Shown here: in pieces, positions 1 to 64,000 of the stretch | How the letters are laid out: the number at the start of each line of letters is the position of its first letter | Position numbering within the stretch: the first letter of the stretch is position 1 | Source of the DNA: an uncultured Clostridia bacterium | Lineage (GTDB): Bacteria; CAYTYR01; UBA6262 | Direction: 5' to 3' | NCBI GenBank assembly: GCA_964441745.1 | Contig: CAYTYR010000007.1 | Span: 1-64,000 of the forward strand | DNA: 64,000 bases | Made by a program: the position numbers and the translations under genes | The notes under the pieces: generated by a model | Databases searched by the model: none | Seen by the model: only the letters and a program-made list of their open reading frames with translations | Told to the model about the DNA's origin: nothing

Positions 1-59
1 AAGCGTTTTTTAAGAAATCAGCTCTCTTTTTACCCACTCGATAGGGAGATGAGCCTCTT

Positions 60-731
60 TTGTTTACTTCACAATGTTTTGGATACGTGGTTTTTACTGA
101 GCTTTTTGACGGCCCTTCATTGCCTGCTAATTGGTATTTTGACCAAGATGGTACATGGATGATTGAAGATGGGACATTAGGACAGACTAAAACAGCTACT
201 AATGCCCATGCTGATTGTGAAGCTGGCGATTTGAATTGGGAAGATTATACAACACAAATGAACTTCAAATATACTCAATTTGGATCTGGAAATATGGAAG
301 CCGGTCTAATAATCAGGGGCACATGGAATCAAGGCGGAGTTGTTGTAAGAACATCATGGAGAGGATTTTGGAATTTAGAAATATTAAGACCTCAGATGCA
401 AGAATTGCATGTGCCTTTGAATCAAAATTTGACAACCGGTCAATGGTATTCGATGAGAACTCTTATCGAAGGTGATTATCTGAAAGTTTGGGTCAATGAT
501 ATTCTTTATGACTTGGGGGATATTTCTCCTGAAGCCACTCCAATACCTTCTTATGGGTTTATCGGTCTTTGGGCTAATAATGCTCATGTGAATTTTGATA
601 ATGTGTATATTGATAATCTTCAACCTGATTTTGCTCCCGTTCCAGAGCCGGGGACGGTGGCTTTGCTGGGTTTAGGACTTGCCGGCATATTTGGTATTAA
701 AGTAAATTTAAAAAGAAAAAGTAACAAATAG
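60..731 (+). CDS. PEP-CTERM sorting domain protein with ConA/DUF1080-like beta-sandwich
   Basis: C-terminal VPEPGTVALLGLGLAG plus basic tail; GFIGLW...VNFDNVYI resembles DUF1080/LamG-like folds; N-terminal signal peptide looks truncated. Confidence 0.8.
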   Translation: MFTSQCFGYVVFTELFDGPSLPANWYFDQDGTWMIEDGTLGQTKTATNAHADCEAGDLNWEDYTTQMNFKYTQFGSGNMEAGLIIRGTWNQGGVVVRTSWRGFWNLEILRPQMQELHVPLNQNLTTGQWYSMRTLIEGDYLKVWVNDILYDLGDISPEATPIPSYGFIGLWANNAHVNFDNVYIDNLQPDFAPVPEPGTVALLGLGLAGIFGIKVNLKRKSNK

Positions 732-746
732 TAACGGGAGCAAGTT

Positions 747-1268
747 ATGATCAGATTTAAGAAAATTGAAACAGATATTATGGCGAAAATTCCGGTTTTG
801 GCGCAGGGTTTTAAGAAGGTTAACGCCATAAGCGCATTTTATATTTTTGGGTCGTATGCGCGGGGCAAGGTGAAGCCGCTCAGCGATATAGATATCGCGG
901 TGCTTTTAAAGAAGAGCGTGCCGGTTAAAGAATATTGGCAGTATAAAATAGATTTGTTGACTACCGCCACGCGTATTTTGCAGACGGAAGAGATTGATTT
1001 TGTCGTGCTGAATGAAGCTCCTTATGAACTGGCGTTTCAAGCGCTTAAAAAAGGGAAGCTTGTTTTTTGCAAAAGTCTGCGGGAAAAACAAGAGTTTCAG
1101 GAAAAGACAGTGATGTGCTATCTGGATACACAACACCTCCGGGATGAAATATTTTTTCATCTCAAAGAACGAATAAAAACAGGGAGATTTGCTCATGACC
1201 AGGGAAAGTATAAAAAAGATATTGAAAATGTTAGAAGAATCTTTGGAGAAATTAGAGCCCATCGCTAA
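747..1268 (+). CDS. Minimal nucleotidyltransferase (MntA-type antitoxin)
   Basis: FGSYARG...SDIDIAV motif; overlaps downstream HEPN gene. Confidence 0.85.
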   Translation: MIRFKKIETDIMAKIPVLAQGFKKVNAISAFYIFGSYARGKVKPLSDIDIAVLLKKSVPVKEYWQYKIDLLTTATRILQTEEIDFVVLNEAPYELAFQALKKGKLVFCKSLREKQEFQEKTVMCYLDTQHLRDEIFFHLKERIKTGRFAHDQGKYKKDIENVRRIFGEIRAHR

Positions 1269-1608
1269 GCTGCCTCTCTCTGAATTTATAGAGAGTTCAA
1301 TAAGCCAAGACATAGCCAAGTGGAATTTTTACGTGGTGGTGCAAGGCTGCTTGGACTTAGGCAATCATGTTATAGCGGTTAAAGGATTGGAGTCGCCAGA
1401 AAGATATGAGGAAATACTTGCTGTTTTGCGAAGAAACAATATTATTTCTGAAAATCTTGCGTCTTCATTACAAGGAATGGGCAGCTTTAGGAATCTAATT
1501 GCCCATGGATACTTCAAGATTGATTTGGAAAAACTGTTTGGCTATTTGAAAAAATTGAAAGATGTAAGAAAATATCTGGGAAAATTAGAACCCTATCTGA
1601 TAGATTAA
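1189..1608 (+). CDS. DUF86/HEPN ribonuclease (HepT-type toxin)
   Basis: R-x4-H-x-Y motif FRNLIAHGY; paired with MNT gene. Confidence 0.85.
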   Translation: MLMTRESIKKILKMLEESLEKLEPIAKLPLSEFIESSISQDIAKWNFYVVVQGCLDLGNHVIAVKGLESPERYEEILAVLRRNNIISENLASSLQGMGSFRNLIAHGYFKIDLEKLFGYLKKLKDVRKYLGKLEPYLID

Positions 1609-1640
1609 AATAAATATTATTTATTCTGGGAGGAGTTTAC

Positions 1641-4430
1641 GTGGACTACAGCAAGACTATTAATTTACCAAAAACTGATTTTCCCATGAAAGCTGATTTG
1701 CCAAAACGCGAACCAGAAGTGCTTAAAACCTGGGAAGAGTCAAAACTTTACCAGCAAACCCGCCAAAAGGCTCCAGGCAAGCCAAAGTTTATCTTGCATG
1801 ACGGTCCTCCTTATGCCAACGGCCATATTCATTTGGGACATGCCTTGAATAAGATCCTGAAGGATATAGTGGTAAAGTACAAGATCATGCAAGGGTTCGA
1901 TGTGCCTTTTAATCCTGGCTGGGATTGCCATGGCCTGCCAGTTGAACACGCGCTATTCAAAGAGCTAAAGATCACTAAGCACGAGATAGACCAGGTAACT
2001 TTCCGGCGGAAAGCCCGCGAGTATGCCCAAAAATTCATTGATATCCAGCGGGAAGAGTTTAAACGCTTGGGATTGCTGGCAGATTGGGATAATCCCTATA
2101 TCACTATGACCAATGAATATGAAGCAGCTATCATCGGGGTTTTTAAGGAACTGGTGCGGAAGGATTATATTTATAAAGGCCTGAAACCAGTGCATTGGTG
2201 CGCGGCGTGTGAGACCGCCCTGGCAGAAGCAGAAGTGGAATACGCAGACCATACCTCACCTTCGGTTTATGTCAAATTTCCGGTCAAAAATGAAAAAGAT
2301 ACTTTTGTGCTGATCTGGACTACTACTCCCTGGACTTTACCAGCCAATGTAGCTGTTGCTTTCCACCCGGAAAGCGAATACGCCTATATTAAAACCAATA
2401 ATGAGACCTGGATCATGGCTGAACAGCTGGTAGAGCGGGTAATGGCCAAGGCGAAACTCACCGGCCATAGCATTCTGAAAAAAGTTTCTGGAAAAACACT
2501 GGATGGTTTAAAACTAGAGCATCCTTTTATCGATCGTGAAGTGGTTGGGATCCTGGCTGATTTTGTGACTATGGAAGATGGCACCGGTGTAGTGCATATA
2601 GCTCCGGGTCATGGTGAAGATGACTATCTGGTTGGGAAAAAATATAATTTGCCGATCATCGCTCCAGTCAATGACCAGGGTAAATTTACCGCCGAGGTTA
2701 AGGACTTTGCCGGACAGTTCGTTTTTAAGGCTAATGAACCGATCAAAAAATTATTAGAGAGCAAAGGATTGTTGGTCCATACTGAAGATATTTCCCATTC
2801 CTATCCCCATTGCTGGCGCTGTAAGAGGCCAGTAATATTCCGCGCTACTGAACAGTGGTTCCTGGGAGTGGACAGGCATGGCTTGCGGCAGGAATTACTG
2901 GCTAATATCAAGAAAGTGACTTGGGTGCCGGAGCTCGGGGAAAAACGCATTGCCAGTATGGTCGAACAACGGCCAGACTGGTGCCTCTCACGGCAACGTT
3001 ATTGGGGCATGCCCATACCTATTTTTTATTGTAAGGAATGCAATGCTGATTTAATGGATGTTGCCGCGATAGAGGCAGTGGAAAACATGGTGCGCAGCGA
3101 GGGCAGTGACAGCTGGTATATAAAAACAGCGGAAGAGATTCTGCCGCCACAAATTAAATGCCCGAAGTGCGGCAGCCGGAATTTCCGCAAGGAAACCGAT
3201 ATTCTCGATGTCTGGTTTGATTCCGGAGTAAGTCACACGGCAGTTTTGAAGCATCCTGAAATATTTCCTGGAGTGACCTGGCCCAGTGACATGTACCTGG
3301 AGGGCAGTGACCAGCACCGCGGCTGGTTCCAGACTTCGCTGATCACCTCCGTAGCTGCTAATGGCCAGGCTCCGTATAAAACTGTCTTGACCCACGGGTT
3401 CACCGTTGATGGTGAAGGAAAAAAGCAAAGTAAATCACTGGGTAATGTGATCAGTCCGCAAGACATTTATTCACAGCAGGGCGCAGATATTATCCGCCTG
3501 TGGGTGTCTAGCGAAGATTACACTGAAGATGCGCGCCTGTCACCGGATATTATCAAGAGATTGACCGAAGCCTATCGCAAGATCAGGAATACGGTCAGGT
3601 ATTTCCTGGCCAATACCTATGATTTTGACGCAGTTAAAGATACCGTCTCTTATGCCCAGTTGACGGATATAGATAAATGGGCCCTGCATAAACTGCAGGA
3701 GTTGGTAATAGAGGTAACCCAGGCATATGATTCTTATCAGTTTCATCAGGTCTATTCAAAAATCTACAATTTTTGCGTTGTGGCCATGAGCTCTTTTTAC
3801 CTGGATGTGCTTAAAGACCGTCTTTATACATTTAAAAGTAATGGCTTAGCCAGGAGATCAGCCCAGACTGTCCTCTATGAAATACTGGGAACCCTGGCCA
3901 GGTTACTGGCTCCGATCCTGTCTTTTAGCGCTGAAGAGATCTGGCGGTATATTCCGGGGCAGAATAAAGAAAAGAGCGTCTTCCTGGCAAATTTCCCTAA
4001 GCCTCAGAAAGAATACCTGAATAATGAACTGGTGGCAGAATGGGATAAGGTATTATTACTGCGCGGAGCAATATCCAAAGCCCTGGAAATAGCCAGGCGC
4101 GATAAGATCATTAATAGCTCTTTGGAAGCAAAGGTACAGATCTATTTGCCGGCTAATCATGAACTAGCCGGGGTACTGAAGAAATTTGACCAATCCTGGC
4201 CATCCATCTTGATCGTTTCGCAGTCTGACCTGCCAGCTGAACCACTGTTAGGCGAAAAAGTATTTGTTTCGCCGGAAATGACTGGGTTGCAGGTGCTGGT
4301 GACTAAAGCAGAGGGGGCTAAGTGCGCCCGTTGTTGGAATTATAGCAAAGCCGTAGGGCAGGATAAGGAATATCCTGAAATTTGCGAGCGTTGCCTGCCA
4401 GTGGTGACGGGAAAGGATCATCGCGCGTGA
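1641..4430 (+). CDS. ileS: Isoleucine--tRNA ligase
   Basis: HDGPPYANGHIHLGH, GWDCHGLP, KQSKS (KMSKS variant), C-terminal CARCW..CERC zinc site. Confidence 0.98.
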   Translation: MDYSKTINLPKTDFPMKADLPKREPEVLKTWEESKLYQQTRQKAPGKPKFILHDGPPYANGHIHLGHALNKILKDIVVKYKIMQGFDVPFNPGWDCHGLPVEHALFKELKITKHEIDQVTFRRKAREYAQKFIDIQREEFKRLGLLADWDNPYITMTNEYEAAIIGVFKELVRKDYIYKGLKPVHWCAACETALAEAEVEYADHTSPSVYVKFPVKNEKDTFVLIWTTTPWTLPANVAVAFHPESEYAYIKTNNETWIMAEQLVERVMAKAKLTGHSILKKVSGKTLDGLKLEHPFIDREVVGILADFVTMEDGTGVVHIAPGHGEDDYLVGKKYNLPIIAPVNDQGKFTAEVKDFAGQFVFKANEPIKKLLESKGLLVHTEDISHSYPHCWRCKRPVIFRATEQWFLGVDRHGLRQELLANIKKVTWVPELGEKRIASMVEQRPDWCLSRQRYWGMPIPIFYCKECNADLMDVAAIEAVENMVRSEGSDSWYIKTAEEILPPQIKCPKCGSRNFRKETDILDVWFDSGVSHTAVLKHPEIFPGVTWPSDMYLEGSDQHRGWFQTSLITSVAANGQAPYKTVLTHGFTVDGEGKKQSKSLGNVISPQDIYSQQGADIIRLWVSSEDYTEDARLSPDIIKRLTEAYRKIRNTVRYFLANTYDFDAVKDTVSYAQLTDIDKWALHKLQELVIEVTQAYDSYQFHQVYSKIYNFCVVAMSSFYLDVLKDRLYTFKSNGLARRSAQTVLYEILGTLARLLAPILSFSAEEIWRYIPGQNKEKSVFLANFPKPQKEYLNNELVAEWDKVLLLRGAISKALEIARRDKIINSSLEAKVQIYLPANHELAGVLKKFDQSWPSILIVSQSDLPAEPLLGEKVFVSPEMTGLQVLVTKAEGAKCARCWNYSKAVGQDKEYPEICERCLPVVTGKDHRA

Positions 4431-4897
4431 TCTTGATAATCATTTTTTTGCTAGTGTTGTTAGCTGACCAGTATACTAAACTTATTGTGCAACAGGATAT
4501 GCTCATCGGCCAAAGTATTCCGGTCATCCCTAAGATATTCCATTTCACCTATGTGCAAAACACCGGCGGCGCTTTTGGTATCCTGCGCGGCCGGACCAAT
4601 CTGTTCATTATTATATCCATTATCGTGATCCTGTTTATAGTCTATTTCATGTTCAAGGAAGAAAAGAAGGATTATTTTGTAAAAGTAGTATGTTCTCTTA
4701 TACTAGGCGGCGCGATTAGCAATCTGGTCGACCGCATGAGACTTGGATATGTGGTAGATTTCGTAGATTTTCAAGTGTGGCCGGTATTTAATGTTGCTGA
4801 TTCAGCGATCAGTATCGGCATGGTCTTACTTTCCCTGCGCCTGTTTTTTAAAAAGGATAATATGTTAAAAACAGCTAAAGTAGAAGGAGCAAAATAA
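4427..4897 (+). CDS. lspA: Lipoprotein signal peptidase II
   Basis: DQYTK, NTGGAFG, VVDF, FNVADSAI motifs; GTG start overlapping the ileS stop. Confidence 0.95.
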   Translation: MILIIIFLLVLLADQYTKLIVQQDMLIGQSIPVIPKIFHFTYVQNTGGAFGILRGRTNLFIIISIIVILFIVYFMFKEEKKDYFVKVVCSLILGGAISNLVDRMRLGYVVDFVDFQVWPVFNVADSAISIGMVLLSLRLFFKKDNMLKTAKVEGAK

Positions 4898-5659
4898 GTG
4901 CATCCTATATTCCTGCAATTGGGTTCTCTGGTTATTCATACCTATGGCATACTGGTAGCGCTGGGATTCCTGGCTGCTATTATCCTGGCCAGTACCAAGG
5001 CGCAGGAATTTAAAGTGGACCGGGATTTTGTATATGACTTGAGTTTCTGGATATTATTAGGTGCCCTGGCTGGAGCCCGGACCTTAGAAGTTATTACTAA
5101 TTTTTATTATTACCGGTTGGAGCCCCTACGGATCCTGAAGATCTGGGAGGGGGGCCTGAGTTATTATGGCGGATTAACTGGCGGTGTTCTGGCCGGCGTA
5201 GGTTATGTTAAGCGTAAAAAATTATCAGTCTGGAACATTGGTGACCTGATGGTCCCGTATTTGGCTTTGGGACAGGCGATCGGCCGGATCGGTTGTTTCT
5301 TCGCCGGGTGCTGTTATGGTAAAGTCTGCAGCGCGTCTTGGGCAGTGCATTTTAGTGATCCACAATCATTGGCGCCTACTGGTATTCCCCTGCATCCTAC
5401 CCAGATATATGAAGCTGTGGCTGATCTAATTGTTTTTCTTATATTATTTAATGTGAACAAAAAACGGGAATTTACCGGACAGACTTTCATGTTATATTTT
5501 ATATTATATCCCGCCGTCAGGTTTGTCATTGAGTTTTATCGCGGCGATAATCCAATAGTGTGGGGTGGTTTTACTTTATACCAGATAATCAGCATAGCGA
5601 TCCTGGCAGCGGCAGGGACAATATATATAATCCAATGGAAAAAACAAAAAAGCAAATAA
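4898..5659 (+). CDS. lgt: Prolipoprotein diacylglyceryl transferase
   Basis: IWEGGLSYYGG, IGRIGCFFAGCCYG, HPTQIYE motifs. Confidence 0.95.
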   Translation: MHPIFLQLGSLVIHTYGILVALGFLAAIILASTKAQEFKVDRDFVYDLSFWILLGALAGARTLEVITNFYYYRLEPLRILKIWEGGLSYYGGLTGGVLAGVGYVKRKKLSVWNIGDLMVPYLALGQAIGRIGCFFAGCCYGKVCSASWAVHFSDPQSLAPTGIPLHPTQIYEAVADLIVFLILFNVNKKREFTGQTFMLYFILYPAVRFVIEFYRGDNPIVWGGFTLYQIISIAILAAAGTIYIIQWKKQKSK

Positions 5660-6582
5660 TAGAATTTCAAGCCGGCAATAATAATCGATTAGATGTGTTA
5701 TTGGCGGAAAAACTTTCCCAGTCCCGGACCTCGGCGCAGAAAATAATCCTTGAGCAGGGTGTTTGCCGGATAGCGCCCAGCCGTAAAATAATAAATAAAA
5801 CCGGCTATAAAACCAGCGTTGGAGAAATATTCCAGGTAGTCCTGCCGGAGATTAAAGAACTACCGCTGGCAGCTGAAAATATACCATTATCTATCTTATA
5901 TGAAGATAAAAGCCTGGTGGCGCTGGATAAACCTGCTGGCATGATGGTACATCCTGTCGGACGGATCAAGACCGGCACACTGGTCAACGCTCTTTTAACC
6001 CATTGTCAAGATCTTTCGCAGATTGGCGGTTGTATCCGTCCGGGAATAGTGCACCGGTTGGATAAGGATACCAGCGGGGTGATGATCGCAGCCAAGACCG
6101 ATGCTGCCCATCAGCATCTCTCAAAACAGTTTGCCCGCGGACAGGTAAAAAAAACCTATCTGGCTTTGGTCCATGGCCGGTTGACTGGCCGCAAAGGCTT
6201 GATCAATGCCAGGATTATGCGCGGCACTGCTGACCGCACTAAAATGAAAATATCTGCCACTGCCGGACGTAACGCGATCACTGAATATGAAGTAGTGAAA
6301 CAGTACCAGAATATGGCTCTGCTCCGGTTATTCCCTCGGACCGGCCGTACTCATCAAATACGGGTACATCTGGCTTTCATCGGCCATCCGATAGTTGGGG
6401 ACTGGAAATACGGGCAGGAACTGCCTGGACATAAAGCTGGACGGCAGCTATTGCATGCTGAAAGTATTTCTTTCATCCATCCAGAGACGAAAGAACATCT
6501 CCGCTTCCAGGCTGAGCTGCCAGCAGATTTTAAAGACGTCCTGATAAGTCAGGACGTCTTGATTACACCGATTTCAAAATAG
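5635..6582 (+). CDS. RluA-family pseudouridine synthase (RluD-like)
   Basis: GIVHRLDKDTSG, TGRTHQIRVH; N-terminal S4-like RLDVLLA. Confidence 0.93.
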   Translation: MEKTKKQIIEFQAGNNNRLDVLLAEKLSQSRTSAQKIILEQGVCRIAPSRKIINKTGYKTSVGEIFQVVLPEIKELPLAAENIPLSILYEDKSLVALDKPAGMMVHPVGRIKTGTLVNALLTHCQDLSQIGGCIRPGIVHRLDKDTSGVMIAAKTDAAHQHLSKQFARGQVKKTYLALVHGRLTGRKGLINARIMRGTADRTKMKISATAGRNAITEYEVVKQYQNMALLRLFPRTGRTHQIRVHLAFIGHPIVGDWKYGQELPGHKAGRQLLHAESISFIHPETKEHLRFQAELPADFKDVLISQDVLITPISK

Positions 6583-6609
6583 ATTACACCGATTATAATC
6601 TGTGTAATC
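6561..6609. repeat. Intergenic 9-nt-period element (family C)
   Basis: GATTACACCGATT at 6561 and 6582, inverted AATCTGTGTAATC at 6597. Confidence 0.75.
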
Positions 6610-6636
6610 AATAAGTTTCCGAAGGATAACTTATAC

Positions 6637-7023
6637 ATGAAATGGTTTAAGAGATTATTTAAGCAGGAACCTAAACAAGTTACCGTCAGCGGTTTTATCG
6701 GTGATATAGAAGCAAAGCTGGAAAAGTTCAGGCTGAACGATAAAACCGTCAATAAAATGGCTGACCGGGTTAAGGAACTGGATACTGATATTAAATCCTT
6801 TAAAGAGAGAATAGAGGAATTTTCCCGGGAAAATGAGCGGCTGGATGACCTGGCCCAGAAGATCATTGAAGTAGTGTCGCATATCTACAGCATGGATACA
6901 CGCCTGGCCCAGCTGGAAAAGAAAATTGAACAAATACAAATAGAAGTTGGCTTGGAAGAACATGGGACGGAAGGCGCATTAAAAAAGAAACCTTCGGAAA
7001 AGCAATCCACTTTTGAATTGTAA
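6637..7023 (+). CDS. Hypothetical coiled-coil protein
   Basis: 128-aa ORF with heptad-rich charged sequence; no family recognised. Confidence 0.7.
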   Translation: MKWFKRLFKQEPKQVTVSGFIGDIEAKLEKFRLNDKTVNKMADRVKELDTDIKSFKERIEEFSRENERLDDLAQKIIEVVSHIYSMDTRLAQLEKKIEQIQIEVGLEEHGTEGALKKKPSEKQSTFEL

Positions 7024-7029
7024 GTGAAC

Positions 7030-7096
7030 GATTCAAACAGATATATAAACAATGCAAACAGATATCTGTATGCATCTGAAACAATCAGTTTGCATC
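7030..7096. repeat. Intergenic palindromic element (family C variant)
   Basis: GATTCAAACAGAT and AATGCAAACAGAT followed by inverted ATCTGTATGCATC and ATCAGTTTGCATC. Confidence 0.7.
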
Positions 7097-7106
7097 CGTT
7101 AAGAAA

Positions 7107-7859
7107 ATGGACATTAAGATGTACCAAAAACGATTTTATCGCGACCAGTTTAAGAAAAATGAAATGGAATATTTTGAGCTGGCGATCAAAGAAAGTGATT
7201 TATTTATCGGTGTGAGCAAGGCCACGGCTGAAATTAAGGAATTAGCCAGGGAAAAACTGACGCAGTTCAGGCTGGACCTGGAAAATTATATTAAGGAAAA
7301 CCCGTTATTTGAGATAACTTTTAAACCATTCAAGGTAGGCGCCGAAGCCCCGGAAATTGTCCAGCGGATGGCGCAGGCTGCGCAGCAGGCTGGAGTCGGG
7401 CCGATGGCCAGTGTTGCCGGATGCCTGGCGGAAATGGTAGGCGAATCCCTGCTCCGGTTATCTACAGAAGTGATCGTGGAAAATGGGGGAGATATTTACC
7501 TGGCTTCGACCAAACCCAGGATCATCGGAATATATGCCGGCGATTCCAAGTTCAACGGAAAATTATCGCTGGAGATCGCTCCGGGAGAAACACCGGTAGG
7601 CATTTGTTCTTCCAGCGGCACGATCGGGCACTCGGTTAGCCTGGGGAAAGCTGATACCTGCCTGGTTAAGAGCCGGTCCGCGGCCCTGGCTGATGCTTAT
7701 GCCTCAACTATCGGGAATATGGTCAGAACCAAAGCTGATTTGCCGCCAGCCCTGGAAAAGGCAAAGTCATTGCCTAATCTTGACGGGGTGCTGATAATTA
7801 TAGAAAATGAAATGGGAGTATGGGGTAATATTAAATTAGTTCCTGTCGGAACTAATTGA
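7107..7859 (+). CDS. UPF0280 / ApbE-like family protein
   Basis: GVGPMASVAG, VENGGDIY, GICSSSGTIGHSVSLG motifs. Confidence 0.85.
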   Translation: MDIKMYQKRFYRDQFKKNEMEYFELAIKESDLFIGVSKATAEIKELAREKLTQFRLDLENYIKENPLFEITFKPFKVGAEAPEIVQRMAQAAQQAGVGPMASVAGCLAEMVGESLLRLSTEVIVENGGDIYLASTKPRIIGIYAGDSKFNGKLSLEIAPGETPVGICSSSGTIGHSVSLGKADTCLVKSRSAALADAYASTIGNMVRTKADLPPALEKAKSLPNLDGVLIIIENEMGVWGNIKLVPVGTN

Positions 7860-7892
7860 TTACACCGATTTTGAAATGAGATTACACAGATT
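7858..7892. repeat. Family C left half
   Basis: GATTACACCGATT (7858) and GATTACACAGATT (7880). Confidence 0.7.
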
Positions 7893-7909
7893 AGAAAAGT
7901 AGGGGTAGT

Positions 7910-8485
7910 ATGAAAAAAGGTAAGCTTATTGTTTTATCCGGGCCGTCGGGGACCGGGAAAACAACATTATGCCGTGAACTGGTAAAACGCATTCCTGGCC
8001 TGGTCTTTTCTGTTTCCGCCACCACCCGGGACAAAAGGCCGGGCGAAAAAAATGGTTATGATTATTATTTCCTGACCCCGGCGGAATTTAAAAGCAAAAT
8101 AAAAGCCCGGGAATTCCTGGAATGGGCCAAAGTATACAGCCATTATTATGGCACACTTAAAAAGCCGATCACTGATAACCTGGCCAAAGGAGTAAATGTC
8201 CTGCTGGATATAGATATGCAGGGAGCTTTACAGGTCAAGAATAAATTTCCCCAAGCGGTTTTGATCTTCATCCTGCCGCCCGGCCTGGAAGAATTGCGTC
8301 AGCGTTTAATACGCCGCAAGAGAGATTCGCTGGCTACTATCGCCAGGCGGATGAAACAAATAGAGGAGGAGATGAAATACATCCCGCAATATGACCAGGT
8401 GGTCATTAATAAAGACCTGGCCAATACTGTAAAATATTTACAAAGCCTAGTGAAGAATCGAATAAAGCCGAATAAAAAGAGCTAA
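7910..8485 (+). CDS. gmk: Guanylate kinase
   Basis: SGPSGTGKTT, SATTR, EWAKVYSHYYGT. Confidence 0.97.
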   Translation: MKKGKLIVLSGPSGTGKTTLCRELVKRIPGLVFSVSATTRDKRPGEKNGYDYYFLTPAEFKSKIKAREFLEWAKVYSHYYGTLKKPITDNLAKGVNVLLDIDMQGALQVKNKFPQAVLIFILPPGLEELRQRLIRRKRDSLATIARRMKQIEEEMKYIPQYDQVVINKDLANTVKYLQSLVKNRIKPNKKS

Positions 8486-8566
8486 TTACTCGAATCAAGA
8501 AGATTCTTTGGTTCGAGGCATTCGCTAACCTGCCTAAGGCAGGCAGGCATTCGCTTAATTCGTGAT
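8481..8566. repeat. 9-nt-period ATTCG array with nested REP-like hairpin
   Basis: GTTCGAGGC ATTCGCTAA [CCTGCCTAAGGCAGGCAGG 8529-8547] C ATTCGCTTA ATTCGTGAT. Confidence 0.6.
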
Positions 8567-8589
8567 TAAAATAAAAGGAGTGTGCAAAC

Positions 8590-8838
8590 GTGACTGAGCA
8601 GAAACAGAGCGAAATAGCAGAACAACCGCAACAGAATATAGTTGGTAATAAATATAAAGTGGTGCTGTCCTCATCGGTGGAAGCCAAAAAAATGAAACAA
8701 CTGGATAAAGATAATAGCGCCAGTCTGGGCAAAATATCCATTGAAGCGATGAATAAAGTACTCACTAAAGCCAATAAGAAAAAAGATAAAGAAGATGCCG
8801 AAGAATTAGCGGAACTAGAAGATAATAAGCAGGAATAG
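8590..8838 (+). CDS. rpoZ: Probable divergent RNA polymerase omega subunit
   Basis: gmk-x-coaBC position; GNKYKVVL..VEAKKM and KISIEAM resemble the omega N(R/K)Y.L.....RARQ and K....AL motifs. Confidence 0.65.
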   Translation: MTEQKQSEIAEQPQQNIVGNKYKVVLSSSVEAKKMKQLDKDNSASLGKISIEAMNKVLTKANKKKDKEDAEELAELEDNKQE

Positions 8839-8857
8839 TATAGTGATTTCAAATAGT

Positions 8858-8897
8858 AACCTGTGCCGCGCCCGCCGGCGATTTTTGGCGGGTAATC
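8858..8897. repeat. Family C right half interrupted by a REP-like hairpin
   Basis: AACCTGTG | CCGCGCCCGCCGGCGATTTTTGGCGGG (8866-8892) | TAATC. Confidence 0.55.
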
Positions 8898-8912
8898 AGT
8901 TAGCGGAACGAA

Positions 8913-10112
8913 GTGGAGTCTAACTCTATGCTAAAGGGCAAGGAAATAGTCGTCGGGATTACCGGCGGCATTGCCGCATATAAGTCTGCCTATATTGTCA
9001 GCCGACTAAAAAAAGAGCAGGCTAATGTGACTGTCGTCATGACCAAAATGGCCCAGGAGTTTGTGACCCCGCTGACTTTCCAGTCTTTAACTGCCAACCC
9101 GGTCATTACCGACCTGGTAATGACCCCAAAACAATGGGAGATCGAGCATATTGCTTTGGCTAAAAAAGCTGATATTGTGCTCATTGCCCCGGCTACGGCT
9201 AATTTTATTGATAAATGCTCCGCCGGCATAGCTGATGATTTTTTGAGTACGCTGGTCTTGGCGACCAAAGCGCCTATCTTGATCTGCCCGGCGATGAATA
9301 AAAATATGTATGAAAATCAGCTGGTGCAGGAAAATATTCAGAAGCTGATGAAGAGAAAAATGACCATCATTGAACCGGAAACCGGACGATTGGCTTGCGG
9401 CGATGAAGGGGCCGGCCGTTTAGCCAGTGAAGAAAAAATATTAACCGCTATCCGTTCTATTCTCATTCCGCACGCTGATTTCCAGGATAAAACCATACTT
9501 GTTACTGCTGGCCCGACGCAAGAACCTTTGGATGCTATCCGTTTTATTTCCAACCGATCAAGCGGCAAAATGGGCTATGCCCTGGCGAGGGAAGCGGCCC
9601 GGCGCGGGGCTGAAGTGATCCTGGTCACCGGTCCGACTATTTTAACGCCGCCCAAGGAAGCCACAGTCATTCGTGTCCAGACCGCTTTAGAAATGTATGA
9701 ACAGGTTATGGCCCATTACCAGGAGGCAGACATTGTTATTGCTGCCAGTGCCGTCGGTGATTTCCGGCCGCGGAAATTAGTACCGGGAAAGATCAAGAAA
9801 AAAAGTAAATTAAATCTGGAATTGATCGGTAATCCTGACATCCTGCAAGAACTGGGAAAACGCAAAAAGAAACAAATATTGGTTGGTTTTGCCGCCGAAA
9901 GCCACGATTTGCAGGCTAATGCCAGGAAAAAAATGCGGGCCAAAAACTTGGACTTGATCATTGCTAATAAAATTGAAGACGGATTCAACAGAAACACTAA
10001 TAAAGTGATAATGCTGTGGGGGAAGAATGGCCGGAAAGCTTTGCCGGTATTGCCGAAAGAAAAAGTAGCCAAAGAAATTCTTGATAAGATAAGTGAAAAA
10101 ACATCCCCCTAA
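8913..10112 (+). CDS. coaBC: Phosphopantothenoylcysteine decarboxylase/ligase
   Basis: GITGGIAAYK, PAMNKNM, LACGDEGAGR, NRSSGKMG. Confidence 0.97.
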   Translation: MESNSMLKGKEIVVGITGGIAAYKSAYIVSRLKKEQANVTVVMTKMAQEFVTPLTFQSLTANPVITDLVMTPKQWEIEHIALAKKADIVLIAPATANFIDKCSAGIADDFLSTLVLATKAPILICPAMNKNMYENQLVQENIQKLMKRKMTIIEPETGRLACGDEGAGRLASEEKILTAIRSILIPHADFQDKTILVTAGPTQEPLDAIRFISNRSSGKMGYALAREAARRGAEVILVTGPTILTPPKEATVIRVQTALEMYEQVMAHYQEADIVIAASAVGDFRPRKLVPGKIKKKSKLNLELIGNPDILQELGKRKKKQILVGFAAESHDLQANARKKMRAKNLDLIIANKIEDGFNRNTNKVIMLWGKNGRKALPVLPKEKVAKEILDKISEKTSP

Positions 10113-10142
10113 AAAAAGGGGGATTGCTATTTAAGGTGGGAT

Positions 10143-10880
10143 ATGGATAATGAACTGAAGCAGGTGGTCAGGGATTTTAAGGCTTATCTGGAACAGGAGC
10201 AAAGAAAAGGATTGAAGGCTGTGCCGCTGTCTGCCCGGATAAATAAGCCTGGGAAAAAAACGGCCGCCGCTGATCCAGCCGACAGTAAAACACTGGAACA
10301 ATTGCAGCAGCAGTTCGCTGCTTGCCAGAATTGCCCATTAGGAAGCACCAGGAACAAATTTGTTTTTGGCGAGGGCGATCCGCAAGCCAGGTTGATGTTT
10401 ATCGGGGAAGGACCGGGTTTTGATGAAGACCAGACTGGCCGGCCTTTTATCGGCAAAGCCGGTCAGTTACTGACTAAGGCGATAGAAACAACCATTAACC
10501 TGAAACGCGAAGAAGTCTATATCGGTAATATCGTAAAATGCCATCCGATGAAAGACCCAAGTCAACCAACGATACGCGGTAATGACCGCCCGCCAACAGC
10601 GGAAGAAATGCAGGCCTGCCTGCCGCTCATCACCCGGCAAATAGAGCTCATTAAACCGGATATTGTTTGCCTTCTGGGCCGGACGGCAGCCCAAGCTATA
10701 CTTCAATCCACTGCCGGTATTCATGAATTGCGTAATAAATTCCACACCTTGAATTTTGCCGGCAAAGATATTGAATTTATTGCCACTGTCCATCCTGCCA
10801 GTTGCCTGTATGATCCTGCCAATAAGAAATATGTCTGGGAAGATTTCAAAAAAATTAGAGATTTTTTGAAAAGAGCCTAA
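10143..10880 (+). CDS. udg: Family 4 uracil-DNA glycosylase
   Basis: CQNCPL Fe-S cysteines, GEGPG, NIVKC, HPA motifs. Confidence 0.92.
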   Translation: MDNELKQVVRDFKAYLEQEQRKGLKAVPLSARINKPGKKTAAADPADSKTLEQLQQQFAACQNCPLGSTRNKFVFGEGDPQARLMFIGEGPGFDEDQTGRPFIGKAGQLLTKAIETTINLKREEVYIGNIVKCHPMKDPSQPTIRGNDRPPTAEEMQACLPLITRQIELIKPDIVCLLGRTAAQAILQSTAGIHELRNKFHTLNFAGKDIEFIATVHPASCLYDPANKKYVWEDFKKIRDFLKRA

Positions 10881-10883
10881 AGC

Positions 10884-12827
10884 ATGAATAATTTTGCCAA
10901 AGTCATTATTCCCGGCATTGCCCTCGACCGGCTGTTTGATTATGCCGTACCGCTGGAATTCAGGGAAAATATCAAAATTGGACATTTAGTGCAAGTCAAT
11001 TTTGGGCGCCAGGACCTCCAGGCCATAGTTGCAGAATTATTACCAAATAGCAAAATTCCCAAAGCCAAAAATATTCTCAGCTTGGTCTTACCTCAGCCAG
11101 TAGTAACCGCAGCTGTACTAAAACTAACCCGCTGGATAGCCGATCACTATTTTTGTTCCTGGGGTGAGGCTATCGAAGCCTGCCTGATAAAACCAGTAAA
11201 AGCTAAACAGTCAGGACGAAAAGCAGTAACCGCAGGGACAGTGCCGGAGTTGCCGGGATTACTGACCGGAGAGCAAAACAGGACCCTGGAACAATTGAAA
11301 TCTTTACTGCAAGATCCGAATAGTAAACCAGTCTTGTTATGGGGCGGGCTTACTAGTGAGCGGATCAGGATCTATCTGGAACTGGCCGAGGTTTTGCTGA
11401 AAAGCCAGCAGCAGATCCTGATCATTATGCCGCAAATAGAAAGCCTGGCTTTATGGCATCATCACTTTGCTTCGCGGTATCCTGGCCAGGTTATTTCTTT
11501 GCATAGCGGTCTTTCCGCCGGGGAAAAATACCGGTCTTGGGAGGAAATAAGGACAGGGGAAGCCTCCATTATCCTGGGTACCAGGATGGCGCTATTTTAT
11601 AATTTTCCAAAGCTTGGCCTGATGATCATGGAAGATGAGCAGGATGCGGCCTATAAGTCAGACCAAAAACCAATGTACCATACCCGAACCGTTATCGAAA
11701 AAAAAGCGGAATTGGAAAAAACACCCCTGATCATGTCGACGGCTGCTCCTTCAGTAGAAAGTTACTATAAAGGAATAATCGATGAATATAATTTACTGAA
11801 AATCGGTAATCTCTTTGACCTGGAGGCAGTGAAGATAAAAGTGCTGGAATTACAGAAACATATGAAGAAAGACCGGCAGGTTTATCTTAGCCAATCGTTT
11901 ATCCAAGCTATTGAACTGAGGTTAAAGAAGCAGGAGCGGGCGATTGTTTTTGTCAATATGCGGGGTTATTCCACCTATGTGTATTGCCGGGCCTGCAAAT
12001 ATGTCCTGCGCTGTCCCGATTGCGATGTGGCTTTGACTTTAAGCGCGGAAAGAAATAAATTATATTGCCGCTACTGCCAGCATACTCAGAAATATACTAC
12101 TGAATGTCCATCTTGCCATACGCAGCATCTTGAACCGATCGGTTTTGGCGCGGAAACAGTGACCGCGGTGTTACAGGATATTTTCCCGCAGGCCAGGGTC
12201 AAACGGATTGATGCTCAAACCTATGAGCAGGCCAATAACCTGAAAGACATTGATATAATCGTGGGCACACAAGTCTTAAACAAGTATGACCATTTTCCCA
12301 AAACCACTTTTCTGGGGGTATTACTTATTGATCTTTTGCTAAACCTGCCGGATTTCCGGGCTGCCGAACATACCTTCCAGAATTTTATCGGGTTGGTCCA
12401 GCGCCTGGATAGCGCCAAAGGAGAATGTGAGGTGGTCATCCAGGCTGAGAACGTGGATCATTACCTGCTGGGATCAATAAAGAACCAGGATTGGGCCAGT
12501 TTTTACCGGCAGGAACTGGAATTCCGTAAACAACTGAAATATCCGCCTTTTGGGAGTCTGGCCCAGGTCGAGATCAGGGGAACCGATCAAGACAAAGTAG
12601 AAAAGATAGCCTTGGAATTGGCGGAGAAGTTCAGGAAATCGACGATTAAAGTATATGGCCCGGCTCCTTCCTTTAGGGCTAAACTGCGGGGGCAATACCG
12701 CCAGCATATTATGCTGAAATCAGCCAGCCACAACGCTTTGATCAAAGTATTGCAAAAAGTGAAACCGAACAAGCGCACCGCGGCGATCACTATAAGTACA
12801 GATGTCGATCCAGTGGAAGTGCTTTAG
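10884..12827 (+). CDS. priA: Primosomal protein N' with degenerate helicase motifs
   Basis: N-terminal LFDYAVP, four CxxC pairs, YPPF and DVDP C-terminus; Walker A and motif VI degenerate. Confidence 0.9.
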   Translation: MNNFAKVIIPGIALDRLFDYAVPLEFRENIKIGHLVQVNFGRQDLQAIVAELLPNSKIPKAKNILSLVLPQPVVTAAVLKLTRWIADHYFCSWGEAIEACLIKPVKAKQSGRKAVTAGTVPELPGLLTGEQNRTLEQLKSLLQDPNSKPVLLWGGLTSERIRIYLELAEVLLKSQQQILIIMPQIESLALWHHHFASRYPGQVISLHSGLSAGEKYRSWEEIRTGEASIILGTRMALFYNFPKLGLMIMEDEQDAAYKSDQKPMYHTRTVIEKKAELEKTPLIMSTAAPSVESYYKGIIDEYNLLKIGNLFDLEAVKIKVLELQKHMKKDRQVYLSQSFIQAIELRLKKQERAIVFVNMRGYSTYVYCRACKYVLRCPDCDVALTLSAERNKLYCRYCQHTQKYTTECPSCHTQHLEPIGFGAETVTAVLQDIFPQARVKRIDAQTYEQANNLKDIDIIVGTQVLNKYDHFPKTTFLGVLLIDLLLNLPDFRAAEHTFQNFIGLVQRLDSAKGECEVVIQAENVDHYLLGSIKNQDWASFYRQELEFRKQLKYPPFGSLAQVEIRGTDQDKVEKIALELAEKFRKSTIKVYGPAPSFRAKLRGQYRQHIMLKSASHNALIKVLQKVKPNKRTAAITISTDVDPVEVL

Positions 12828-12849
12828 GAGTAATAACTAATAAGAAGCA

Positions 12850-12984
12850 GTAGTAAGGTGAAGGTTTTAGAAGTAGGTATAGAAGTAAGTCTAAAGCTTG
12901 TGGTTTAGAGCCTAATACCCTTAGACCTAAGACCAAACTTACTTCCAAAACTTACACCTATTAACTGTTCCTCGTATTGACTGT
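12850..12984. repeat. Intergenic hexamer-period quasi-palindrome (family A, copy 1)
   Basis: GAAGTAGGTATAGAAGTAAGTCTAAAG...AGACCTAAGACCAAACTTACTTCCAAAAC; similar to 32880, 51465, 56701 (inverted), 62685. Confidence 0.85.
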
Positions 12985-13004
12985 ATTTAGCAAAGGGAGC
13001 GGGT

Positions 13005-13292
13005 ATGAATAAATATCTAACTGTATTGAAAGTGGCGGCGCGGACATTTTTGATCATTTTCCTGCTAAGCTGCATCGGCCAATTTGTGTTTGACCATGCC
13101 TATGGAAAGGGTGCTCCGTTTGCTTTTGGTAATAAATTTTACTTTTTTAACCGGGCTAAATCATTATTGCCGATATCTCCTGACTTGTACGCCAAGGCGG
13201 CGACCTTGGAAGAGCTATTTTACGGTTCACTGGTATTAGCTATGCTGTTAAATGTCTTATATGAGTACGAAAAACGGAAAATGAAGCTTTAA
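13005..13292 (+). CDS. Small hypothetical membrane protein
   Basis: GGAG RBS; two hydrophobic segments. Confidence 0.6.
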   Translation: MNKYLTVLKVAARTFLIIFLLSCIGQFVFDHAYGKGAPFAFGNKFYFFNRAKSLLPISPDLYAKAATLEELFYGSLVLAMLLNVLYEYEKRKMKL

Positions 13293-13304
13293 TGGGCAAA
13301 TATC

Positions 13305-13333
13305 TTGACAAAAACAGATATTTCTGCTAAATT
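13305..13333 (+). promoter_or_regulatory. Sigma70-type promoter of candidate sRNA
   Basis: TTGACA-17 nt-TAAATT with TG extended -10. Confidence 0.65.
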
Positions 13334-13337
13334 TATA

Positions 13338-13480
13338 TTAGTCATATGAAAGACGTATAGTCACGGAGACTGCCACGGCGTCAAAGATATGACTAAACTT
13401 GGGAAGGTAACAGCGTGATTTTCCCAGGTTTCCTAGCCAGGGAACCGGGTCTACTTTAACTAAGTAGACCCGATTCATTT
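13338..13480 (+). ncRNA. Candidate structured small RNA
   Basis: Perfect 10-bp stem 13338-13347/13387-13396, further stems, final 11-bp hairpin 13446-13472; no family recognised. Confidence 0.5.
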
Positions 13481-13519
13481 ATATGAGGGACGATTACACG
13501 GCATAGATATTATTTTTAA

Positions 13520-13548
13520 TTGACAATCAGGTTAAACTAGTATATAAT
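13520..13548 (+). promoter_or_regulatory. Consensus sigma70 promoter of the def-fmt operon
   Basis: TTGACA-17 nt-TATAAT. Confidence 0.8.
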
Positions 13549-13621
13549 TATTGAGGCAATCTTCCAATAAGGGGGATTGCCTTAAATTATTTTTTTTTAA
13601 GTATTGGTTTAAGGGTGTTTT

Positions 13622-14119
13622 ATGAGTAGTTTGAACATAAAAACCTACGGGGATCCATGTCTCCGTAGGAAAAATGAAGATATAAAACAAGTCACGCCAG
13701 AGGTCGTAAAATTGGTGAATGATATGCTGGAGACTATGTATGCCTATAAAGGTGTAGGGTTAGCGGCACCCCAGGTAGGAGTGAATAAGAATCTGGTAGT
13801 GGTTGATGTTGGTGATGTATCAGGTAAACATGAGCTGGTTGTCCTGATCAATCCTGTTCTGCTTTCTAAAGAAGGGATAGAGATCATGGAAGAAGGCTGC
13901 TTGTCGTGTCCCAGAGTATCAGTAAAAGTAAAACGGGCTAAAAAGACCGTGGTCCAGGCCATCAACCAGAAGGGTGAAAAGATCATCCGTGAAGACAGCG
14001 GCTTCTTAGCGCGGGCGATCCAGCACGAGATGGACCATTTAAAGGGTAAATTGATCGTTGATTTTGCCGGGTTCTTCGAGAAAATAAAACTCAAGAGCAA
14101 GATGAATAAAAAGAGTTAG
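13622..14119 (+). CDS. def: Peptide deformylase
   Basis: GVGLAAPQVG, EGCLS, QHEMDHL. Confidence 0.97.
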   Translation: MSSLNIKTYGDPCLRRKNEDIKQVTPEVVKLVNDMLETMYAYKGVGLAAPQVGVNKNLVVVDVGDVSGKHELVVLINPVLLSKEGIEIMEEGCLSCPRVSVKVKRAKKTVVQAINQKGEKIIREDSGFLARAIQHEMDHLKGKLIVDFAGFFEKIKLKSKMNKKS

Positions 14120-14135
14120 AATTTAGGATATTAAC

Positions 14136-15095
14136 ATGCGGGTTATTTTCATGGGTACGCCCAAATACGCGGTGCCTTTCCTGCAGTCGCTATTGGATCT
14201 GGGAGAGGACGTAGTCGGTGTAGTGACCATGCCGGATAAACCGGTTGGGCGAAAGCAGGAAATACAAGAACCTCCAGTCAAAGTATTAGCCAAAAAAAAG
14301 AATATCCCGGTATTCCAGCCGGCAAAAATAAATGAAACCAGTTCTTTGGAATCTTTAAAGAGTTTCAATGCTGACCTCGCCGTCGTAGTTGGATTTGGAC
14401 AAATATTGAGCCAGAAATTATTAGACCTGCCAAAAAATGGCACGATCAATGTCCATTTTTCCCTTTTGCCAAAATACAGGGGTGCCAGCCCGATCCAGGC
14501 CGCGATCATTAATGGGGAAGAAAAGACCGGCATTTCTACCATGTTCCTGGTGAGAAAATTGGACAGCGGCCCCGTACTACTGCAAAGAGAGGTACCTATT
14601 GATCGTAAAGATACCTCTGTCACCCTGACAGAAAAACTGACTCAGGTTGGGATCGAGGTCCTGCAAGAGACCGTAGCTCTGATCAAACAAGGTAAAGCGG
14701 AAGCCAAGCCGCAGGATGAATCACAATCATCCTATGCTCCTCTGCTGGTTAAGGAAAGCGGCTTAATAGATTGGAAAAAGAAATCCAACGAATTATATAA
14801 TTTTATCCGTGGGATGTATCCCTGGCCGGGAACATTCACGTTTTATGAACACAATGGCCAGAAACACCTGCTTAAAGTATGGGAAGCAGAAGAAGTGCCC
14901 AGAATTGAACTAGACCATAATAAGGCAGTTAGCGGGACGATCCTGGATGTGCTGAAGAACCATGGTTTTGCGGTAAAGTGCGGACAGGGCGGACTACTTC
15001 TAACCAAAGTGCAGTCTGAAGGCGGCAAGGTGATGCCAGCTTATAATTTTGTCCTTGGCCATCATCTCAAAAAGGGTGATATACTAGGAAAATAA
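14136..15095 (+). CDS. fmt: Methionyl-tRNA formyltransferase
   Basis: FMGTP, NVHFSLLPKYRGASPI. Confidence 0.97.
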   Translation: MRVIFMGTPKYAVPFLQSLLDLGEDVVGVVTMPDKPVGRKQEIQEPPVKVLAKKKNIPVFQPAKINETSSLESLKSFNADLAVVVGFGQILSQKLLDLPKNGTINVHFSLLPKYRGASPIQAAIINGEEKTGISTMFLVRKLDSGPVLLQREVPIDRKDTSVTLTEKLTQVGIEVLQETVALIKQGKAEAKPQDESQSSYAPLLVKESGLIDWKKKSNELYNFIRGMYPWPGTFTFYEHNGQKHLLKVWEAEEVPRIELDHNKAVSGTILDVLKNHGFAVKCGQGGLLLTKVQSEGGKVMPAYNFVLGHHLKKGDILGK

Positions 15096-15096
15096 A

Positions 15097-15603
15097 ATGA
15101 CATGGTTGATTTACAATATCTATTTTCCGCTGGTTTTGTTTGCCGGTAAGATATTCCGGATCACTCCGGATAAAACGGAACAATACCTGGTCAAACTGAA
15201 TAATACCTGGCGCAGTAAAGGAAAAAGAAAAGCAGAAAGAATATTAATCCTTACTCCTAGATGCCTGCAAAATAAAGATTGTCAGAATAATGTGGTTGAA
15301 GACGCGCAAAATTGTCTTAAATGCGGCAAATGCAAAGTTAAAGATCTGCTGGCTTTAAGTGAAAAATATCAGATCAAGCTGGTTGTAGCGACCGGGGGAA
15401 GACTAGCTCGTCAGGTTCTGGCCGAGACTAAGGCCGATACGGTGATCGCGGTAGCCTGTGAAAAGGAACTGGCCAGCGGCATTATTGATACCTATCCGGT
15501 AGTAGTTCATGCTGTGCTTAACCAACGGCCATATGGCCAGTGCGTCAACACGGATGTAGGAATAGATGAAGTAGAACAGATCATTCAGCGTATTTTAAAG
15601 TAA
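15097..15603 (+). CDS. DUF116 family protein
   Basis: PRCLQ..C, CLKCGKC, ATGG, VACEKEL; typical position after fmt. Confidence 0.8.
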   Translation: MTWLIYNIYFPLVLFAGKIFRITPDKTEQYLVKLNNTWRSKGKRKAERILILTPRCLQNKDCQNNVVEDAQNCLKCGKCKVKDLLALSEKYQIKLVVATGGRLARQVLAETKADTVIAVACEKELASGIIDTYPVVVHAVLNQRPYGQCVNTDVGIDEVEQIIQRILK

Positions 15604-15625
15604 GTCTGCAGGAGGAATAAATTGT

Positions 15626-16507
15626 ATGAATTCAATTAAAACCTTCGGTTTGATGTTTGTCTTAATATTATTATTTACCTGGGCTGGCCGGGCCATTGGC
15701 GGGCAACAGGGTATGATCATGGCCTTTATGTTTGCCTTGGCGACAAATTTATTTATGTACTGGTTTAGTGACTCCATAGTTTTGATGATGTATAAGGCGA
15801 AACTCGTCAAAGAAGAAGACGCGGCAGATCTTTACAAAATGATCAAGAACCTGACCATCAAAGCGAATCTGCCGCTGCCGAAAGTATATATCGTGGAAAA
15901 TCCAACACCTAATGCTTTTGCCACTGGCCGTAACCCGCAGCATGCGGCAGTAGCTGTCACTAGAGGCATCTTAGATGTTTTAAGCCCGGCAGAATTGGAA
16001 GGTGTTATTGCGCACGAATTGAGCCATATCAGGCATCGTGACATTCTGCTGGCCACTATTGCTGCCACCTTTGCCGGAGCGATTACTATGCTGGCCAGGT
16101 TGGGGCAATTTGGTATGATGTTCGGCGGTATGGGCCGGGATAGGGATAATGAAGGTGGCGGTGGATTAGGAGCCCTACTCATGATCCTATTGGCGCCCTT
16201 AGCCGCGATCTTGATCCAGATGTCTATCTCCCGTTCACGTGAATATCTGGCTGACGCAGGCAGTGCTGAAATCACCGGCCGGCCTTTGTTGTTGGCTGAA
16301 GCCTTAAAGAAACTGGTTGAAGCCGGAAAGCAGATACCCATGGCTGCTAATCCAAGCACCGCGCATATGTTTATCGTAAATCCTTTAACTGGCGCAGGAT
16401 TGGTTAATTTATTCAGTACCCATCCTCCCCTGGCCAAGCGGATAGCGTTACTAGAGAAAATAGATCAAGATTTTAAAATGTCGGGGATGCCTAAAATAAT
16501 CTCATGA
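15626..16507 (+). CDS. htpX: Zinc metalloprotease HtpX
   Basis: PNAFATGRNP, AHELSH, SRSREYLAD, STHPP. Confidence 0.95.
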   Translation: MNSIKTFGLMFVLILLFTWAGRAIGGQQGMIMAFMFALATNLFMYWFSDSIVLMMYKAKLVKEEDAADLYKMIKNLTIKANLPLPKVYIVENPTPNAFATGRNPQHAAVAVTRGILDVLSPAELEGVIAHELSHIRHRDILLATIAATFAGAITMLARLGQFGMMFGGMGRDRDNEGGGGLGALLMILLAPLAAILIQMSISRSREYLADAGSAEITGRPLLLAEALKKLVEAGKQIPMAANPSTAHMFIVNPLTGAGLVNLFSTHPPLAKRIALLEKIDQDFKMSGMPKIIS

Positions 16508-17451
16508 AAAATAAAAAAATTACCCGGATCATTATATCCACAGTTATTATTCTCAGTGTATTGTATTTTTTGGTCAACCTGGTGATGTTCATGTTGATCA
16601 GGAATGATGCGGACGTGGAAGCGCCTGACTTAACCGGACTTATGTTAGCAGAGGGATATGATAAATTGACCGCTTTGCACTTATTCCTGGTGAAAGACGG
16701 GGAACAATATAATACTTCTATCTCGACTGGCGCGATAATTTCCCAGGTGCCATTCCCAGGAAGCAAGGTTAAAGCCGGCCGGAAAATAAAAGTCATCGTA
16801 AGTCTCGGATCAGAAAAAGTAGATACCCCGAATGTTATTAATAAGTCCTGGCGCGATGCGGAAATAATTCTGCGCCAGGCTGGGCTGATCGTTGGAGATA
16901 CTTTACGGATCTATGCCAGTCAGGAACAAGATACCGTTATTATCCAAGACCCTGTATCCGGGACTTCCCTGGAAAAGGGCAGTAGTGTCAATCTGATTGT
17001 CAGCGCTGGCCCGATTGGGGAAGGGGCTCTTATGCCTAATCTGCTGAGCCGTCCTTATAACCAGGTAGACCGGCTCATCAAGCTCATGGGATTAAAGCTT
17101 GATCAGGTTACCACTGAAACAAATGATAATATTAATTCCGGGACAGTTATCTCACAAATACCTGAGGCTAACACTCCGCTGACGAACAGTACAGTTATCT
17201 CCCTGGTCATTAGCGTCAAATCAGGGGAAGAACTTATCTCCCCGGCGGTGAAGATGATCCATTATGAAGTAGCGCAAGGATTGCTGGAAAAACGGGTCCG
17301 CATCACGGTGACAGATGAGGACGGGGAAAGAGAAGTATTTGACCAGGCGCAAGCGCCAGGTACAAAGCTAAATGTCGTGGCCAGCGTGAAAGGCCAAGCT
17401 AAAGCAAAAATATATGTAAATGAAGTATTAGTTGAGGAAAGGCAGTTGTAA
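16504..17451 (+). CDS. Membrane-anchored PASTA-domain protein (3 PASTA repeats, no kinase)
   Basis: N-terminal TM; repeated (V/M)PNL/I...IISQ.P..G...V.L.VS units. Confidence 0.85.
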   Translation: MKNKKITRIIISTVIILSVLYFLVNLVMFMLIRNDADVEAPDLTGLMLAEGYDKLTALHLFLVKDGEQYNTSISTGAIISQVPFPGSKVKAGRKIKVIVSLGSEKVDTPNVINKSWRDAEIILRQAGLIVGDTLRIYASQEQDTVIIQDPVSGTSLEKGSSVNLIVSAGPIGEGALMPNLLSRPYNQVDRLIKLMGLKLDQVTTETNDNINSGTVISQIPEANTPLTNSTVISLVISVKSGEELISPAVKMIHYEVAQGLLEKRVRITVTDEDGEREVFDQAQAPGTKLNVVASVKGQAKAKIYVNEVLVEERQL

Positions 17452-18110
17452 TGATCAAGATCGCTCCATCCATCTTAAATTGTGACCTGAGCCGCCTGGC
17501 TGAAGAAGTGAAGCTGCTGGAAGAGGGCGGGGCAGATTGGCTGCATTTAGATATCATGGATGGCGTATTTGTCCCTAACCTGACAATCGGGCCGCCGGTG
17601 ATCAAATCATTGCGCCAGAAAACAAAATTGCCATTTGACGCGCACTTGATGATCGCTGATCCGGAAAAATATATCCAGGACTATGTTGATGCTGGTTGCG
17701 ATATGATCACGGTTCATACAGAAGCGACAAAAAATTTAGGACGCACCATCGCTAAGATCAAAAAAGCCGGGTTAAAAGCGGGTATCTCCATTAAACCCAA
17801 AACAGCTCCGGAGATCATTGCTCCCTGGTTGAAAAAAGTTGACTTGGTACTGGTGATGACAGTGGAACCAGGTTTTGGCGGGCAGGAGTTCATGTCGTCC
17901 ATGCTGCCTAAGATCAGGACCATAAAAAAAATGATCTCTCCAGGGAAGAAAAAAATAGAGTTGGCAGTTGACGGCGGGATCAGTGATAAAAACATAGAGC
18001 AGGTAGTAGCTGCCGGCGCTGGTTTTATTGTCGCTGGCAGTTACGTTTTTAAAAGTAAAAATGTAAAAAAAGCGATCCAGGTATTGAGAGATATGGCAGA
18101 AAAAATATAA
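17451..18110 (+). CDS. rpe: Ribulose-phosphate 3-epimerase
   Basis: IAPSIL, HLDIMDG, MTVEPGFGGQ, VDGGI. Confidence 0.97.
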   Translation: MIKIAPSILNCDLSRLAEEVKLLEEGGADWLHLDIMDGVFVPNLTIGPPVIKSLRQKTKLPFDAHLMIADPEKYIQDYVDAGCDMITVHTEATKNLGRTIAKIKKAGLKAGISIKPKTAPEIIAPWLKKVDLVLVMTVEPGFGGQEFMSSMLPKIRTIKKMISPGKKKIELAVDGGISDKNIEQVVAAGAGFIVAGSYVFKSKNVKKAIQVLRDMAEKI

Positions 18111-18130
18111 CAGAAAACGAGGTGTTCACA

Positions 18131-18376
18131 GTGGCATTGAAATTGAAATTGCAACGCAAAGGAGCCCCGCATCGGGCTTTCTACCGGTTAGTAGCGCAGG
18201 ATGAATCAAGGGCCAGCAGCGGTAAAGTAGTGGCGATTCTGGGGCAGTACAGCCAGTTTACCAGCCCACGCTTGACTGGATTGAAACAGGAAGAAATCAT
18301 GGCCTGGTATAAAAAAGGAGCAAAACCGACCAATACGGTTAAAAAAATATTGCTTCAGGCCGGCATCAAGCTGTAA
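18131..18376 (+). CDS. rpsP: 30S ribosomal protein S16
   Basis: LKLQRKG....FYRLVA; GAKPTNTV; GTG start after GAGG. Confidence 0.92.
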   Translation: MALKLKLQRKGAPHRAFYRLVAQDESRASSGKVVAILGQYSQFTSPRLTGLKQEEIMAWYKKGAKPTNTVKKILLQAGIKL

Positions 18377-18379
18377 AGC

Positions 18380-18427
18380 GCTTATAGCTCATAGCTAATG
18401 GCTTAGTGCAGCCATACGCTATCTGCG
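18380..18427. repeat. Heptamer-period quasi-palindrome (family B)
   Basis: GCTTATA GCTCATA GCTAATG GCT ... AGCCATA CGCTATC TGC. Confidence 0.6.
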
Positions 18428-18461
18428 TTCTTTATTTTTAGCGCGTTATATTGAGGGGGGT

Positions 18462-18707
18462 ATGATGGCGGATAATGTGAAGGAATTAGTAGAGTACATT
18501 GTCAAAGCTTTGGTTGACGAGCCAGATCAAGTAACCGTAAATGAGATCTTAGGAGAACAGGCCATAGTGCTGGAATTACGGGTAGCCCAGCCAGATATCG
18601 GTAAAGTGATCGGCAAACAAGGCCGGATCGTGAAAGCGATCAGGCTTTTATTAGGAGCGGCCGGGTCAAAAGCCAAGAAACGCATAGTCCTGGAGATCAT
18701 TGAGTGA
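18462..18707 (+). CDS. khpA: KH-domain RNA-binding protein
   Basis: [11 protein letters not shown]; follows rpsP. Confidence 0.92.
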
Positions 18708-19402
18708 AAATAGAAGTGATCACCCTTTTCCCGGGGATCTTTAAAGGATTCCTGGAAGAATCAATAATAAAACAGGCGCAAAAAAAGGGAGCAGTCAGTA
18801 TTGATCTGGTTAATTTGCGTATTTTCGGGGAAGGCAGGCACAAGATTTGCGATGATTCACCCTATGGCGGCGGCGCCGGGCTGGTCATGAAGTGCGAACC
18901 ATTGTTTAAAGCGGTACAGCAAGCATCCCGGAAAAACAGCAAAGTCATACTGATGTCACCCCAAGGCCAGGTTCTCAACCAGGCGGTAGCTAACAGGCTG
19001 GCAAAACATAAAAACCTGGTGATCATCTGTGGCCGTTATGAAGGGATAGATGAACGGGTCAGGGCCAAACTGGTTGATGAAGAGATCTCGATCGGTGATT
19101 TTGTGGTTGGCGGCGGGGAAGTGCCGGCCATGCTGCTCATCGAAGCTCTGGTGAGGTTAGCGCCCGGGGCGATCAGTAAAAAAGAATCATATGAAAATGA
19201 TTCTTTTTACAACGGACTGCTGGATTGGCCTCATTACACCAGGCCGGCAATTTATAAAAGAATGAAAGTCCCAGCAGTACTAACCAGCGGCAATCATGCC
19301 GCTATTGCGCAGTGGCGGCGGAAACAGGCAGAAAAATTAACTAAAAAGAATAAGCCTGGTCTTTGGGCTGATTATTTAAAAACAACAAAAAAGAAGGAGT
19401 AG
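18704..19402 (+). CDS. trmD: tRNA (guanine-N1)-methyltransferase
   Basis: [31 protein letters not shown]. Confidence 0.97.
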
Positions 19403-19405
19403 AAA

Positions 19406-19780
19406 ATGGATTTGATGAAAGTAGTACGCGACAAGCAGTTGAAGAAGGACATACCTTCCTTTAAACCGGGTGATTTGGTCCGGGTACACACCAAGGTGGT
19501 AGAAGGAGACAATGAACGGGTACAGATATTTGAAGGTACCGTCATTGCCCGTAAAAACGGGGGATTGAACGAAACCCTGACGGTTAGGAAAATATCGTTT
19601 GGCGTAGGCGTAGAAAGGATCTTCCCGATCCACTCGCCGCGGATCATGAAATTGGAAAGGGTCAAAGAAGGTAAAGTCCGCCGGGCAAAACTATACTATA
19701 TCCGGGATAAAGAAGGTAAGGAAGCTAAAATTAAGGAAAGAAAAACCATCCAGGTCACTCCTACTGATGCTAAAGGATGA
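19406..19780 (+). CDS. rplS: 50S ribosomal protein L19
   Basis: [21 protein letters not shown]. Confidence 0.97.
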
Positions 19781-20411
19781 AAACAGGGAAAAAGAGCGGG
19801 TTAGCCAGCTGTATGTGACGGAAAAGCAATGCTACGCCAGCGGCGCGAAACTGGTGGCTGGTATTGATGAGGCTGGCCGCGGTCCGCTGGCCGGACCGGT
19901 AGTGGCCGGCGCAGTGATTTTGCCGCCATTTGCTTTTTTGCCGAAATTGAATGATTCAAAATTGGTATCGGAAAAGGACCGGAATTTGTTGTACCAAAAA
20001 ATACAGGACATAGCGGTAGCAATAGGTATCGGGGAAGTCAGTGTTGAACTTATTGACCGGCATAATATCCTGGAAGCGACAAAAATTGCCATGATCAAAG
20101 CCATAGAGAATCTGGGGGCAACCCCGGATTTTTTATTGATCGATGCGGTCAAGCTAACTGCCTCAAAAATACCGCAAAAGAATATTATTAAAGGGGACAG
20201 GATCAGCGCTTCGATCGCCGCCGCCAGCATTATCGCCAAGGTCTACCGGGATAAAATAATGCGCGAACTGCACGAAAAATATCCTTTATATGGTTTTAAC
20301 CGGCATAAGGGCTATGGCACCAGGGAACACCTGGAAGCCTTGGCCAAATATGGCCCATGTCCGTACCACCGGAAAAGTTTTGCTCCGGTCAAAGAGGCCT
20401 GTCATGTCTAA
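19767..20411 (+). CDS. rnhB: Ribonuclease HII
   Basis: [27 protein letters not shown]. Confidence 0.97.
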
Positions 20412-20775
20412 AGTTGATAACCGCCGCAAAGGATTTGCGGGAGAAGAAAAAGCTGCTGATTATTTGCGTGAGCTAGGCTATATGATCCTGGAACAGAACT
20501 GGTGCAGTAAGATGGGAGAGCTGGATATAATCGCTCTTGATCGGGAAGCCTTGGTCTTTATCGAGGTCAAATCACGCCAGGATCTAGCCTATGGACTGCC
20601 GCAACAAGCGGTGAATGATCATAAGCAAAGGCAAATAATCAAGGCTGCCCTGGGCTATATCAAAAGCAAAGGGATCATTGACAAGGATGTCCGGTTTGAT
20701 GTGGTAAGCATCAACGGCGAAGATATTGAATTGATCGAGAATGCTTTTCAATCTGATGGTAGATACCGTTATTGA
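20404..20775 (+). CDS. yraN: YraN family endonuclease-like protein
   Basis: GEEKAADYL, GELDII, FIEVKSR, RFDV; ATG at 20404. Confidence 0.9.
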   Translation: MSKVDNRRKGFAGEEKAADYLRELGYMILEQNWCSKMGELDIIALDREALVFIEVKSRQDLAYGLPQQAVNDHKQRQIIKAALGYIKSKGIIDKDVRFDVVSINGEDIELIENAFQSDGRYRY

Positions 20776-20867
20776 AAACGTCGCGCGTCGTACGAAATGT
20801 GTCGAGCGGAGAACAGCATAAAAGCGGGTGCCAGGAAAAGATAATAGAGTCAATAAAGAGGGTTAGA

Positions 20868-21731
20868 GTGTCAAAGAACTATATAATAATATCGGCATTT
20901 ATTTTAATAATCTTGTCTGCAGCGGTTTGGGCAGATGGAATACAAGATGAAATATTTTATCAAAACCAGGAGCATAATCTTTCCATTAATATAAATAATT
21001 TCAACAAGCTCACAGCCGAAGACATTCCTGCCTTGATCGGGATATTAACTGAAAGCAAAGAGAATCAGCCGATTAAGACCATTGCCGGCAAATTGAAGGT
21101 GTCTACTTCAGCCAAAAATTCGATAATTTTAAAACTGGCTGAGTTTGGCGATAAGAGAGCTAAAGAGATAATAGAATGGTATCTGGAGCACAGTACAGAC
21201 AGGTTTAATAGGCACATCGCTGCTGTTTCCCTGGGTGCAGTAGGAGACCAGTCTTCTATTGAAAAGCTCAAAGCCGTAGTCAAAGATTATGATCCATCCC
21301 TACAGCTATATGCTGCCAGGTCGTTGGGCGAATTAGGCGATGGTTCTGGTTATGAGGTCGCAGTGCAATACCTGAAAAGCAGTGATTTAACTTTGAAAAA
21401 TCAGGCTATGTATGCCCTGGCTATGATCAGTAAAACAGAAGCCATCCCGCTGTTAGAGCTGGAATTAGCCGATAAAGGAACTAGGGAAGTTGCCCGTTTG
21501 GCAATCAGCAAAATTGAATATGACCATTTAACCGGAAAAAAGAAACCCGCTTACCTGAGAAAGTTATTAAAACGGGAAACCGGTGAAACTGTCTACTGGG
21601 CTGCCGTTGAATTCATGAAATTGGGTGACAAGTATATTCCAGAGCTTAAGCAGATCGCGGGAAAAAAGAAATATCCAGGCCGGGCCATGATCAAGGAAGC
21701 TTTGGCTGAAAAAGAGGCTGTAGTAAAATAG
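20868..21731 (+). CDS. Secreted HEAT-repeat protein
   Basis: Signal-like N-terminus from GTG 20868; repeated AA.SLG..GD helical units. Confidence 0.75.
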   Translation: MSKNYIIISAFILIILSAAVWADGIQDEIFYQNQEHNLSININNFNKLTAEDIPALIGILTESKENQPIKTIAGKLKVSTSAKNSIILKLAEFGDKRAKEIIEWYLEHSTDRFNRHIAAVSLGAVGDQSSIEKLKAVVKDYDPSLQLYAARSLGELGDGSGYEVAVQYLKSSDLTLKNQAMYALAMISKTEAIPLLELELADKGTREVARLAISKIEYDHLTGKKKPAYLRKLLKRETGETVYWAAVEFMKLGDKYIPELKQIAGKKKYPGRAMIKEALAEKEAVVK

Positions 21732-21767
21732 TTTCAGGATCAGAAAATACTACTGACAGGAGAGAGT

Positions 21768-22196
21768 ATGCAGGAATCTTTTAAAGAAATGGTCAAAGAG
21801 CTAAAAGGATTTTTTGCTCCGGAAATAATCTATTTTAACCAGGATCTGCAATTTGTCAAAACCAGGATGGTAGTAACGGCAGAAAAAATGCCGCCCTTAC
21901 TGGCGATCCTGGATAAGTTTTATAAAGCGCCGTTTAAACCAGCTGGAGAGAAGCCAGCCAGGGAAATGGGTGACCTGGAAGTGATCCAGGCTTTGAACGG
22001 CATCAGGAAAGACCAAACCTTATACCTTAATACCAATAATCCTGAATATGTGTATTTTGCCGCGATCTGGCCCTGGCAGAGCGATCCAACACAGGCCAGT
22101 CTTTTTCTGGGTTTGCATTTTGGCGGTCTCTTGACTCCGGCCCGAAAAATCCTGATGGAAAATATCAAAACAGAACTTGAAGCTATTGTTAAATAG
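21768..22196 (+). CDS. Hypothetical protein
   Basis: GGAG RBS, 142 aa, GIRKDQTLY and IWPWQ segments; function unknown. Confidence 0.7.
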   Translation: MQESFKEMVKELKGFFAPEIIYFNQDLQFVKTRMVVTAEKMPPLLAILDKFYKAPFKPAGEKPAREMGDLEVIQALNGIRKDQTLYLNTNNPEYVYFAAIWPWQSDPTQASLFLGLHFGGLLTPARKILMENIKTELEAIVK

Positions 22197-22197
22197 A

Positions 22198-23304
22198 ATG
22201 TCCACTGAAAAAGTTCTTATTCTCTATGCTCCTTGCGGCGCCGGCCATAAAAAGGCGGCGGAAGCCCTGGCCGGATATTTTAGCCAGCAGGCTAAAATAG
22301 CAGTGGAAATTAAAGATATCCTGGATTTTGCTCCTGCCTGGTACCGCTTTATCTACCGCGACGGATATTACTTGCTCATCAAGAGATTCCCTCAATTATG
22401 GTCATGGCTATATCAAGCGACAGAACTTGGCTATAAAGAAAATCTTCTTACCCGGATCATCCGCACAGTGGAGAATTCCTTTTTTGGCTTATTTTACCGC
22501 TACTTGGAATCAAATAAACCAACAATCTTGATTACCACCCATTTTCTGCCTATATCGCTATTAAAGGATAAACAAAGGGATTTTAAATTTAGCGCTGTGG
22601 TTACTGATTATTTTCCTCACAGTTTATGGGTCAGCGCCCAGGTTGATCAATATTTTGTCGGTTCCGAAGAGGTCAAACAGGTTTTGTTGAAGAAAGAAGT
22701 CAGCGCAGAAAAAATTACCGTCACCGGGATACCGATCAAGCCAATTGACCTCAAAGGATCTGCCAAGGAAGAAAAACGCCAAAAAGCCGGACTAAGAGCT
22801 GACCTATTTACGGTGCTGATCTTAAGCGGCGCCGGAGGGGTTGGGGACCTGTCTTCAATCATTAATAGTTTGCAGCAATTAGCCGGTAAAATACAGGTGA
22901 TCGTTAATACAGGCTTGAACCAGCAATTACAGGCCAGAATGGTGCAAGAAGCGAGTCGCGGCAAATTAGCGATCCAGGTAATCGGCTTTACTGATAAAAT
23001 TTATGAATATTACGCGATTAGCGATTTGGTGATCACCAAACCGGGAGGACTGACTGTGACTGAGGGATTGAATTTTGGGCTGCCGCTGGTGATGATCAAT
23101 GCCATCCCCGGCCAGGAAGAGGAAAATGCCAATTTTGTGGTTAACAAAAAAGCTGGGCTCCTGGTTAAGGAGATGAAACAAATACCGGAAATTATTGCAG
23201 GTTGGTTGGCAGACCCGGCGCAACTGACCGCTATGCGGCAACAGGCTTTAGCCGCAGTGCCACATGATAGTAATGAAAGAATATTCCATAAGATTATTAC
23301 TTGA
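22198..23304 (+). CDS. MGDG synthase/UgtP-like glycosyltransferase (GT28)
   Basis: GAGHKKAAEAL, ITTHF, TGIP, ITKPGGLT, IPGQEEEN. Confidence 0.9.
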   Translation: MSTEKVLILYAPCGAGHKKAAEALAGYFSQQAKIAVEIKDILDFAPAWYRFIYRDGYYLLIKRFPQLWSWLYQATELGYKENLLTRIIRTVENSFFGLFYRYLESNKPTILITTHFLPISLLKDKQRDFKFSAVVTDYFPHSLWVSAQVDQYFVGSEEVKQVLLKKEVSAEKITVTGIPIKPIDLKGSAKEEKRQKAGLRADLFTVLILSGAGGVGDLSSIINSLQQLAGKIQVIVNTGLNQQLQARMVQEASRGKLAIQVIGFTDKIYEYYAISDLVITKPGGLTVTEGLNFGLPLVMINAIPGQEEENANFVVNKKAGLLVKEMKQIPEIIAGWLADPAQLTAMRQQALAAVPHDSNERIFHKIIT

Positions 23305-23421
23305 CAAATACCGATTAAAAGCGTATATAATAGTATATCTGAGGCTATTATGTGCGATTGGACTAACCAAAGCATTAGTTAAAAACTAATGTTTTTTTTT
23401 GTTTCGCACGGGAGGTTGGTC

Positions 23422-23922
23422 ATGAAGAAATTAATTATTGTCTTTATTTGCTTGGTTATCACGCTATTGATGCTGGGCGCGGCAAAGGCCTATGCTTTTC
23501 ATTATACTACTGCTAATAGCACCCCGTATTCTGCCTTAACCGGCAAGAGTAATAACCTGGAATCTCCCAATAATGAAACTAACCTATATACATTTGACTT
23601 ACTGTCTTTCCTCAAGATCGAACAAAGTGATTTTGGCTCACTTCAAATGTATAATGGTAAAGTATATATCCGCGAAGGCCTAACCTACAAAATTTACCAA
23701 TTAGATCCTCATACCGGTCAGTATGCCAAGTCTGTTTCTGCTGATAATCTTGGCGCTGAAATGGCTGGCTTATTAAACCAGATGTTCTCCCCTCAGGAAA
23801 ACAAGCAAGTATTGGAAAAAATTAATATTAACTACACAGAATTAATACAGCTGGCACTTAATTTGCTGGCAGTAATAGTGTGGCTGCCAACAGCCTATAT
23901 ATCTGCATCTTGTAAAGATTGA
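23422..23922 (+). CDS. Hypothetical exported protein with C-terminal hydrophobic segment
   Basis: GGAGG RBS, MKK signal peptide ending AYA; upstream TTGACA at 23301. Confidence 0.65.
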   Translation: MKKLIIVFICLVITLLMLGAAKAYAFHYTTANSTPYSALTGKSNNLESPNNETNLYTFDLLSFLKIEQSDFGSLQMYNGKVYIREGLTYKIYQLDPHTGQYAKSVSADNLGAEMAGLLNQMFSPQENKQVLEKININYTELIQLALNLLAVIVWLPTAYISASCKD

Positions 23923-23967
23923 TTTTGAATGACTAAATAGTTTGCAATTTGAGAGAAGCATATTAAC

Positions 23968-24049
23968 TAAAAACCCCGAAGGGGCAGAGTTCCACGGACT
24001 TTACGTGGGTATCTACTTCTTATTTACACACTTTTTGTTGACTTGTCAA
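23968..24049 (-). ncRNA. Candidate ~50-nt RNA with own promoter and terminator
   Basis: Minus strand TTGACA (24049-24044)-17 nt-TAAATA; CCACG/CGTGG hairpin, then CCCC-TTC-GGGG-TTTTT. Confidence 0.4.
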
Positions 24050-24143
24050 AGAAACATATACATTTACATTTAAAATAACGGATGTTAAAATAATAGAGTA
24101 TGGTAAAAAAACTATTAAGCATAAATGGGCCGCTGAATAATTA

Positions 24144-24441
24144 TTGACAAAAATATGGTTATAAGCTATAAAGATACCCTTTAACCCGGAATTTGCAATA
24201 GGATTTGGAATTCGTCGAAAAATCGCTTTGTCTTTTCGTCTAAAAAATCGCGAACATACCGCTGCGAGTATGCTCGCACTTTTTTGAGACGAAAATACTG
24301 CGCGCTTTTCCGTCTCGGTTCGTCAAACCTATTGTAAAATCCGGGTTTAACCAAAAGGGTATTTTTATTTTATAAGGAGTCTTCATGTTAGCCAAAGTAT
24401 TAACTAGCGCGGTATTGGGAATAGATGCCTATATTATTAAG
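24144..24441 (+). repeat. Direct repeat of comM promoter, leader and first 19 codons (copy 1)
   Basis: Matches 25238-25535 (offset 1094); identical 24167-24404. Confidence 0.95.
24184..24346. mobile_element. 163-bp palindromic MITE-like element (copy 1)
   Basis: TIRs ACCCGGAATTTGCAATAGG / CCTATTGTAAAATCCGGGT, flanking TTA direct repeat, internally palindromic. Confidence 0.7.
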
Positions 24442-24474
24442 ATTGTTTCAGCGGAAAAAGCAAAAAAAGATTGA
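24385..24474 (+). pseudogene. comM: comM 5' fragment (29-aa ORF)
   Basis: MLAKVLTSAVLGIDAYIIK identical to ComM residues 1-19, then IVSAEKAKKD*. Confidence 0.9.
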
Positions 24475-24499
24475 CAATACAACTAAACAGTAGTATATT
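24471..24499 (+). promoter_or_regulatory. Promoter of TA operon with possible operator
   Basis: TTGACA-17 nt-TATATT; imperfect dyad ATACAACT/AGTAGTAT within it. Confidence 0.6.
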
Positions 24500-24514
24500 A
24501 ATAATGGAGAGAAA

Positions 24515-24871
24515 ATGCCAAAATGTGAATGTTGGTATTATACAATGAGTTCTGGTAAATCACCGGTAAAAGAATTTGTCCAATCTTTAGATGATCAGGC
24601 TAAAGCCAAATTTTACTTCAAAAAAGGATTGCTGGAAGAATTTGGCTGGAGATTGCCGGCACCGCATGCCAAGCACATCGGCCATGATATTTATGAGTTG
24701 AGATTTCAAGGAGTGGTGGGACAGTTAAGGGTATTGTATTTTTTCTTTACTGGTAATAAAATAATATTTACTAACGGCTTTATTAAAAAGACTGACAAAA
24801 CGCCAAAAAATGAGATAACCCTGGCTTTAGACAGGAAAAAGGATTTTCTCAATAGAATGACAGAAAGGTGA
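24515..24871 (+). CDS. RelE/HigB-family (Gp49-like) toxin
   Basis: GKSPVKEF, IYELR, RVLYFF, GFIKKTDKTP; toxin precedes antitoxin. Confidence 0.88.
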   Translation: MPKCECWYYTMSSGKSPVKEFVQSLDDQAKAKFYFKKGLLEEFGWRLPAPHAKHIGHDIYELRFQGVVGQLRVLYFFFTGNKIIFTNGFIKKTDKTPKNEITLALDRKKDFLNRMTER

Positions 24872-25221
24872 TGAAGATGAAAAAGAATAAAATACTAAAA
24901 GTAGACGAACACTTAAAAGAAGAAATGAAAAGACCTGTTTTTAAGGAACTCTGCGAATTGGAAGACCAAAAACTCCAGATTGCCAAAAAGATCGTGGGCT
25001 ATCGCATAACCCACAATTTGACGCAAAAGCAGTTAGCAAAAAAAATTAAGGTTAGTCAACAGTACATCTCCAAAATAGAGAAGGGAGAGTTCTTTAATAT
25101 CCCATCCTTGGAGAAAGTACTTGTCCCTTTAGGGTATAAGGTAAAATTGGAAGCTGTGCCATTAAGAGAAAAAACATCCCCCGGTCAACGCCATGTAATT
25201 TATCACTCACAAGTCGCATGA
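24868..25221 (+). CDS. XRE-HTH antitoxin (HigA-like)
   Basis: LTQKQLAKKIKVSQQYISKIEKG; overlaps toxin stop. Confidence 0.88.
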   Translation: MMKMKKNKILKVDEHLKEEMKRPVFKELCELEDQKLQIAKKIVGYRITHNLTQKQLAKKIKVSQQYISKIEKGEFFNIPSLEKVLVPLGYKVKLEAVPLREKTSPGQRHVIYHSQVA

Positions 25222-25237
25222 TCATTTTAAGTATTTG

Positions 25238-25535
25238 TTGACAAATATATACATATAAGATATAAAGATACCCTTTAACCCGGAATTTGCAATAGGATTT
25301 GGAATTCGTCGAAAAATCGCTTTGTCTTTTCGTCTAAAAAATCGCGAACATACCGCTGCGAGTATGCTCGCACTTTTTTGAGACGAAAATACTGCGCGCT
25401 TTTCCGTCTCGGTTCGTCAAACCTATTGTAAAATCCGGGTTTAACCAAAAGGGTATTTTTATTTTATAAGGAGTCTTCATGTTAGCCAAAGTATTAACCA
25501 GCGCAGTTTTAGGCATAGATGCTTATATTATCAAG
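25238..25535 (+). repeat. Direct repeat copy 2 (functional comM promoter and leader)
   Basis: TTGACA 25238-17 nt-TATAAA 25261; matches 24144-24441. Confidence 0.95.
25278..25440. mobile_element. 163-bp palindromic MITE-like element (copy 2)
   Basis: Identical by eye to 24184-24346. Confidence 0.7.
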
Positions 25536-27011
25536 GTGGAAGTGGATATCAGCAAGGGATTGCCAGCTTTCAATATTGTTGGCTTGCCGGATACCAGCGT
25601 GCGGGAAAGCCGGGATCGGGTCATGTCCGCAATCAAAAACAGCGAATTGAAATTCCCGACTAAACGCATGACCGTAAATATGGCGCCGGCGGATATCAAG
25701 AAAGAAGGGGCCAGTTTTGACCTGGCCATTGCTATTGGCATACTGGCAGCCAACGGAGAAGTAAGGAAAGATAAACTAAAAGACTATGTTTTCCTGGGAG
25801 AATTAGCCTTGGATGGCTCTATCCGGCAGGTACGCGGGGTTTTATCTATAGCCTTGGCCATGCGCCAAGAAAATATCCAGGGCCTGATCGTACCGGAACA
25901 TAACCAGAAAGAAGCTGGGGTAATAGAAAACCTGAAGGTGTATCCAGTGACTCATTTGCGGCAGGTAGTGGACTTCCTGAACGGGACAGGCAAACTGCCT
26001 GAGTATAAGTTTAACTTGCAGGAAGCCTTTGAACGGAATAATCGCTATGATATTGATTTCAGCGATGTCAAAGGACAAATGTTCGCTAAACGGGCTTTGG
26101 AAGTGGCTGCTGCCGGCGGTCATAATATTCTTTTGATCGGCAGTCCTGGATCAGGGAAGACGATGCTGGCTAAAAGGTTGCCGACAATTTTACCGGATAT
26201 GTCGTTAGACGAAAGCATTGAAACTACTAAGATCCATAGTGTTTCCGGCAATCTGGACGGATTATCATTGGTCGCGACCAGGCCGTTCCGTTCTCCGCAT
26301 CATACGATCAGTGATGTCGCGCTGATCGGTGGCGGGGCATATCCCAAACCAGGGGAAGTGAGCTTATCGCATAATGGGGTGCTTTTCCTGGATGAATTGC
26401 CCGAATTCCACCGCAATGTCCTGGAAGTGCTCAGACAGCCATTGGAAGATGGAGTGGTGACTATTTCGCGGGCAGTGACCAGCCTGACCTATCCGGCCAA
26501 ATTCATGATGGTAGCGGCCATGAATCCCTGTCCTTGCGGCTATTATGGTGATAATAAGCAAGAGTGCCTTTGCTCTGTGTTTAAGATCCAGAAATATCAT
26601 TCTAAAGTTTCAGGCCCTTTACTGGACCGTATAGACATGCATGTGGAAGTGCCCCGGCTTAAGTTTACTGAAATGAGCGCAGACCAACCGGCAGAAAGCA
26701 GCGCGGTGGTCCGGGCCAGGGTAAATCAGGCCAGGGTCATTCAGCAAGACCGTTATCAGAAAGAAAAGCAGATCCATTGTAATGCCCATATGCAACCCAA
26801 ACATCTTAAAAAATATTGCCAGCTTACTCCAGAAAGCCAGGAGTTGCTGAAAAATGCCATCAATAAATTAAATCTCAGCGCCCGCGCTTATGACCGCATC
26901 TTGAAGGTGGCCAGGACCATCAGTGACCTGGACAACCAACCCCAGATACAATCGCAGCATATCGCCGAAGCCCTGCAATATCGCAGCCTGGACAAGAACC
27001 TGTTTGCTTAA
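25479..27011 (+). CDS. comM: ComM/YifB Mg-chelatase-like AAA+ ATPase
   Basis: IVGLPD, GSPGSGKT, RPFRSPHH, FLDELPEF, AMNPCPCG, ARTISDL. Confidence 0.97.
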   Translation: MLAKVLTSAVLGIDAYIIKVEVDISKGLPAFNIVGLPDTSVRESRDRVMSAIKNSELKFPTKRMTVNMAPADIKKEGASFDLAIAIGILAANGEVRKDKLKDYVFLGELALDGSIRQVRGVLSIALAMRQENIQGLIVPEHNQKEAGVIENLKVYPVTHLRQVVDFLNGTGKLPEYKFNLQEAFERNNRYDIDFSDVKGQMFAKRALEVAAAGGHNILLIGSPGSGKTMLAKRLPTILPDMSLDESIETTKIHSVSGNLDGLSLVATRPFRSPHHTISDVALIGGGAYPKPGEVSLSHNGVLFLDELPEFHRNVLEVLRQPLEDGVVTISRAVTSLTYPAKFMMVAAMNPCPCGYYGDNKQECLCSVFKIQKYHSKVSGPLLDRIDMHVEVPRLKFTEMSADQPAESSAVVRARVNQARVIQQDRYQKEKQIHCNAHMQPKHLKKYCQLTPESQELLKNAINKLNLSARAYDRILKVARTISDLDNQPQIQSQHIAEALQYRSLDKNLFA

Positions 27012-27187
27012 TATGCTAGAAATGTCAAATATAGGAAAATCGCTTGACAAAGCACTGTTTTTAAGGCATTTTCTGACTAGAAGTTGCTGGAAGCGTAAAA
27101 TGTGTATTCCCAAGCTTGGAGATGAACACATATTTTATGATACCAGTATCGAGCGGTAAAACCAACAAAATCTACAAAATAACTCTC

Positions 27188-27226
27188 ACCGACCATACAA
27201 ATTAAGTATGGTTGGTTTTGTTTTAT
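27188..27226 (+). terminator. Intrinsic terminator (possibly regulated)
   Basis: ACCGACCATAC-AAATTAA-GTATGGTTGGT followed by TTTGTTTTATT. Confidence 0.75.
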
Positions 27227-27373
27227 TCTTTTATTTAAGGAGTTCATCATTCCAGGTTTAGTAAAGCCTTATTCTTTCTTGTTCTGCTTCTGGGTATTGT
27301 CTAGTATATGGGTAATCTGGCAATTTTATTTAGTAAGAGAAAATCAATATCTCAAAAAGGGTGGCAAATAAAA

Positions 27374-27859
27374 ATGAAGATAAATCTTATAAAAAAGAAT
27401 ATTTTTATGGCGCTTATTTGTGGTATGCTTTTATTCTCAGTAATTGCTCAAGGAGCAGAGTCGGCAGTTGAAAGGCCATTATCGCCACCAGTTAATATTG
27501 AGTTTAGTATAGATAGTACTCCTAAGTTAGGCGAAGAAGTAACATTGAGACTCACGATAACGCCTCTTGAGGATATGCACGCGGAAATAAGTTGTCTTTT
27601 ACCTGAAGGAGTAGAAGTTATTAGAGAAAAGGGAATAATGGTGCGGCCATATCGGGAAAGATTTCATACAGCACAGAAATTGCCAATGTACAGGCAGGCA
27701 GTAGTTTTATCCGTGGGGCCATTGAAAGGTGGTATAACAAAGGAGTTTGTATTTAGGGCAAAGGTTAGTAAGGTAGGGCAATATGAACTGATAGCTCAAT
27801 TAAAAGCGCTGGCAAAATGGGGAGTTAAGGAAGAATTCTTAGTATTAAACATTGAGTAA
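27374..27859 (+). CDS. Secreted hypothetical protein (Ig-like beta-rich)
   Basis: Signal peptide ending AQG; beta-strand pattern. Confidence 0.65.
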   Translation: MKINLIKKNIFMALICGMLLFSVIAQGAESAVERPLSPPVNIEFSIDSTPKLGEEVTLRLTITPLEDMHAEISCLLPEGVEVIREKGIMVRPYRERFHTAQKLPMYRQAVVLSVGPLKGGITKEFVFRAKVSKVGQYELIAQLKALAKWGVKEEFLVLNIE

Positions 27860-27873
27860 AAATTGGAGGATAA

Positions 27874-29910
27874 ATGCTTCCCATCAACAATAAATGTATT
27901 TTCAGGAACAAGGTTCTGGCAAGTATTTTTATTACCTTTTGTTGCTTTTTCTTCTTATCTATATGTAAAGTCTGGGCAACAGAATATACAATCAAACCGA
28001 TTACCGATAATAATTACTATAATGATGCTCCTAGTATAAGTAATGGCCAAATAGCCTGGCATGGCTACGATGGCAATGACGATGAGATATTTTATTATGA
28101 TGGTAGCCAGATTACGCAGCTTACCAATAATATTTACTTAGATTGTTATCCCATTATAAGTAACGGCCAAATTGTCTGGTTTGGAAATAAAGGCAATGAT
28201 CTGAACAATGAGATATTTTATTATGATGGTAGTCAGATTACACAGTTTACTAATAATAATTACCATGATTCTTGTCCCAATATCAGTAATGGCCAAATCG
28301 TCTGGCAAGGCTACGATGGCAATGACGATGAGATATTTTTTTATGATGGTAGCCAGATTAAGCAACTTACCAATAATGATTATTACGATTCTAATCCCAG
28401 TATCAGTAATGGCCAAATTGCCTGGTATGGATATGATGGCAATGACTATGAGATATTTTTTTATGATGGTAGTCAGATCACACAACTTACCAATAATGAT
28501 TACAATGATATCGGCACTCCCAGCATAAGTAATGGGCAAATCGCCTGGATAGGCTACGATGGCAATGATTATGAGATATTTTTTTATGATGGCAGTCAGA
28601 TTACACAACTTACCAATAATGATTACGATGATTATAATCCCATTATCAGTAGCGGCCAAATAGTCTGGGAAGGTGGTACTGAAAGCAATTACAATGACTA
28701 TGAAATATTTTTCTATGATGGCAGCCAGATTAAACAGATTACCAATAATAATTACTATGATGGTAGTCCCAGTATCAGTAATGGCCAAATTGCCTGGATG
28801 GGCTACGATGGTAATAACTATCAGATATTTCTCGCCACATCAGATCCTATACTCAAGAGTGTAGAGATTTATTATCGGCATGATTTAGGCAATAATGGTC
28901 TTCCAATTGCTGGATATCCAACCTCGGCTACACCAGTAACTGTTAAAGCAATAGTATGGGCTGATGATGGGAAAGATACGAAACCGTATACGCAGCAAGA
29001 TGAGGATGAAATAGTAAATGACGGAAAGTGGTATAATACAGGGAGCGAGGGATCGCAGGCCGGCAAATATTCGCCTGATTTAACTGTTCCTGTTTTGAGC
29101 GTTTCGGATGTTCCCAAAATATATAAGTGGCCCGATTCTTGGCAGCAGCCAGATTTTGAATGGGCAAGCTTATTTAATTACGCGAGTAGTCCCACTTCTG
29201 CTGTCCCTGGGGAAGGAATGAATCGCAATTACGTCTACAATAAATACGTTAATTTATTATGGGGATCATGGGGAGCAGATAATATAACATTACCTGAAGG
29301 TAATTGGAAATTTAATGTAAAAGCTTACCTAAACAAAGGTACCCCCGAAGAACAATTTGTTGTATCATCAGATACAGAGTGTGCGACAAGAGTAAGTGTG
29401 TTAGATAGTAATGCGCCAGTTGATTCAAATTTAAAAAATTATTTAAAATGGATAACGGCGTATTACGATGTTCCTTATGAATGGGGTGGATATTGGTTTG
29501 GTGGAAAAGAAGGTAAAGATGTAGGTGGCCATGATATCAATGAGGGATATGGCGTTGATTGTTCAGGCCTAGTTAGTATAGGAGCGAAATGGGCAGGATA
29601 TAATTGGTATCCATGGCGCGCTAATGCAACAATGTTTGCATATGGTCCCGATGCTAAGCCTAATACTTCCGATGACAACTACTATTCTATAAGAATAAGC
29701 CCCAGCGATCTTAAGCCGGGAGACATACTTAATAAAGCTGGTAAACACGTAGTTACTATTTATGGTATAAGAAGTAGAGATAATATGGGTAATCCAAAGA
29801 TAGTCACTATTATTTCAGCGGAGCCCAATCCTTATAACAAGGTTCTAATGCAAGATAAAGATATAGCAGTTTATTCTACATTCCAAGCGAGAAGGCTTGT
29901 AACGCATTAA
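27874..29910 (+). CDS. Secreted protein: seven ~40-aa beta-propeller-like repeats plus C-terminal NlpC/P60 domain
   Basis: Signal peptide; 7x IS(N/S)GQI(A/V)W; VPYEWGG, GVDCSGLV, LKPGDIL, KHV. Confidence 0.8.
   Translation: MLPINNKCIFRNKVLASIFITFCCFFFLSICKVWATEYTIKPITDNNYYNDAPSISNGQIAWHGYDGNDDEIFYYDGSQITQLTNNIYLDCYPIISNGQIVWFGNKGNDLNNEIFYYDGSQITQFTNNNYHDSCPNISNGQIVWQGYDGNDDEIFFYDGSQIKQLTNNDYYDSNPSISNGQIAWYGYDGNDYEIFFYDGSQITQLTNNDYNDIGTPSISNGQIAWIGYDGNDYEIFFYDGSQITQLTNNDYDDYNPIISSGQIVWEGGTESNYNDYEIFFYDGSQIKQITNNNYYDGSPSISNGQIAWMGYDGNNYQIFLATSDPILKSVEIYYRHDLGNNGLPIAGYPTSATPVTVKAIVWADDGKDTKPYTQQDEDEIVNDGKWYNTGSEGSQAGKYSPDLTVPVLSVSDVPKIYKWPDSWQQPDFEWASLFNYASSPTSAVPGEGMNRNYVYNKYVNLLWGSWGADNITLPEGNWKFNVKAYLNKGTPEEQFVVSSDTECATRVSVLDSNAPVDSNLKNYLKWITAYYDVPYEWGGYWFGGKEGKDVGGHDINEGYGVDCSGLVSIGAKWAGYNWYPWRANATMFAYGPDAKPNTSDDNYYSIRISPSDLKPGDILNKAGKHVVTIYGIRSRDNMGNPKIVTIISAEPNPYNKVLMQDKDIAVYSTFQARRLVTH
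27985..28830 (+). repeat. Coding tandem repeat, ~120-129 nt unit, 7 copies
   Basis: Recurring AGTAATGGCCAAAT..CTGG and TATGATGGTAGCCAGATT. Confidence 0.9.
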
Positions 29911-29920
29911 GGGGGGAACG

Positions 29921-31900
29921 ATGAGAATTTCTAAGTTTTATAAGAAGATGAAAGTTTTGTTAGTATTGATCATCCCTGTCCTTATGACTGCAAAGGAAGG
30001 ACTTTCAAAAGAAGTGCTGTCTTCTCTGCCATATGGGGATGAAGATGCTCAAATTAATTTGTATATACCTGACATAGAAAATGTGGAAGGAGCAGAACCA
30101 GCTGGTATATTTTGGTATTACGCAGATTCTGTACATGGTAATATATACATAGCGGAGGTTAATGTAATAAAGCAATATAAGATGAATGGAGAATTTGTTT
30201 CAAAAACAGCTGCATTAAGCGATTCTCCCATTATTTCCTTTGTTGTTGATAATGAACAAAATATATATGTTATCCATGGAGGCAGAGCACAAAACCTGTC
30301 TAAAATAAAAACAGACGGCACTATTTCCTGGACTAAAACACTGTCGGCGATTGTGTCTGATAGTAATTATGATATGATGGGTCCTGGCATTAATTTGGAT
30401 AACATTGGGAATACTCTTTGTGAGGTTAATTATAAGAAAGCCCCAGAAGATTATGAAAAAAAATGTCTAAAAATAGATAAAAGTGGTAATTTTATTGAGG
30501 TTGTCCCAAGCGATCATATAGATAAGAATGGTAATTATTATATATTTCATCCGTCTTATTCGAATGGGAAACTATATGGTACAGAACTTTTTGGAGACAA
30601 CTACGTTGGTGATTATGAATCGGGAACAAGTGTAGAAATATTGAACTCAGATCAAAAATTCGTTAAAAATATTACAATATTACTTCCAGAAGAATTTAAG
30701 CAATATGAGAATTACCGGGGAATTGATCAATGGAACATCGATTTTGAAGGGAGTATATACGGAACAGCGTATGTAAGGCGCGATTCGGATAAACAAACCA
30801 TAATAAAAGGAAACGATTTTTTCATAGGAGATGATAAAATTGTTTATAAGTATGACCAAGACGGAAAGCTTATATCTCAGATAACTTTCCCTGGATATCC
30901 TATAAAGATGAATAGGCAGATACAAGTGGACGAAAACGGAAAAATCTATTATCTCCAGTTCTATGCAGAGCATTTAGATGTAGTTAAGGTGTCTTCTGAC
31001 AATATTGCTCCTCAGACGAATATATCAATCACGCCCTTCCCCAATATAGCTGGCTGGAATAACAGCGATATTACTATAACGTTAACCGCTACAGATAATG
31101 AAGGCGGATCCGGAGTAAAAGAAATCCACTATACACTGACTGGCGCAGTGAACGAAGATAAAGTAATCCCAGGACAAACTGCTCAATTAGTATTAAAGAC
31201 AGAGGGGACTACTACCATATCATATTATACCCTGGACAATACTGGCAATAAAGATGAGACGAAATCTCTCATCCTTAATCTTGATAAGACCGCCCCTTTA
31301 GTTTCTCTTAATTTAGAGCCATACAAGATAAAACTGCCTTTCCTGCATGAGACACACCACTTTTATACACCATTCTTCTATAAACTGACTTATTCGGCTA
31401 CAGATACTCTTTCCGGTGTAAAAGGATCGAAAACGGGACTAATAACTCCTAATATCAATGGCTTTAAGACCCAGTTGATTAAAGGGAAACAACTCCATAT
31501 TACTGTTAATGTAGACAAAAAGCATGTGATTATCATTGCCCCAAATCCTCAGCAGGTTTTAGATCAGTTAAAGAGTAATCTTCTTCTAATTGATAACAAT
31601 CAGGTTATGCATTTAAACCAGAGGCCAAAAGCAAAAGGGTGGATGATAAACAAGACCGACAAATTCCTGGTTATATCTGCACCTTCAATTGTATTTAAAG
31701 CCTTGGCCAGCGATTATGCTGAGAACCTAACAGCCAAAGAGTTAAAGTATGAAAAGAAGAAAATACCTATGCCGGATCATTGTAAGCTTATGATTAACAG
31801 AAAAGAACTTTCTCAAGAGGAATTAGAAGATTTAATGGAAGATATGACCGTTGATTCCGATACTATGAAAGAGATACATAAGAATTACAAGGTTAAATAA
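29921..31900 (+). CDS. Secreted protein with propeller-like N-terminus and Ig-like module
   Basis: Signal-like N-terminus; DNIAPQT..GWNNSDITITLTATDNEGGSGV..EGTTTISYY..DKTAP Ig-like signature. Confidence 0.7.
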   Translation: MRISKFYKKMKVLLVLIIPVLMTAKEGLSKEVLSSLPYGDEDAQINLYIPDIENVEGAEPAGIFWYYADSVHGNIYIAEVNVIKQYKMNGEFVSKTAALSDSPIISFVVDNEQNIYVIHGGRAQNLSKIKTDGTISWTKTLSAIVSDSNYDMMGPGINLDNIGNTLCEVNYKKAPEDYEKKCLKIDKSGNFIEVVPSDHIDKNGNYYIFHPSYSNGKLYGTELFGDNYVGDYESGTSVEILNSDQKFVKNITILLPEEFKQYENYRGIDQWNIDFEGSIYGTAYVRRDSDKQTIIKGNDFFIGDDKIVYKYDQDGKLISQITFPGYPIKMNRQIQVDENGKIYYLQFYAEHLDVVKVSSDNIAPQTNISITPFPNIAGWNNSDITITLTATDNEGGSGVKEIHYTLTGAVNEDKVIPGQTAQLVLKTEGTTTISYYTLDNTGNKDETKSLILNLDKTAPLVSLNLEPYKIKLPFLHETHHFYTPFFYKLTYSATDTLSGVKGSKTGLITPNINGFKTQLIKGKQLHITVNVDKKHVIIIAPNPQQVLDQLKSNLLLIDNNQVMHLNQRPKAKGWMINKTDKFLVISAPSIVFKALASDYAENLTAKELKYEKKKIPMPDHCKLMINRKELSQEELEDLMEDMTVDSDTMKEIHKNYKVK

Positions 31901-31935
31901 TCAAAGGTTTATATAAGAAAAGTATCAAATGGCTA

Positions 31936-32364
31936 TCAGCCAATACTAAAATATCTATCTACCCTTTGGAAAAATATTCCATTGGGTAGCCTTTTATTTT
32001 GCTCCCAATGCGCCAAAGTAGTAGGATCAATATGAACAAGTTGGCCAAGTTGTCGTAAAGTCAAGCTTCGGAACTCCCTGGCTCTTTTTATCCTTTGCCC
32101 CAGTGTTTTAACCTTGGGATCGTAGGGCCAATAACCTAAGAAATCCATTATAACTTTGAGGTATTGACAGTTTGGGTAGTTGCGTTGCCTTTCCCAATTA
32201 ATAATAGTAGAGGCATTTGTACCTAAGATTTCCGCTAACTCCTTTTGTTGGAGCTTTAGGTCCATACGCTTCTTTTTTATGTGTTCTCCAATGGTTTTTG
32301 GGTATTGGGGGTAGTTTAAGGGCAAAGGTCGTTTAACCTTAAGTGTAAAAGCACAGTATGGCAA
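31936..32364 (-). CDS. Tandem XRE helix-turn-helix protein
   Basis: TIGEHIKKKRMDLKLQQKELAEILG and TLGQRIKRAREFRSLTLRQLG; TTG start next to the island junction. Confidence 0.8.
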   Translation of the reverse strand: MPYCAFTLKVKRPLPLNYPQYPKTIGEHIKKKRMDLKLQQKELAEILGTNASTIINWERQRNYPNCQYLKVIMDFLGYWPYDPKVKTLGQRIKRAREFRSLTLRQLGQLVHIDPTTLAHWEQNKRLPNGIFFQRVDRYFSIG

Positions 32365-32372
32365 CGCAGGTA

Positions 32373-32855
32373 TGCCCCTGCGGCTATCATGGGGACAGCA
32401 AGCAGGAATGCTTGTGCTCGGTGTTTAAGATCCAGAAATATCATTCTAAAGTTTCAGGCCCTTTACTGGACCGTATAGACATGCATGTGGAAGTGCCCCG
32501 GCTTAAGTTTACTGAAATGAGCGCAGACCAACCGGCAGAAAGCAGCGCGGTGGTCCGGGCCAGGGTAAATCAGGCCAGGGTCATTCAGCAAGACCGTTAT
32601 CAGAAAGAAAAGCAGATCCATTGTAATGCCCATATGCAACCCAAACATCTTAAAAAATATTGCCAGCTTACTCCAGAAAGCCAGGAGTTGCTGAAAAATG
32701 CCATCAATAAATTAAATCTCAGCGCCCGCGCTTATGACCGCATCTTGAAGGTGGCCAGGACCATCAGTGACCTGGACAACCAACCCCAGATACAATCGCA
32801 GCATATCGCCGAAGCCCTGCAATATCGCAGCCTGGACAAGAACCTGTTTGCATAA
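32373..32855 (+). pseudogene. comM: Duplicated comM 3' fragment (from CPCG to stop)
   Basis: Matches 26529-27011 (offset 5844); identical 32421-32851. Confidence 0.95.
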
Positions 32856-32879
32856 TAGGAAACAGTAAAAGAGAAAAAA

Positions 32880-32995
32880 GGGTAAAGGTTGTAGAAGTAG
32901 GTCGTAAGTTTTTGGTTTAAGCCTATCAACCATAGACCTCAGACCAAACTTACTTCCAAAACCTGCCCCTAATAACTGTTCCTTGTTTTGACAGA
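32880..32995. repeat. Family A copy 2
   Basis: GTAGAAGTAGG...AGACCTCAGACCAAACTTACTTCCAAAAC. Confidence 0.85.
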
Positions 32996-33011
32996 CTGGC
33001 TTACTTTTATA

Positions 33012-33040
33012 TTGACACAAGCTATTAGTTATGATAATAT
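33012..33040 (+). promoter_or_regulatory. Sigma70-type promoter
   Basis: TTGACA-17 nt-TAATAT with TG extension. Confidence 0.6.
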
Positions 33041-33085
33041 TTCCTCATGAAAAGTTGTCAAATTTCCGCAAAGGAAGGTGTGGCA

Positions 33086-33631
33086 ATGAAAAAGATATTT
33101 GTTCTTGGTCTGGTGGTGTGTGCCATGTTCTCGCTAGCTGGTTATCTGCAGGCAGCAGGAAATGCCGAGCATTTTAACGTTGAGGAAAAAAAGGTAAACA
33201 TCACTACTACGATTACCGGCGATTTGAACTTGGACAAGGAAAAACTACCCCCGTTTGAAGTGGAAATAATCCCCTTGAGAAAATTTAAGCATGATGCAAT
33301 TATAAAAGGAATGGCCGATTCAAAACTTGATAAAAACATGATTAGCGACAATGACCATGTAATAATAAATGGCGGATCGAAAAAAGGATTTGCCGAAGGG
33401 GATATAGTCCTGATCTTCAAAAAGGGGAGACCAGCTACCGAACGGCTGAATATTGATAAGGTTGGCCCGTCAATGGCAGAAGAGGAAAAGGTATCGCAGA
33501 AAGAAGCAAAGGTAGCAACCAGTATTGGTGACGCCAGGGTGATCAAGGTAGAATCTAATTCCAGCGTTATCCAAATACGGCGTTGCGTGGAAACTGTCGA
33601 GCCGGGTAATTTTGTTAAGATAAAAAAGTAA
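33086..33631 (+). CDS. Secreted hypothetical protein (FlgT C-terminal-like beta-barrel)
   Basis: MKK signal peptide; VIINGGSKKGFAEGD..IGDARVIKV pattern. Confidence 0.6.
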   Translation: MKKIFVLGLVVCAMFSLAGYLQAAGNAEHFNVEEKKVNITTTITGDLNLDKEKLPPFEVEIIPLRKFKHDAIIKGMADSKLDKNMISDNDHVIINGGSKKGFAEGDIVLIFKKGRPATERLNIDKVGPSMAEEEKVSQKEAKVATSIGDARVIKVESNSSVIQIRRCVETVEPGNFVKIKK

Positions 33632-33653
33632 TATATTCAGGTAAGGAGTTCTT

Positions 33654-34037
33654 ATGCTGAGAAAACTTTTTTATTTGGCGGTTATCCTGTTTGTCTGTAT
33701 TTCTTTTTACCGTCAAATATTAGTGAAAGCGCAGGAATATGTTGATCAGCATGCGCAGGAAGCCTGGGCTCCGAAAATGCAGCTCAATATAGGGAAAGCG
33801 TATTCCTTTACCAGAAATTATGATGAGGCTGAGAGAACCTTCCTGCAGTTGAAGAAAAAGTACCCGAAAAGCCCGTATGCGGCCAAGGCTCAATATATGA
33901 TCGGCAGTATCTACGAAACTAAGGAAGATTACCAGCGGGCCAAGGCAGAGTATGAAAAATTCATTAAAGAATATCCCAAAGATGATTATTATAGAAAAGT
34001 CGATGATAAACTCAGGGTCCTGTCCTTTTTCCAGTAA
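33654..34037 (+). CDS. TPR protein (BamD/CpoB-like repeats)
   Basis: N-terminal anchor; KYPKSPYAAKAQYMIG and EYPKDDY motifs. Confidence 0.75.
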   Translation: MLRKLFYLAVILFVCISFYRQILVKAQEYVDQHAQEAWAPKMQLNIGKAYSFTRNYDEAERTFLQLKKKYPKSPYAAKAQYMIGSIYETKEDYQRAKAEYEKFIKEYPKDDYYRKVDDKLRVLSFFQ

Positions 34038-34061
34038 AACCCTAAAAAAGAATCCCCAGGT

Positions 34062-34355
34062 ATGATAAATAATTATTTTGGCAAAGTCATTAAGGCCGGC
34101 CTGAAGCGTAATAATGTAAGTTTACGTTGTCTGTCCCGTAGAGTGGGCTTAGATCCTAGCTTCCTTTCCAAGGTTCTGGCTGGTAAAAGGAATCCGCCGA
34201 CGGAAGAAAGAAGCCTGGTGAAGATCGCCCGCTATCTGAATTGTGATGCAGATACGCTGGTCTTATCTGCAGGGAGGATACCCAAGAAATATCAAACTGC
34301 CCGGAATAGGCAGAAATTCTTGGAACTCTTTAGGCAGCTCAATTCTAAAAGCTAA
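34062..34355 (+). CDS. XRE-family HTH regulator
   Basis: SLRCLSRRVGLDPSFLSKVLAGKRNPP. Confidence 0.8.
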   Translation: MINNYFGKVIKAGLKRNNVSLRCLSRRVGLDPSFLSKVLAGKRNPPTEERSLVKIARYLNCDADTLVLSAGRIPKKYQTARNRQKFLELFRQLNSKS

Positions 34356-34453
34356 TAATTACAAGCGCGCCAATTTCTATTTTTGACCAAAGACAGCCTG
34401 GCTGTCTTTTTTGTTTTAAAAATAATTAATTACCGACTAGACTGAGGTCTCAA

Positions 34454-35545
34454 ATGGACAGTTGGATTTTAGTAAATGCGGCGGGGAGTTTAGGCAAGGC
34501 CCGCTTAAAGGGATTGCTGGATTATTATCAAGATCCTGAGCCTGTCTTGAAATGCAGTGAAGAGGAATTGTTAAAAACCGGGTTGGTGGACCGGGGTTTT
34601 ACTAATTCTCTCCGTATCATTAAAAAAACTTTTGATTTGGACCGGGAATATAAGCTGCTGGAGCAGCACAAGGTTAAGATCGTGACGATCAGGGATGAGG
34701 AATATCCGGCTAGTTTGCGGTATATTAGCGGCGCGCCCATCTTGCTTTATATCTCCGGTGAAATAATAAAAGAAGATATTTTTGCCATTGGGGTTGTCGG
34801 GACCAGGAATTATAGCGCTTACGGCAAAAATGTTGCGGCCAAACTAAGCGGGGAATTAGCAGGTAAAGGAGTAACTATAGTCAGCGGTTTGGCCAGGGGT
34901 ATTGACACTTTTGCCCATCAGGCGGCTTTGGGAGCCAAAGGCCGGACTATCGCGGTCCTCGGAGGCGGCCTGGCTGCTTTGTATCCCCCTGAAAACAAGG
35001 CTCTGGCCCGGGAAATAGCCACACATGGCGCGGTAGTCTCAGAATATCCAATGATGGAACAGCCCAGCCGGATCAGTTTCCCCTTGCGCAACCGGATAAT
35101 TTCCGGCTTAAGCCTGGGACTGCTGGTCGTAGAGGCGGATGTGAAATCCGGTTCGCTGATTACAGCCCAGTGCGCGTTGGAACAAGGCCGGGAAGTTTTT
35201 GCTGTGCCAGGTAATATCACTAATGAGTATGCCCGCGGGACAAATCAGCTGATCCAGGATGGAGCCAAGCTGGTAGAAGGATATAAAGATATTATTGAAG
35301 AGATCAGCTGCTTGAGAGAATTAACCCGCCAGAAAAATACCAAGAAGCAAGAATGTTTTGCTTTTCCCATAGATGAACAGGAAAGCGCATTGCTGGATCT
35401 GATCGGCAGTGAACCAGTAAATATAGAAGTCTTAGGAGCCAAGAGCGGCAAATCCGTAAGTCAGTTGTCCGGTATTTTGCTCCAGCTAATCTGCAAGGAA
35501 TTGATCCGGGAAATGAGTGGAAAAAATTATGTCCGAACAATCTAG
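34454..35545 (+). CDS. dprA: DNA-processing protein DprA
   Basis: VVGTR, VSGLARGID, FPLRNRIISGLS, SGSLITA. Confidence 0.96.
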   Translation: MDSWILVNAAGSLGKARLKGLLDYYQDPEPVLKCSEEELLKTGLVDRGFTNSLRIIKKTFDLDREYKLLEQHKVKIVTIRDEEYPASLRYISGAPILLYISGEIIKEDIFAIGVVGTRNYSAYGKNVAAKLSGELAGKGVTIVSGLARGIDTFAHQAALGAKGRTIAVLGGGLAALYPPENKALAREIATHGAVVSEYPMMEQPSRISFPLRNRIISGLSLGLLVVEADVKSGSLITAQCALEQGREVFAVPGNITNEYARGTNQLIQDGAKLVEGYKDIIEEISCLRELTRQKNTKKQECFAFPIDEQESALLDLIGSEPVNIEVLGAKSGKSVSQLSGILLQLICKELIREMSGKNYVRTI

Positions 35546-37685
35546 CAAATTAATAATTGTGGAATCCCCAGCCAAGGCTAAGACCATCAGTAAATTCCTG
35601 GGCGCTGGTTTTGTCGTCAGGTCTTCCATGGGGCATATCCGGGACCTGCCTGAAGGCAAGCTGGGTGTGGATATTGAGAATAAATTCACTCCTACCTATG
35701 TGATCCCGCCGGAAAAAGTGAAGTTTGTCAAAGAATTGACCAGCTATGTCAATAAAGCCGGCATTGTCTATCTGGCGACTGACGAAGACCGCGAGGGTGA
35801 AGCCATTGGCTGGCACATCGCTAATGCGACGAAAGCGCTGCCGGAAAAGCTGCAGCGCATTGTTTTTCACGAGATCACCAAAGGAGCCATCGAGGCTGCT
35901 CTGCATAGTCCGCGGCAGCTGGATATGTCCCTGGTCAATGCCCAGCAAGCCAGGCGGATCCTGGACCGGCTGGTCGGCTATAAGATCAGTCCGCTGTTAG
36001 GCAAGGGATTGTCCGCTGGGCGGGTACAATCCATTGCCTTGCGTTTCATCGTGGAACGGGAACGGGAAATAGAAAATTTCAAGCCGCAGGAATACTGGGT
36101 CATCAAGGCTGAGCTGCAAAAAAAAGGGCAACCCCTGAAATTCCTGGCTTCCTTGATCGGCTTAAAAGATAAAAAAATCGAGAAAATGGATATTGGTAAC
36201 AAGAATGACGCGGAGAAAATAGTTGCCTCCCTGCAACAGGCGCAATACCAGGTTGAAAAAATCACCCGTAAGGAAGTCAAAAGAAATCCCTCGCCGCCAT
36301 TTATTACCAGTACTCTGCAGCAAGAGGCTTTCCGTAAATTAGGATTCAGTGTAGACCGGACCATGAGGATCGCGCAGCAGCTGTATGAAGGTATTGACCT
36401 TAAAGTAAAAGGTTTCAGCGGCTTGATCACCTATATGCGTACGGATTCTTTTAATATCAGTAAAGAGGCGCAGGCGGATTCGTCAGCGTTCATTAAACAG
36501 CAATATGGCGACAAATACCTGCCTGAATCTCCCCGGATCTACAAGACGGTAAAAGGAGCCCAGGAAGCACACGAGGCGATCCGGCCGACATCAGTCAGGA
36601 ATATTCCTGAGGAGATCAAGAATTTCCTGACCCCGGACCAGTACAAAGTATATAACTTGATCTGGCAGCGCTTTGTGGCCAGCCAGATGGCCAGTGCGAT
36701 CATGGATAGCGTTTCAGTGGATATCAGGACTTCCAATGAATACCTGTTCCGGGCCACCGGCCAAACCGTGAAATTTGACGGTTTTATGGTCTTGTATATT
36801 GAAGAGGAAGAAGAGGAAGATACTGAAAAGAAAAAAGCGGTAGAAGAGGCCAAGGCTAAACTGCCGGCTTTAACGGAAAAGGATCTACTTGACCTGGTCA
36901 GGTTGTTATCAGACCAGAAGTTTACCGAACCCCCGCCGCGTTTTAATGAAGCCAGCCTGATCAAGATATTGGAAAAATACGGAATTGGGCGGCCTTCTAC
37001 CTATGCGCCGATTATTAATACCATTAAAACCAGGAAATATGTTAAAATAAAAGAACACAAGTTCTATCCTGAACCTATCGGCTATCATGTTAATGACTTG
37101 TTAAAAGACAATTTTTCAACTGTTATCGATATTGGCTTTACCGCCCGGATGGAAGAAGAACTGGATGAAATTGCTGAAGGAAAACAGGAGTGGACCGCGG
37201 TACTTCAGGAATTCTATGCTTCCTTTAGCCAGACTTTGAAACAAGCGGAAGAAACCATCAGTAAGGGGGCCAAGACCGATCGCCTTTGTCCTCTGGATAA
37301 TGCTCCGCTCGTGATGCGTTTCAGCCGTTACGGTAAGTTTATTGCCTGCTCCAATTTTCCTAAATGCAAGTACAAGGAACATTTGGATGAAGGGGGCCCA
37401 AAAAAAGCGGCTGAAGTAACCAGCCAGAAATGTCCGATTTGCAGCCAGCCTTTGGTCATTCGTTCAGGGCGCAAGGGCCAGTTCCTGGCCTGCAGCGGTT
37501 ATCCGAAATGCCGCTATACGTCAAATCTGGACGGGACCAACCAGAATACCGGGCCGGAAATGACCACAGAAATATGCGAGAAATGCGGTAAGCCGATGGT
37601 GATCCGCACCAGCCAGAGAGGCCAGTTCCTGGCCTGCAGCGGTTTCCCTAAATGCCGGAATACTAAATCTCTTGAGCAAAAATAG
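35529..37685 (+). CDS. topA: DNA topoisomerase I
   Basis: IVESPAKAKT, ATDEDREGE, ITYMRTDS, AHEAIRPT, three C-terminal zinc ribbons. Confidence 0.97.
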   Translation: MSEQSSKLIIVESPAKAKTISKFLGAGFVVRSSMGHIRDLPEGKLGVDIENKFTPTYVIPPEKVKFVKELTSYVNKAGIVYLATDEDREGEAIGWHIANATKALPEKLQRIVFHEITKGAIEAALHSPRQLDMSLVNAQQARRILDRLVGYKISPLLGKGLSAGRVQSIALRFIVEREREIENFKPQEYWVIKAELQKKGQPLKFLASLIGLKDKKIEKMDIGNKNDAEKIVASLQQAQYQVEKITRKEVKRNPSPPFITSTLQQEAFRKLGFSVDRTMRIAQQLYEGIDLKVKGFSGLITYMRTDSFNISKEAQADSSAFIKQQYGDKYLPESPRIYKTVKGAQEAHEAIRPTSVRNIPEEIKNFLTPDQYKVYNLIWQRFVASQMASAIMDSVSVDIRTSNEYLFRATGQTVKFDGFMVLYIEEEEEEDTEKKKAVEEAKAKLPALTEKDLLDLVRLLSDQKFTEPPPRFNEASLIKILEKYGIGRPSTYAPIINTIKTRKYVKIKEHKFYPEPIGYHVNDLLKDNFSTVIDIGFTARMEEELDEIAEGKQEWTAVLQEFYASFSQTLKQAEETISKGAKTDRLCPLDNAPLVMRFSRYGKFIACSNFPKCKYKEHLDEGGPKKAAEVTSQKCPICSQPLVIRSGRKGQFLACSGYPKCRYTSNLDGTNQNTGPEMTTEICEKCGKPMVIRTSQRGQFLACSGFPKCRNTKSLEQK

Positions 37686-37742
37686 CCCTTTTTATTTTCC
37701 AGCTGAAGGGCGACTTAATAGAGCGTCTAAGAAAAGGTATTT

Positions 37743-38621
37743 ATGCAAGAACAGATAGAGGCTTTCGGAAAATACCTGGCTTATGAAAAAAATGAAAGCC
37801 CGCAGACGGTACGCAATTACCGTATCGACCTGCAGCAATTTGCCAGTTTTCTGGCAGGAATACAAATCAAATCTTATAACGAGATAAACCACCTCGTGCT
37901 CAGGCAGTTTCTGGCTGACCTCAACCAAAAGAAATACCAGAAATCAAGTATTGGCCGGAAAGTAGCGGCTTTAAAATCTTTCTTTAAATTTCTGCAGAAG
38001 AAGAAATACCTGGAAAATAATCCGGCTAAGATATTGCACGCGCCAAAACAGGATAAGAAATTGCCTAAATTCCTGGAAGTGGCTGAAATGATGCAATTAC
38101 TGCAGGCCCCCGGCGATAGCGGTTTTAAAGCCTTACGGGACCGGTCGATCCTGGAAACATTATATTCCACAGGAATACGAGTAGCTGAGCTCACTGGTCT
38201 TAACCTGGAAGACATTGATTTTTTAAGCGGCCTGGTCAGGATCCGCGGTAAGGGCGCTAAGGAAAGAGTGGTCCCGATCGGGGAAAAAGCCCTGGCTATT
38301 TTATACCGCTACCTGGATGAAAGAGCCGTGATTAGCCGTGAAGCGAAAGCGGTGTTTATAAATTATCATGGCCGCAGGATCACTGACCGGAGCATCAACC
38401 GGCTGATCGATTTTTACATCAGGAAAACGAGTGTCACCAAAAAGATCAGCGCTCATGTGCTCAGGCATACTTTTGCCACTCATTTATTAAATGCCGGCTG
38501 TGACTTGCGCTCGATCCAGGAAATGCTGGGACATAACAGCCTGGAAACAACACAGAAATATACCCATGTCACTATGGAAAGACTGAAAAAAGTTTACGAA
38601 AAAAGTCATCCGAGAGCTTAA
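37743..38621 (+). CDS. xerC: Tyrosine recombinase XerC
   Basis: TGIRVAEL, HVLRHTFATHLL, LGH, TTQKYT; dprA-topA-xerC synteny. Confidence 0.92.
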   Translation: MQEQIEAFGKYLAYEKNESPQTVRNYRIDLQQFASFLAGIQIKSYNEINHLVLRQFLADLNQKKYQKSSIGRKVAALKSFFKFLQKKKYLENNPAKILHAPKQDKKLPKFLEVAEMMQLLQAPGDSGFKALRDRSILETLYSTGIRVAELTGLNLEDIDFLSGLVRIRGKGAKERVVPIGEKALAILYRYLDERAVISREAKAVFINYHGRRITDRSINRLIDFYIRKTSVTKKISAHVLRHTFATHLLNAGCDLRSIQEMLGHNSLETTQKYTHVTMERLKKVYEKSHPRA

Positions 38622-38624
38622 AAC

Positions 38625-38701
38625 TAGCGTAAAGCGTATAGCGTATAGCGGATAGGAAGTGCAATTGATTTTCTATACGCTACCCGCTAAACGCTATCCG
38701 C
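38625..38701. repeat. Family B heptamer palindrome
   Basis: TAGCGTA AAGCGTA TAGCGTA TAGCGGA TAG ... CTA TACGCTA CCCGCTA AACGCTA TCCGC. Confidence 0.85.
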
Positions 38702-38708
38702 CAAGGTA

Positions 38709-39707
38709 GTGCAAATGCCGGAAAAAATTAAAGAAAAAAAACAATTGATTATGGAAGAGACTGGTTGTGATGCGGACCAGGCAGAGCTGGTCTTGCAGTC
38801 CACTGGCCATGATGTTGAAAAGGCCATTAAGATCATTAATTCCCTGTTAAAACAGATCGTTGTCATCAAAGGCAAGTTTAAGAGCGGTGACGCCAGTTTT
38901 TTTGGTTTATTGGTTCTGATTGCCGATATTAAATTAAATAAGGTCTTGAGACTGGCTAATATTGTCACCTGTAACCCGGGAATTTACCAGCATGGTTTGA
39001 ATAAGCCCTGGCATGAATTTGAACGCAAGCTCTATGCCCTCAAATTGGGAGAGGGCAGCCAGCCGGAAATAACCCAGAAACTGCAGGAACATTTAAAAAA
39101 TTGGACCCGCGGCGAAAAGAAAAATGATATTTTTGAAGCTTTGGTCCAAAATAACAAGGAAAGCCTGGAAAAAATGCTGGCCAGGGAACTAAAAGTAATC
39201 AGCCCGGAGGAAAGCATTAAACTTAATCTCCAGCTGGAGGAAGTGAATCTTTTCCAGTTTAAGGAACTTAAAGAACAAATAGATGAAGATATTGCCAAGC
39301 TGCGTCTGCCGGAGCCGATTGATCAGCCGGAAGAGCTGGCCTCTTTAGTCTTAAAAGTGGAAACGATCAAGAATATCGGCCGGGAAGGAAAAGCGGTTCG
39401 TGACCTGCAGCCTGGGGAAATGATCTGGACCAAGATCACCGATCCCCGGGATATTGCCCAATATTTGTCCAAGCTGCTGGGGGGGCGCATCAAGCGGGAT
39501 GGATCTGAAGAGATAATCCCCTTGACTGTACCGGTGGAAGCGATAATTCAGGATCAGGAAAAAGTGCGGCTCAAAGTCAGGTTTGGCCCGGCGGTAATAG
39601 GGGAAGAAGAGCTGGCAGAGCATGAACGGATCGCGGTGATATTTAACGAGAGCCAAATTGGCCGGATCTGGAAGAATTTGACTAAATTATTTTCCTTGCA
39701 AAAATGA
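38709..39707 (+). CDS. Hypothetical protein with N-terminal UBA-like three-helix motif
   Basis: IMEETGCDADQAELVLQSTGHDVEKAI resembles UBA/EF-Ts N-terminal fold. Confidence 0.65.
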   Translation: MQMPEKIKEKKQLIMEETGCDADQAELVLQSTGHDVEKAIKIINSLLKQIVVIKGKFKSGDASFFGLLVLIADIKLNKVLRLANIVTCNPGIYQHGLNKPWHEFERKLYALKLGEGSQPEITQKLQEHLKNWTRGEKKNDIFEALVQNNKESLEKMLARELKVISPEESIKLNLQLEEVNLFQFKELKEQIDEDIAKLRLPEPIDQPEELASLVLKVETIKNIGREGKAVRDLQPGEMIWTKITDPRDIAQYLSKLLGGRIKRDGSEEIIPLTVPVEAIIQDQEKVRLKVRFGPAVIGEEELAEHERIAVIFNESQIGRIWKNLTKLFSLQK

Positions 39708-39767
39708 CCACAATATGATATATTTATAAAGTTATTTCAGGTATGGTTTTTATCTGAGATTTAGGAA

Positions 39768-39810
39768 GTCCCCGCGGCATTGATCTCGTTTAATGAGATC
39801 AGCAGGGGAA
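39768..39810 (+). promoter_or_regulatory. Structured rpsB leader (possible S2 autoregulatory site)
   Basis: CCCC..TGATCTCG-TTTAA-TGAGATCA..GGGG hairpin upstream of rpsB. Confidence 0.4.
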
Positions 39811-39850
39811 AATTTAGAATTTAAAATTTCAAAAGAGGGGGGGTGAAAAA

Positions 39851-40639
39851 ATGTCAGTGATATCTATGAAACAGCTGTTAGAAGCAGGCGTCCATTTTGG
39901 ACATCAGACAAAGAGATGGAACCCGAAGATGGCCAAATATATCTTCGGCCAGAGGAATGGAATCCATATTATCGACCTCCAGAAGACAGTCAAGAAAATC
40001 AAGGAGGCATATAAGTATATAGTCGAACGAGTTGCTCAGGGAGATTATGTTCTTTTTGTCGGTACCAAGAAGCAGGCGCAAGAATCGATAAGCGCAGAGG
40101 CGAAGCGTTGCGGGATGTATTATATTAACCAGCGCTGGGTTGGAGGGTTGCTCACTAATTACCAAACCATCCATAAAAGCATCGAACGTTTAGCTGAGAT
40201 TGAAGAGATGAAAAACAGCGGACGTCTTGAGATGCTTACAAAGAAAGAACAATCATTAATAGAAAAAGAACGTGCAAAAATGGAGAAGCTTTTAGGCGGC
40301 ATCAAGGGTATGAAGAAACTGCCGGGACTGGTATTTATAGTTGATACCAATGTCGAGCAGAATGCGGTGAAAGAGTGCCGCAAGATGGAAATACCTATAG
40401 TCGGCGTGATTGACAGTGATTGCGACCCGGACCAGGTAGACCATATTATTCCGGCCAATGATGACGCGATTAGAGCGATCAAATTGTTATCTTCAATCGT
40501 CGCAGATGCAGTAATGGAAGGGCAGCAACTAAGGAAAGATGAAGCTAATAAGGCCCAGGAAGCCCAGGAAGCGCAAAAAGCGGCAGAAGATGACAAAGGA
40601 ACTAGTACCGGCTGGACCAATGTAGCCGAACAGGCATAA
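39851..40639 (+). CDS. rpsB: 30S ribosomal protein S2
   Basis: [29 protein letters not shown]. Confidence 0.98.
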
Positions 40640-40656
40640 ACTAGAGGAGTAAGAAA

Positions 40657-41247
40657 ATGGCAATTAGTATGGAGATGGTGCAAAAATTACGCCAGACTAC
40701 CGGGGCCGGTGTCTTAGAGTGCAAAAAAGCCCTGGAAGAATCTAAAGGCGTGATCGATGAAGCGATTAAGATCCTGCGCACTAAGGGCATAGCCCAGGCA
40801 GAAAAAAAATCAGTTCGCGCCACTTCCCAGGGATTGGTAGCTTCCTATGTTCATTTAGGAGGCCAGTTAGGCGCTTTGGTAGAAATAAATTGTGAAACTG
40901 ATTTTGTAGCCCGCACCGAGGATTTTCAGGCCCTGGCCCATGATGTGGCCATGCAGGTGGCGGCAGTAAATCCCTTGTATGTAAAAAGGCAGGATGTCCC
41001 GGCGGAGATCCTGGATAAGGAAAGGGAGATTGCCAAAGCGCAGGTGACCGGCAAACCAGCCAATGTAGTGGAAAAAATAATGGAAGGCAAACTGGAAAAA
41101 TATTATGAGCAGTTTTGCCTGCTGGACCAGCCTTTTATCAAGGATGACAAGATCAAGGTGTCTGATCATTTAAAGAATACCATTGCTAAACTGGGAGAGA
41201 ATATTACCGTGCGGCGTTTCGCCAGGATAAAATTAGGCGAAGCTTAA
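40657..41247 (+). CDS. tsf: Elongation factor Ts (short 196-aa type)
   Basis: LRQTTGAG, EINCETDFVA. Confidence 0.97.
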   Translation: MAISMEMVQKLRQTTGAGVLECKKALEESKGVIDEAIKILRTKGIAQAEKKSVRATSQGLVASYVHLGGQLGALVEINCETDFVARTEDFQALAHDVAMQVAAVNPLYVKRQDVPAEILDKEREIAKAQVTGKPANVVEKIMEGKLEKYYEQFCLLDQPFIKDDKIKVSDHLKNTIAKLGENITVRRFARIKLGEA

Positions 41248-41272
41248 CGCTCACAAAACGAGCTTTCTTAAG

Positions 41273-41285
41273 AATCGGTGTAATC
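41273..41285. repeat. Family C right unit
   Basis: AATCGGTGTAATC is the exact reverse complement of GATTACACCGATT. Confidence 0.55.
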
Positions 41286-41304
41286 GTACTTAAAAGGAGT
41301 CACC

Positions 41305-42021
41305 ATGAAAGGTCCGTTTTATAAGCGGGTGTTGCTGAAACTAAGCGGAGAAGTCCTGAGCGGTGAAAAGAAATTTGGCATTGATTCAGGCATGGTTGAC
41401 TTCGTTACGAGTCAAATCAAAGATCTCAGTAATCTGGGAGTGCAAATCGCCGTGGTCATCGGGGGAGGCAATATTTTCCGCGGGATCACGGCTGATAAGC
41501 ATGGTATTGACCGGGTCGCGGCTGATTATATGGGCATGATGGCTACGGTTATTAATGCCTTGGCTTTGCAGGATTATTTGGAACGCAAACATGGGGTGCA
41601 TACCCGGGTGCAAACAGCGATCGAAATGCAGAAGATAGCTGAACCTTATATCCGCCGCAAGGCTATCCGTCATCTACAGAAGAACCGGGTAGTTATTTTT
41701 GCCGGCGGGACAGGCAATCCGTACTTCACTACTGATACCACCGCCGCGTTACGGGCAGTGGAAATAGGCGCAGAGGTAGTGTTAAAAGCGACTAAGGTTG
41801 ATGGTGTTTACGATTGTGACCCGATGAAGAACAGCCAGGCTAAGAAGTTCAGTGAAATTTCCTATATGGACGCGCTAAAAAAAGGTCTGAAAGTAATGGA
41901 TACCACTGCTCTCAGCTTATGTATGGATAACAAAATGCCGATCATTGTTTTTGATATTTACCGGAAAAGTAATATCAGGCAGGCTATTTTAGGAAAACAT
42001 GTGGGAACGATCATACGATAG
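41305..42021 (+). CDS. pyrH: UMP kinase
   Basis: [24 protein letters not shown]. Confidence 0.98.
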
Positions 42022-42058
42022 TAGTGTCATGTCCCTAACCGAAAGGAGTGCTTTCAGG

Positions 42059-42619
42059 ATGAACATAAATACGGTAAACGCAGAACTGCTTGAGAAGATG
42101 AATAAAACCCTGGAAAAACTCAAAGAGGAGTTTTCATCTATCCGGACTGGCCGGGCGCATCCGTCGTTGTTAGCTGACCTGAAAGTGGAATATTATGGCA
42201 ACCTGGCGCCAATACAACAGGTAGCCAGTATTTCTGTGCCGGAAGCCAAGGTATTGGAGATCAAACCGTGGGATAAGGGCGCTATGGCGGAGATCAAAAA
42301 AGCAATTCTTAAGTCAACTTTAGGTATTACCCCGCTTGATGATGGCCAAATTATCCGCCTCGTCATGCCGACTCCGACCGAAGAAGGACGCAAGGAATTG
42401 GTCAAGCGGGCGCATAAGTTTGCCGAAGAAAAAAAGGTGGAAGTCCGCAATATCCGCCATCAATATAATAAAATTATTGAAAAAATGGAAAAGGATAAGG
42501 AAATAACCGAAGACCAGAAGTTCAAAGGCTTGGATCATGTACAAAAAACTACCGATGAAATGATCAAGAAGGTTGACGAAGTTGTTTTGCATAAACAAAA
42601 AGAAATAATGGAAGTCTAA
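42059..42619 (+). CDS. frr: Ribosome recycling factor
   Basis: IRTGRAHP, VEYYG, RNIR; ATG 42059 after GGAG. Confidence 0.96.
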   Translation: MNINTVNAELLEKMNKTLEKLKEEFSSIRTGRAHPSLLADLKVEYYGNLAPIQQVASISVPEAKVLEIKPWDKGAMAEIKKAILKSTLGITPLDDGQIIRLVMPTPTEEGRKELVKRAHKFAEEKKVEVRNIRHQYNKIIEKMEKDKEITEDQKFKGLDHVQKTTDEMIKKVDEVVLHKQKEIMEV

Positions 42620-42625
42620 AATGCA

Positions 42626-42696
42626 GCTATTGGCATATGGCGTATGGCATAGAGCAAAACAAAGGAAGTATTTGCCATAAGCTATAAGCCATAAGC
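42626..42696. repeat. Family B heptamer palindrome
   Basis: GCTATTG GCATATG GCGTATG GCATAGA GC ... GCCATAA GCTATAA GCCATAA GC. Confidence 0.8.
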
Positions 42697-42714
42697 GAAT
42701 CCGGAGGATTTTAA

Positions 42715-42885
42715 ATGGCTTATAAAATTAGCGATGCTTGTATAGCTTGTGGAGCGTGTGTAGATACCTGTTCGGTCTCAGCTATTTCTGAAGACGGAGA
42801 GAAATATAAAATAGCTGCTGATAAATGCACTGATTGCGGATCTTGCGCGGGAAATTGTCCGGTCGAAGCTATCAGTCAGGTTTAA
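42715..42885 (+). CDS. fdx: 2[4Fe-4S] ferredoxin, 56 aa (absent from ORF track)
   Basis: GGAGG RBS; MAYKISDACIACGACVDTCSV...KCTDCGSCAGNCPVEAISQV. Confidence 0.95.
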   Translation: MAYKISDACIACGACVDTCSVSAISEDGEKYKIAADKCTDCGSCAGNCPVEAISQV

Positions 42886-42886
42886 A

Positions 42887-43630
42887 ATGTCCAAAGTAAG
42901 CATAACCGAATTAGAAAAAGAGCTAGATCCGTTAAGAATGCCCGGTCACATAGCTATTATCATGGATGGTAACGGGCGCTGGGCTAAAAATAAACATTTA
43001 CCCAGAATATCCGGCCATGCCATGGGCGCGAAAAGAGTTTCAGAGATAGTTACTGCCGCTTCTGACCTGGGGATTAAAGCTTTAAGCTTATATGCTTTTT
43101 CTACAGAAAATTGGTCCCGTCCGCAACAAGAAGTTTCGTTTCTCATGTCCTTGCTGGTTAAGTATTTAAAAAAAGAATTAAAAAACCTGATCCGTAAGAA
43201 TGTTAAGATGGTAGTCTCCGGGCAGATCGAAGGCCTGCCGGAAGCAGCAAAGGCCGTTATCAATCAGAACATTGAAACTTCCAAGAACCATCGGGGCATG
43301 GTATTCAACTTGTGCCTTAATTATGGCGGCCGGCAGGAAATAACTGATGCTTGCCGAGCGCTGATAAAACAAGTCAATACTGGTAAGTTGAGTATAGATG
43401 AAATTAACGAACAGGCAGTAAGCCGGTATCTCTATCATCCCGCGCTTGGGGATGTCGATCTCATGATCAGGACCAGCGGAGAAGAAAGGATCAGTAATTT
43501 CTTGCTCTGGCAGTTAGCTTATAGCGAGCTATATTTTACTCCGCTAATGTGGCCTGATTTCACCAAAATAGATCTCTTAAAAGCAATAATAGCTTATCAG
43601 AAAAGGGAGAGGCGTTTTGGAGGAATTTAA
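42887..43630 (+). CDS. uppS: Undecaprenyl diphosphate synthase
   Basis: HIAIIMDGNGRWA, AFSTENW, IRTSGEERISNFLLWQ. Confidence 0.97.
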   Translation: MSKVSITELEKELDPLRMPGHIAIIMDGNGRWAKNKHLPRISGHAMGAKRVSEIVTAASDLGIKALSLYAFSTENWSRPQQEVSFLMSLLVKYLKKELKNLIRKNVKMVVSGQIEGLPEAAKAVINQNIETSKNHRGMVFNLCLNYGGRQEITDACRALIKQVNTGKLSIDEINEQAVSRYLYHPALGDVDLMIRTSGEERISNFLLWQLAYSELYFTPLMWPDFTKIDLLKAIIAYQKRERRFGGI

Positions 43631-44438
43631 TAAAAGGTTACTTTCCAGTATCATCGGTATTCCGCTAATTATCACCGCTATTTATCTGGGCGGGCCGGTA
43701 TACTTGCTATTAATTGAAATAATCATCATCACTGGCCTGGCTGAATTCTTTAACCTGGCTAATGTTTCTTCCCGCAGCCTGAGACTAACCAGTTTTATGG
43801 CTGTGCTCTTGTTGAGTTTGCTGATCTATTTGAACAACGGGCAGAACCAGTCATATCACCATAATCCTGCAGATTTACTAACCACAATTTTCCTAACCGT
43901 TATTATCTTGATCACTGTTTTTTCCGGTTCCGCTGTTGTCTCTTGGCAGCAAACCGCTTTAGCCTTTACTGGAGTTTATTACCTGGGCTGGACTTTAAGT
44001 TATTTGTTATTAATCAGGGAGGAATTCCCTTTAGGCCGCGAATATACTTATTTATTATTCCTGACAATTTGGGCGGTTGATATAACTGCTTATCTGATGG
44101 GCAAGCGGTTTGGTAAAAACAAACTGGCTCCCGCGATCAGTCCCAATAAATCGTGGGAAGGGGCAGGGAGCGGTATTTTGGCCGGTCTCATCGCTGGCAG
44201 TATAATGAAAATAGTTCTATTACCGCAAAAACCATGGCTGCCAACTCTGGCTCTGGTCCTGGCTATTACGATCATCGCGCAGTTGAGCGACCTGGCCGAG
44301 TCGTCTTTGAAAAGAAATTTTGCCACCAAGGACAGCGGCAGGCTAATTCCTGGCCATGGCGGGATACTTGACCGGTTTGATAGTTTTATTCTCACTGGAC
44401 CAATCGTGTATTATTTTATAAAATCATTCTTATCGTAA
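43617..44438 (+). CDS. cdsA: Phosphatidate cytidylyltransferase
   Basis: ISPNKSWEG, KDSGRLIPGHGGILDRFDS. Confidence 0.95.
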   Translation: MEEFNKRLLSSIIGIPLIITAIYLGGPVYLLLIEIIIITGLAEFFNLANVSSRSLRLTSFMAVLLLSLLIYLNNGQNQSYHHNPADLLTTIFLTVIILITVFSGSAVVSWQQTALAFTGVYYLGWTLSYLLLIREEFPLGREYTYLLFLTIWAVDITAYLMGKRFGKNKLAPAISPNKSWEGAGSGILAGLIAGSIMKIVLLPQKPWLPTLALVLAITIIAQLSDLAESSLKRNFATKDSGRLIPGHGGILDRFDSFILTGPIVYYFIKSFLS

Positions 44439-44448
44439 GGATACTGTA

Positions 44449-45609
44449 TTGCCGATGAAGAAATTAGTAATTTTAGGGTCAACCGGATCAATAGGCGTTA
44501 GCGCATTAGAAGTGGCAGCAGCCAGCCCGGCCCGGTTCCGGGTAGTAGGGTTGACCGGTAATAATAACCTTGATCTACTGGAAAAGCAGATACAGCGCTT
44601 TCATCCGGAAGTTGTGGTGGTCAGTACCTTAGAGGCAGCGGCGCGGCTAAAAAAGAAATATCGGCAAACGGTGCGGATTATGCACGGGCCAGCCGGATTA
44701 TTATCTGCTGCGACCTGGCCTGGTGTAGACCTGGTTGTTTCATCGTTAGTCGGAGCATTGGGCTTAGAACCGACCTTGGCCGCTATAGACAAAGGCCGTG
44801 ATATCGCCTTGGCTAATAAGGAAGTACTGGTCATGGCTGGTTCAATCGTTATGAACGAAGCCGCTCGCCATAAAGTTAAAATATTGCCGGTTGACAGCGA
44901 ACATTCAGCTCTCTGGCAGTGTTTAAAAAATGAACCGGCAAAAAATGTTTCACGCCTGATCCTGACTGCTTCCGGCGGTCCGTTTTGGCAGTTGAGCCAG
45001 CAGGAATTGTTTTTTGTTGATGTTACCAGGACTCTGGCGCATCCAACCTGGAATATGGGCCGGAAAGTGACTGTTGATTCAGCTACTTTGATGAATAAAG
45101 GATTTGAAGTCATAGAAGCCCATCATCTTTTTGGCCTAGAACTTTCAAAAATACACATAGTTATACATCCGGAAAGTATTGTCCATTCCATGGTTGAGTT
45201 TACTGATGGTTCGGTCATCGCCCAGATGGCTATCCCGGATATGAAATTACCTATCCAGTATGCCCTGTGTTATCCGGACCGGCCGGCCAATGACCTGCCC
45301 AAGCTGGATTTAACCAAGATCGGCAAGCTGACTTTTACTAAACCTGAATTTACCAGGTTCCCATGTCTTAAATATGCTTTTCAGGCCGCTAAAATCGGTG
45401 GTACCATGCCGGCGGTGATGAGTGCGGCCGATGAAGTAGCGGTACAAAGTTTCCTGGACAATAAGATCGGCTTTATCCAGATCAGCAAGGTTATTGACAA
45501 CGTTATGAGAAAGCACGAAACAGTACCCCGGCCTGCTTTAAGCAAAATAATCAGTACCGCCGACTGGGCCCGGGCGGAAGCCAAAAAATATATTAAAAGG
45601 TTGGGATAA
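44449..45609 (+). CDS. dxr: 1-deoxy-D-xylulose 5-phosphate reductoisomerase
   Basis: LGSTGSIG, LANKE, PVDSEH, TASGGPF. Confidence 0.97.
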   Translation: MPMKKLVILGSTGSIGVSALEVAAASPARFRVVGLTGNNNLDLLEKQIQRFHPEVVVVSTLEAAARLKKKYRQTVRIMHGPAGLLSAATWPGVDLVVSSLVGALGLEPTLAAIDKGRDIALANKEVLVMAGSIVMNEAARHKVKILPVDSEHSALWQCLKNEPAKNVSRLILTASGGPFWQLSQQELFFVDVTRTLAHPTWNMGRKVTVDSATLMNKGFEVIEAHHLFGLELSKIHIVIHPESIVHSMVEFTDGSVIAQMAIPDMKLPIQYALCYPDRPANDLPKLDLTKIGKLTFTKPEFTRFPCLKYAFQAAKIGGTMPAVMSAADEVAVQSFLDNKIGFIQISKVIDNVMRKHETVPRPALSKIISTADWARAEAKKYIKRLG

Positions 45610-45612
45610 GAA

Positions 45613-46656
45613 ATGTTAGTCACTCTGATCATTATTATTGCCTTTAGCTTGTTAGTCATTTTTCATGAGTTTGGCCATTATATTATCGCTAAATTGCTAA
45701 AGGTAAAAGTAGAAAAATTCGCGATAGGATTCGGTCCTAAATGGTTTGGCTTCCAGGGTAAGGAAACCTATTACAGTGTCAACCTTTTCCCTTTAGGCGG
45801 CTATGTGCGCATGTTGGGAGATGAAGTAGGAGACCCCCAGGCCCTGGATCCGCGGAGCTACCTGGCGCAAAAATGGTATAAGCGTGCGTTTATTGTAGCT
45901 TTCGGGCCGGTGATGAATTTTGTCCTGGCGGTTTTATTGTTCACTATTATTTTTATGGTTGGGATTAATGTCCCTGATACTTCGACTACCCGTATCGGCT
46001 ATGTTTATGAAAATACTCCTGCTTTTAAAGCTGGACTTAAAGAAGGCGATATTGTTAAAAAAATAAGCAATCAGGAGATAACGAGCTGGGATGAGTTAAC
46101 CAAGATCATCCAGCCAAATTATGGCAAAGAATTGCCGTTGGAAGTGCTGCGTGATAAAAAGTCAATGATCGTTAAACTGGTTCCTGAATATGACCAGGAA
46201 AGAAAAGTGGGGATCTTAGGGATCCGTTCGAGCCAAAAACTGGAACGGGATAATCCCTTGAGGGCTTTAATTAAGGGCTTTGAGGAAACCTATTCCTGGA
46301 CCGTCATCACTTTGAAAGCTATCTGGTGGATGATCTCTGGCAAGATCGCTCCCGAAGTATCAGGCCCTGTAGGCATAGCCCAGATGATCAGCGTTGGAGT
46401 TAAGGCTGGCTTTGCCAGCCTGGTTGCATTCATCGCCGTCTTAAGCATTAACCTGGGGGTATTCAACTTGTTTCCGATTCCGATACTTGACGGCGGGCAT
46501 ATACTTTTCCTGGTGATCGAGGCGATCAAAGGAAAACCGGTCAGCCCTGCAAAAATAAAAATTGCCCAAACTATTGGCTTAGCGGTTTTACTGCTGATTT
46601 TTTTGTTTGCCACATATAAGGATATTGTCAGGCTGCTGATACCGGGGCCGAAATAG
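45613..46656 (+). CDS. rseP: RIP metalloprotease RseP
   Basis: HEFGH, PDZ domain, NLFPIPILDGG. Confidence 0.95.
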   Translation: MLVTLIIIIAFSLLVIFHEFGHYIIAKLLKVKVEKFAIGFGPKWFGFQGKETYYSVNLFPLGGYVRMLGDEVGDPQALDPRSYLAQKWYKRAFIVAFGPVMNFVLAVLLFTIIFMVGINVPDTSTTRIGYVYENTPAFKAGLKEGDIVKKISNQEITSWDELTKIIQPNYGKELPLEVLRDKKSMIVKLVPEYDQERKVGILGIRSSQKLERDNPLRALIKGFEETYSWTVITLKAIWWMISGKIAPEVSGPVGIAQMISVGVKAGFASLVAFIAVLSINLGVFNLFPIPILDGGHILFLVIEAIKGKPVSPAKIKIAQTIGLAVLLLIFLFATYKDIVRLLIPGPK

Positions 46657-46684
46657 CGGATAGCGTAAAGCGTTTAGCGTATAG
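46654..46684. repeat. Family B left half
   Basis: TAGCGGA TAGCGTA AAGCGTT TAGCGTA TAG. Confidence 0.75.
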
Positions 46685-46699
46685 AAAAGAAAAATAAAT

Positions 46700-47770
46700 A
46701 TGAAAATACCTAGAAATAAAACTAAAGTAGTGAATATTGGCGGCGTGAAGATCGGGGGAAATAATCCGATTGCGGTGCAGTCTATGGCCAAAACTATCAC
46801 CACTGATGTTAAAGCAACCGTTGCCCAGATCAAAAGGCTGGAAAAGATTAATTGTGAGATAATCCGCGTCGGCGTTCCGGATATGGCCGCGGCTTTGTGC
46901 CTGGGCCGGATCAAGAAACAAATAAAGATACCGTTGGTCGCGGATATCCATTTCCAGTGGCAATTGGCAGTGGAGGCCATTAACCAGGGAGTGGATAAGA
47001 TCAGGATAAATCCTGGCAATATGGCCAAAGACAAGTTAGCCATTGTCCTGGATCGGGCCAAAGCCAGGAAAATTGCCATCCGCATCGGAGTAAATTCCGG
47101 TTCGCTTAAGTCTCTGCGCCAGAATCGCCGGGTGGATAAAGCGACGCTGATGGTCAGGGCGTTAGCTGATTATATTGAGTTTTTTGAAAATGCCGGCTTT
47201 AAGGATATAGTGCTTTCTTTAAAAGCGACCGATGTGCCGACTACCATCAAAGCCTATCATCTGGCGTCCAGGAAATTTTCTTATCCTTTGCATTTAGGTA
47301 TTACTGAAGCTGGTGTGGCTGAAGCTGGCATAATTAAATCAAGCGTGGGAATAGGAACAATGCTGGCTGAAGGCCTCGGGGATACGGTCCGGGTGTCTTT
47401 GACCAGCGCTCCAGAAGAAGAGATCAAGGTGGCTTATGCTATTTTGCAGAGTCTGAAATTACGTAAGTATTATCCCGAAATAATATCTTGTCCTACTTGT
47501 TCCCGGGCGCAAATAGATGTTGTTACTTTAGCTAGCCGGGTGTATAAAGACATAATGAACCAACCGCAAACCTGCTGGAAACTGCCGTTAAAGATCGCGA
47601 TCATGGGTTGCGCGGTTAATGGGCCGGGAGAAGCCAGGGAAGCAGATTTCGGATTAGCTGGCGGGAGAAAAGAAGGATTACTCTTTCGGCGCGGTAAAAT
47701 TGTTGGCAAGATCAGGGAAAAAGAATTTTATCAGGCAATTAAGAAAGAAATAACCAAATGGCACAGGTGA
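46700..47770 (+). CDS. ispG: HMBPP synthase
   Basis: PLVADIHF, RINPGN, HLGITEAG, SCPTCSR, MGCAVNGPGE. Confidence 0.97.
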   Translation: MKIPRNKTKVVNIGGVKIGGNNPIAVQSMAKTITTDVKATVAQIKRLEKINCEIIRVGVPDMAAALCLGRIKKQIKIPLVADIHFQWQLAVEAINQGVDKIRINPGNMAKDKLAIVLDRAKARKIAIRIGVNSGSLKSLRQNRRVDKATLMVRALADYIEFFENAGFKDIVLSLKATDVPTTIKAYHLASRKFSYPLHLGITEAGVAEAGIIKSSVGIGTMLAEGLGDTVRVSLTSAPEEEIKVAYAILQSLKLRKYYPEIISCPTCSRAQIDVVTLASRVYKDIMNQPQTCWKLPLKIAIMGCAVNGPGEAREADFGLAGGRKEGLLFRRGKIVGKIREKEFYQAIKKEITKWHR

Positions 47771-47774
47771 AATC

Positions 47775-49109
47775 ATGAAAACCAGAATGAAAGCAAGAAC
47801 CAAGGTAATCTTTTTACTGCTCATTTTAGGCGGCTTATTTTTAGGAGCAGGAAGCTATCGCCAGAATATCGGCAGTAAGTTTTTCCGGGAAGGCACCCGG
47901 GCTTTGCAGGAGAGTAACTATGCAGCCGCCATTACTAACCTGAAACGTTCCTTGATCCTGAGCCCGCATAGTTATTGGGCTGGACAAGCTAAAAATGAAT
48001 TAGCTTTTAGTCAGCTCATTCAAGGTGAATCTACCCAGGACCCGCAACCAGCCAGCACATCGCTGCTGGACTGGTTACCCAGTCCAGCGGTCTTAGCGCT
48101 AGCCGGATCTATCATTGTTTTGATCTTTATTGTAGTTTCCCTGCGTGTCGGGCAAAAGGGTAAGGCTAAAAAGCTGGAAGAGTATCTAACCTACTTGAAG
48201 GCTGTAGAGCATCGTATTAAAAGTAAATTAAAACCAACTGTCAACAGTGAGCATACTGCTACTAATGACGGGGTCGGGGATTACCAAAACTATATTAATT
48301 ACTATAAAAAATCAGAGTATGTGCAGCTGGGAAGATGCCTGGTCTCGGAATTTCAATTAGGATTGAAGCCTGAGGATAATAATTTAATGTCCCAGCTGGA
48401 AATAGATTATACTGAGTTTATTAAAAATTATCCTGAATCTTCCTGCTTGGAGGAGATCCAGCAGAAATTAGGGAACCTTTATTTCTTTAATTTATATAAT
48501 TTTACTAAAGCCCGGACCGCCTATAAGGTACTGATGGAAAAATATCCGCAAAGCAAATGGATCAAGATCGCCCACGCCAGGATCAATCTAATCGAGGAAA
48601 ATCCCGAAGAAAATTACGAGCCATTGCGGGTATATGTGCTGGCTGAGCGTTTTTATGAAGATAAAAAATATGAAGACAGCCTGGAAAATTTCCGGAAACT
48701 GATCACCAATTACGGACAGACCAAATTGGCCATTGAGGCCCAGTTCAGTATCGCTGAAATATACATGTACAAGACCAACCGGACCGAGCGGGCGATTGAA
48801 GAGTATGAAAAAATAGTGGATATTTACGGGCAAAGCCCTTTTGCCGGCAAAGCCATGTATAAAGTCGGGGAGTGTTACAAAAAATTGCAAAAAGCCCCTG
48901 AGGCTATTGTAGCCTACGAAAAATTTATTACTAATTACCCGCAAGCTGAATTTCTTGATTATGCTTATTATTACATTGCTCAATGCTGTGAACAGCTAAA
49001 AGACAATAGAAAAGCGATTGACACCTATCAGAAAGTCATCCAGGATTTCCCGGAAAGTATCTGGGTGATCGTCGCAGAATCACGCATCGCTTTTTTATCT
49101 CAGAAGTAA
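47775..49109 (+). CDS. Membrane-anchored TPR protein
   Basis: Two hydrophobic segments, then multiple YP.S..A TPR units. Confidence 0.8.
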   Translation: MKTRMKARTKVIFLLLILGGLFLGAGSYRQNIGSKFFREGTRALQESNYAAAITNLKRSLILSPHSYWAGQAKNELAFSQLIQGESTQDPQPASTSLLDWLPSPAVLALAGSIIVLIFIVVSLRVGQKGKAKKLEEYLTYLKAVEHRIKSKLKPTVNSEHTATNDGVGDYQNYINYYKKSEYVQLGRCLVSEFQLGLKPEDNNLMSQLEIDYTEFIKNYPESSCLEEIQQKLGNLYFFNLYNFTKARTAYKVLMEKYPQSKWIKIAHARINLIEENPEENYEPLRVYVLAERFYEDKKYEDSLENFRKLITNYGQTKLAIEAQFSIAEIYMYKTNRTERAIEEYEKIVDIYGQSPFAGKAMYKVGECYKKLQKAPEAIVAYEKFITNYPQAEFLDYAYYYIAQCCEQLKDNRKAIDTYQKVIQDFPESIWVIVAESRIAFLSQK

Positions 49110-49121
49110 CCAAGAGGACCA

Positions 49122-50135
49122 ATGCCAAAGAATCTGATCATTTTTGCCTGTGCTTTGACGTTGTCCCTGATTTTTACGCCTTTAGTCAGGATCTTAGCGT
49201 TTAAGCTTAATATCCTGGACCACCCTAATGCTATCAAGACTCACCGGGAACCGGTAGCTTATTTAGGAGGTTTGGCTATTTACCTGGCCTTTATCCTGGC
49301 CATAGTGGTAGCTTTGGCGCTTGGGCTTCCTTTTAAGGAAATCGCCGTAATTATTATCGGCGCCACCTTGGTCATGATTTTGGGACTGGTTGATGACCTG
49401 CGGCCATTATCTTTTAAGATAAAATTATTCCTGGAGGTGCTCATTGCTACCCTCCTTATTGTTTTTGATATCAGGATCAAGTTTATCACTCCTGATTACA
49501 TCGCGATTATCCTGACCATTCTCTGGGTGGTAGGAGTGACCAACGCGTTCAATATCATCGATATCATGGACGGCTTAAGCAGCGGGGTTGCCGTTATCGC
49601 TGCCTTAGTTTTCCTGTTCATTAATCCGCCAGCTGAACAAATATATGTAAATTATACCGCTGCCGCCCTGGCTGGCGCGGCCTTAGGATTTTTGCGCTAT
49701 AATTTTTCTCCAGCCAGGATTTTTATGGGTGACGCGGGCAGTTTAGTATTAGGATTTGTATTAGCGGTACTCTCTATTGGCACCAGTTATTCCAAGGTAA
49801 ATAATATCGCTTTATATGCGCCGATCCTGATCCTGGGAATCCCTATCTACGATACTTTCTTGGTGATGATCCTGCGTTTTAAGCAAGGTAAAAATATTTT
49901 TCAGGGCAGCCCGGACCATTTTGCTTTGCGTTTGGAAAAACTGGGATTTTCCAGGCGTAAGGTAGTGGTTACAACATATATCGCTTCCATAGGACTGAGT
50001 ACTGCCGCTTTAATGATCTCTAAGGTGAATTTCCGCTGGGCAGTGGCCATCTATATTTTGGTGGCTTTAATTTCCTTAAGAGTAGGTATTATTTTAAGTA
50101 AAATAGATATGGAGAAACCTCATTTTCATGAATAA
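49122..50135 (+). CDS. WecA/TagO-like polyprenyl-phosphate sugar-phosphate transferase
   Basis: GLVDD, NAFNIIDIMDGL, IFMGDAGS. Confidence 0.92.
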   Translation: MPKNLIIFACALTLSLIFTPLVRILAFKLNILDHPNAIKTHREPVAYLGGLAIYLAFILAIVVALALGLPFKEIAVIIIGATLVMILGLVDDLRPLSFKIKLFLEVLIATLLIVFDIRIKFITPDYIAIILTILWVVGVTNAFNIIDIMDGLSSGVAVIAALVFLFINPPAEQIYVNYTAAALAGAALGFLRYNFSPARIFMGDAGSLVLGFVLAVLSIGTSYSKVNNIALYAPILILGIPIYDTFLVMILRFKQGKNIFQGSPDHFALRLEKLGFSRRKVVVTTYIASIGLSTAALMISKVNFRWAVAIYILVALISLRVGIILSKIDMEKPHFHE

Positions 50136-51450
50136 GCAAGTCGTTATCCTAGGGGCAGGAGTTACAGGTTTAAACTGCGCGCGGCTGCTGTCCGGGTCCC
50201 TGGAATACGGAATATATGAAAAAGAAAAAAGCATTGGAGGCCTTTGCCGGACCGTATCCCAGGATGGTTTTTTATTTGACTATACCGGGCATTTACTGCA
50301 TCTGAAAAAACCTGGAGCAAAAAAATTGGTCAAATCTCTGCTCCCTGGCCAGCTTACCGCTCATCACCGCAATAGCTGGATTTATTCGCATCAAACATAT
50401 ACCCGCTACCCATTCCAGGCCAATACTTATGGCTTACCGGAAAAGGTGATCAAGGAATGTGTCCTGGGTTTTATTGAAGCCCGGATCAAAGACTGGCCTA
50501 AAAAGGATAAGGAAGCAGGATTTTACCATTGGGTCTTGCAGCATTTTGGCCGGGGTATCGCTAAACACTTCATGTTTAGTTATAATGAAAAACTGTGGAC
50601 TATCCCCGTTCAAGAACTGACCACCGAGTGGCTGGGTTCTTATGTGCCTGATCCTACTTTAGCCGAAGTGGTTACGGGCGCGCTGCTAGACCAATCGCGG
50701 CGGATAGGCTACAATGCCAGCTTTTATTATCCTGAATATAACGGTATCCAGTCCTTGCCTGATGCGCTCGCGAAGAAACTGAAGGGAATTCATCTGCAGG
50801 AAAAAGCAGTCAAACTGAATTTACATGACCGGGTGGTAAAGTTTAACTCGGGTTTGGCAATCAAATATGAAAATTTAGTAAGCTCGCTCAGCCTGCAGGA
50901 ACTGGTGAATATGATCGAAGACCTGCCCCTAACTATTAAGCAGCAGGCGGCAGCTTTGCGCTATAATGAGGTATTGAATATTAATATTGGAGTTAAGCCA
51001 GCCCTGGCTTCTGCTCAGCACTGGGTCTATTTCCCGGAAAAGAAGTATCCGTTTTATCGGGTGGGATATACCAGTAATTTATCCAGGCATAATCATCCGG
51101 CCGGGACCAGTTCCTTGTATCTAGAGATAGCCTGCCGGGCCGGCAGCCTGGCCAAAATGAACGAGCGACAAGTGAACAGCTTGGTAAATAAGAGCCTGGC
51201 CTATCTGCGTCAGGTGGGGATCCTGGAAAATCGTTCCCGGGTAGTGACCGTAAATACCTTTAAAATATCGCCGGCCTATTGTATTCATGATTTTAACCGG
51301 ACCAGGAATGTTACGATGATCAGGGAATTTTTAAGGAAGAAGGGAATTTATTCTGTTGGCCGGTACGGGGCCTGGGAATATTCAGCCATGGAAGATGCGT
51401 TGGAGTGGGGCCGCTCCACCGCGGAAAGTATAAAGAGAAGTTACCAGTAA
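50128..51450 (+). CDS. FAD-dependent oxidoreductase (HemY/UDP-galactopyranose mutase-like)
   Basis: ILGAGVTGL, GGLCRT, FDYTGHLLH, GRYGAWEY. Confidence 0.8.
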   Translation: MNKQVVILGAGVTGLNCARLLSGSLEYGIYEKEKSIGGLCRTVSQDGFLFDYTGHLLHLKKPGAKKLVKSLLPGQLTAHHRNSWIYSHQTYTRYPFQANTYGLPEKVIKECVLGFIEARIKDWPKKDKEAGFYHWVLQHFGRGIAKHFMFSYNEKLWTIPVQELTTEWLGSYVPDPTLAEVVTGALLDQSRRIGYNASFYYPEYNGIQSLPDALAKKLKGIHLQEKAVKLNLHDRVVKFNSGLAIKYENLVSSLSLQELVNMIEDLPLTIKQQAAALRYNEVLNINIGVKPALASAQHWVYFPEKKYPFYRVGYTSNLSRHNHPAGTSSLYLEIACRAGSLAKMNERQVNSLVNKSLAYLRQVGILENRSRVVTVNTFKISPAYCIHDFNRTRNVTMIREFLRKKGIYSVGRYGAWEYSAMEDALEWGRSTAESIKRSYQ

Positions 51451-51464
51451 GAACAAAAAGAGGT

Positions 51465-51600
51465 AGTAATAGGGTGAAAGTTGTAGAAGTAAGTATGGAA
51501 GTAGGGCTAGAGTCTTTAGTCTAGAGCCTAACACCTTTTAACCTAAGACTAAACTTACTTCCAAAACATACACCTAATAACTGTTATTCGTATTGACTGT
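51465..51600. repeat. Family A copy 3
   Basis: GTAGAAGTAAGTATGGAAGTAGG...AAACTTACTTCCAAAACATACACCTAATAACTGTT. Confidence 0.85.
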
Positions 51601-51619
51601 TCTAAAAAGAGGAAAAGCG

Positions 51620-52570
51620 ATGTTAAAAAATAAAAACTGTCTGGTTACTGGCTGTGCTGGATTTATTGGATCACACTTGACGGAAAAATTACTGGAACTT
51701 GATTGCCCGGTGATCGGGCTTGACTCATTTACTGATTATTACCGCCGGGAAATTAAAGAGAGCAACATCGCTGCTTTTAAGAAACATCCCAAGTTTACCT
51801 TAGTGGAGAAAGACCTCAGCACTGTTGATTTGAGCCGTATCCTGGAAGATGTGGATTATATTTTTCACCAGGCGGCCCAAGCCGGGGTCAGAACCAGCTG
51901 GGGTGGACAGTTCTCCCATTATCTTCTATCAAATATTGCTGCTACCCAAAACCTGTTGGAAGCAGCTAAGGCTTTTCCTATTAAAAAAATAGTGTATGCT
52001 TCTTCCAGCTCGGTTTATGGGGATAGTCCATTACCAATGAAAGAAGGCAATGTCCTTTGTCCCGTATCGCCCTATGGCGTCACAAAGCTGGCAGCTGAAA
52101 ACCTTTGTTACCTTTACTTTAAAAACTATAAGGTGCCGGTTGTCAGTTTGCGCTATTTCACGGTTTTTGGACCGCGCCAGCGCCCGGATATGGGTATTCA
52201 TAAATTTATCAATGCTGCTTTACAGGATGAAAAGATCAAAGTGTATGGGGATGGAAAACAAACCCGTGATTTTACTTTTATCACCGATATAGTGCAAGCC
52301 AACCTGGCGGCGGCTGAACTTGGCCAGCCTGGCCAGGCCCTGAATATAGGCGGAGGAAGCCAGATCACGATCAATGAAGTCCTCTCTTTGATCGAAAGTA
52401 TGACTGGGAAAAAACTTCAGGTGGAACACTTGGGTAAAGCCAAAGGAGATGTACAGGATACCTTTGCTGATATTGAATTAGCCAAAGAGAGCATAAACTA
52501 TGCCCCAATCTGTAATTTTGAGGATGGGCTAAAACAACAGATTGAACATTTAAAACTATTGCTTAGATAG
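51620..52570 (+). CDS. NAD-dependent nucleotide-sugar epimerase/dehydratase
   Basis: TGCAGFIG, AAQAGVR, YASSSSVYG, YGVTK. Confidence 0.93.
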   Translation: MLKNKNCLVTGCAGFIGSHLTEKLLELDCPVIGLDSFTDYYRREIKESNIAAFKKHPKFTLVEKDLSTVDLSRILEDVDYIFHQAAQAGVRTSWGGQFSHYLLSNIAATQNLLEAAKAFPIKKIVYASSSSVYGDSPLPMKEGNVLCPVSPYGVTKLAAENLCYLYFKNYKVPVVSLRYFTVFGPRQRPDMGIHKFINAALQDEKIKVYGDGKQTRDFTFITDIVQANLAAAELGQPGQALNIGGGSQITINEVLSLIESMTGKKLQVEHLGKAKGDVQDTFADIELAKESINYAPICNFEDGLKQQIEHLKLLLR

Positions 52571-52584
52571 GAAAGAGTAAAATC

Positions 52585-53736
52585 TTGCCCAAGCTAAAAG
52601 TAGCTCATATTATAACTCAACTGGAACTGGGAGGGGCCCAGGAAAATACATTATATACAGTAACCCATCTGGAGCCCCAATACTATGAATGCTATTTACT
52701 CACCGGCAGAGGAGGCCAGCTGGATGAGGCAGCGAACAAATCATTGGGTACAAAAGTCCTTTTTATCCCGTCCTTGATCCGTTCGATACATCCCTGGAAA
52801 GATTTACTGGCTTTAGTAGCCTTGTATCGGATCTGCCGCCAGGAGAAATTTGACCTGGTCCATACTCATTCCTCAAAAGCTGGCATTCTTGGCCGATGGG
52901 CAGCCAAGATAGCTGGAATTAAAAAGATCATTCATACTTATCATGGATTTGGATTTAATGAATTTCAAAAACCCTGGACCAGATGGGTTTTTGTCTGGGT
53001 CGAGCGCCTGACGGCTCATATTACTGATAAAATAATAGTAGTGTCATCCGAAAATACCAAAAAAGCCCTGGCCGCCAAAATTGGCAAGCCAGGGCAATAT
53101 GTTGTTATTCATAGCGGGATCAAGGTTAAAGATTATGAATCCCGCACTATAGACAAAATAGGGGAGAAGAGAAAGATCGGCCTGCCGGCAGAGGCTCCTG
53201 TGGTCGGCATGATCGCCTGCTTTAAACCGCAAAAAGCGCCTTTGGATTTTGTGCGGATAGCGCCATTAGTGATAAGTAAAATACCGCAGGTCCAATTTGT
53301 CATGATCGGTGATGGTGAACTGCGGCCGGAAATCGAAGGGCTGATCCGGAAATTATCTTTGACTGATAACGTCAGGATCATGGGGTGGCGTTCTGATATT
53401 CCGGTAATGCTTAAAATAATGGATGTGTGCGTACTCACCTCTTTATGGGAAGGATTGCCCAGGGTGATCCTGGAAGCTTTTGTTTCCGGCGTGCCGGTCG
53501 TGGCTACTCCGGCCGATGGTACCAGGGAAGTGATTACAGACGGGATTACCGGTTACCTGGCCGGGTTTCATAACCAGCAGGAATTTGCGGCTAAGATCAT
53601 TACTTGCCTGGAGCATCCCGAGAAAAATGTAACTGTCATTGAGAATGCCAGGAAAATTGTTGCCGGTAGTTTTAATATCGATATTATGGTCCAGGATATA
53701 GCGCGTATTTATGAAAATATCAGGGGGGATAAGTGA
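52585..53736 (+). CDS. GT4 glycosyltransferase
   Basis: HTHSSKAGILGR, WEGLPRVILEA. Confidence 0.92.
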   Translation: MPKLKVAHIITQLELGGAQENTLYTVTHLEPQYYECYLLTGRGGQLDEAANKSLGTKVLFIPSLIRSIHPWKDLLALVALYRICRQEKFDLVHTHSSKAGILGRWAAKIAGIKKIIHTYHGFGFNEFQKPWTRWVFVWVERLTAHITDKIIVVSSENTKKALAAKIGKPGQYVVIHSGIKVKDYESRTIDKIGEKRKIGLPAEAPVVGMIACFKPQKAPLDFVRIAPLVISKIPQVQFVMIGDGELRPEIEGLIRKLSLTDNVRIMGWRSDIPVMLKIMDVCVLTSLWEGLPRVILEAFVSGVPVVATPADGTREVITDGITGYLAGFHNQQEFAAKIITCLEHPEKNVTVIENARKIVAGSFNIDIMVQDIARIYENIRGDK

Positions 53737-55403
53737 CCGATATTCTAGGTTTGCAAAAGATGAAAACTATGGCCATAATAGCACTACTGGCCGGCGCGGC
53801 GGTTATTCCGCAGATTCCTCACCTTTTTGGAGATACCTTAGCGATAGCGCTGATCTGGTGTATTGGCGGTATTTGGCTGACCCAAATGCTAATCTCTGGA
53901 TCTATTAAAACCAGGATGATCGTGGCGAACCGTGTCCTCCTGATCGCTTTGATCGCTTCAGTGGCCGGGCTGGCTAAATCACCTCACTTGTTTGAAAGCC
54001 TGCAGGCGTTCTTAAAGGTTACAGCCTTGCTGATCTTTGGCCTGGTCGTTATTAATTATGAAGATCATAAGCAAATATTTTCTGCCATACTCAAAACCGT
54101 GATCATGGCCTCAGTGGTCTGGTCATTTCTGGCAATATATGAGTATTATTTTGGCTTATGGGGTATGCCGGCCCATGGCCGGGTGCAAGTGTTTTTCCCC
54201 AATCCCAATCATTTTGCGGGATTCCTGGCTTTAGCCATGACCTTGGCTTTAAGCGTCTTGCTTGAGCCGTCACCTAAAAACTGGTTCCGCTGGCTGACCT
54301 GGTTGTCCCTGGCTGTAGGTATGGTCGGTTTGTTTTTAACTGGTTCCAAGGGTGGTTTATTAAGCCTGTTCATTGGTTTTTCCATACTGCTTTATTATAA
54401 ACGGAAAACCTTATTTTATACTTTTATCACAGGTATATTGATCGTCTTTGCCGTGGTCCTGGCCACGCCGCTGAGGACCATGGTGTTTAACCGGGAGATC
54501 CAAGACCCTTTTACCTATGAAAAAAAAGACTTATATATTGAAACCTTAGATTATCTGCGGGATCACCCGCTCCTGGGCACAGGATTAGAAACTTTTAAGT
54601 ATTATTATCCGCAGTATAAGAGTATGCCAGAGTTACGCTCCGCACCGTATGTGCACAATGAACTTTTGAATATCTGGTCTGACCTGGGGCTTCTAGGCGT
54701 GTTAGCTTTTGTTTGGCTCTTGGTTCTTTTTTACCGTTTAGCTAACCAATTGATCAGGAAAGATAACAAGATATACCTGACTGCTTTTATGGCTGGGGTA
54801 ACCGGAATAGTGGTCCAGAGCATGTTTGAGTTTAACCTGCATGATCCTGCTTTAGCCCTGCTCCTTACCGGTATGATCTGTACTGTTTTAAGCTTGAGCC
54901 GTGAGCAGGGAGGCAAACCCATGGCTTTAGCCGTAAAACGACTGCCGCTGACACTAGCTTGTACCTGGGGCCTGATCATCACTGCCAGCCTGATCATGCT
55001 GCTGCCGGTGTATGCCCAGAATCAGGCGGAGCAAGGCGCGGCCGCGTTAAAGAATCAAAATACTATACAGGCCTTGCTGCATTATCAAGAGGCCTTAAAA
55101 TATAATCCTCTCAGCGCAGAGATAAAAGCCGGCGCCGCCAATGCCTTTTATGTACAAGGCAGGATACTTAATGATGAAATCTTCATTTGGGCGGCTAAAC
55201 ATTATTTGGAGAAAGCCGCGCAGCTTGAATCCTTAAACCCTTTTCGCTGGAGGGAATTGGCTCTCTTCCATGCTCGTCTGGGCCATTGGCCGGAAGCCCG
55301 GGCGGCCTATGACCACGTCTTACTGCTGGCTCCCAGGGTAAAAGCATTTGAAAATGAATATAATTCACTGCAAAAATCTATTGAAAATGACAACGCTAAA
55401 TGA
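53733..55403 (+). CDS. O-antigen ligase/O-OTase family protein with C-terminal TPR
   Basis: Many TMs, NPNHFAG, TGSKGG, PLLGTG, HNELL; TPR tail. Confidence 0.85.
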   Translation: MTDILGLQKMKTMAIIALLAGAAVIPQIPHLFGDTLAIALIWCIGGIWLTQMLISGSIKTRMIVANRVLLIALIASVAGLAKSPHLFESLQAFLKVTALLIFGLVVINYEDHKQIFSAILKTVIMASVVWSFLAIYEYYFGLWGMPAHGRVQVFFPNPNHFAGFLALAMTLALSVLLEPSPKNWFRWLTWLSLAVGMVGLFLTGSKGGLLSLFIGFSILLYYKRKTLFYTFITGILIVFAVVLATPLRTMVFNREIQDPFTYEKKDLYIETLDYLRDHPLLGTGLETFKYYYPQYKSMPELRSAPYVHNELLNIWSDLGLLGVLAFVWLLVLFYRLANQLIRKDNKIYLTAFMAGVTGIVVQSMFEFNLHDPALALLLTGMICTVLSLSREQGGKPMALAVKRLPLTLACTWGLIITASLIMLLPVYAQNQAEQGAAALKNQNTIQALLHYQEALKYNPLSAEIKAGAANAFYVQGRILNDEIFIWAAKHYLEKAAQLESLNPFRWRELALFHARLGHWPEARAAYDHVLLLAPRVKAFENEYNSLQKSIENDNAK

Positions 55404-55441
55404 TATAATTATTAAATTAATAAATATGGCTGGAGTGTAAC

Positions 55442-56698
55442 TTGGGACAGACGATTATTGAGAAAATATTTTCGCGGCACGCTGGTAAAGCCGTAAGCGC
55501 TAATGACCTGGTTATATCCAGGATAGATTTCTGTATGGGACAGGATGGCACCTCTGGCATTGTTATTGACAGCTTCAATAAAATGGGGGCGGAGAAAGTA
55601 TTCGATCGGAAGAAGATGGCGGTAATTATTGACCACTCCTCACCCAGTCCCAACGAAGGGGTCAGCCGGATTCATAAAAAGATCCGCGATTTTTCCTTAG
55701 GTCAAAAAATTAATTTCTATGACGTAGGGCAGGGAGTATGCCACCAAATAGTCCCGGAACGCGGATATGTAGTACCGGGGGACCTGGTGGTGGGAGCAGA
55801 TTCTCATACTTGTACCTATGGCGCGTTGAATGCCGCCTCGACCGGCATGGGTTCCACAGATGTGGCTGCCTGCGCTGCTACCGGACACAACTGGTTCAAA
55901 GTCCCGGAAACTATTAAGTTTATTTGTAAGGGTAAATTACCGCGGGGCGTTTATAGCAAAGACCTGATCTTGTATCTGATCGGGCAAGTTGGGGCAGATG
56001 GGGCCACTTATATGTCCTGTGAATATACTGGCCCGGTTATTGATGCTTTAAGCGTAGAAGGCCGGTTTACCATCGCTAATATGGCCATAGAAATGGGCGC
56101 AAAATTCGGGATCATGAACTGTGACCGGAAAACACTGGCCTGGGTTAAGCAACATTCCAAACGCAAGTTCAAGCCAGTATCGGCTGATGCTGACGCCAAT
56201 TACTACAAAGTGCTTGAATATGATGTCAGTAAACTTACTCCGCAGATAGCTAAACCGCACCAGGTGGACAATGTTTGTCCAATAGCTGAGGTTGCGGGAA
56301 CACCGATAGCTCAGGGGTATATTGGTACCTGTACCAATGGACGGTTGGAAGATTTTGCCGCCGCCTGCAAGGTATTAAAAGGGAAAAAGATCAAAAAGGG
56401 TGTCCGCCTGATCGTTGCGCCAGCCAGTAACTGGATCCTGAAAGACGCGATGAAAAAGGGGTATATTAATATATTACTGGATGCGGGAGCGACGTTGGTC
56501 ACTCCAGGATGCGGGCCATGTGTCGGTACGCATAACGGCGTACCAGCAGATGGGGAGAATGTTATTTCAACGGCTAACCGTAACTTTAAAGGCCGGATGG
56601 GCAATATCAATGCCTTTATTTATCTGGGTTCTCCCGCTACCGTGGCTGCCAGTGTAATTGAAGGTAAGATCACTGATCCGAGAAAATACCTGAAATAA
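55442..56698 (+). CDS. Isopropylmalate dehydratase/homoaconitase-family large subunit
   Basis: IDHS, GADSHTCTYGA, IGTCTNGR, GCGPCVG, NRNFKGRMG. Confidence 0.93.
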   Translation: MGQTIIEKIFSRHAGKAVSANDLVISRIDFCMGQDGTSGIVIDSFNKMGAEKVFDRKKMAVIIDHSSPSPNEGVSRIHKKIRDFSLGQKINFYDVGQGVCHQIVPERGYVVPGDLVVGADSHTCTYGALNAASTGMGSTDVAACAATGHNWFKVPETIKFICKGKLPRGVYSKDLILYLIGQVGADGATYMSCEYTGPVIDALSVEGRFTIANMAIEMGAKFGIMNCDRKTLAWVKQHSKRKFKPVSADADANYYKVLEYDVSKLTPQIAKPHQVDNVCPIAEVAGTPIAQGYIGTCTNGRLEDFAAACKVLKGKKIKKGVRLIVAPASNWILKDAMKKGYINILLDAGATLVTPGCGPCVGTHNGVPADGENVISTANRNFKGRMGNINAFIYLGSPATVAASVIEGKITDPRKYLK

Positions 56699-56700
56699 GA

Positions 56701-56818
56701 AAGTCTTTGGGTGTTAGGTTAGGAAATAAGTTTGGTCTTAGGTCTATGGATGTTGGGCTCTAAACTATAAACTTTAGACTTACTTCTATACCTACTTCCA
56801 CAACTAACAACTTACTTC
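56701..56818 (-). repeat. Family A copy 4 (inverted)
   Basis: Reverse complement GAAGTAGGTATAGAAGTAAGTCTAAAG...AGACCTAAGACCAAACTTA matches copy 1. Confidence 0.85.
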
Positions 56819-56834
56819 GTTTTTTGGAGGGGCG

Positions 56835-57341
56835 ATGTTATTAACCGGTAAAGCCAGGAAGTTTTCACAGGAAGACGATATTAATACAGACTATATTATC
56901 AGCGGCCGCTATAAATTCAAGATCCAGGATCCGAATGAATTAGCGACCCATGTCATGGAAGACCTGGATCCCGGTTTTTTCCAAAGAAGGCAGGATGGTG
57001 ATTTTATCGTGGCCGGCAAAAATTTTGGCTGCGGCTCATCCCGGGAACAAGCGCCCCAGGCGATCAAATATGCCAAGATCAGCGCCATAATGGCTAAAAG
57101 CTTTGCCCGCATTTTTTACCGTAACGCTTTTAATATAGGACTGCCGTTAATAGAATGCGATACTGACCAGATCAAAGAAGGCGATGAATTATCAGTAGAT
57201 CTTTCCAGCGGCGTTGTGGTCAATAAAACGCAAAATATTAATCTGGCGATCAAACCGCTCCCGCCGGTCATGCTGACTTTGCTTGAGGACGGCGGTTTGG
57301 TTGAACATATCAAGAAGCATAAAGGGTTTGCCTTAAAATAA
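56835..57341 (+). CDS. Isopropylmalate dehydratase/homoaconitase-family small subunit
   Basis: INTDYII, NFGCGSSREQAP, FARIFYRN. Confidence 0.93.
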   Translation: MLLTGKARKFSQEDDINTDYIISGRYKFKIQDPNELATHVMEDLDPGFFQRRQDGDFIVAGKNFGCGSSREQAPQAIKYAKISAIMAKSFARIFYRNAFNIGLPLIECDTDQIKEGDELSVDLSSGVVVNKTQNINLAIKPLPPVMLTLLEDGGLVEHIKKHKGFALK

Positions 57342-57408
57342 AATAAAAGCTCACGAAGTTCGCTTCTAATCAGGCTGAACATACTGAAGCCAGTTTAAGG
57401 AGTAGCGC

Positions 57409-58356
57409 ATGGCTGTAAATAAAAGCACGATTCTTACTGTAGATGATAACCGGGATATTTTAGATGTGCTGAGACTGACCTTGGAAAGCGAAGGTTATGA
57501 GGTCAAAGAAGCGCTTAATGGCAAGGAAGCAATAGCCCGGGTTAAAGAAAATCCTCCTGACCTGATTGTGCTTGATTACATGATGCCGGAAATGAATGGG
57601 CATGAAGTCGCGCGCATATTAAAAACCGATATCCTGTACCGGCATATCCCGATCATTATGCTGACGGCTAAGGGCGATGTGCAGGATAAGGTTAAAGGTA
57701 TTGAATCTGGCGTAGACGATTATGTGGTAAAACCGTTTGAGCCGATCGAATTATTAGCCAGGGTAAAAATGATCTTGCGGCGCACTATGACCTCGCTGGA
57801 TGCGAATCCGCTGACCAAGCTGCCGGGCAATGTTTCCATTAAACAGGAACTGCAAAAAAGGCTGGATAATCATGAAAGAATGGCAGTCTGCCACATTGAC
57901 TTGCGCCAATTTAAAGCTTTTAATGATAAATATGGTTTTGAACACGGTGATAAGGTTATCAAGTTTACTGGAGACCTGATCGCAGGAACAGTCAAGGAAC
58001 TGGGTAAAGAGACAGATTTTGCCGGACATATCGGAGGAGATGACTTTGTCATTATCTGTGGCCCGGATATCGTTGATAAAATGTGCCAGGAAGTGATCAA
58101 CCGTTTTGACCAGGGGATACCCAGGTTTTATTCAGAAGAAGACCGGGCGCGCAGTTATATCATCAGCCATGACCGCAAAGGGAATATCAATAAATTCCCG
58201 ATTATGACTATTTATATAGCGGTGGTGACTAATGAACGGATCAGCCTGGAGTGTCCTGAAGAAATAAGCGAAATTGGCGCAGATTTGGGCGCTTATGCCA
58301 AGACCTTCAGTAAGAGTATCTATATTAAGGACCGGAGAGCAGATCCCGGCAAATAG
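57409..58356 (+). CDS. Response regulator with GGDEF-family domain (GGDDF)
   Basis: VDD, LDYMMP receiver; NPLTKLPGN, FNDKYG, HIGGDDF. Confidence 0.88.
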   Translation: MAVNKSTILTVDDNRDILDVLRLTLESEGYEVKEALNGKEAIARVKENPPDLIVLDYMMPEMNGHEVARILKTDILYRHIPIIMLTAKGDVQDKVKGIESGVDDYVVKPFEPIELLARVKMILRRTMTSLDANPLTKLPGNVSIKQELQKRLDNHERMAVCHIDLRQFKAFNDKYGFEHGDKVIKFTGDLIAGTVKELGKETDFAGHIGGDDFVIICGPDIVDKMCQEVINRFDQGIPRFYSEEDRARSYIISHDRKGNINKFPIMTIYIAVVTNERISLECPEEISEIGADLGAYAKTFSKSIYIKDRRADPGK

Positions 58357-58359
58357 AAG

Positions 58360-58501
58360 AAGTTGATAGTTCCCTCCCAGCAAACGTTGGCGGGCAGGCA
58401 TTGTTGATAGTTGATAGAAAAAGCTAAAAGACCGTTCGTGGTTTGTGGTTCGTCATTGGTCGTTTTAATCTGTGAAATCTCTCTTAATAATCTGTGTAAT
58501 C
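58360..58501. repeat. Composite spacer: heptamer arrays, REP-like hairpin and family C right half
   Basis: AGTTGAT units around CCCTCCCAGCAAACGTTGGCGGGCAGG (58372-58398); GTTCGTG GTTTGTG GTTCGTC; AATCTGTGAAATC and AATCTGTGTAATC. Confidence 0.7.
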
Positions 58502-58521
58502 GTTTCTAAAAGGAGAATAAA

Positions 58522-59577
58522 TTGTCTAAAGAATACAATGTAACACTCATACCCGGCGATGGCATTGGCCAGGAGATAAGCGCCGCGGCACAGCTGGTCT
58601 TGTCAGCAACCGGCGTAAAAATTAACTGGGATGTACAGGAAGCTGGCAGTGAGGTTATAGAAAAATACGGTACGCCATTACCGGAAACAGTCCTGGCATC
58701 CGTACGCAAAAATAAAGTTGCCCTGAAAGGGCCTTTGACCACGCCGATCGGCACGGGCTTCCGCAGTGTCAATGTGGCTTTGCGGAAGGAACTTGACCTT
58801 TATGCCTGTCTTCGCCCCTGTAAATCGATTACCGGGGTGAAATCGTTATATCAGGACATTGACCTGGTTGTGGTCAGGGAGAATACCGAGGATTTGTATG
58901 CCGGAGTTGAATATGCCAGCGGATCCCCGGAAGCAGATGAAATAATTAAACGGGCCAAAGGTAAGATCCGGGCCGGCGCCGCTATCAGTATTAAACCTAT
59001 CAGCAAAGAAGGAACACAGCAGATAGTCGAATTTGCTTTTACTTATGCGCTCAAACATAAACGTAAAAAAGTCACTGCGGTGACCAAAGCTAACATCATG
59101 AAATACACAGATGGTTTGTTTTTGGATACCGCCAGGGAAGTCGCGAAAAAATATCCGCAGGTGGAATATGAAGAGCGGTTAGTGGATAATATGTGCATGC
59201 AGTTGGTGCAAAAGCCGGAGTTGTATGATGTCCTGGTCTTGCCCAACCTGTATGGTGATATACTTTCAGACTTGTGTGCCGGTCTGGTCGGCGGATTAGG
59301 CGTGGCTCCCGGCGCTAATTTTGGTAAGGACATTGCTGTTTTTGAAGCGGTCCATGGCAGCGCGCCAAAGTATAAAGGAATGAATAAAGTTAATCCCACT
59401 GCGCTTATATTGTCAGGCGCTTTGATGCTGGATTATCTCGGCGAAAAGGAAAAGAGCGAGCAACTTTATAAAGCTGTAATGAAAACCATCAAAGAGAAAA
59501 AAGCGGTTACTTATGATCTGGGTGGTACTGCTGGTACCAGCCGGATGGCAGATGAAATTATCAGAAACCTTAAATAA
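58522..59577 (+). CDS. icd: Isocitrate dehydrogenase (IDH/IPMDH family)
   Basis: [37 protein letters not shown]. Confidence 0.85.
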
Positions 59578-59582
59578 AAGCG

Positions 59583-59609
59583 CCTGCCCGCCAATGTCTG
59601 TTGGGCGGG
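59583..59609. repeat. REP-like hairpin with CCTG foot
   Basis: CCTGCCCGCCAATGTCTGTTGGGCGGG; near reverse complement of 58372-58398. Confidence 0.7.
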
Positions 59610-59630
59610 GTAGAGTAGTAGAGGGGTAAG

Positions 59631-60875
59631 ATGAAGAAAGAAAAAATAGATTATAAAAAAGCCGCGATAGAACTGCATAAAAAACTGCGTGGCAAGATTG
59701 CAGTGGTCAGTAAGAGCCTGGTGACCAAAGACACCCTGGGATTATTGTATACGCCAGGGGTAGCGGAACCTTGCCGCCAGATAGCCTTAAAAAAAGAACT
59801 GGTCTACAACTATACCTCCCGGCATAATATGATCGCTATAGTAAGTGATGGCAGTGCGGTTCTGGGCTTGGGTAATATTGGACCGGAAGCTGGTTTACCG
59901 GTCATGGAAGGAAAAGCTATCCTGTTCAAGACTTTTGGCGGGGTGGATGCTTTCCCGATCTGTCTGGCGACCCAGGATACGGAGGAGATTATTAAAACCG
60001 TAAAATACCTGGCGCCAAGCTTCGGCGGAATAAACCTGGAAGATATTTCCGCGCCGCGCTGTTTTGAAGTGGAAAAAAGGCTGATCGCGGAAACTGATAT
60101 CCCTATTTTTCATGATGACCAGCATGGCACGGCGGTAGTGGTATTAGCTGGTTTGATCAATGTTTTTAGAATGGATAAACGTAAGATCAGCAATGTAAAG
60201 ATTGTGGTCAACGGCGCCGGGGCAGCGGGTATAGCCATTACGAAGTTCTTATTAAAGTATGGGTTTAAGCATATTATCTTGTGTGACCGTCATGGGGCTA
60301 TTTACAAAGAACGCAGGGAGGGCATGAACCCGGTTAAGGATGAAATGGCCAAGTTTACCAATCTGGATAACGAAAGAGGTGAATTGAAAGACATTATTCA
60401 AGGAGCTGATGTGTTTTTAGGTGTTTCTGTAGCTGACGCGCTCACTCCGGAGATGGTCAGGTCCATGGCTAAGGATCCGGTCATTTTTGCCATGGCTAAT
60501 CCTGATCCAGAAATACTTCCGCCTGCGGCTAAAAGCGCCGGGGCAAAATATATCGCTACCGGTCGCAGTGATTTTGCCAATCAGATCAATAATGTTTTGG
60601 CTTTCCCGGGTATTTTCCGGGGTACACTGTCTGTGCGGGCCAGGGTAATAAATGATGAAATGAAAATAGCTGCCAGCCTGGCTATCAGCAGCCTGATTTC
60701 TGATAAAGAATTGTCACCTGAATATTTTATCCCCAAGGCTTATGACCTGCGGATCGCTCCTAAAGTAGCCAGGTTTGTGGCTGAAGAAGCGATCAGGACT
60801 GAAGTAGCCAGGATCAATAAAACCGGCGCCCAGGTGGAAAAAGAAGCGAGGAAGCTAATAGAAGGAAATAAATGA
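59631..60875 (+). CDS. Malic enzyme
   Basis: YTPGVAEPC, GLPVMEGK, FHDDQHGT, NGAGAAG, NNVLAFPGIFRG. Confidence 0.95.
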   Translation: MKKEKIDYKKAAIELHKKLRGKIAVVSKSLVTKDTLGLLYTPGVAEPCRQIALKKELVYNYTSRHNMIAIVSDGSAVLGLGNIGPEAGLPVMEGKAILFKTFGGVDAFPICLATQDTEEIIKTVKYLAPSFGGINLEDISAPRCFEVEKRLIAETDIPIFHDDQHGTAVVVLAGLINVFRMDKRKISNVKIVVNGAGAAGIAITKFLLKYGFKHIILCDRHGAIYKERREGMNPVKDEMAKFTNLDNERGELKDIIQGADVFLGVSVADALTPEMVRSMAKDPVIFAMANPDPEILPPAAKSAGAKYIATGRSDFANQINNVLAFPGIFRGTLSVRARVINDEMKIAASLAISSLISDKELSPEYFIPKAYDLRIAPKVARFVAEEAIRTEVARINKTGAQVEKEARKLIEGNK

Positions 60876-61705
60876 AAAAAATATTAGCCAAAACTATTAC
60901 CGAAAAAATAAAATCAGCATATATAAACTCTTGTGTAGTTGCGGATTCTGAGTTAATAGCGCTGCTTAAAAAAGCGGTCAGAAATGAAACCAATAAAAAC
61001 GCCAGGAATGTTCTTGGATTGATCCTTGAAAATTGCCGTATCGCTGAAACTAAAAGAAGGCCGATCTGTCAGGATACGGGAATGGCCGTAGTCTTTGTGG
61101 AAATAGGGCAGAATGTGCTTATTACCGGCGGTGATCTGGAACAGGCGATACATCAAGGAATAGGGCTCGCTTGCCAGGAGGGGTACTTGAGAGCATCAGT
61201 GGTCGATCCCTTGAACCGTAAAAATACCAACAATAATACGCCCGCGATAATTTATGCTAAAATTGTTCCCGGCAATGCCTTAAGAATAACTGTTGTCCCA
61301 AAAGGTTTCGGCAGCGAGAATATGGGACAAGTGAAAATGCTCCGGCCCGGCGCAGGGATTGACGGTATTATAGAGTTTGTGACTGAAGCAGTGAAAAAAG
61401 CAGGAGCTAATCCCTGCCCCCCGATACTCATCGGGGTAGGCATTGGCGGCACCCTGGATAAGGCGGCGCTGCTGGCTAAAGAAGCCTTATTCGGGATTGG
61501 TAAACAAAGCCCTAAATCACTTAATGACCTGGAGAAAAGATTGCTCCGGGCAGTTAACAAATTAAACATCGGCCCAGCTGGATTGGGTGGGAAGAATACA
61601 GCGTTAAAAGTAAGCGTAAAAACTTATCCTACTCATATTGCCGGACTGCCGGTAGCAATTAATATAGGTTGCTGGTGCCACCGGGCCAAGACAGTAGTCA
61701 TATGA
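60872..61705 (+). CDS. Fe-S fumarate hydratase alpha subunit
   Basis: PICQDTG, PKGFGSEN, NPCPP, PTHIAG. Confidence 0.92.
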   Translation: MKKILAKTITEKIKSAYINSCVVADSELIALLKKAVRNETNKNARNVLGLILENCRIAETKRRPICQDTGMAVVFVEIGQNVLITGGDLEQAIHQGIGLACQEGYLRASVVDPLNRKNTNNNTPAIIYAKIVPGNALRITVVPKGFGSENMGQVKMLRPGAGIDGIIEFVTEAVKKAGANPCPPILIGVGIGGTLDKAALLAKEALFGIGKQSPKSLNDLEKRLLRAVNKLNIGPAGLGGKNTALKVSVKTYPTHIAGLPVAINIGCWCHRAKTVVI

Positions 61706-62241
61706 AAAAAATCAGCGTACAGTGTCCAGAAAAGAATATTATTAAAATAACTCTACCGATCAAGGAATCTGATCTGGCTAAATTAAAAGCCGGGGATGAA
61801 ATTCTCTTGACTGGGACTGTTTATACAGCCAGGGACGCGGCGCACCGGAGAATGGTTAAGAAACTGCCGCTGAATATAAAAGGGGCGGCTATTTATCATA
61901 CCGGTCCGGCGCCGGCTAAACCCGGCGAGGTTATTGGTTCCTGCGGACCGACTACGTCTGCCCGGATGGACCAATATACGCCAACACTATTGCCAAAAGG
62001 CCTGAAAGCGGTTATTGGCAAGGGCCGTTTGAGTGATCAAACCAGGGAGTCTTTTAAAAAGCACCAGGCAGTATATTTTCTTGCTCCAGGCGGGTGCGGG
62101 GCGCTATTGGCCGATAAGGTAAAAAGCATGACCTTGGTAGCGTATCAAGACTTAGGTTGTGAAGCCATCTATCAGTTGGAAATAGAAGATTTCCCCGTGA
62201 TCGTTGGGATTGATCCTAAAGGACGGAGCGTATATCATTAA
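61702..62241 (+). CDS. Fe-S fumarate hydratase beta subunit
   Basis: TARDAAH, GPTTSARM, LGCEAI; ATG overlapping the alpha stop. Confidence 0.92.
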   Translation: MKKISVQCPEKNIIKITLPIKESDLAKLKAGDEILLTGTVYTARDAAHRRMVKKLPLNIKGAAIYHTGPAPAKPGEVIGSCGPTTSARMDQYTPTLLPKGLKAVIGKGRLSDQTRESFKKHQAVYFLAPGGCGALLADKVKSMTLVAYQDLGCEAIYQLEIEDFPVIVGIDPKGRSVYH

Positions 62242-62684
62242 TGACCGAGAGAACCCTGATCATAGTTAAACCTGATTCCCTGAGTAAAAGGGTCGGAGGA
62301 AAAGTACTGAATGCTTTAGAATCGTGCGGCTTACAGCTGGTGGCCTGCAAAATGCTGCAATTATCCAGGCCCAGCGCCGAAGATTTTTACGGGGAACATA
62401 AGGGTAAAGAATTTTATGAACCACTGGTTGCATTTATGTCCAGTAATCCCTGCATCGTCACTGTTTGGGAAGGCGAAGGGGCGATCAAGAAAGCCAGGGA
62501 AGTCATCGGCGCGACAGATCCGGCTCAGGCTAATGACGCCACGATCAGGAAAATGTATGCTACTGATAACCGCCATAACGCGGTGCATGGCTCAGACAGC
62601 CTTAAATCAGCGGCACGGGAAATAGCCTTTTTCTTTAATCACGAAGAGATTTTCCCCTGGACTGAGAAAGTATACAAAAAATAG
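62241..62684 (+). CDS. ndk: Nucleoside diphosphate kinase
   Basis: ERTLIIVKPD, IGATDP, NAVHGSDS. Confidence 0.96.
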   Translation: MTERTLIIVKPDSLSKRVGGKVLNALESCGLQLVACKMLQLSRPSAEDFYGEHKGKEFYEPLVAFMSSNPCIVTVWEGEGAIKKAREVIGATDPAQANDATIRKMYATDNRHNAVHGSDSLKSAAREIAFFFNHEEIFPWTEKVYKK

Positions 62685-62730
62685 GTCTTCAAACCAAACT
62701 TACTTCCAAACCAAATACCCAAAGACTTAA
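62685..62730. repeat. Family A right half (copy 5)
   Basis: ACCAAACTTACTTCCAAACCAAATACCCAAAGACTT; matches the end of inverted copy 4. Confidence 0.75.
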
Positions 62731-62745
62731 TTGAAAAGGTGTGAT

Positions 62746-63975
62746 ATGAAGATTCTTGTTTTAAATTGCGGTTCTTCCAGTATTAAATACCAATTTATCA
62801 GCATGACTACGGAAAAAGTACTGGCGAAGGGGCAGATCGAGCGCATTGGTACTAATCAGGCTGTCCTGACCCATTATTTTGAGGATGGCAAGAGCGCCAA
62901 GGTCGTAAGCGATATCCCGGATCATAACAAGGCCATCGAGGTCGTGATCAGTACCTTGACCAATGCCGATTACGGGGTTATCAGAGATAAGCAGGAGATC
63001 AAGGCGATCGGGCACCGGGTGGTGCATGGCGGTGAAAAATTCGCCAGCAGTGTGTTTATTACCGACGAAGTGAAAGATAAGATACATGATTGCATAGAAC
63101 TGGCTCCTTTGCACAATCCACATAATTTTCGCGGGATCAACGCCTGTGGTGAATTACTGCCGGGTGTGCCGCAAGTTGCCGTCTTTGATACTGCTTTTCA
63201 CCAGACTATGCCGGCGCCAAGCTATTTATACGCCTTACCTTATAGCGAATACCAGGTCCACAATATCAGGCGGTACGGATTTCACGGGACCAGCCACAGG
63301 TATGTCAGCGAGCGGGCGGCTAAATTAATGAAGACCCGCCCTGACCAGATCAAAGTCATCACCTGCCATTTGGGCAACGGCTGCAGTATCTCAGCGATAG
63401 ACAAGGGTAAATCAGTTGATACCTCCATGGGCTTTACCCCGCTGGAAGGATTGGTTATGGGCACCCGCTGTGGCGATATTGACCCGGCCATAATCTTTTA
63501 TATCGCCTCTAAACAAGGTCTTTCGGTCAGTGAAATAGACAATTTATTGAACAAGCATAGCGGCCTGGATGGAATTAGCGGTATTTCCAATGATATGCGG
63601 GAGATCCTGAAACAGATGAATGCCGGCAATGACCGGGCTAAACTGGCGGTGGATATATTTTGCTATCGTTTAAAAAAATATATTTGCTCTTATTACGGCA
63701 TCATGAACGGGGCCGACGCGCTTATTTTTACCGCCGGCATAGGGGAAAATGCGGACCAGATCCGGGAAATTACCTGTACGGGACTGGAATGTATCGGGAT
63801 CAAGATTGACCCGGCTAAGAATAAAAATGCCAATGGCACAGAAACCTTAATATCCGCGAAATCATCGAAAATGGATATTTTTGTGATCCCGACGAATGAA
63901 GAGCTGATCATTGCGCGCGATACCAAGAAAATAGTGGATAATATGAACAAAGCAAATAAAGATAAAACGGAGTAG
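62746..63975 (+). CDS. ackA: Acetate kinase
   Basis: LVLNCGSSSIK, GHRVVHGG, YGFHGTSH, HLGNG, PTNEE. Confidence 0.97.
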   Translation: MKILVLNCGSSSIKYQFISMTTEKVLAKGQIERIGTNQAVLTHYFEDGKSAKVVSDIPDHNKAIEVVISTLTNADYGVIRDKQEIKAIGHRVVHGGEKFASSVFITDEVKDKIHDCIELAPLHNPHNFRGINACGELLPGVPQVAVFDTAFHQTMPAPSYLYALPYSEYQVHNIRRYGFHGTSHRYVSERAAKLMKTRPDQIKVITCHLGNGCSISAIDKGKSVDTSMGFTPLEGLVMGTRCGDIDPAIIFYIASKQGLSVSEIDNLLNKHSGLDGISGISNDMREILKQMNAGNDRAKLAVDIFCYRLKKYICSYYGIMNGADALIFTAGIGENADQIREITCTGLECIGIKIDPAKNKNANGTETLISAKSSKMDIFVIPTNEELIIARDTKKIVDNMNKANKDKTE

Positions 63976-64000
63976 GAATGTACAAAATACTTAATAAGCG

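Follow-up and report, generated by a model that had tools for sequence, protein, structure and literature searches.

Gene-less hairpins in operon spacers of an uncultured Clostridia bacterium as probable derivatives of PF05635 four-helix-bundle gene cassettes

The window, the 64-kb stretch of DNA analysed here, belongs to the 2.07-Mb genome of an uncultured Clostridia bacterium (G000) and carries repeat elements in many of its spacers. The original prediction had described tandem arrays followed by their reverse complement, or one half only, and elements of both kinds were found at the coordinates it named, for example the hairpins at 38625-38701 and 42631-42696 and the half array at 46653-46684. 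The elements are given below; class C denotes a family of hairpins about 125 nt long with five members in the window, one of them reversed and one consisting of the right arm only.

6554..6616, plus strand: hairpin of GATTACACCGATT words, two direct GATTACACCGATT followed by inverted AATCTGTGTAATC (85% and 88% complementary; fold z −3.48)
7030..7076, plus strand: local hairpin of CAAACAGATAT words with inverted repeats; 0 other loci in the genome
7861..7895, plus strand: half array of two direct GATTACAC[CA]GATT words directly past the stop codon of a 250-aa gene; 23 other loci
8489..8570, plus strand: CGAAT/ATTCG-word element in which a CCTGCC..GGCAGG hairpin is nested
12845..12985, plus strand: gene-less class C hairpin 3′ of priA (fold z −2.68)
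18380..18432, plus strand: weak hairpin of ATAGCTC/ATGGCTT words 3′ of rpsP (z −1.32; 18 of 200 shuffles fold equally well)
32880..33010, plus strand: gene-less class C hairpin; 52 other loci
38625..38701, plus strand: TAGCGTA-word hairpin 3′ of xerC, 4.4 units of TAGCGTA followed by CTATACG... (RNA fold z −4.26, matched by none of 200 shuffles)
39768..39833, plus strand: nested CCCCGCGG...CAGGGG hairpin, then a half array of AAATTTAG-type words, directly upstream of the rpsB ribosome-binding site
41278..41292, plus strand: single AATCGGTGTAATC word
42631..42696, plus strand: TGGCATA / GCCATAA hairpin between frr and fdx (fold z −4.40)
46653..46684, plus strand: half array of 4.6 ATAGCGT units, the first of which supplies the rseP stop codon (46654-46656)
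51470..51585, plus strand: gene-less class C hairpin; 57 other loci
56705..56825, minus strand: gene-less class C hairpin, reversed, between the genes for the large and small dehydratase subunits
58364..58505, plus strand: composite spacer in which a GC-rich hairpin interrupts GTTGATA words, with a GTTCGTG half array (2.9 units) and two AATCTGTG[AT]AATC words
59581..59625, plus strand: GC-rich hairpin, then GTAGAGT-type words
62688..62725, plus strand: class C element, right arm only, 3′ of ndk

About 17 window spacers qualified when judged by eye, in line with the at least 15 that had been predicted. The number varies with the criterion: 8 of the 33 spacers from position 6500 onward had a TRF score of at least 28 (1.5 ± 1.2, maximum 4, in 100 dinucleotide shuffles), and 14 of the 33 had at least three other copies in the genome, two of these 14 being the comM-region duplication, which is another element type. 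With period 7 or 14 the TRF criterion selects 5 of these spacers, against 0.41 in shuffles. The hairpin at 6554..6616 overlaps the stop codon of rluD (6580-6582), and words of the type GATTACAC[AC]GATT recur at 6554-6616, 7861-7895, 41278-41292 and 58470-58505. The xerC hairpin is a member of a dispersed family whose copies share the loop as well; one copy at C12:40097-40173 is 96% identical over 77 nt, and copies in three congeneric genomes (G003 to G005) reach 94% over 83 nt. When DNA contigs were aligned to the window, they gave assembly breaks at the xerC hairpin and otherwise only strain differences. No Rfam family reached the gathering score within the window.

We scanned 1157 intergenic stretches of the genome (147 kb, with "intergenic" defined by crude longest-ORF gene calling). 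They contain 437 tandem arrays, compared with 61.05 ± 7.3 in 20 shuffles, and 295 arrays of period 7 or 14, compared with 16.65 ± 3.8. The periods had been predicted as 6, 7 and 9. Period 7 is indeed the commonest (73 arrays in a count of periods 4 to 12, in which any other period had at most 12), but period 8 comes second, 6 and 9 are rare, and the unit assigned period 9 is better described as a 13-nt word. The copy number per array has its mode at 4 with few long arrays, and 198 distinct heptamer units occur in this one genome. An inverted partner (score at least 10) lay within 110 nt of 115 of 278 arrays; direct partners were found for 10, and a shuffled query gave 3. Both scans bear out the expectation that the design exceeds its frequency in shuffled sequence. 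The observation that many arrays begin at or overlap a stop codon held as well: in 66 of 203 spacers the first array begins between −3 and +6 nt from the upstream stop codon, against 28.9 expected from uniform placement, and 9 first arrays overlap that codon. Of the 48 stop-adjacent arrays, 36 have a word with a sense-strand stop codon and 15 a word with an antisense-strand one; for the 162 other arrays the corresponding numbers are 98 and 88.

Four-helix-bundle and GxxExxY genes had been suggested as cargo between the halves. Seven genes of G000 match PF05635 above the Pfam cut-off (best E 4.3e-41), and six of them lie between inverted arms made of TAGCGTA, GCGTATGGCA, AAATTCT (two genes), GAGTTTT or class C words. 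In a scan of flank complementarity over 1889 ORFs (median 7, 99th percentile 12), these six scored 24, 20, 17, 13, 12 and 11. Beside the seventh gene (C2:112954) there is an AACTCGC array on a single side. This one-sided array and the arms of the six match the main gene-less families when compared by eye. The sole ORF of such a cassette encodes a four-helix-bundle protein of about 120 aa. All six genomes of the genus carry 3-7 PF05635 copies; in the five congeners (G001 to G005), inverted arms enclose 17 of 21 copies, each of which uses a word of its own, and arrays are absent beside two longer copies (L036 and L044). The single intact GxxExxY gene found in the class, in G002, likewise has arms, which belong to the CGAAT/ATTCG word family of the window element at 8489..8570. 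The copies examined all lie between protein-coding genes and none in an rRNA helix. None of the PF05635 genes lies in the window, and no window element contains a cargo gene. Two genes located between rluD and gmk, of 128 and 250 aa, were considered as cargo and set aside: neither is a four-helix-bundle gene, one having weak coiled-coil matches only and the other matching PRK04334 "hypothetical protein" models.

The association extends beyond the genus. A wide set was built from the best 80 of 598 matches, a non-random sample of loci that are not independent where related, obtained in a search based on an alignment of 4 sequences. An inverted-arm score of at least 10 was found at 56 of 78 PF05635 loci from many phyla and at 2 of 77 shifted controls, and a score of at least 14 at 38 loci and no control. 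Among 121 flanks with an array, the period was 7 in 63, 8 in 31, 14 in 11 and 6 in 9. The median arm length in the wide set was 4.3 units. The neighbours on both sides were co-directional at 52 of 77 loci. Arm words were common to 39 of 42 protein pairs with at least 70% identity, to 45 of 116 pairs at 60-70% and to 50 of 1002 pairs at 50-60%.

Several comparisons address how gene-bearing and gene-less elements are related. In G005, two cassettes located at unrelated sites have unrelated flanks and match each other at 85% identity over 500 nt, a stretch that starts inside the 5′ arm and runs on to where the 3′ arm ends. A gene-less class C copy corresponds to the first 52 nt (86.5% identity) and the last 58 nt (81%) of the cassette at C2:115540-116110, and a 204-nt gene-less GGCACAAAG hairpin 3′ of ndk in G005 has both ends in common with the four-helix-bundle cassettes of that genome. 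Judged by these shared ends, the class C and ndk hairpins are internal-deletion derivatives of the gene-bearing element. What occupies an orthologous site varies between a cassette of one or another type, a gene-less hairpin and a half array, and some sites are bare; at L027 and L037, arms and gene are present in one species and no element at all in another. The comparisons show that arms and gene duplicate as one unit, that gene-less copies multiply (51 of class C in G000), that sites turn over fast between species, and that arm words diverge together with the protein and arms stay at about four words.

The window spacers turn over in the same manner. The element at 6554..6616 recurs at this site in G005 and is absent there from G002 and G003. 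The priA spacer holds the same class C element in G002, an ATCAGG-word hairpin in G003 and G004 and another element in G001, and the rpsP spacer has a different element in each of G003, G004 and G005. At xerC the same element is found in G005, other hairpins in G001 and G003, and none in G002. Upstream of rpsB, G003 and G004 have the half array alone; at the site of the single word at 41278..41292, G002 and G003 have a complete hairpin of the GATTACAC type, within which a TCCGCC..GGCGGA hairpin is nested. The frr-fdx spacer contains the same element in G001, a TAGCGTA half only in G003, G004 and G005, another element in G002 and none in G006, a genome of the sister genus; fdx was rejected as cargo, since in G006 it is present behind a bare TAA-GGAGG spacer with no array. 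The class C hairpin at 51470..51585 recurs in G002 and G004, the dehydratase spacer has a GGTGTAAAG-word hairpin in G002, G003 and G005 and none in G001, the composite spacer at 58364..58505 differs in all five relatives, and G003 has an ATCAGG hairpin 3′ of ndk. Two window spacers carry other sequence in a related strain, with 78 other letters at the 46653..46684 site. A 3.6-kb insertion in G003 at the 13293 spacer was discounted as a cassette, as it contains N runs and surface-protein-like ORFs and has no match to the four-helix-bundle profile. Genes inserted between the halves had been expected at orthologous sites. This was borne out, for example, at C18:5028-5159, a gene-less hairpin in G000 with a cassette at the orthologous site in G003 and G005, and not in the window, where 90 combinations of spacer and genome, from five relatives, yielded 68 resolved orthologous spacers and none of these has a four-helix-bundle gene.

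We consider it probable (roughly 0.7) that the window spacers hold members of a large population of hairpin-ended selfish elements and that the window hairpins are gene-less derivatives of PF05635 cassettes. The suggested origin, a single-gene cassette system that left empty sites or scars, is supported both by the armed PF05635 genes and by the alternation of occupied and empty states at orthologous sites. In an intact cassette, two arrays of 7-base words in inverted orientation would enclose a four-helix-bundle gene, and the whole would lie after one gene's stop codon and ahead of the next gene's ribosome-binding site, mostly in the same orientation as both genes. The window hairpins would be MITE-like internal-deletion derivatives, and the halves one-armed remains or fast-evolving remnants. 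Stop-bearing words would provide a stop in all three frames, so that a gene could tolerate an insertion at its extreme 3′ end, which would explain why arrays often start at or overlap a stop codon. We infer mobility from copy patterns only, because neither a transposase nor a reverse transcriptase was seen for the elements in G000 (PF00078 was not found), and comparison by eye of the L027 and L037 junctions with G000 revealed no evident target-site duplication. PDDEXK_3 (PF13366) was not found in G000 either. The machinery for mobility or maintenance may recognise the arms, either by their hairpin form or by their repeated words, and the reader could be the four-helix-bundle protein itself. 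In a polycistronic transcript the two arms would pair to a long stem cleavable by RNase III, by analogy with the intervening sequences of 23S rRNA; an RNase III gene is present in G000. The mRNA-processing signals offered as an alternative in the original prediction may be a consequence of insertion.

The arrays could instead be host RNA elements formed in situ within long-operon spacers, through slippage combined with template switching, and serving as mRNA stabilisers, RNase processing sites or translation insulators, with the four-helix-bundle genes as latecomers homing into the loops. This would fit the sister genus, since G006 (95% complete) has no PF05635 gene detectable with the Pfam model or a lineage profile and nevertheless contains 23 heptamer arrays per 100 kb (91-kb sample) of like hairpin and half design. 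It would also fit the abundant GATTACAC family, of which G000 has no gene-bearing copy, the enrichment of arrays and stop-bearing words at stop codons, the several hairpins that fold much better than their shuffles, and the orientation of class C, whose copies lie with the local genes in 44 cases and against them in 7. The sister genus and the GATTACAC family, like the lack of cargo in the window and its orthologous spacers, count against the cassette reading. We nonetheless regard it as unlikely. Within one genus the orthologous spacers are not conserved and hold unrelated elements or none, near-identical copies are dispersed with their loops, L027 and L037 have arms and gene opposite an empty site, and two cassettes share arms and gene in unrelated flanks. 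Nor was a strand asymmetry found that would hint at selection on RNA: in 84 hairpins, G-U pairs account for 286 of the 3115 sense-strand pairs and for 277 of the 3026 antisense-strand pairs, and the better fold is sense in 37 and antisense in 46. RNAalifold on the 51 class C copies predicted only 7 pairs, 96.1% canonical, with one compensatory cell, which we do not take as a statement on covariation.

Reading the words as binding arrays of a host DNA- or RNA-binding protein, such as a nucleoid protein or global regulator, is less probable still. It has a precedent in Geobacter metallireducens, where tandem repeat pairs on opposite strands at variable distance are taken this way (PMC2700814), and the word number held to about four would suit it; 198 distinct heptamer units in one genome, words that differ between species at the same site and arms that follow the enclosed gene rather than the host all speak against it. 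Least probable, and already largely refuted, is plain microsatellite slippage by a polymerase prone to 7-nt slips, with inverted halves and neighbouring genes as coincidence. A heptamer excess in many bacteria has been ascribed to polymerase slippage (Mrazek 2007, as cited in PMC4692102), but slippage does not account for the inverted partners (115 of 278 arrays against 3), the copy-number peak at 4 with few long arrays, the loops common to dispersed copies, or the gene flanks scoring at least 10 (56 of 78 loci against 2 of 77).

The proposed cassettes resemble several known systems. Short ORF-less intervening sequences (IVS) occur in enterobacteria. IVS of rRNA with an S23p/PF05635 ORF carry the same gene family in the loop of a long stem of inverted ends and are, like the elements here, selfish and sporadic. 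The ORF-bearing IVS of Coxiella burnetii is reported to be excised by RNase III (PMC4990558), and CPR rRNA insertions carry S23p/PF05635 ORFs (PMC11270868). IVS sit in helices of 23S (or 16S) rRNA, whereas the present elements lie in spacers between protein-coding genes, have stems of tandem 7-nt words and are multicopy with MITE-like gene-less derivatives; RNase III cleavage is for them a prediction. MITEs and REP/BIME are short, dispersed, intergenic palindromic repeats, and REP elements come with RAYT (Y1 transposase) genes. The elements here share with MITEs a dispersed multicopy distribution, terminal inverted repeats (class C, and TAGCGTA near-copies with their loop), gene-less copies derived by internal deletion from one that bears a gene, and an orientation bias. 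Unlike the autonomous partner of a MITE, the gene-bearing element encodes no known transposase; at the junctions compared by eye, a target-site duplication was not evident. In G000 the two Y1_Tnp genes are flanked by GACCCCATTGTTTA-type and AACCGTCTTTCCACC-type repeats and not, as a REP/RAYT arrangement would have it, by the heptamer words. Avd of diversity-generating retroelements is a small four-helix-bundle protein of the same superfamily as PF05635. We found no reverse transcriptase in G000 and no template/variable repeat pair, which such retroelements have; PF05635 is mentioned in PMC10053308. Integron-type cassettes are stacked at attI beside an intI integrase, and the cassettes here are dispersed singly in operon spacers.

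Heptamer repeats of bacteria include the STRR of cyanobacteria. Further examples are TAACTGA in Beggiatoaceae, Cyanobacteria and Bacteroidetes (PMC4679880), GGGAATC in Xanthomonas and GGGGA[CT]T in Nostoc (PMC4692102), and the pairs of tandem hepta- or octanucleotide repeats in G. metallireducens, for example between proB and proA (PMC2700814), the last laid out like our elements but interpreted as sites for IHF/HU-type global regulators. Apart from the Geobacter pairs, such arrays are likewise intergenic tandem 7-mers of few units, sometimes in inverted pairs, variable among close relatives and found in operon spacers; in the available text of PMC4679880 and PMC4692102 they are reported without a link to a flanked gene family, whereas here many word families occur per genome and several match PF05635 arms. 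We found no paper linking arrays to the PF05635 family, in a search that was thin on subscription journals. To our knowledge, no explanation has been given for the intergenic heptamer repeats of cyanobacteria, Xanthomonas, Beggiatoaceae, Bacteroidetes and Geobacter, although reports of them go back decades, and we know of no role for PF05635 proteins outside diversity-generating retroelements. A cassette origin may account for this long-puzzling class of repeats. If arrays and PF05635 belong together, both puzzles can be tested in cultured carriers, such as those of the Flavobacterium, Adhaeretor and Thiohalocapsa loci, and the cassettes would show how a selfish element lives inside essential operons without breaking them. 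G000 offers a dense case: its 2 Mb contain 295 arrays, the same families are represented there both with and without the gene, and it can be compared with five congeners and with a sister genus in which no PF05635 gene was detected.

A more speculative extension, which we hold to be doubtful though conceivable, is that the PF05635 protein is the word-reading factor of a transposase-less mobile element. A pentameric ring would bind about four to five tandem 7-nt words in the arms of its own cassette, as single-stranded DNA or RNA and one word per subunit, and so promote copying or retention. The cassettes could then be the source of most unexplained bacterial heptamer repeats, through gene-less derivatives and decayed arms, with the rRNA intervening sequences as a special case. 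The solved relatives of the PF05635 protein, 2GSC and 2RLD, each contain five chains per entry.

The window (C7:1-64000) encodes some 70 genes, every one on the + strand and with housekeeping functions: ileS, lspA, lgt, rluD, gmk, coaBC, priA, def, fmt, rpsP and trmD, then rplS, dprA, topA, xerC, rpsB, tsf, pyrH, frr and a small ferredoxin gene (fdx), and finally uppS, cdsA, dxr, rseP, ispG, aconitase-type dehydratase subunits, icd, fumarase, ndk and ackA. A strong bias in gene orientation was seen on every large contig of this genome (G000; 2.07 Mb in 39 contigs, 44% G+C). The original prediction placed degenerate tandem arrays and their inverted halves in the spacers, and scans of the window and of the whole genome confirmed that repeat hairpins lie between the housekeeping genes. 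TRF was positive for 8/33 window spacers, as compared to 1.5 in shuffles, and reported the following period-7 arrays:

38625-38655 and 38673-38701, period-7 arrays forming an inverted pair
42631-42651 and 42674-42696, period-7 arrays forming an inverted pair
46653-46684, period-7 array
58403-58453, period-7 array
39809-39833, period-7 array

Folding of the two inverted pairs gave z values of -4.26 (38625-38701) and -4.40 (42631-42696), and 0/200 shuffles equalled either. Other window spacers contain GATTACAC[AC]GATT words (a word being the tandem repeat unit, mostly 7 nt), CGAAT/ATTCG words, or copies of class C, a family of ~125-nt hairpins. Fourteen of the 33 spacers have at least three dispersed copies elsewhere, two of these 14 representing a duplication in the comM region. 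With genes called crudely as longest ORFs, on which all intergenic counts depend, the 1157 intergenic stretches of G000 contained 437 arrays versus 61 ± 7 in shuffles, and 295 arrays of period 7 or 14 versus 16.7 ± 3.8. A stricter detector returned 73 arrays of period 7 and at most 12 of every other period from 4 to 12. The 459 period-7 arrays comprise 198 distinct units, most commonly ATAGCGT (42), AGAATTT (29) and GAGTTTT (12). An inverted partner within 110 nt was present for 115/278 arrays, as compared with a direct partner for 10 and with 3 for a shuffled query. Small GC-rich hairpins (CCCCGCGG...CAGGGG, TCCGCCAGAGGCGGA and CCTGCC..GGCAGG) are nested inside or between word arrays (window 39768-39800; G000:C5:34349-34600; many loci in the congener G005), at times interrupting a GATTACAC word; they resemble small insertions that form a second layer in the arms.

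The arrays had been proposed to be empty sites or scars of gene cassettes, and four-helix-bundle and GxxExxY genes had been said to have such flanks. No four-helix-bundle protein was found among the window proteins. Seven genes of the four-helix-bundle family PF05635 (S23p/23S_rRNA_IVP) are present in G000; inverted word arms enclose six of these genes, an arrangement that we call a cassette:

C13:21143, PF05635 gene between TAGCGTA and TACGCTA arms
C12:24511, PF05635 gene between GCGTATGGCA and TGCCATACGC arms
C2:75896 and C10:9438, PF05635 genes between AAATTCT and AGAATTT arms
C2:120222, PF05635 gene between GAGTTTT and AAAACTC arms
C2:115658, PF05635 gene between two class C halves
C2:112954, the seventh PF05635 gene, with nine AACTCGC units on one side only

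When upstream and downstream flanks of all 1889 G000 ORFs were scanned for complementarity, the median score was 7 and the 99th percentile 12; the six armed genes scored 24, 20, 17, 13, 12 and 11. Other top scorers were two Y1 transposase genes of the IS200-like type, each with repeats of its own, one insertion sequence, and genes merely situated between two separate hairpins. Judged by eye, the main gene-less families of G000 are matched both by the arms around the six genes and by the AACTCGC array on one side of the seventh. The two Y1 genes (PF01797; G000:C8:5396-6343 and C8:48198-48851; E values 4.5e-13 and 8.4e-9) are flanked by GACCCCATTGTTTA-type and AACCGTCTTTCCACC-type repeats that are unlike the heptamer hairpins, a layout resembling REP elements with RAYT.

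All six genomes of the genus contain three to seven PF05635 genes. Inverted word arms were found on 17 of the 21 copies in the five congeners (G001-G005), built in each case from the copy's own word (GGCACAG, GGTGTAAAG, GCTGAAT, CGTTCGT, AGTCGCT, TAGCTCG, ATCAGGA, ATATCAAA, CGGTATA or class C); two more are longer forms without arms, and the last two represent a single gene split by contig ends. With 6/7 in G000 and 17/21 in the congeners, the proposal of such flanks holds for four-helix-bundle genes, and it holds for the only intact GxxExxY gene detected in the class (in G002), which has CGAAT arms upstream and ATTCG arms downstream. Neither PF05635 nor a profile made from the genus' own PF05635 proteins had a match in one sister-genus genome (G006) or in two genomes from the class's other family (G007 and G008). 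At two unrelated sites, G005 carries cassettes that share 85% identity over 500 nt; they match from within the 5′ arm to the end of the 3′ arm and their flanks are unrelated, which indicates that arms and gene are copied as one unit. One gene-less class C copy corresponds to the initial 52 nt plus the final 58 nt of the gene-bearing copy, and a 204-nt hairpin 3′ of ndk in G005 has both ends in common with G005 cassettes. Near-copies of the xerC hairpin include the loop. Class C copies follow the local gene orientation in 44 cases and oppose it in 7 (n = 51).

Cassettes of the relatives were mapped onto G000 to compare orthologous sites. Occupied sites in G000 have the same cassette or another protein subtype with different arms, gene-less sites have a hairpin of another family (C18:5028-5159) or a half array (one arm only), and two sites have no element. 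For 18 window spacers, 68/90 spacer-by-genome combinations were recovered, and nearly all spacers have a different element per species. The priA 3′ spacer has class C in G000 and G002, ATCAGG hairpins in G003 and G004, and another element in G001. A TAGCGTA hairpin follows xerC in G000 and G005, other hairpins are present in G001 and G003, and G002 is empty. The frr-fdx spacer carries a full hairpin in both G000 and G001 and a half array in each of G003, G004 and G005; G002 has another element there, and G006 has TAA-GGAGG alone. In a related-strain contig the frr-fdx and rseP-ispG spacers are swapped for other sequence and the genes are colinear. The cassette interpretation is supported outside the window; the window itself has only gene-less and one-armed forms, and no four-helix-bundle gene was present in any of the 68 recovered combinations. 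The 329-nt spacer at window 13293-13621 contains TTGACA boxes that resemble promoter elements, as well as a stable hairpin (13442-13476). This spacer is conserved in G002, has no Rfam match, and is the site of a 3.6-kb insertion in G003.

A scan with one genome per species yielded 598 relatives, and the best 80 of the 598 loci were examined; these came from Planctomycetota, Acidobacteriota, Flavobacterium, many Patescibacteria, Elusimicrobiota, Omnitrophota, Clostridia, Gammaproteobacteria and others. Cultured carriers among them include Flavobacterium species, Adhaeretor mobilis and Thiohalocapsa halophila. In this set, which was chosen by similarity and in which related loci are not independent, flank complementarity of at least 10 was found at 56/78 loci versus 2/77 controls moved 450 nt outward, and of at least 14 at 38 loci versus 0 controls. 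Tandem arrays occupied 121/156 flanks in this set (period 7, 63; period 8, 31; period 14, 11; period 6, 9), the arms had a median of 4.3 units (the mode in G000 is 4), and the gene was co-directional with both neighbours at 52/77 loci. Arm words were common to 39/42 protein pairs of at least 70% identity, 45/116 pairs at 60-70%, and 50/1002 pairs at 50-60%. At the PF05635 loci L024, L025, L028, L029, L033 and L046 of relatives, the 3′ arm lies inside the first ~25 codons of the downstream gene, where its words are translated and the region is signal-peptide-like.

We class the elements as IVS-like or MITE-like selfish elements. ORF-carrying rRNA intervening sequences have the same gene and the same stem-and-loop layout, but the host site differs here. 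MITE/REP elements are alike in population structure, but no transposase was found in the cassettes here; no reverse transcriptase was found in the G000 genome, and no target duplication was visible at the compared cassette junctions. Unexplained heptamer repeats (PMC4679880; PMC4692102) and the paired tandem repeats of Geobacter described as 'regulator sites' (PMC2700814) are also among the closest known systems, and our literature search, including the available portions of these three, returned no paper tying arrays to PF05635. The finding would join two unexplained features, heptamer arrays and PF05635 genes, and render both testable if the link between them holds. At the level of sequence comparison, the design, duplication as a unit, gene-less derivatives, turnover, and co-divergence of arms and protein are established. 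Two observations speak against the cassette reading. No four-helix-bundle gene was found in G006, although a 91-kb sample of that genome has 23 arrays per 100 kb of the same hairpin/half design; in G007, 0 arrays per 100 kb were seen (100 kb examined). For the GATTACAC family, G000 has no gene-bearing copy. Gene-less families can persist after their gene-bearing partners are lost, but a rival view, with hairpins as primary and four-helix-bundle genes as guests, is also compatible with these observations.

Selection at the RNA level was tested through G-U pairs, which stems kept in the transcript are predicted to have in excess on the sense strand. No such excess was observed in 84 hairpins (286/3115 pairs sense versus 277/3026 antisense), which favours a DNA-level or strand-symmetric role of the arms or, alternatively, repeats that are young and close to perfect. 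The better-folding strand of these hairpins was sense in 37 and antisense in 46. The rnc gene is present in G000, and by analogy with the RNase III processing described for the Coxiella intervening sequence (PMC4990558), the hairpin arms may be processed by RNase III.

Many arrays had been predicted to begin at or overlap a stop codon, and the first array indeed starts -3 to +6 nt from the upstream stop in 66/203 spacers versus 28.9 expected. Of the 48 arrays starting at the stop, 36 have a stop-containing word on the sense strand and 15 on the antisense strand; for arrays elsewhere, the numbers are 98/162 and 88/162. The association may arise because a stop-containing word with a 7-nt period would supply a stop in all three frames, such that insertion into a gene's last codons would merely reset the stop, as at rseP (46654-46656).

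Other features were observed among the window genes. Upstream of ileS, overlapping ORFs (747-1608) encode a Polbeta/MNT nucleotidyltransferase and a HepT-like RNase, a toxin-antitoxin-type module. A ~200-nt stretch 5′ of a comM-like gene (25479-27011) has a second copy at 24180-24430, and within this duplication an inverted repeat at 24216-24312 recurs at 25310-25406. A separate 165-aa C-terminal fragment of comM is found at 32358-32855, and a Gp49/HTH toxin-antitoxin-like pair, surface-protein genes and an XRE-type repressor lie between the comM-like gene region and this fragment; the arrangement (23917-25478 and 32358-32855) suggests insertion of an island into comM, accompanied by a partial duplication. 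A tandem repeat of 120/246 nt (6.8 and 3.4 copies; 27999-28830) lies within a 678-aa protein that matches the beta-propeller repeat model TIGR04275.

Follow-up and report, generated by a model that had tools for sequence, protein, structure and literature searches.

An intact comM gene flanked by extra copies of both its own ends in an uncultured Clostridia bacterium

Elements that insert into comM and comparable genes

Insertion of a mobile element into comM is commonly taken to disable natural transformation, which could otherwise cure the cell of the element. AbaR-type islands are Tn7-like transposons. In Acinetobacter, comM is described as an insertion hotspot of AbaR-type islands, linked to conflict over natural transformation, and in that account the islands consistently disrupt the gene (PMC11441513). 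Recombinases also use this target, as the preliminary description of the present locus had stated: among the figures given by Durrant et al. (2022; PMC10083194), 12.4% of the predicted site-specific large serine recombinases (LSRs) have a comM-type gene as target, and the sr1 elements of Wolbachia phage WO are reported to integrate in a Mg-chelatase gene (PMC9203015). The locus studied here lies in a 64,000-nucleotide stretch of one contig (hereafter the window) and shares the target gene with the LSR elements; with an LSR element in a distant genome (G030), it also agrees in the codons, in an arm motif and in having, at the element's end, an HTH regulator that is homologous. However, the LSR elements keep their recombinase and split comM, whereas here the recombinase and the left attachment site (attL) are missing and comM is complete. 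The locus differs from the AbaR-type insertions in the same respect, as comM is intact and nothing Tn7-like was found.

Duplicated host segments around an insert are known from lambda dgal-type heterogenotes, defective phages that have lost the genes of one end, gained adjacent host DNA and insert by homology; such a heterogenote sits between a tandem duplication of the host segment and is unstable by recombination. They would serve here as a model of origin only; the comM inserts are without phage genes. In Escherichia coli, the gene icd is kept intact on insertion of e14 (and phage 21) through an alternative 3′ end, and icdC is the displaced native end; the two icd ends are described as differing mainly silently, and e14 loss as recombining the gene with the icdC fragment (PMC13626634). 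The comM locus likewise shows an intact gene, then an element, then a displaced copy of the 3′-end with mainly silent differences. In contrast, e14 has its own integrase and excises site-specifically, while the comM island has neither an integrase nor a left site, its junction is of the serine-recombinase type, its repeat is mostly homogenised, and a second duplication is present at the 5′-end. In this study, comM is found to be flanked by extra copies of both its own ends, probably left by insertion of foreign DNA, and the gene itself is whole.

The working gene and its duplicated ends

The working comM (25479..27011, plus strand) encodes 510 aa with all three Mg-chelatase-type domains, confirming its earlier description as intact, and the protein is 88–92% identical to those of congeners. 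The serine-recombinase target sequence near codons 347–352 reads through unbroken, and the gene owes its completeness to a second full 3′-end upstream of the island.

At the 5′-end, copy A of the repeat (24144..24441, plus strand) comprises a sigma-70-like promoter, a 5′ leader with a MITE and comM codons 1–19, after which the frame continues into 10 unrelated codons and a stop; it was also detected as a 21-residue comM match at 24385–24447. Copy B (25238..25535, plus strand) comprises the promoter, the MITE leader and the start of the working comM. Each copy is 298 bp, with an offset of 1094, and the two enclose a toxin-antitoxin pair. The longest exact run is 238 bp (24167–24404), 161 bp of which are MITE. 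The left edge, in the promoter spacer, holds 5 mismatches in 23 nt and the right edge 7 mismatches in 37 nt, all silent and within codons 7–18, and outside the repeat homology is gone (17/24 and 15/19 positions differ).

At the 3′-end, copy 1 (26529..27013, plus strand) is the final 161 codons of the working comM plus its stop codon, and copy 2 (32373..32857, plus strand) is a displaced comM tail within an open 165-aa frame (32358–32855). Each copy is 485 bp, with an offset of 5844, and the pair encloses a 5.3-kb island. The first 48 nt hold 12 mismatches, by which 10 codons differ, eight silently and two as Y/H and N/S; a core of 431 identical bp follows (26577–27007), then a silent change in the final codon and a TAATA common to both copies, beyond which homology is gone (21/27 positions differ). 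Exact repeats as long as 238 and 431 bp cannot have arisen by chance. The layout, core lengths and edge changes of the preliminary description were thus correct to the base.

The proportion of silent changes was 7/7 at the 5′ edge and 10/12 at the 3′ edge, whereas a random change would be silent with a chance of about 0.2 (P roughly 3e-5 and 3e-6, respectively). Since the changes in the diverged edges are almost all silent, the edges derive from functional alleles. Consistently, the edge of the displaced 3′ fragment encodes exactly the same peptide as the orthologues in two congeners (G002 and G004), which upheld the proposal that the edges come from functional orthologous alleles.

Between the two 5′ copies lie a Gp49/HigB-RelE-like toxin gene (24515..24871, plus strand; PF05973, Pfam E 1.4e-24) and an HTH_3 antitoxin gene (24868..25221, plus strand; Pfam E 9.6e-11) that overlaps it by 4 nt, both matches exceeding the curated Pfam cut-offs, and a promoter-like site (24471–24499; 11/12 positions match) precedes the toxin gene. 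With a PF05973 toxin followed by an overlapping HTH_3 gene under one promoter, the cassette fits a predicted type II toxin-antitoxin system. A near-identical antitoxin homologue stands immediately upstream of comM in G001, with an antitoxin-comM junction common to both genomes, and a toxin homologue was not found in six other family genomes searched with the toxin query. The hairpin element in the leader (24185..24345, 161 nt, TTTAA on either side; second copy at 25279–25439 within copy B) is MITE-like: it is short and non-coding, has inverted repeats and a target-site duplication, occurs as 10 matches in about six places of the genome, and is present or absent at orthologous sites, being absent from the corresponding site in G003 and G004. 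Its predicted fold has −82 kcal/mol (z −8.9), and 1/161 nt differs between it and the copy that G002 has at this site, although overall likeness of the two genomes is about 80%. A partner transposase was not identified for it, and an Rfam scan of 23000–34500 returned no known RNA family, its only two matches, to miRNAs and within the MITE, being at chance level (E 0.6).

The arrangement was compared with assembled contigs from three runs of one study, of which one of the two matching runs may be the source sample; the third (X3) held only scraps of the locus. A misjoin in a metagenome bin, of haplotypes from two strains or of a collapsed repeat, might be suspected, as the genome is a 39-contig assembly and the identical repeats of 238 and 431 bp are longer than short reads, with no record crossing them. 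Such an artefact is nevertheless extremely improbable: all four unique junction paths were present on contigs of 100% identity in two runs, the depth of the inserts relative to the flanks was about 1:1 in both, and a contig lying mostly within the 3′ core had about twice the depth (16.4 vs. about 7). Moreover, the same architecture and junction are present in the separately assembled G002 and in decayed form in G005, and neither insert has replication genes with which it could persist as a free circle. As the identical cores are unbridgeable by contigs, the order across them rests on assembly and depth, and core identity may be slightly overstated if the assembler collapsed rare small differences. 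Separately, a joint from 25694 to 26514 (side 24) was set aside for falling below the tool's own reliability mark.

The island, its junction and related loci

The island (27014..32357) carries three proteins with signal-peptide-like N-termini, namely one of no family (27308–27859), one with beta-propeller repeats (27874–29910) and one with an OmpL47-type barrel domain (29921–31900), as well as a terminator-like site at 27188–27216. Its right end is capped by a double-HTH XRE-type regulator gene identified by Pfam (31936..32364, minus strand). Next follows the attR element arm ATGGCAACGCAGGTA (32358..32372, plus strand), which meets TGCCCCTGCGG at 32372/32373; this junction occupies the conserved CPCG site of comM, and the arm gives the comM tail an in-frame ATG. 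In the distant G030, comM is split at the corresponding codons by an LSR element with a 499-aa Resolvase+Recombinase+Zn-ribbon protein at its left junction, and at its right junction a double-HTH gene adjoins the comM tail. The island regulator is 35% identical to the G030 regulator (E 7e-29), in the same place and orientation, the element-arm motif ATGGCAACGCA is common to both attR junctions, and in G030, too, the element arm supplies the displaced ComM tail with an in-frame ATG. The right junction of the island is thus a serine-recombinase attR with the element's own regulator, indicating that the original insertion was site-specific.

The recombinase that made this junction is gone from the locus. 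No recombinase domain was detected in the island ORFs or in the 51 other ORFs of the window, the attL of the island was not found, and the sole LSR of the genome, on contig C1, is 20% identical to the G030 enzyme. Thus, the window indeed holds no dedicated integrase, as had been pointed out, but the accompanying idea of an insertion without an integrase was not supported, given the attR and the element's regulator. Searches for a recombinase remnant and the parent element found neither: among the genome contigs the regulator query returned only G002, G030 and one unrelated arrangement (L050), among viral contigs it returned generic HTH matches only, and the 20-nt junction motif had 0 matches in viral sequences.

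The same attR junction was present in three of the six genus genomes examined (G000, the genome of the window, G002 and G005) and not found in G001, G003 and G004. G004 presents a clean empty site, where comM runs directly into the native downstream genes, homologous to those from 33003 onward. The regulators of G000 and G002 are 60% identical, within the 57–93% range of the neighbouring core genes, which fits a long residence, although the junction in three species could also reflect repeated insertion by related recombinases. The G002 island lies on two contigs, so that its linkage would be an interpretation. Its cargo is unrelated to that of G000 save for the regulator, between the same duplicated ends, and similarity at the left end of the island among G000, G002 and G001 is weak. 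The expectation that relatives would differ in cargo between duplicated comM ends was therefore borne out. In G005, the locus consists of relics with stop codons, a truncated tail and a decayed copy of the regulator; a comM copy left unmaintained decays.

Comparable arrangements recur in genomes unrelated to G000. G046 has a 17-kb recombinase-less island between 595-nt repeats (90.6% identity), G056 a 2.8-kb insert with one oxidoreductase gene between 433-nt repeats (88.9%), and L059, the one examined of four loci with extra matches in a 5′ self-match scan, a 5′ relic 4.1 kb upstream of comM. A full comM with a separate partial copy was found in 4/41 genomes, compared with 0/41 for topA; three of the four are congeners and hence not independent. 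Among 80 more distant metagenome comM loci, 47 of them with at least 3 kb downstream, none had a second comM match at E 1e-3; that scan yielded no close relative (best 62%) and served as a background sample only. Phylum-wide counts could not serve as a survey, with just 9, 2 and 12 genomes in the phyla around G030, G033 and G026, respectively.

These comparisons bear on the proposal that the gene ends act as an active landing pad, in which circles excised by RecA re-enter any comM, or transformation swaps the cargo, with no integrase and with competence kept. The complete difference between the cargoes that the same ends enclose in G000 and G002, the empty site in G004, the recurrence of recombinase-less cargo between an intact comM and an end copy in G046, G056 and L059, and the excess over topA would all agree with it. 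Yet the right junctions of G000, G002, G005 and G046 are recombinase-type attRs at one fixed position, so that entry was site-specific; the 80 distant loci had no second 3′ copy; no joint of a circle or of an empty site appeared among the contigs, a type of data in which neither would show; and old islands commonly lose their integrase, which yields the same pictures. An active landing pad thus appears unlikely, and no present-day case of integrase-free capture or swapping of cargo was shown.

Probable homogenisation of the repeats and a proposed origin of the arrangement

Within the 3′ core, the two copies differ in 0/431 nt in G000 and 6/431 nt in G002, while G000 and G002 differ from each other in 88/431 nt. 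Copies that are near-identical within a genome but divergent between species point to gene conversion. The unconverted part lies at opposite ends of the repeat in G000 and G002. The affinity of the alleles shifts at the core boundary (Fisher P 0.0005), which shows mosaicism but does not identify the recombinant genome. If DNA from the same lineage had been inserted recently, identical repeats would likewise result without gene conversion, and import of the identical 3′ core as a single segment from a donor with already homogenised copies is a further possibility. Break repair copying the downstream tail was rejected, as the edges would then be identical. For the identical cores, homogenised repeats, and at the 5′-end largely a MITE, are a better reading than a landing pad built for the purpose.

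The arrangement probably arose through two separate insertion events, one at each end of comM, each leaving a partial copy of the gene end, with the middles homogenised later. At the 3′-end, an LSR-type element would have entered the CPCG-coding site of comM in an ancestor of several species of the genus. What remains would be its right end, with the cargo, the double-HTH regulator and the attR, to which the displaced native comM tail is fused; its recombinase and left junction would have been lost. The complete 3′-end upstream could stem from comM sequence that the element brought along or that was gained afterwards, joined on by homologous recombination. To our knowledge, the known LSR elements in comM split the gene without a replacement end, which counts against this account, and the G030 element carries no replacement comM end either.

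At the 5′-end, the 0.8-kb toxin-antitoxin cassette came to lie between two copies of the promoter, the MITE leader and the first 19 codons, most likely by single-crossover homologous insertion of a circle that would have held the cassette together with the comM 5′ region of another lineage. Exchange of the RecA type between the direct repeats would then have evened out the middles, with the short outer edges retaining the two original alleles. The structure would need no integrase now, and either insert should be precisely losable with comM left intact.

A single event was also weighed, in which the middle of the resident gene gave way, as one block, to an element with its own complete comM, the toxin-antitoxin pair upstream and the island downstream; copy A and the 3′ tail would then be what is left of a single native comM. 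The edges of both partial copies are nearer to the G002/G004 consensus; in detail, the edge of the 3′ tail differs from G004 at 4/48 and from G002 at 5/48 positions, yet from the working gene at 12/48, and the working gene has unique silent changes at its 3′ edge, all of which would favour this scenario. However, the 3′ junction is present in three species and the 5′ duplication in G000 only; had a recombinase inserted the element at codon 347, 347 native codons should be left instead of 19; and the unique changes at the 5′ edge are evenly divided between the copies (2 and 2). One-block replacement is therefore very unlikely. A bolder possibility is that, after a recombinase element leaves a gene end displaced, the comM ends form a recurrent, integrase-free exchange site whose repeats are kept alike by gene conversion, whose cargo circles leave and re-enter through RecA or transformation without loss of competence, and whose 165-aa ComM tail might be made and modulate ComM; this is considered quite unlikely.

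As an event, the site is an unusual version of a known type, in that the gene stayed whole and recombination appears to have kept the copies alike. At this locus, and in no fewer than two unrelated genomes, the island is retained, comM is whole and the recombinase is gone, a little-described end state of the conflict in which the gene is rebuilt and the insert is fixed as ordinary cargo. The displaced gene end appears to have been kept pristine by gene conversion over a species-level time span. The locus also illustrates, in a natural setting, how repeats that are long and perfect but diverged at their edges come about. It bears on the annotation of pseudogenes, on apparent duplications in metagenome bins and on the prediction of islands that are precisely losable.

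Layout of the comM locus and its assembly support

The comM locus lies in a housekeeping region of a 2.07-Mb genome in 39 contigs (G000). From left to right, it comprises a first version of the comM start, with promoter, leader and the 19 initial codons (copy A, 24144–24441), a Gp49-family toxin gene with an HTH antitoxin gene (24515–25221), a second promoter and leader (copy B) followed by the complete comM (25238–27011), 5.3 kb of other genes (the island, 27014–32357), and a duplicate of the final 161 comM codons (the tail, 32373–32857). The longest exact runs were 238 bp in the 5′ repeat and 431 bp in the 3′ repeat. The right edge of the 5′ repeat carried 7 differences, all 7 silent, and its left edge was also diverged, at 5 of 23 positions within the promoter spacer; the 3′ repeat edge carried 12 differences in 48 nt that cause two amino-acid changes. 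Repeat homology stopped abruptly at each of the four outer sides. The layout of 24.1–32.9 kb, both exact runs, the 7 silent and the 12 edge changes thus match the preliminary description exactly.

The stretch was found in three public runs of one study as assembled contigs only, which are too limited to bridge the identical cores or to reveal circles or empty sites. Every unique junction was covered by contigs of 100% identity, which joined the edge of copy A via the toxin-antitoxin pair to the left edge of copy B (X1 record 1, X2 record 10), ran from the edge of copy B across comM to the 3′ core (X1 record 2), passed from that core to the island (X1 record 3), and linked the island with the regulator, the tail edge and the core (X1 record 6, X2 record 14). 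The depth of the island equaled that of the flanks (about 11–13 in X1 and about 6.5–7.4 in X2), and an X2 contig mostly within the 3′ core had a depth of 16.4. Since X1 may be the source sample, only X2 adds support; the strongest argument against an assembly artefact is the same junction in separately assembled relatives.

Two further features were observed nearby. Just 3′ of the comM tail, at about 32920–32980, a short multi-copy repeat reached contig depths of 52 (X1) and 35 (X2) vs. about 12 and 7 outside it, with a variety of loose ends running into and out of it. In the island, a 678-aa protein contains at least five coding units repeated in tandem every 120–129 nt (27991–28817); it matched an NCBIfam beta-propeller repeat protein below the cut-off, and the Cys/His pattern in its C-terminal part may be NlpC/P60-like.

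The 3′ junction and the missing recombinase

A ComM query was searched against 41 genomes. In the congener G004, comM is directly followed by the homologue of window 33003 onward, a clean empty site. The congener G002 has a complete comM, and at another contig end the double-HTH regulator gene (31936–32364, minus strand, in the window), the same 15-nt arm (32358–32372) and the start of the comM tail. The congener G005 has a decayed regulator and an arm that continues into just 22 nt of comM; another piece of the tail, interrupted by stop codons, is located at a different place. The 20-nt junction motif was present in G000, G002 and G005, and was not found in G001, G003 and G004 (completeness 91–94%). 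Between them, two G005 scar relics, L157 (G005:C132, 256–540) and L047 (G005:C97, 364–540), hold a broken regulator gene, an intact arm and the separate tail piece, the end of which (TTTGTTTGCCTAA) is tandemly doubled; G005 comM itself is followed, at a contig end, by a transposase fragment whose motif we take to be IS1595-like.

G030, a distant genome, has a genuinely split comM, broken at the same codons as the window junction. Its left junction carries a 499-aa large serine recombinase (LSR), and at the right junction a double-HTH gene borders the comM tail, with genes of conjugation type lying behind it. The G030 and window regulators are homologous (35%, E 7e-29), and the junctions read ...ATGAATCC/ATGACGTTGTGTTGCC and ATGGCAACGCAACC/CTGCCCGTGCGG in G030 vs. 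ATGGCAACGCAGGTA/TGCCCCTGCGG in the window; the right end of the island is therefore attR, the right element-chromosome junction. Judged from these sequences, the original 3′ insertion was the work of a site-specific recombinase. Of the predicted site-specific LSRs, 12.4% target Mg-chelatase/ATP-dependent-protease homologues (PMC10083194), and the Wolbachia Mg-chelatase gene is the integration target of phage WO sr1 (PMC9203015); the comM junction fits the LSR targeting described there.

In the congener G003, a scaffold NN lies exactly at the comM recombinase target site (L037, G003:C37, about 10230–10270), flanked left and right by the same 23 nt, and the left piece continues into a different reading, GYLG vs. 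GYHGD. This gap hints at two forms of the comM site in G003 too; a second G003 contig with GYLG-type sequence was looked for and not found.

Neither a recombinase nor an attL was found in the island, and the working comM is continuous across the recombinase target sequence, being intact because its full 3′ end precedes the island. The sole recombinase in the remainder of the window is an Xer-type tyrosine recombinase gene directly 3′ of topA (37743–38621), probably the housekeeping one, and the genome's single LSR, on a different contig, is unrelated in detail. The earlier remark that no dedicated integrase is present holds for the locus as it now stands, but, given the attR and the G030 homology, not for the making of the 3′ insertion.

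Three routes would fit the origin of the full upstream 3′ end. The element may have carried a surrogate comM end; it may have carried a whole spare comM, with recombination with the native 5′ part deleting attL and the recombinase; or aberrant excision may have produced a defective element with the host tail, which then returned by one homologous crossover in the manner of lambda dgal heterogenotes. In all three, comM sequence would have moved with the element and homologous recombination would have built the final structure. The nearest described case to a whole comM with a displaced tail is that of E. coli icd, e14 and the icdC fragment (PMC13626634).

Identity of the 3′ cores and comparable arrangements

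Within the 431-nt core, the two copies differed at 0 sites in G000 and 6 sites in G002, while both G000 copies differed from both G002 copies at 88 sites. The identical tract of G002 is the junction-proximal 239 nt, with differences toward the stop codon, opposite to G000, in which the differences are junction-proximal and the identity lies toward the stop codon. The regulators of G000 and G002 are 60% identical, within the range of neighboring core genes (57% to 93%), so the 3′ scar may be older than the divergence of these species. In that case, the tail would have stayed pristine through repeated gene conversion by the working comM, and the decayed G005 relics show the outcome without such conversion. 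Alternatively, independent recent insertions, each duplicating host-like sequence, may explain the identical cores; in keeping with this, the cargo of G000 and G002 is unrelated save for the regulator, which also bears out the variable cargo proposed earlier.

The peptide of the tail edge is exactly that of G002 and G004, and over its 48 sites it differed at 5 from G002, 4 from G004 and 12 from its own working comM. Together with the silent changes, this upholds the proposal that the edges stem from functional alleles; on such comparisons, the diverged edges represent genuine allelic variation built up under purifying selection. Across the core boundary, the relative affinity of the working comM to G002 and G004 changed from 88:67 to 18:42 (Fisher P 0.0005), a pattern that shows mosaicism, which could run in either direction.

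An intact comM with integrase-less cargo and a copy of one comM end recurs in unrelated DNA. In G046, 595-nt repeats of 90.6% identity (L147:1996–2589 and L148:8343–8933) bracket 17 kb of cargo, with a related arm (…ACGCAACC/CTGCCC) at the same comM site; the 14 ORFs that separate comM from the tail all lack a recombinase domain, and this cargo includes an RHS-repeat protein and a Replic_Relax gene. G056 (L151) has 433-nt repeats (88.9%) that start at codon 366 and enclose one gene, for a molybdopterin oxidoreductase, and G033 has the last 147 nt of comM on two contigs (98.6%) with different downstream DNA. At L059, a decayed 5′ comM relic (5843–5925) lies 4.1 kb upstream of comM, the cargo being a GntR-aminotransferase regulator. 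A full comM with a separate partial copy occurred in 4 of the 41 genomes, three of them congeners, vs. 0 of 41 for topA; no second 3′ comM copy was found at 80 metagenome comM loci (54–62% identity).

The 5′ cassette and comM rebuilding

A 161-nt MITE-like hairpin element with TTTAA flanks (24185–24345 and 25279–25439) makes up 161 of the 238 identical 5′ bases. It sits inside a small hairpin of the comM leader, between the promoter and the ribosome-binding site; at the orthologous spot it is absent in G003 and G004 and present in G002, and a G001 copy is diverged with different flanks. In the genome, copies 71–87% alike occur at about six places. The MITE differs from the same-site G002 copy at 1 of 161 nt vs. 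roughly 20% in the surrounding DNA, and therefore the segment moved between lineages recently. As its center has a terminator-like stem and T-run on both strands, the MITE might damp comM transcription.

The promoter spacer of copy A is like the G003 allele and that of copy B like G002 and G004, and the left flank of copy B runs unbroken from the antitoxin gene exactly as in G001. One crossover in the near-identical MITE region, joining to the chromosome a 1094-bp circle that carried the cassette plus the 5′ region of a foreign comM, would yield the 5′ arrangement with no further steps. The 5′ duplication was found in G000 only, and this query did not detect the toxin in any of the six other genomes of the family. 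In G001, the place of the toxin gene upstream of comM is taken by an IS200-like Y1 transposase that bears a fused DnaA-C HTH domain (L038, G001:C158, 320–1312), orphaning the antitoxin gene. A second Gp49 homologue (36%) lies outside the window (G000:C7:101531–101836), and another toxin-antitoxin pair, a nucleotidyltransferase with a HepT-like RNase, lies at the window start (747–1608).

The original observation is thus confirmed and its interpretation partly right: the cores are better read as homogenised repeats plus a MITE than as landing pads for active integrase-free capture. The main interest of the locus is the route and frequency by which comM is rebuilt after such insertions.
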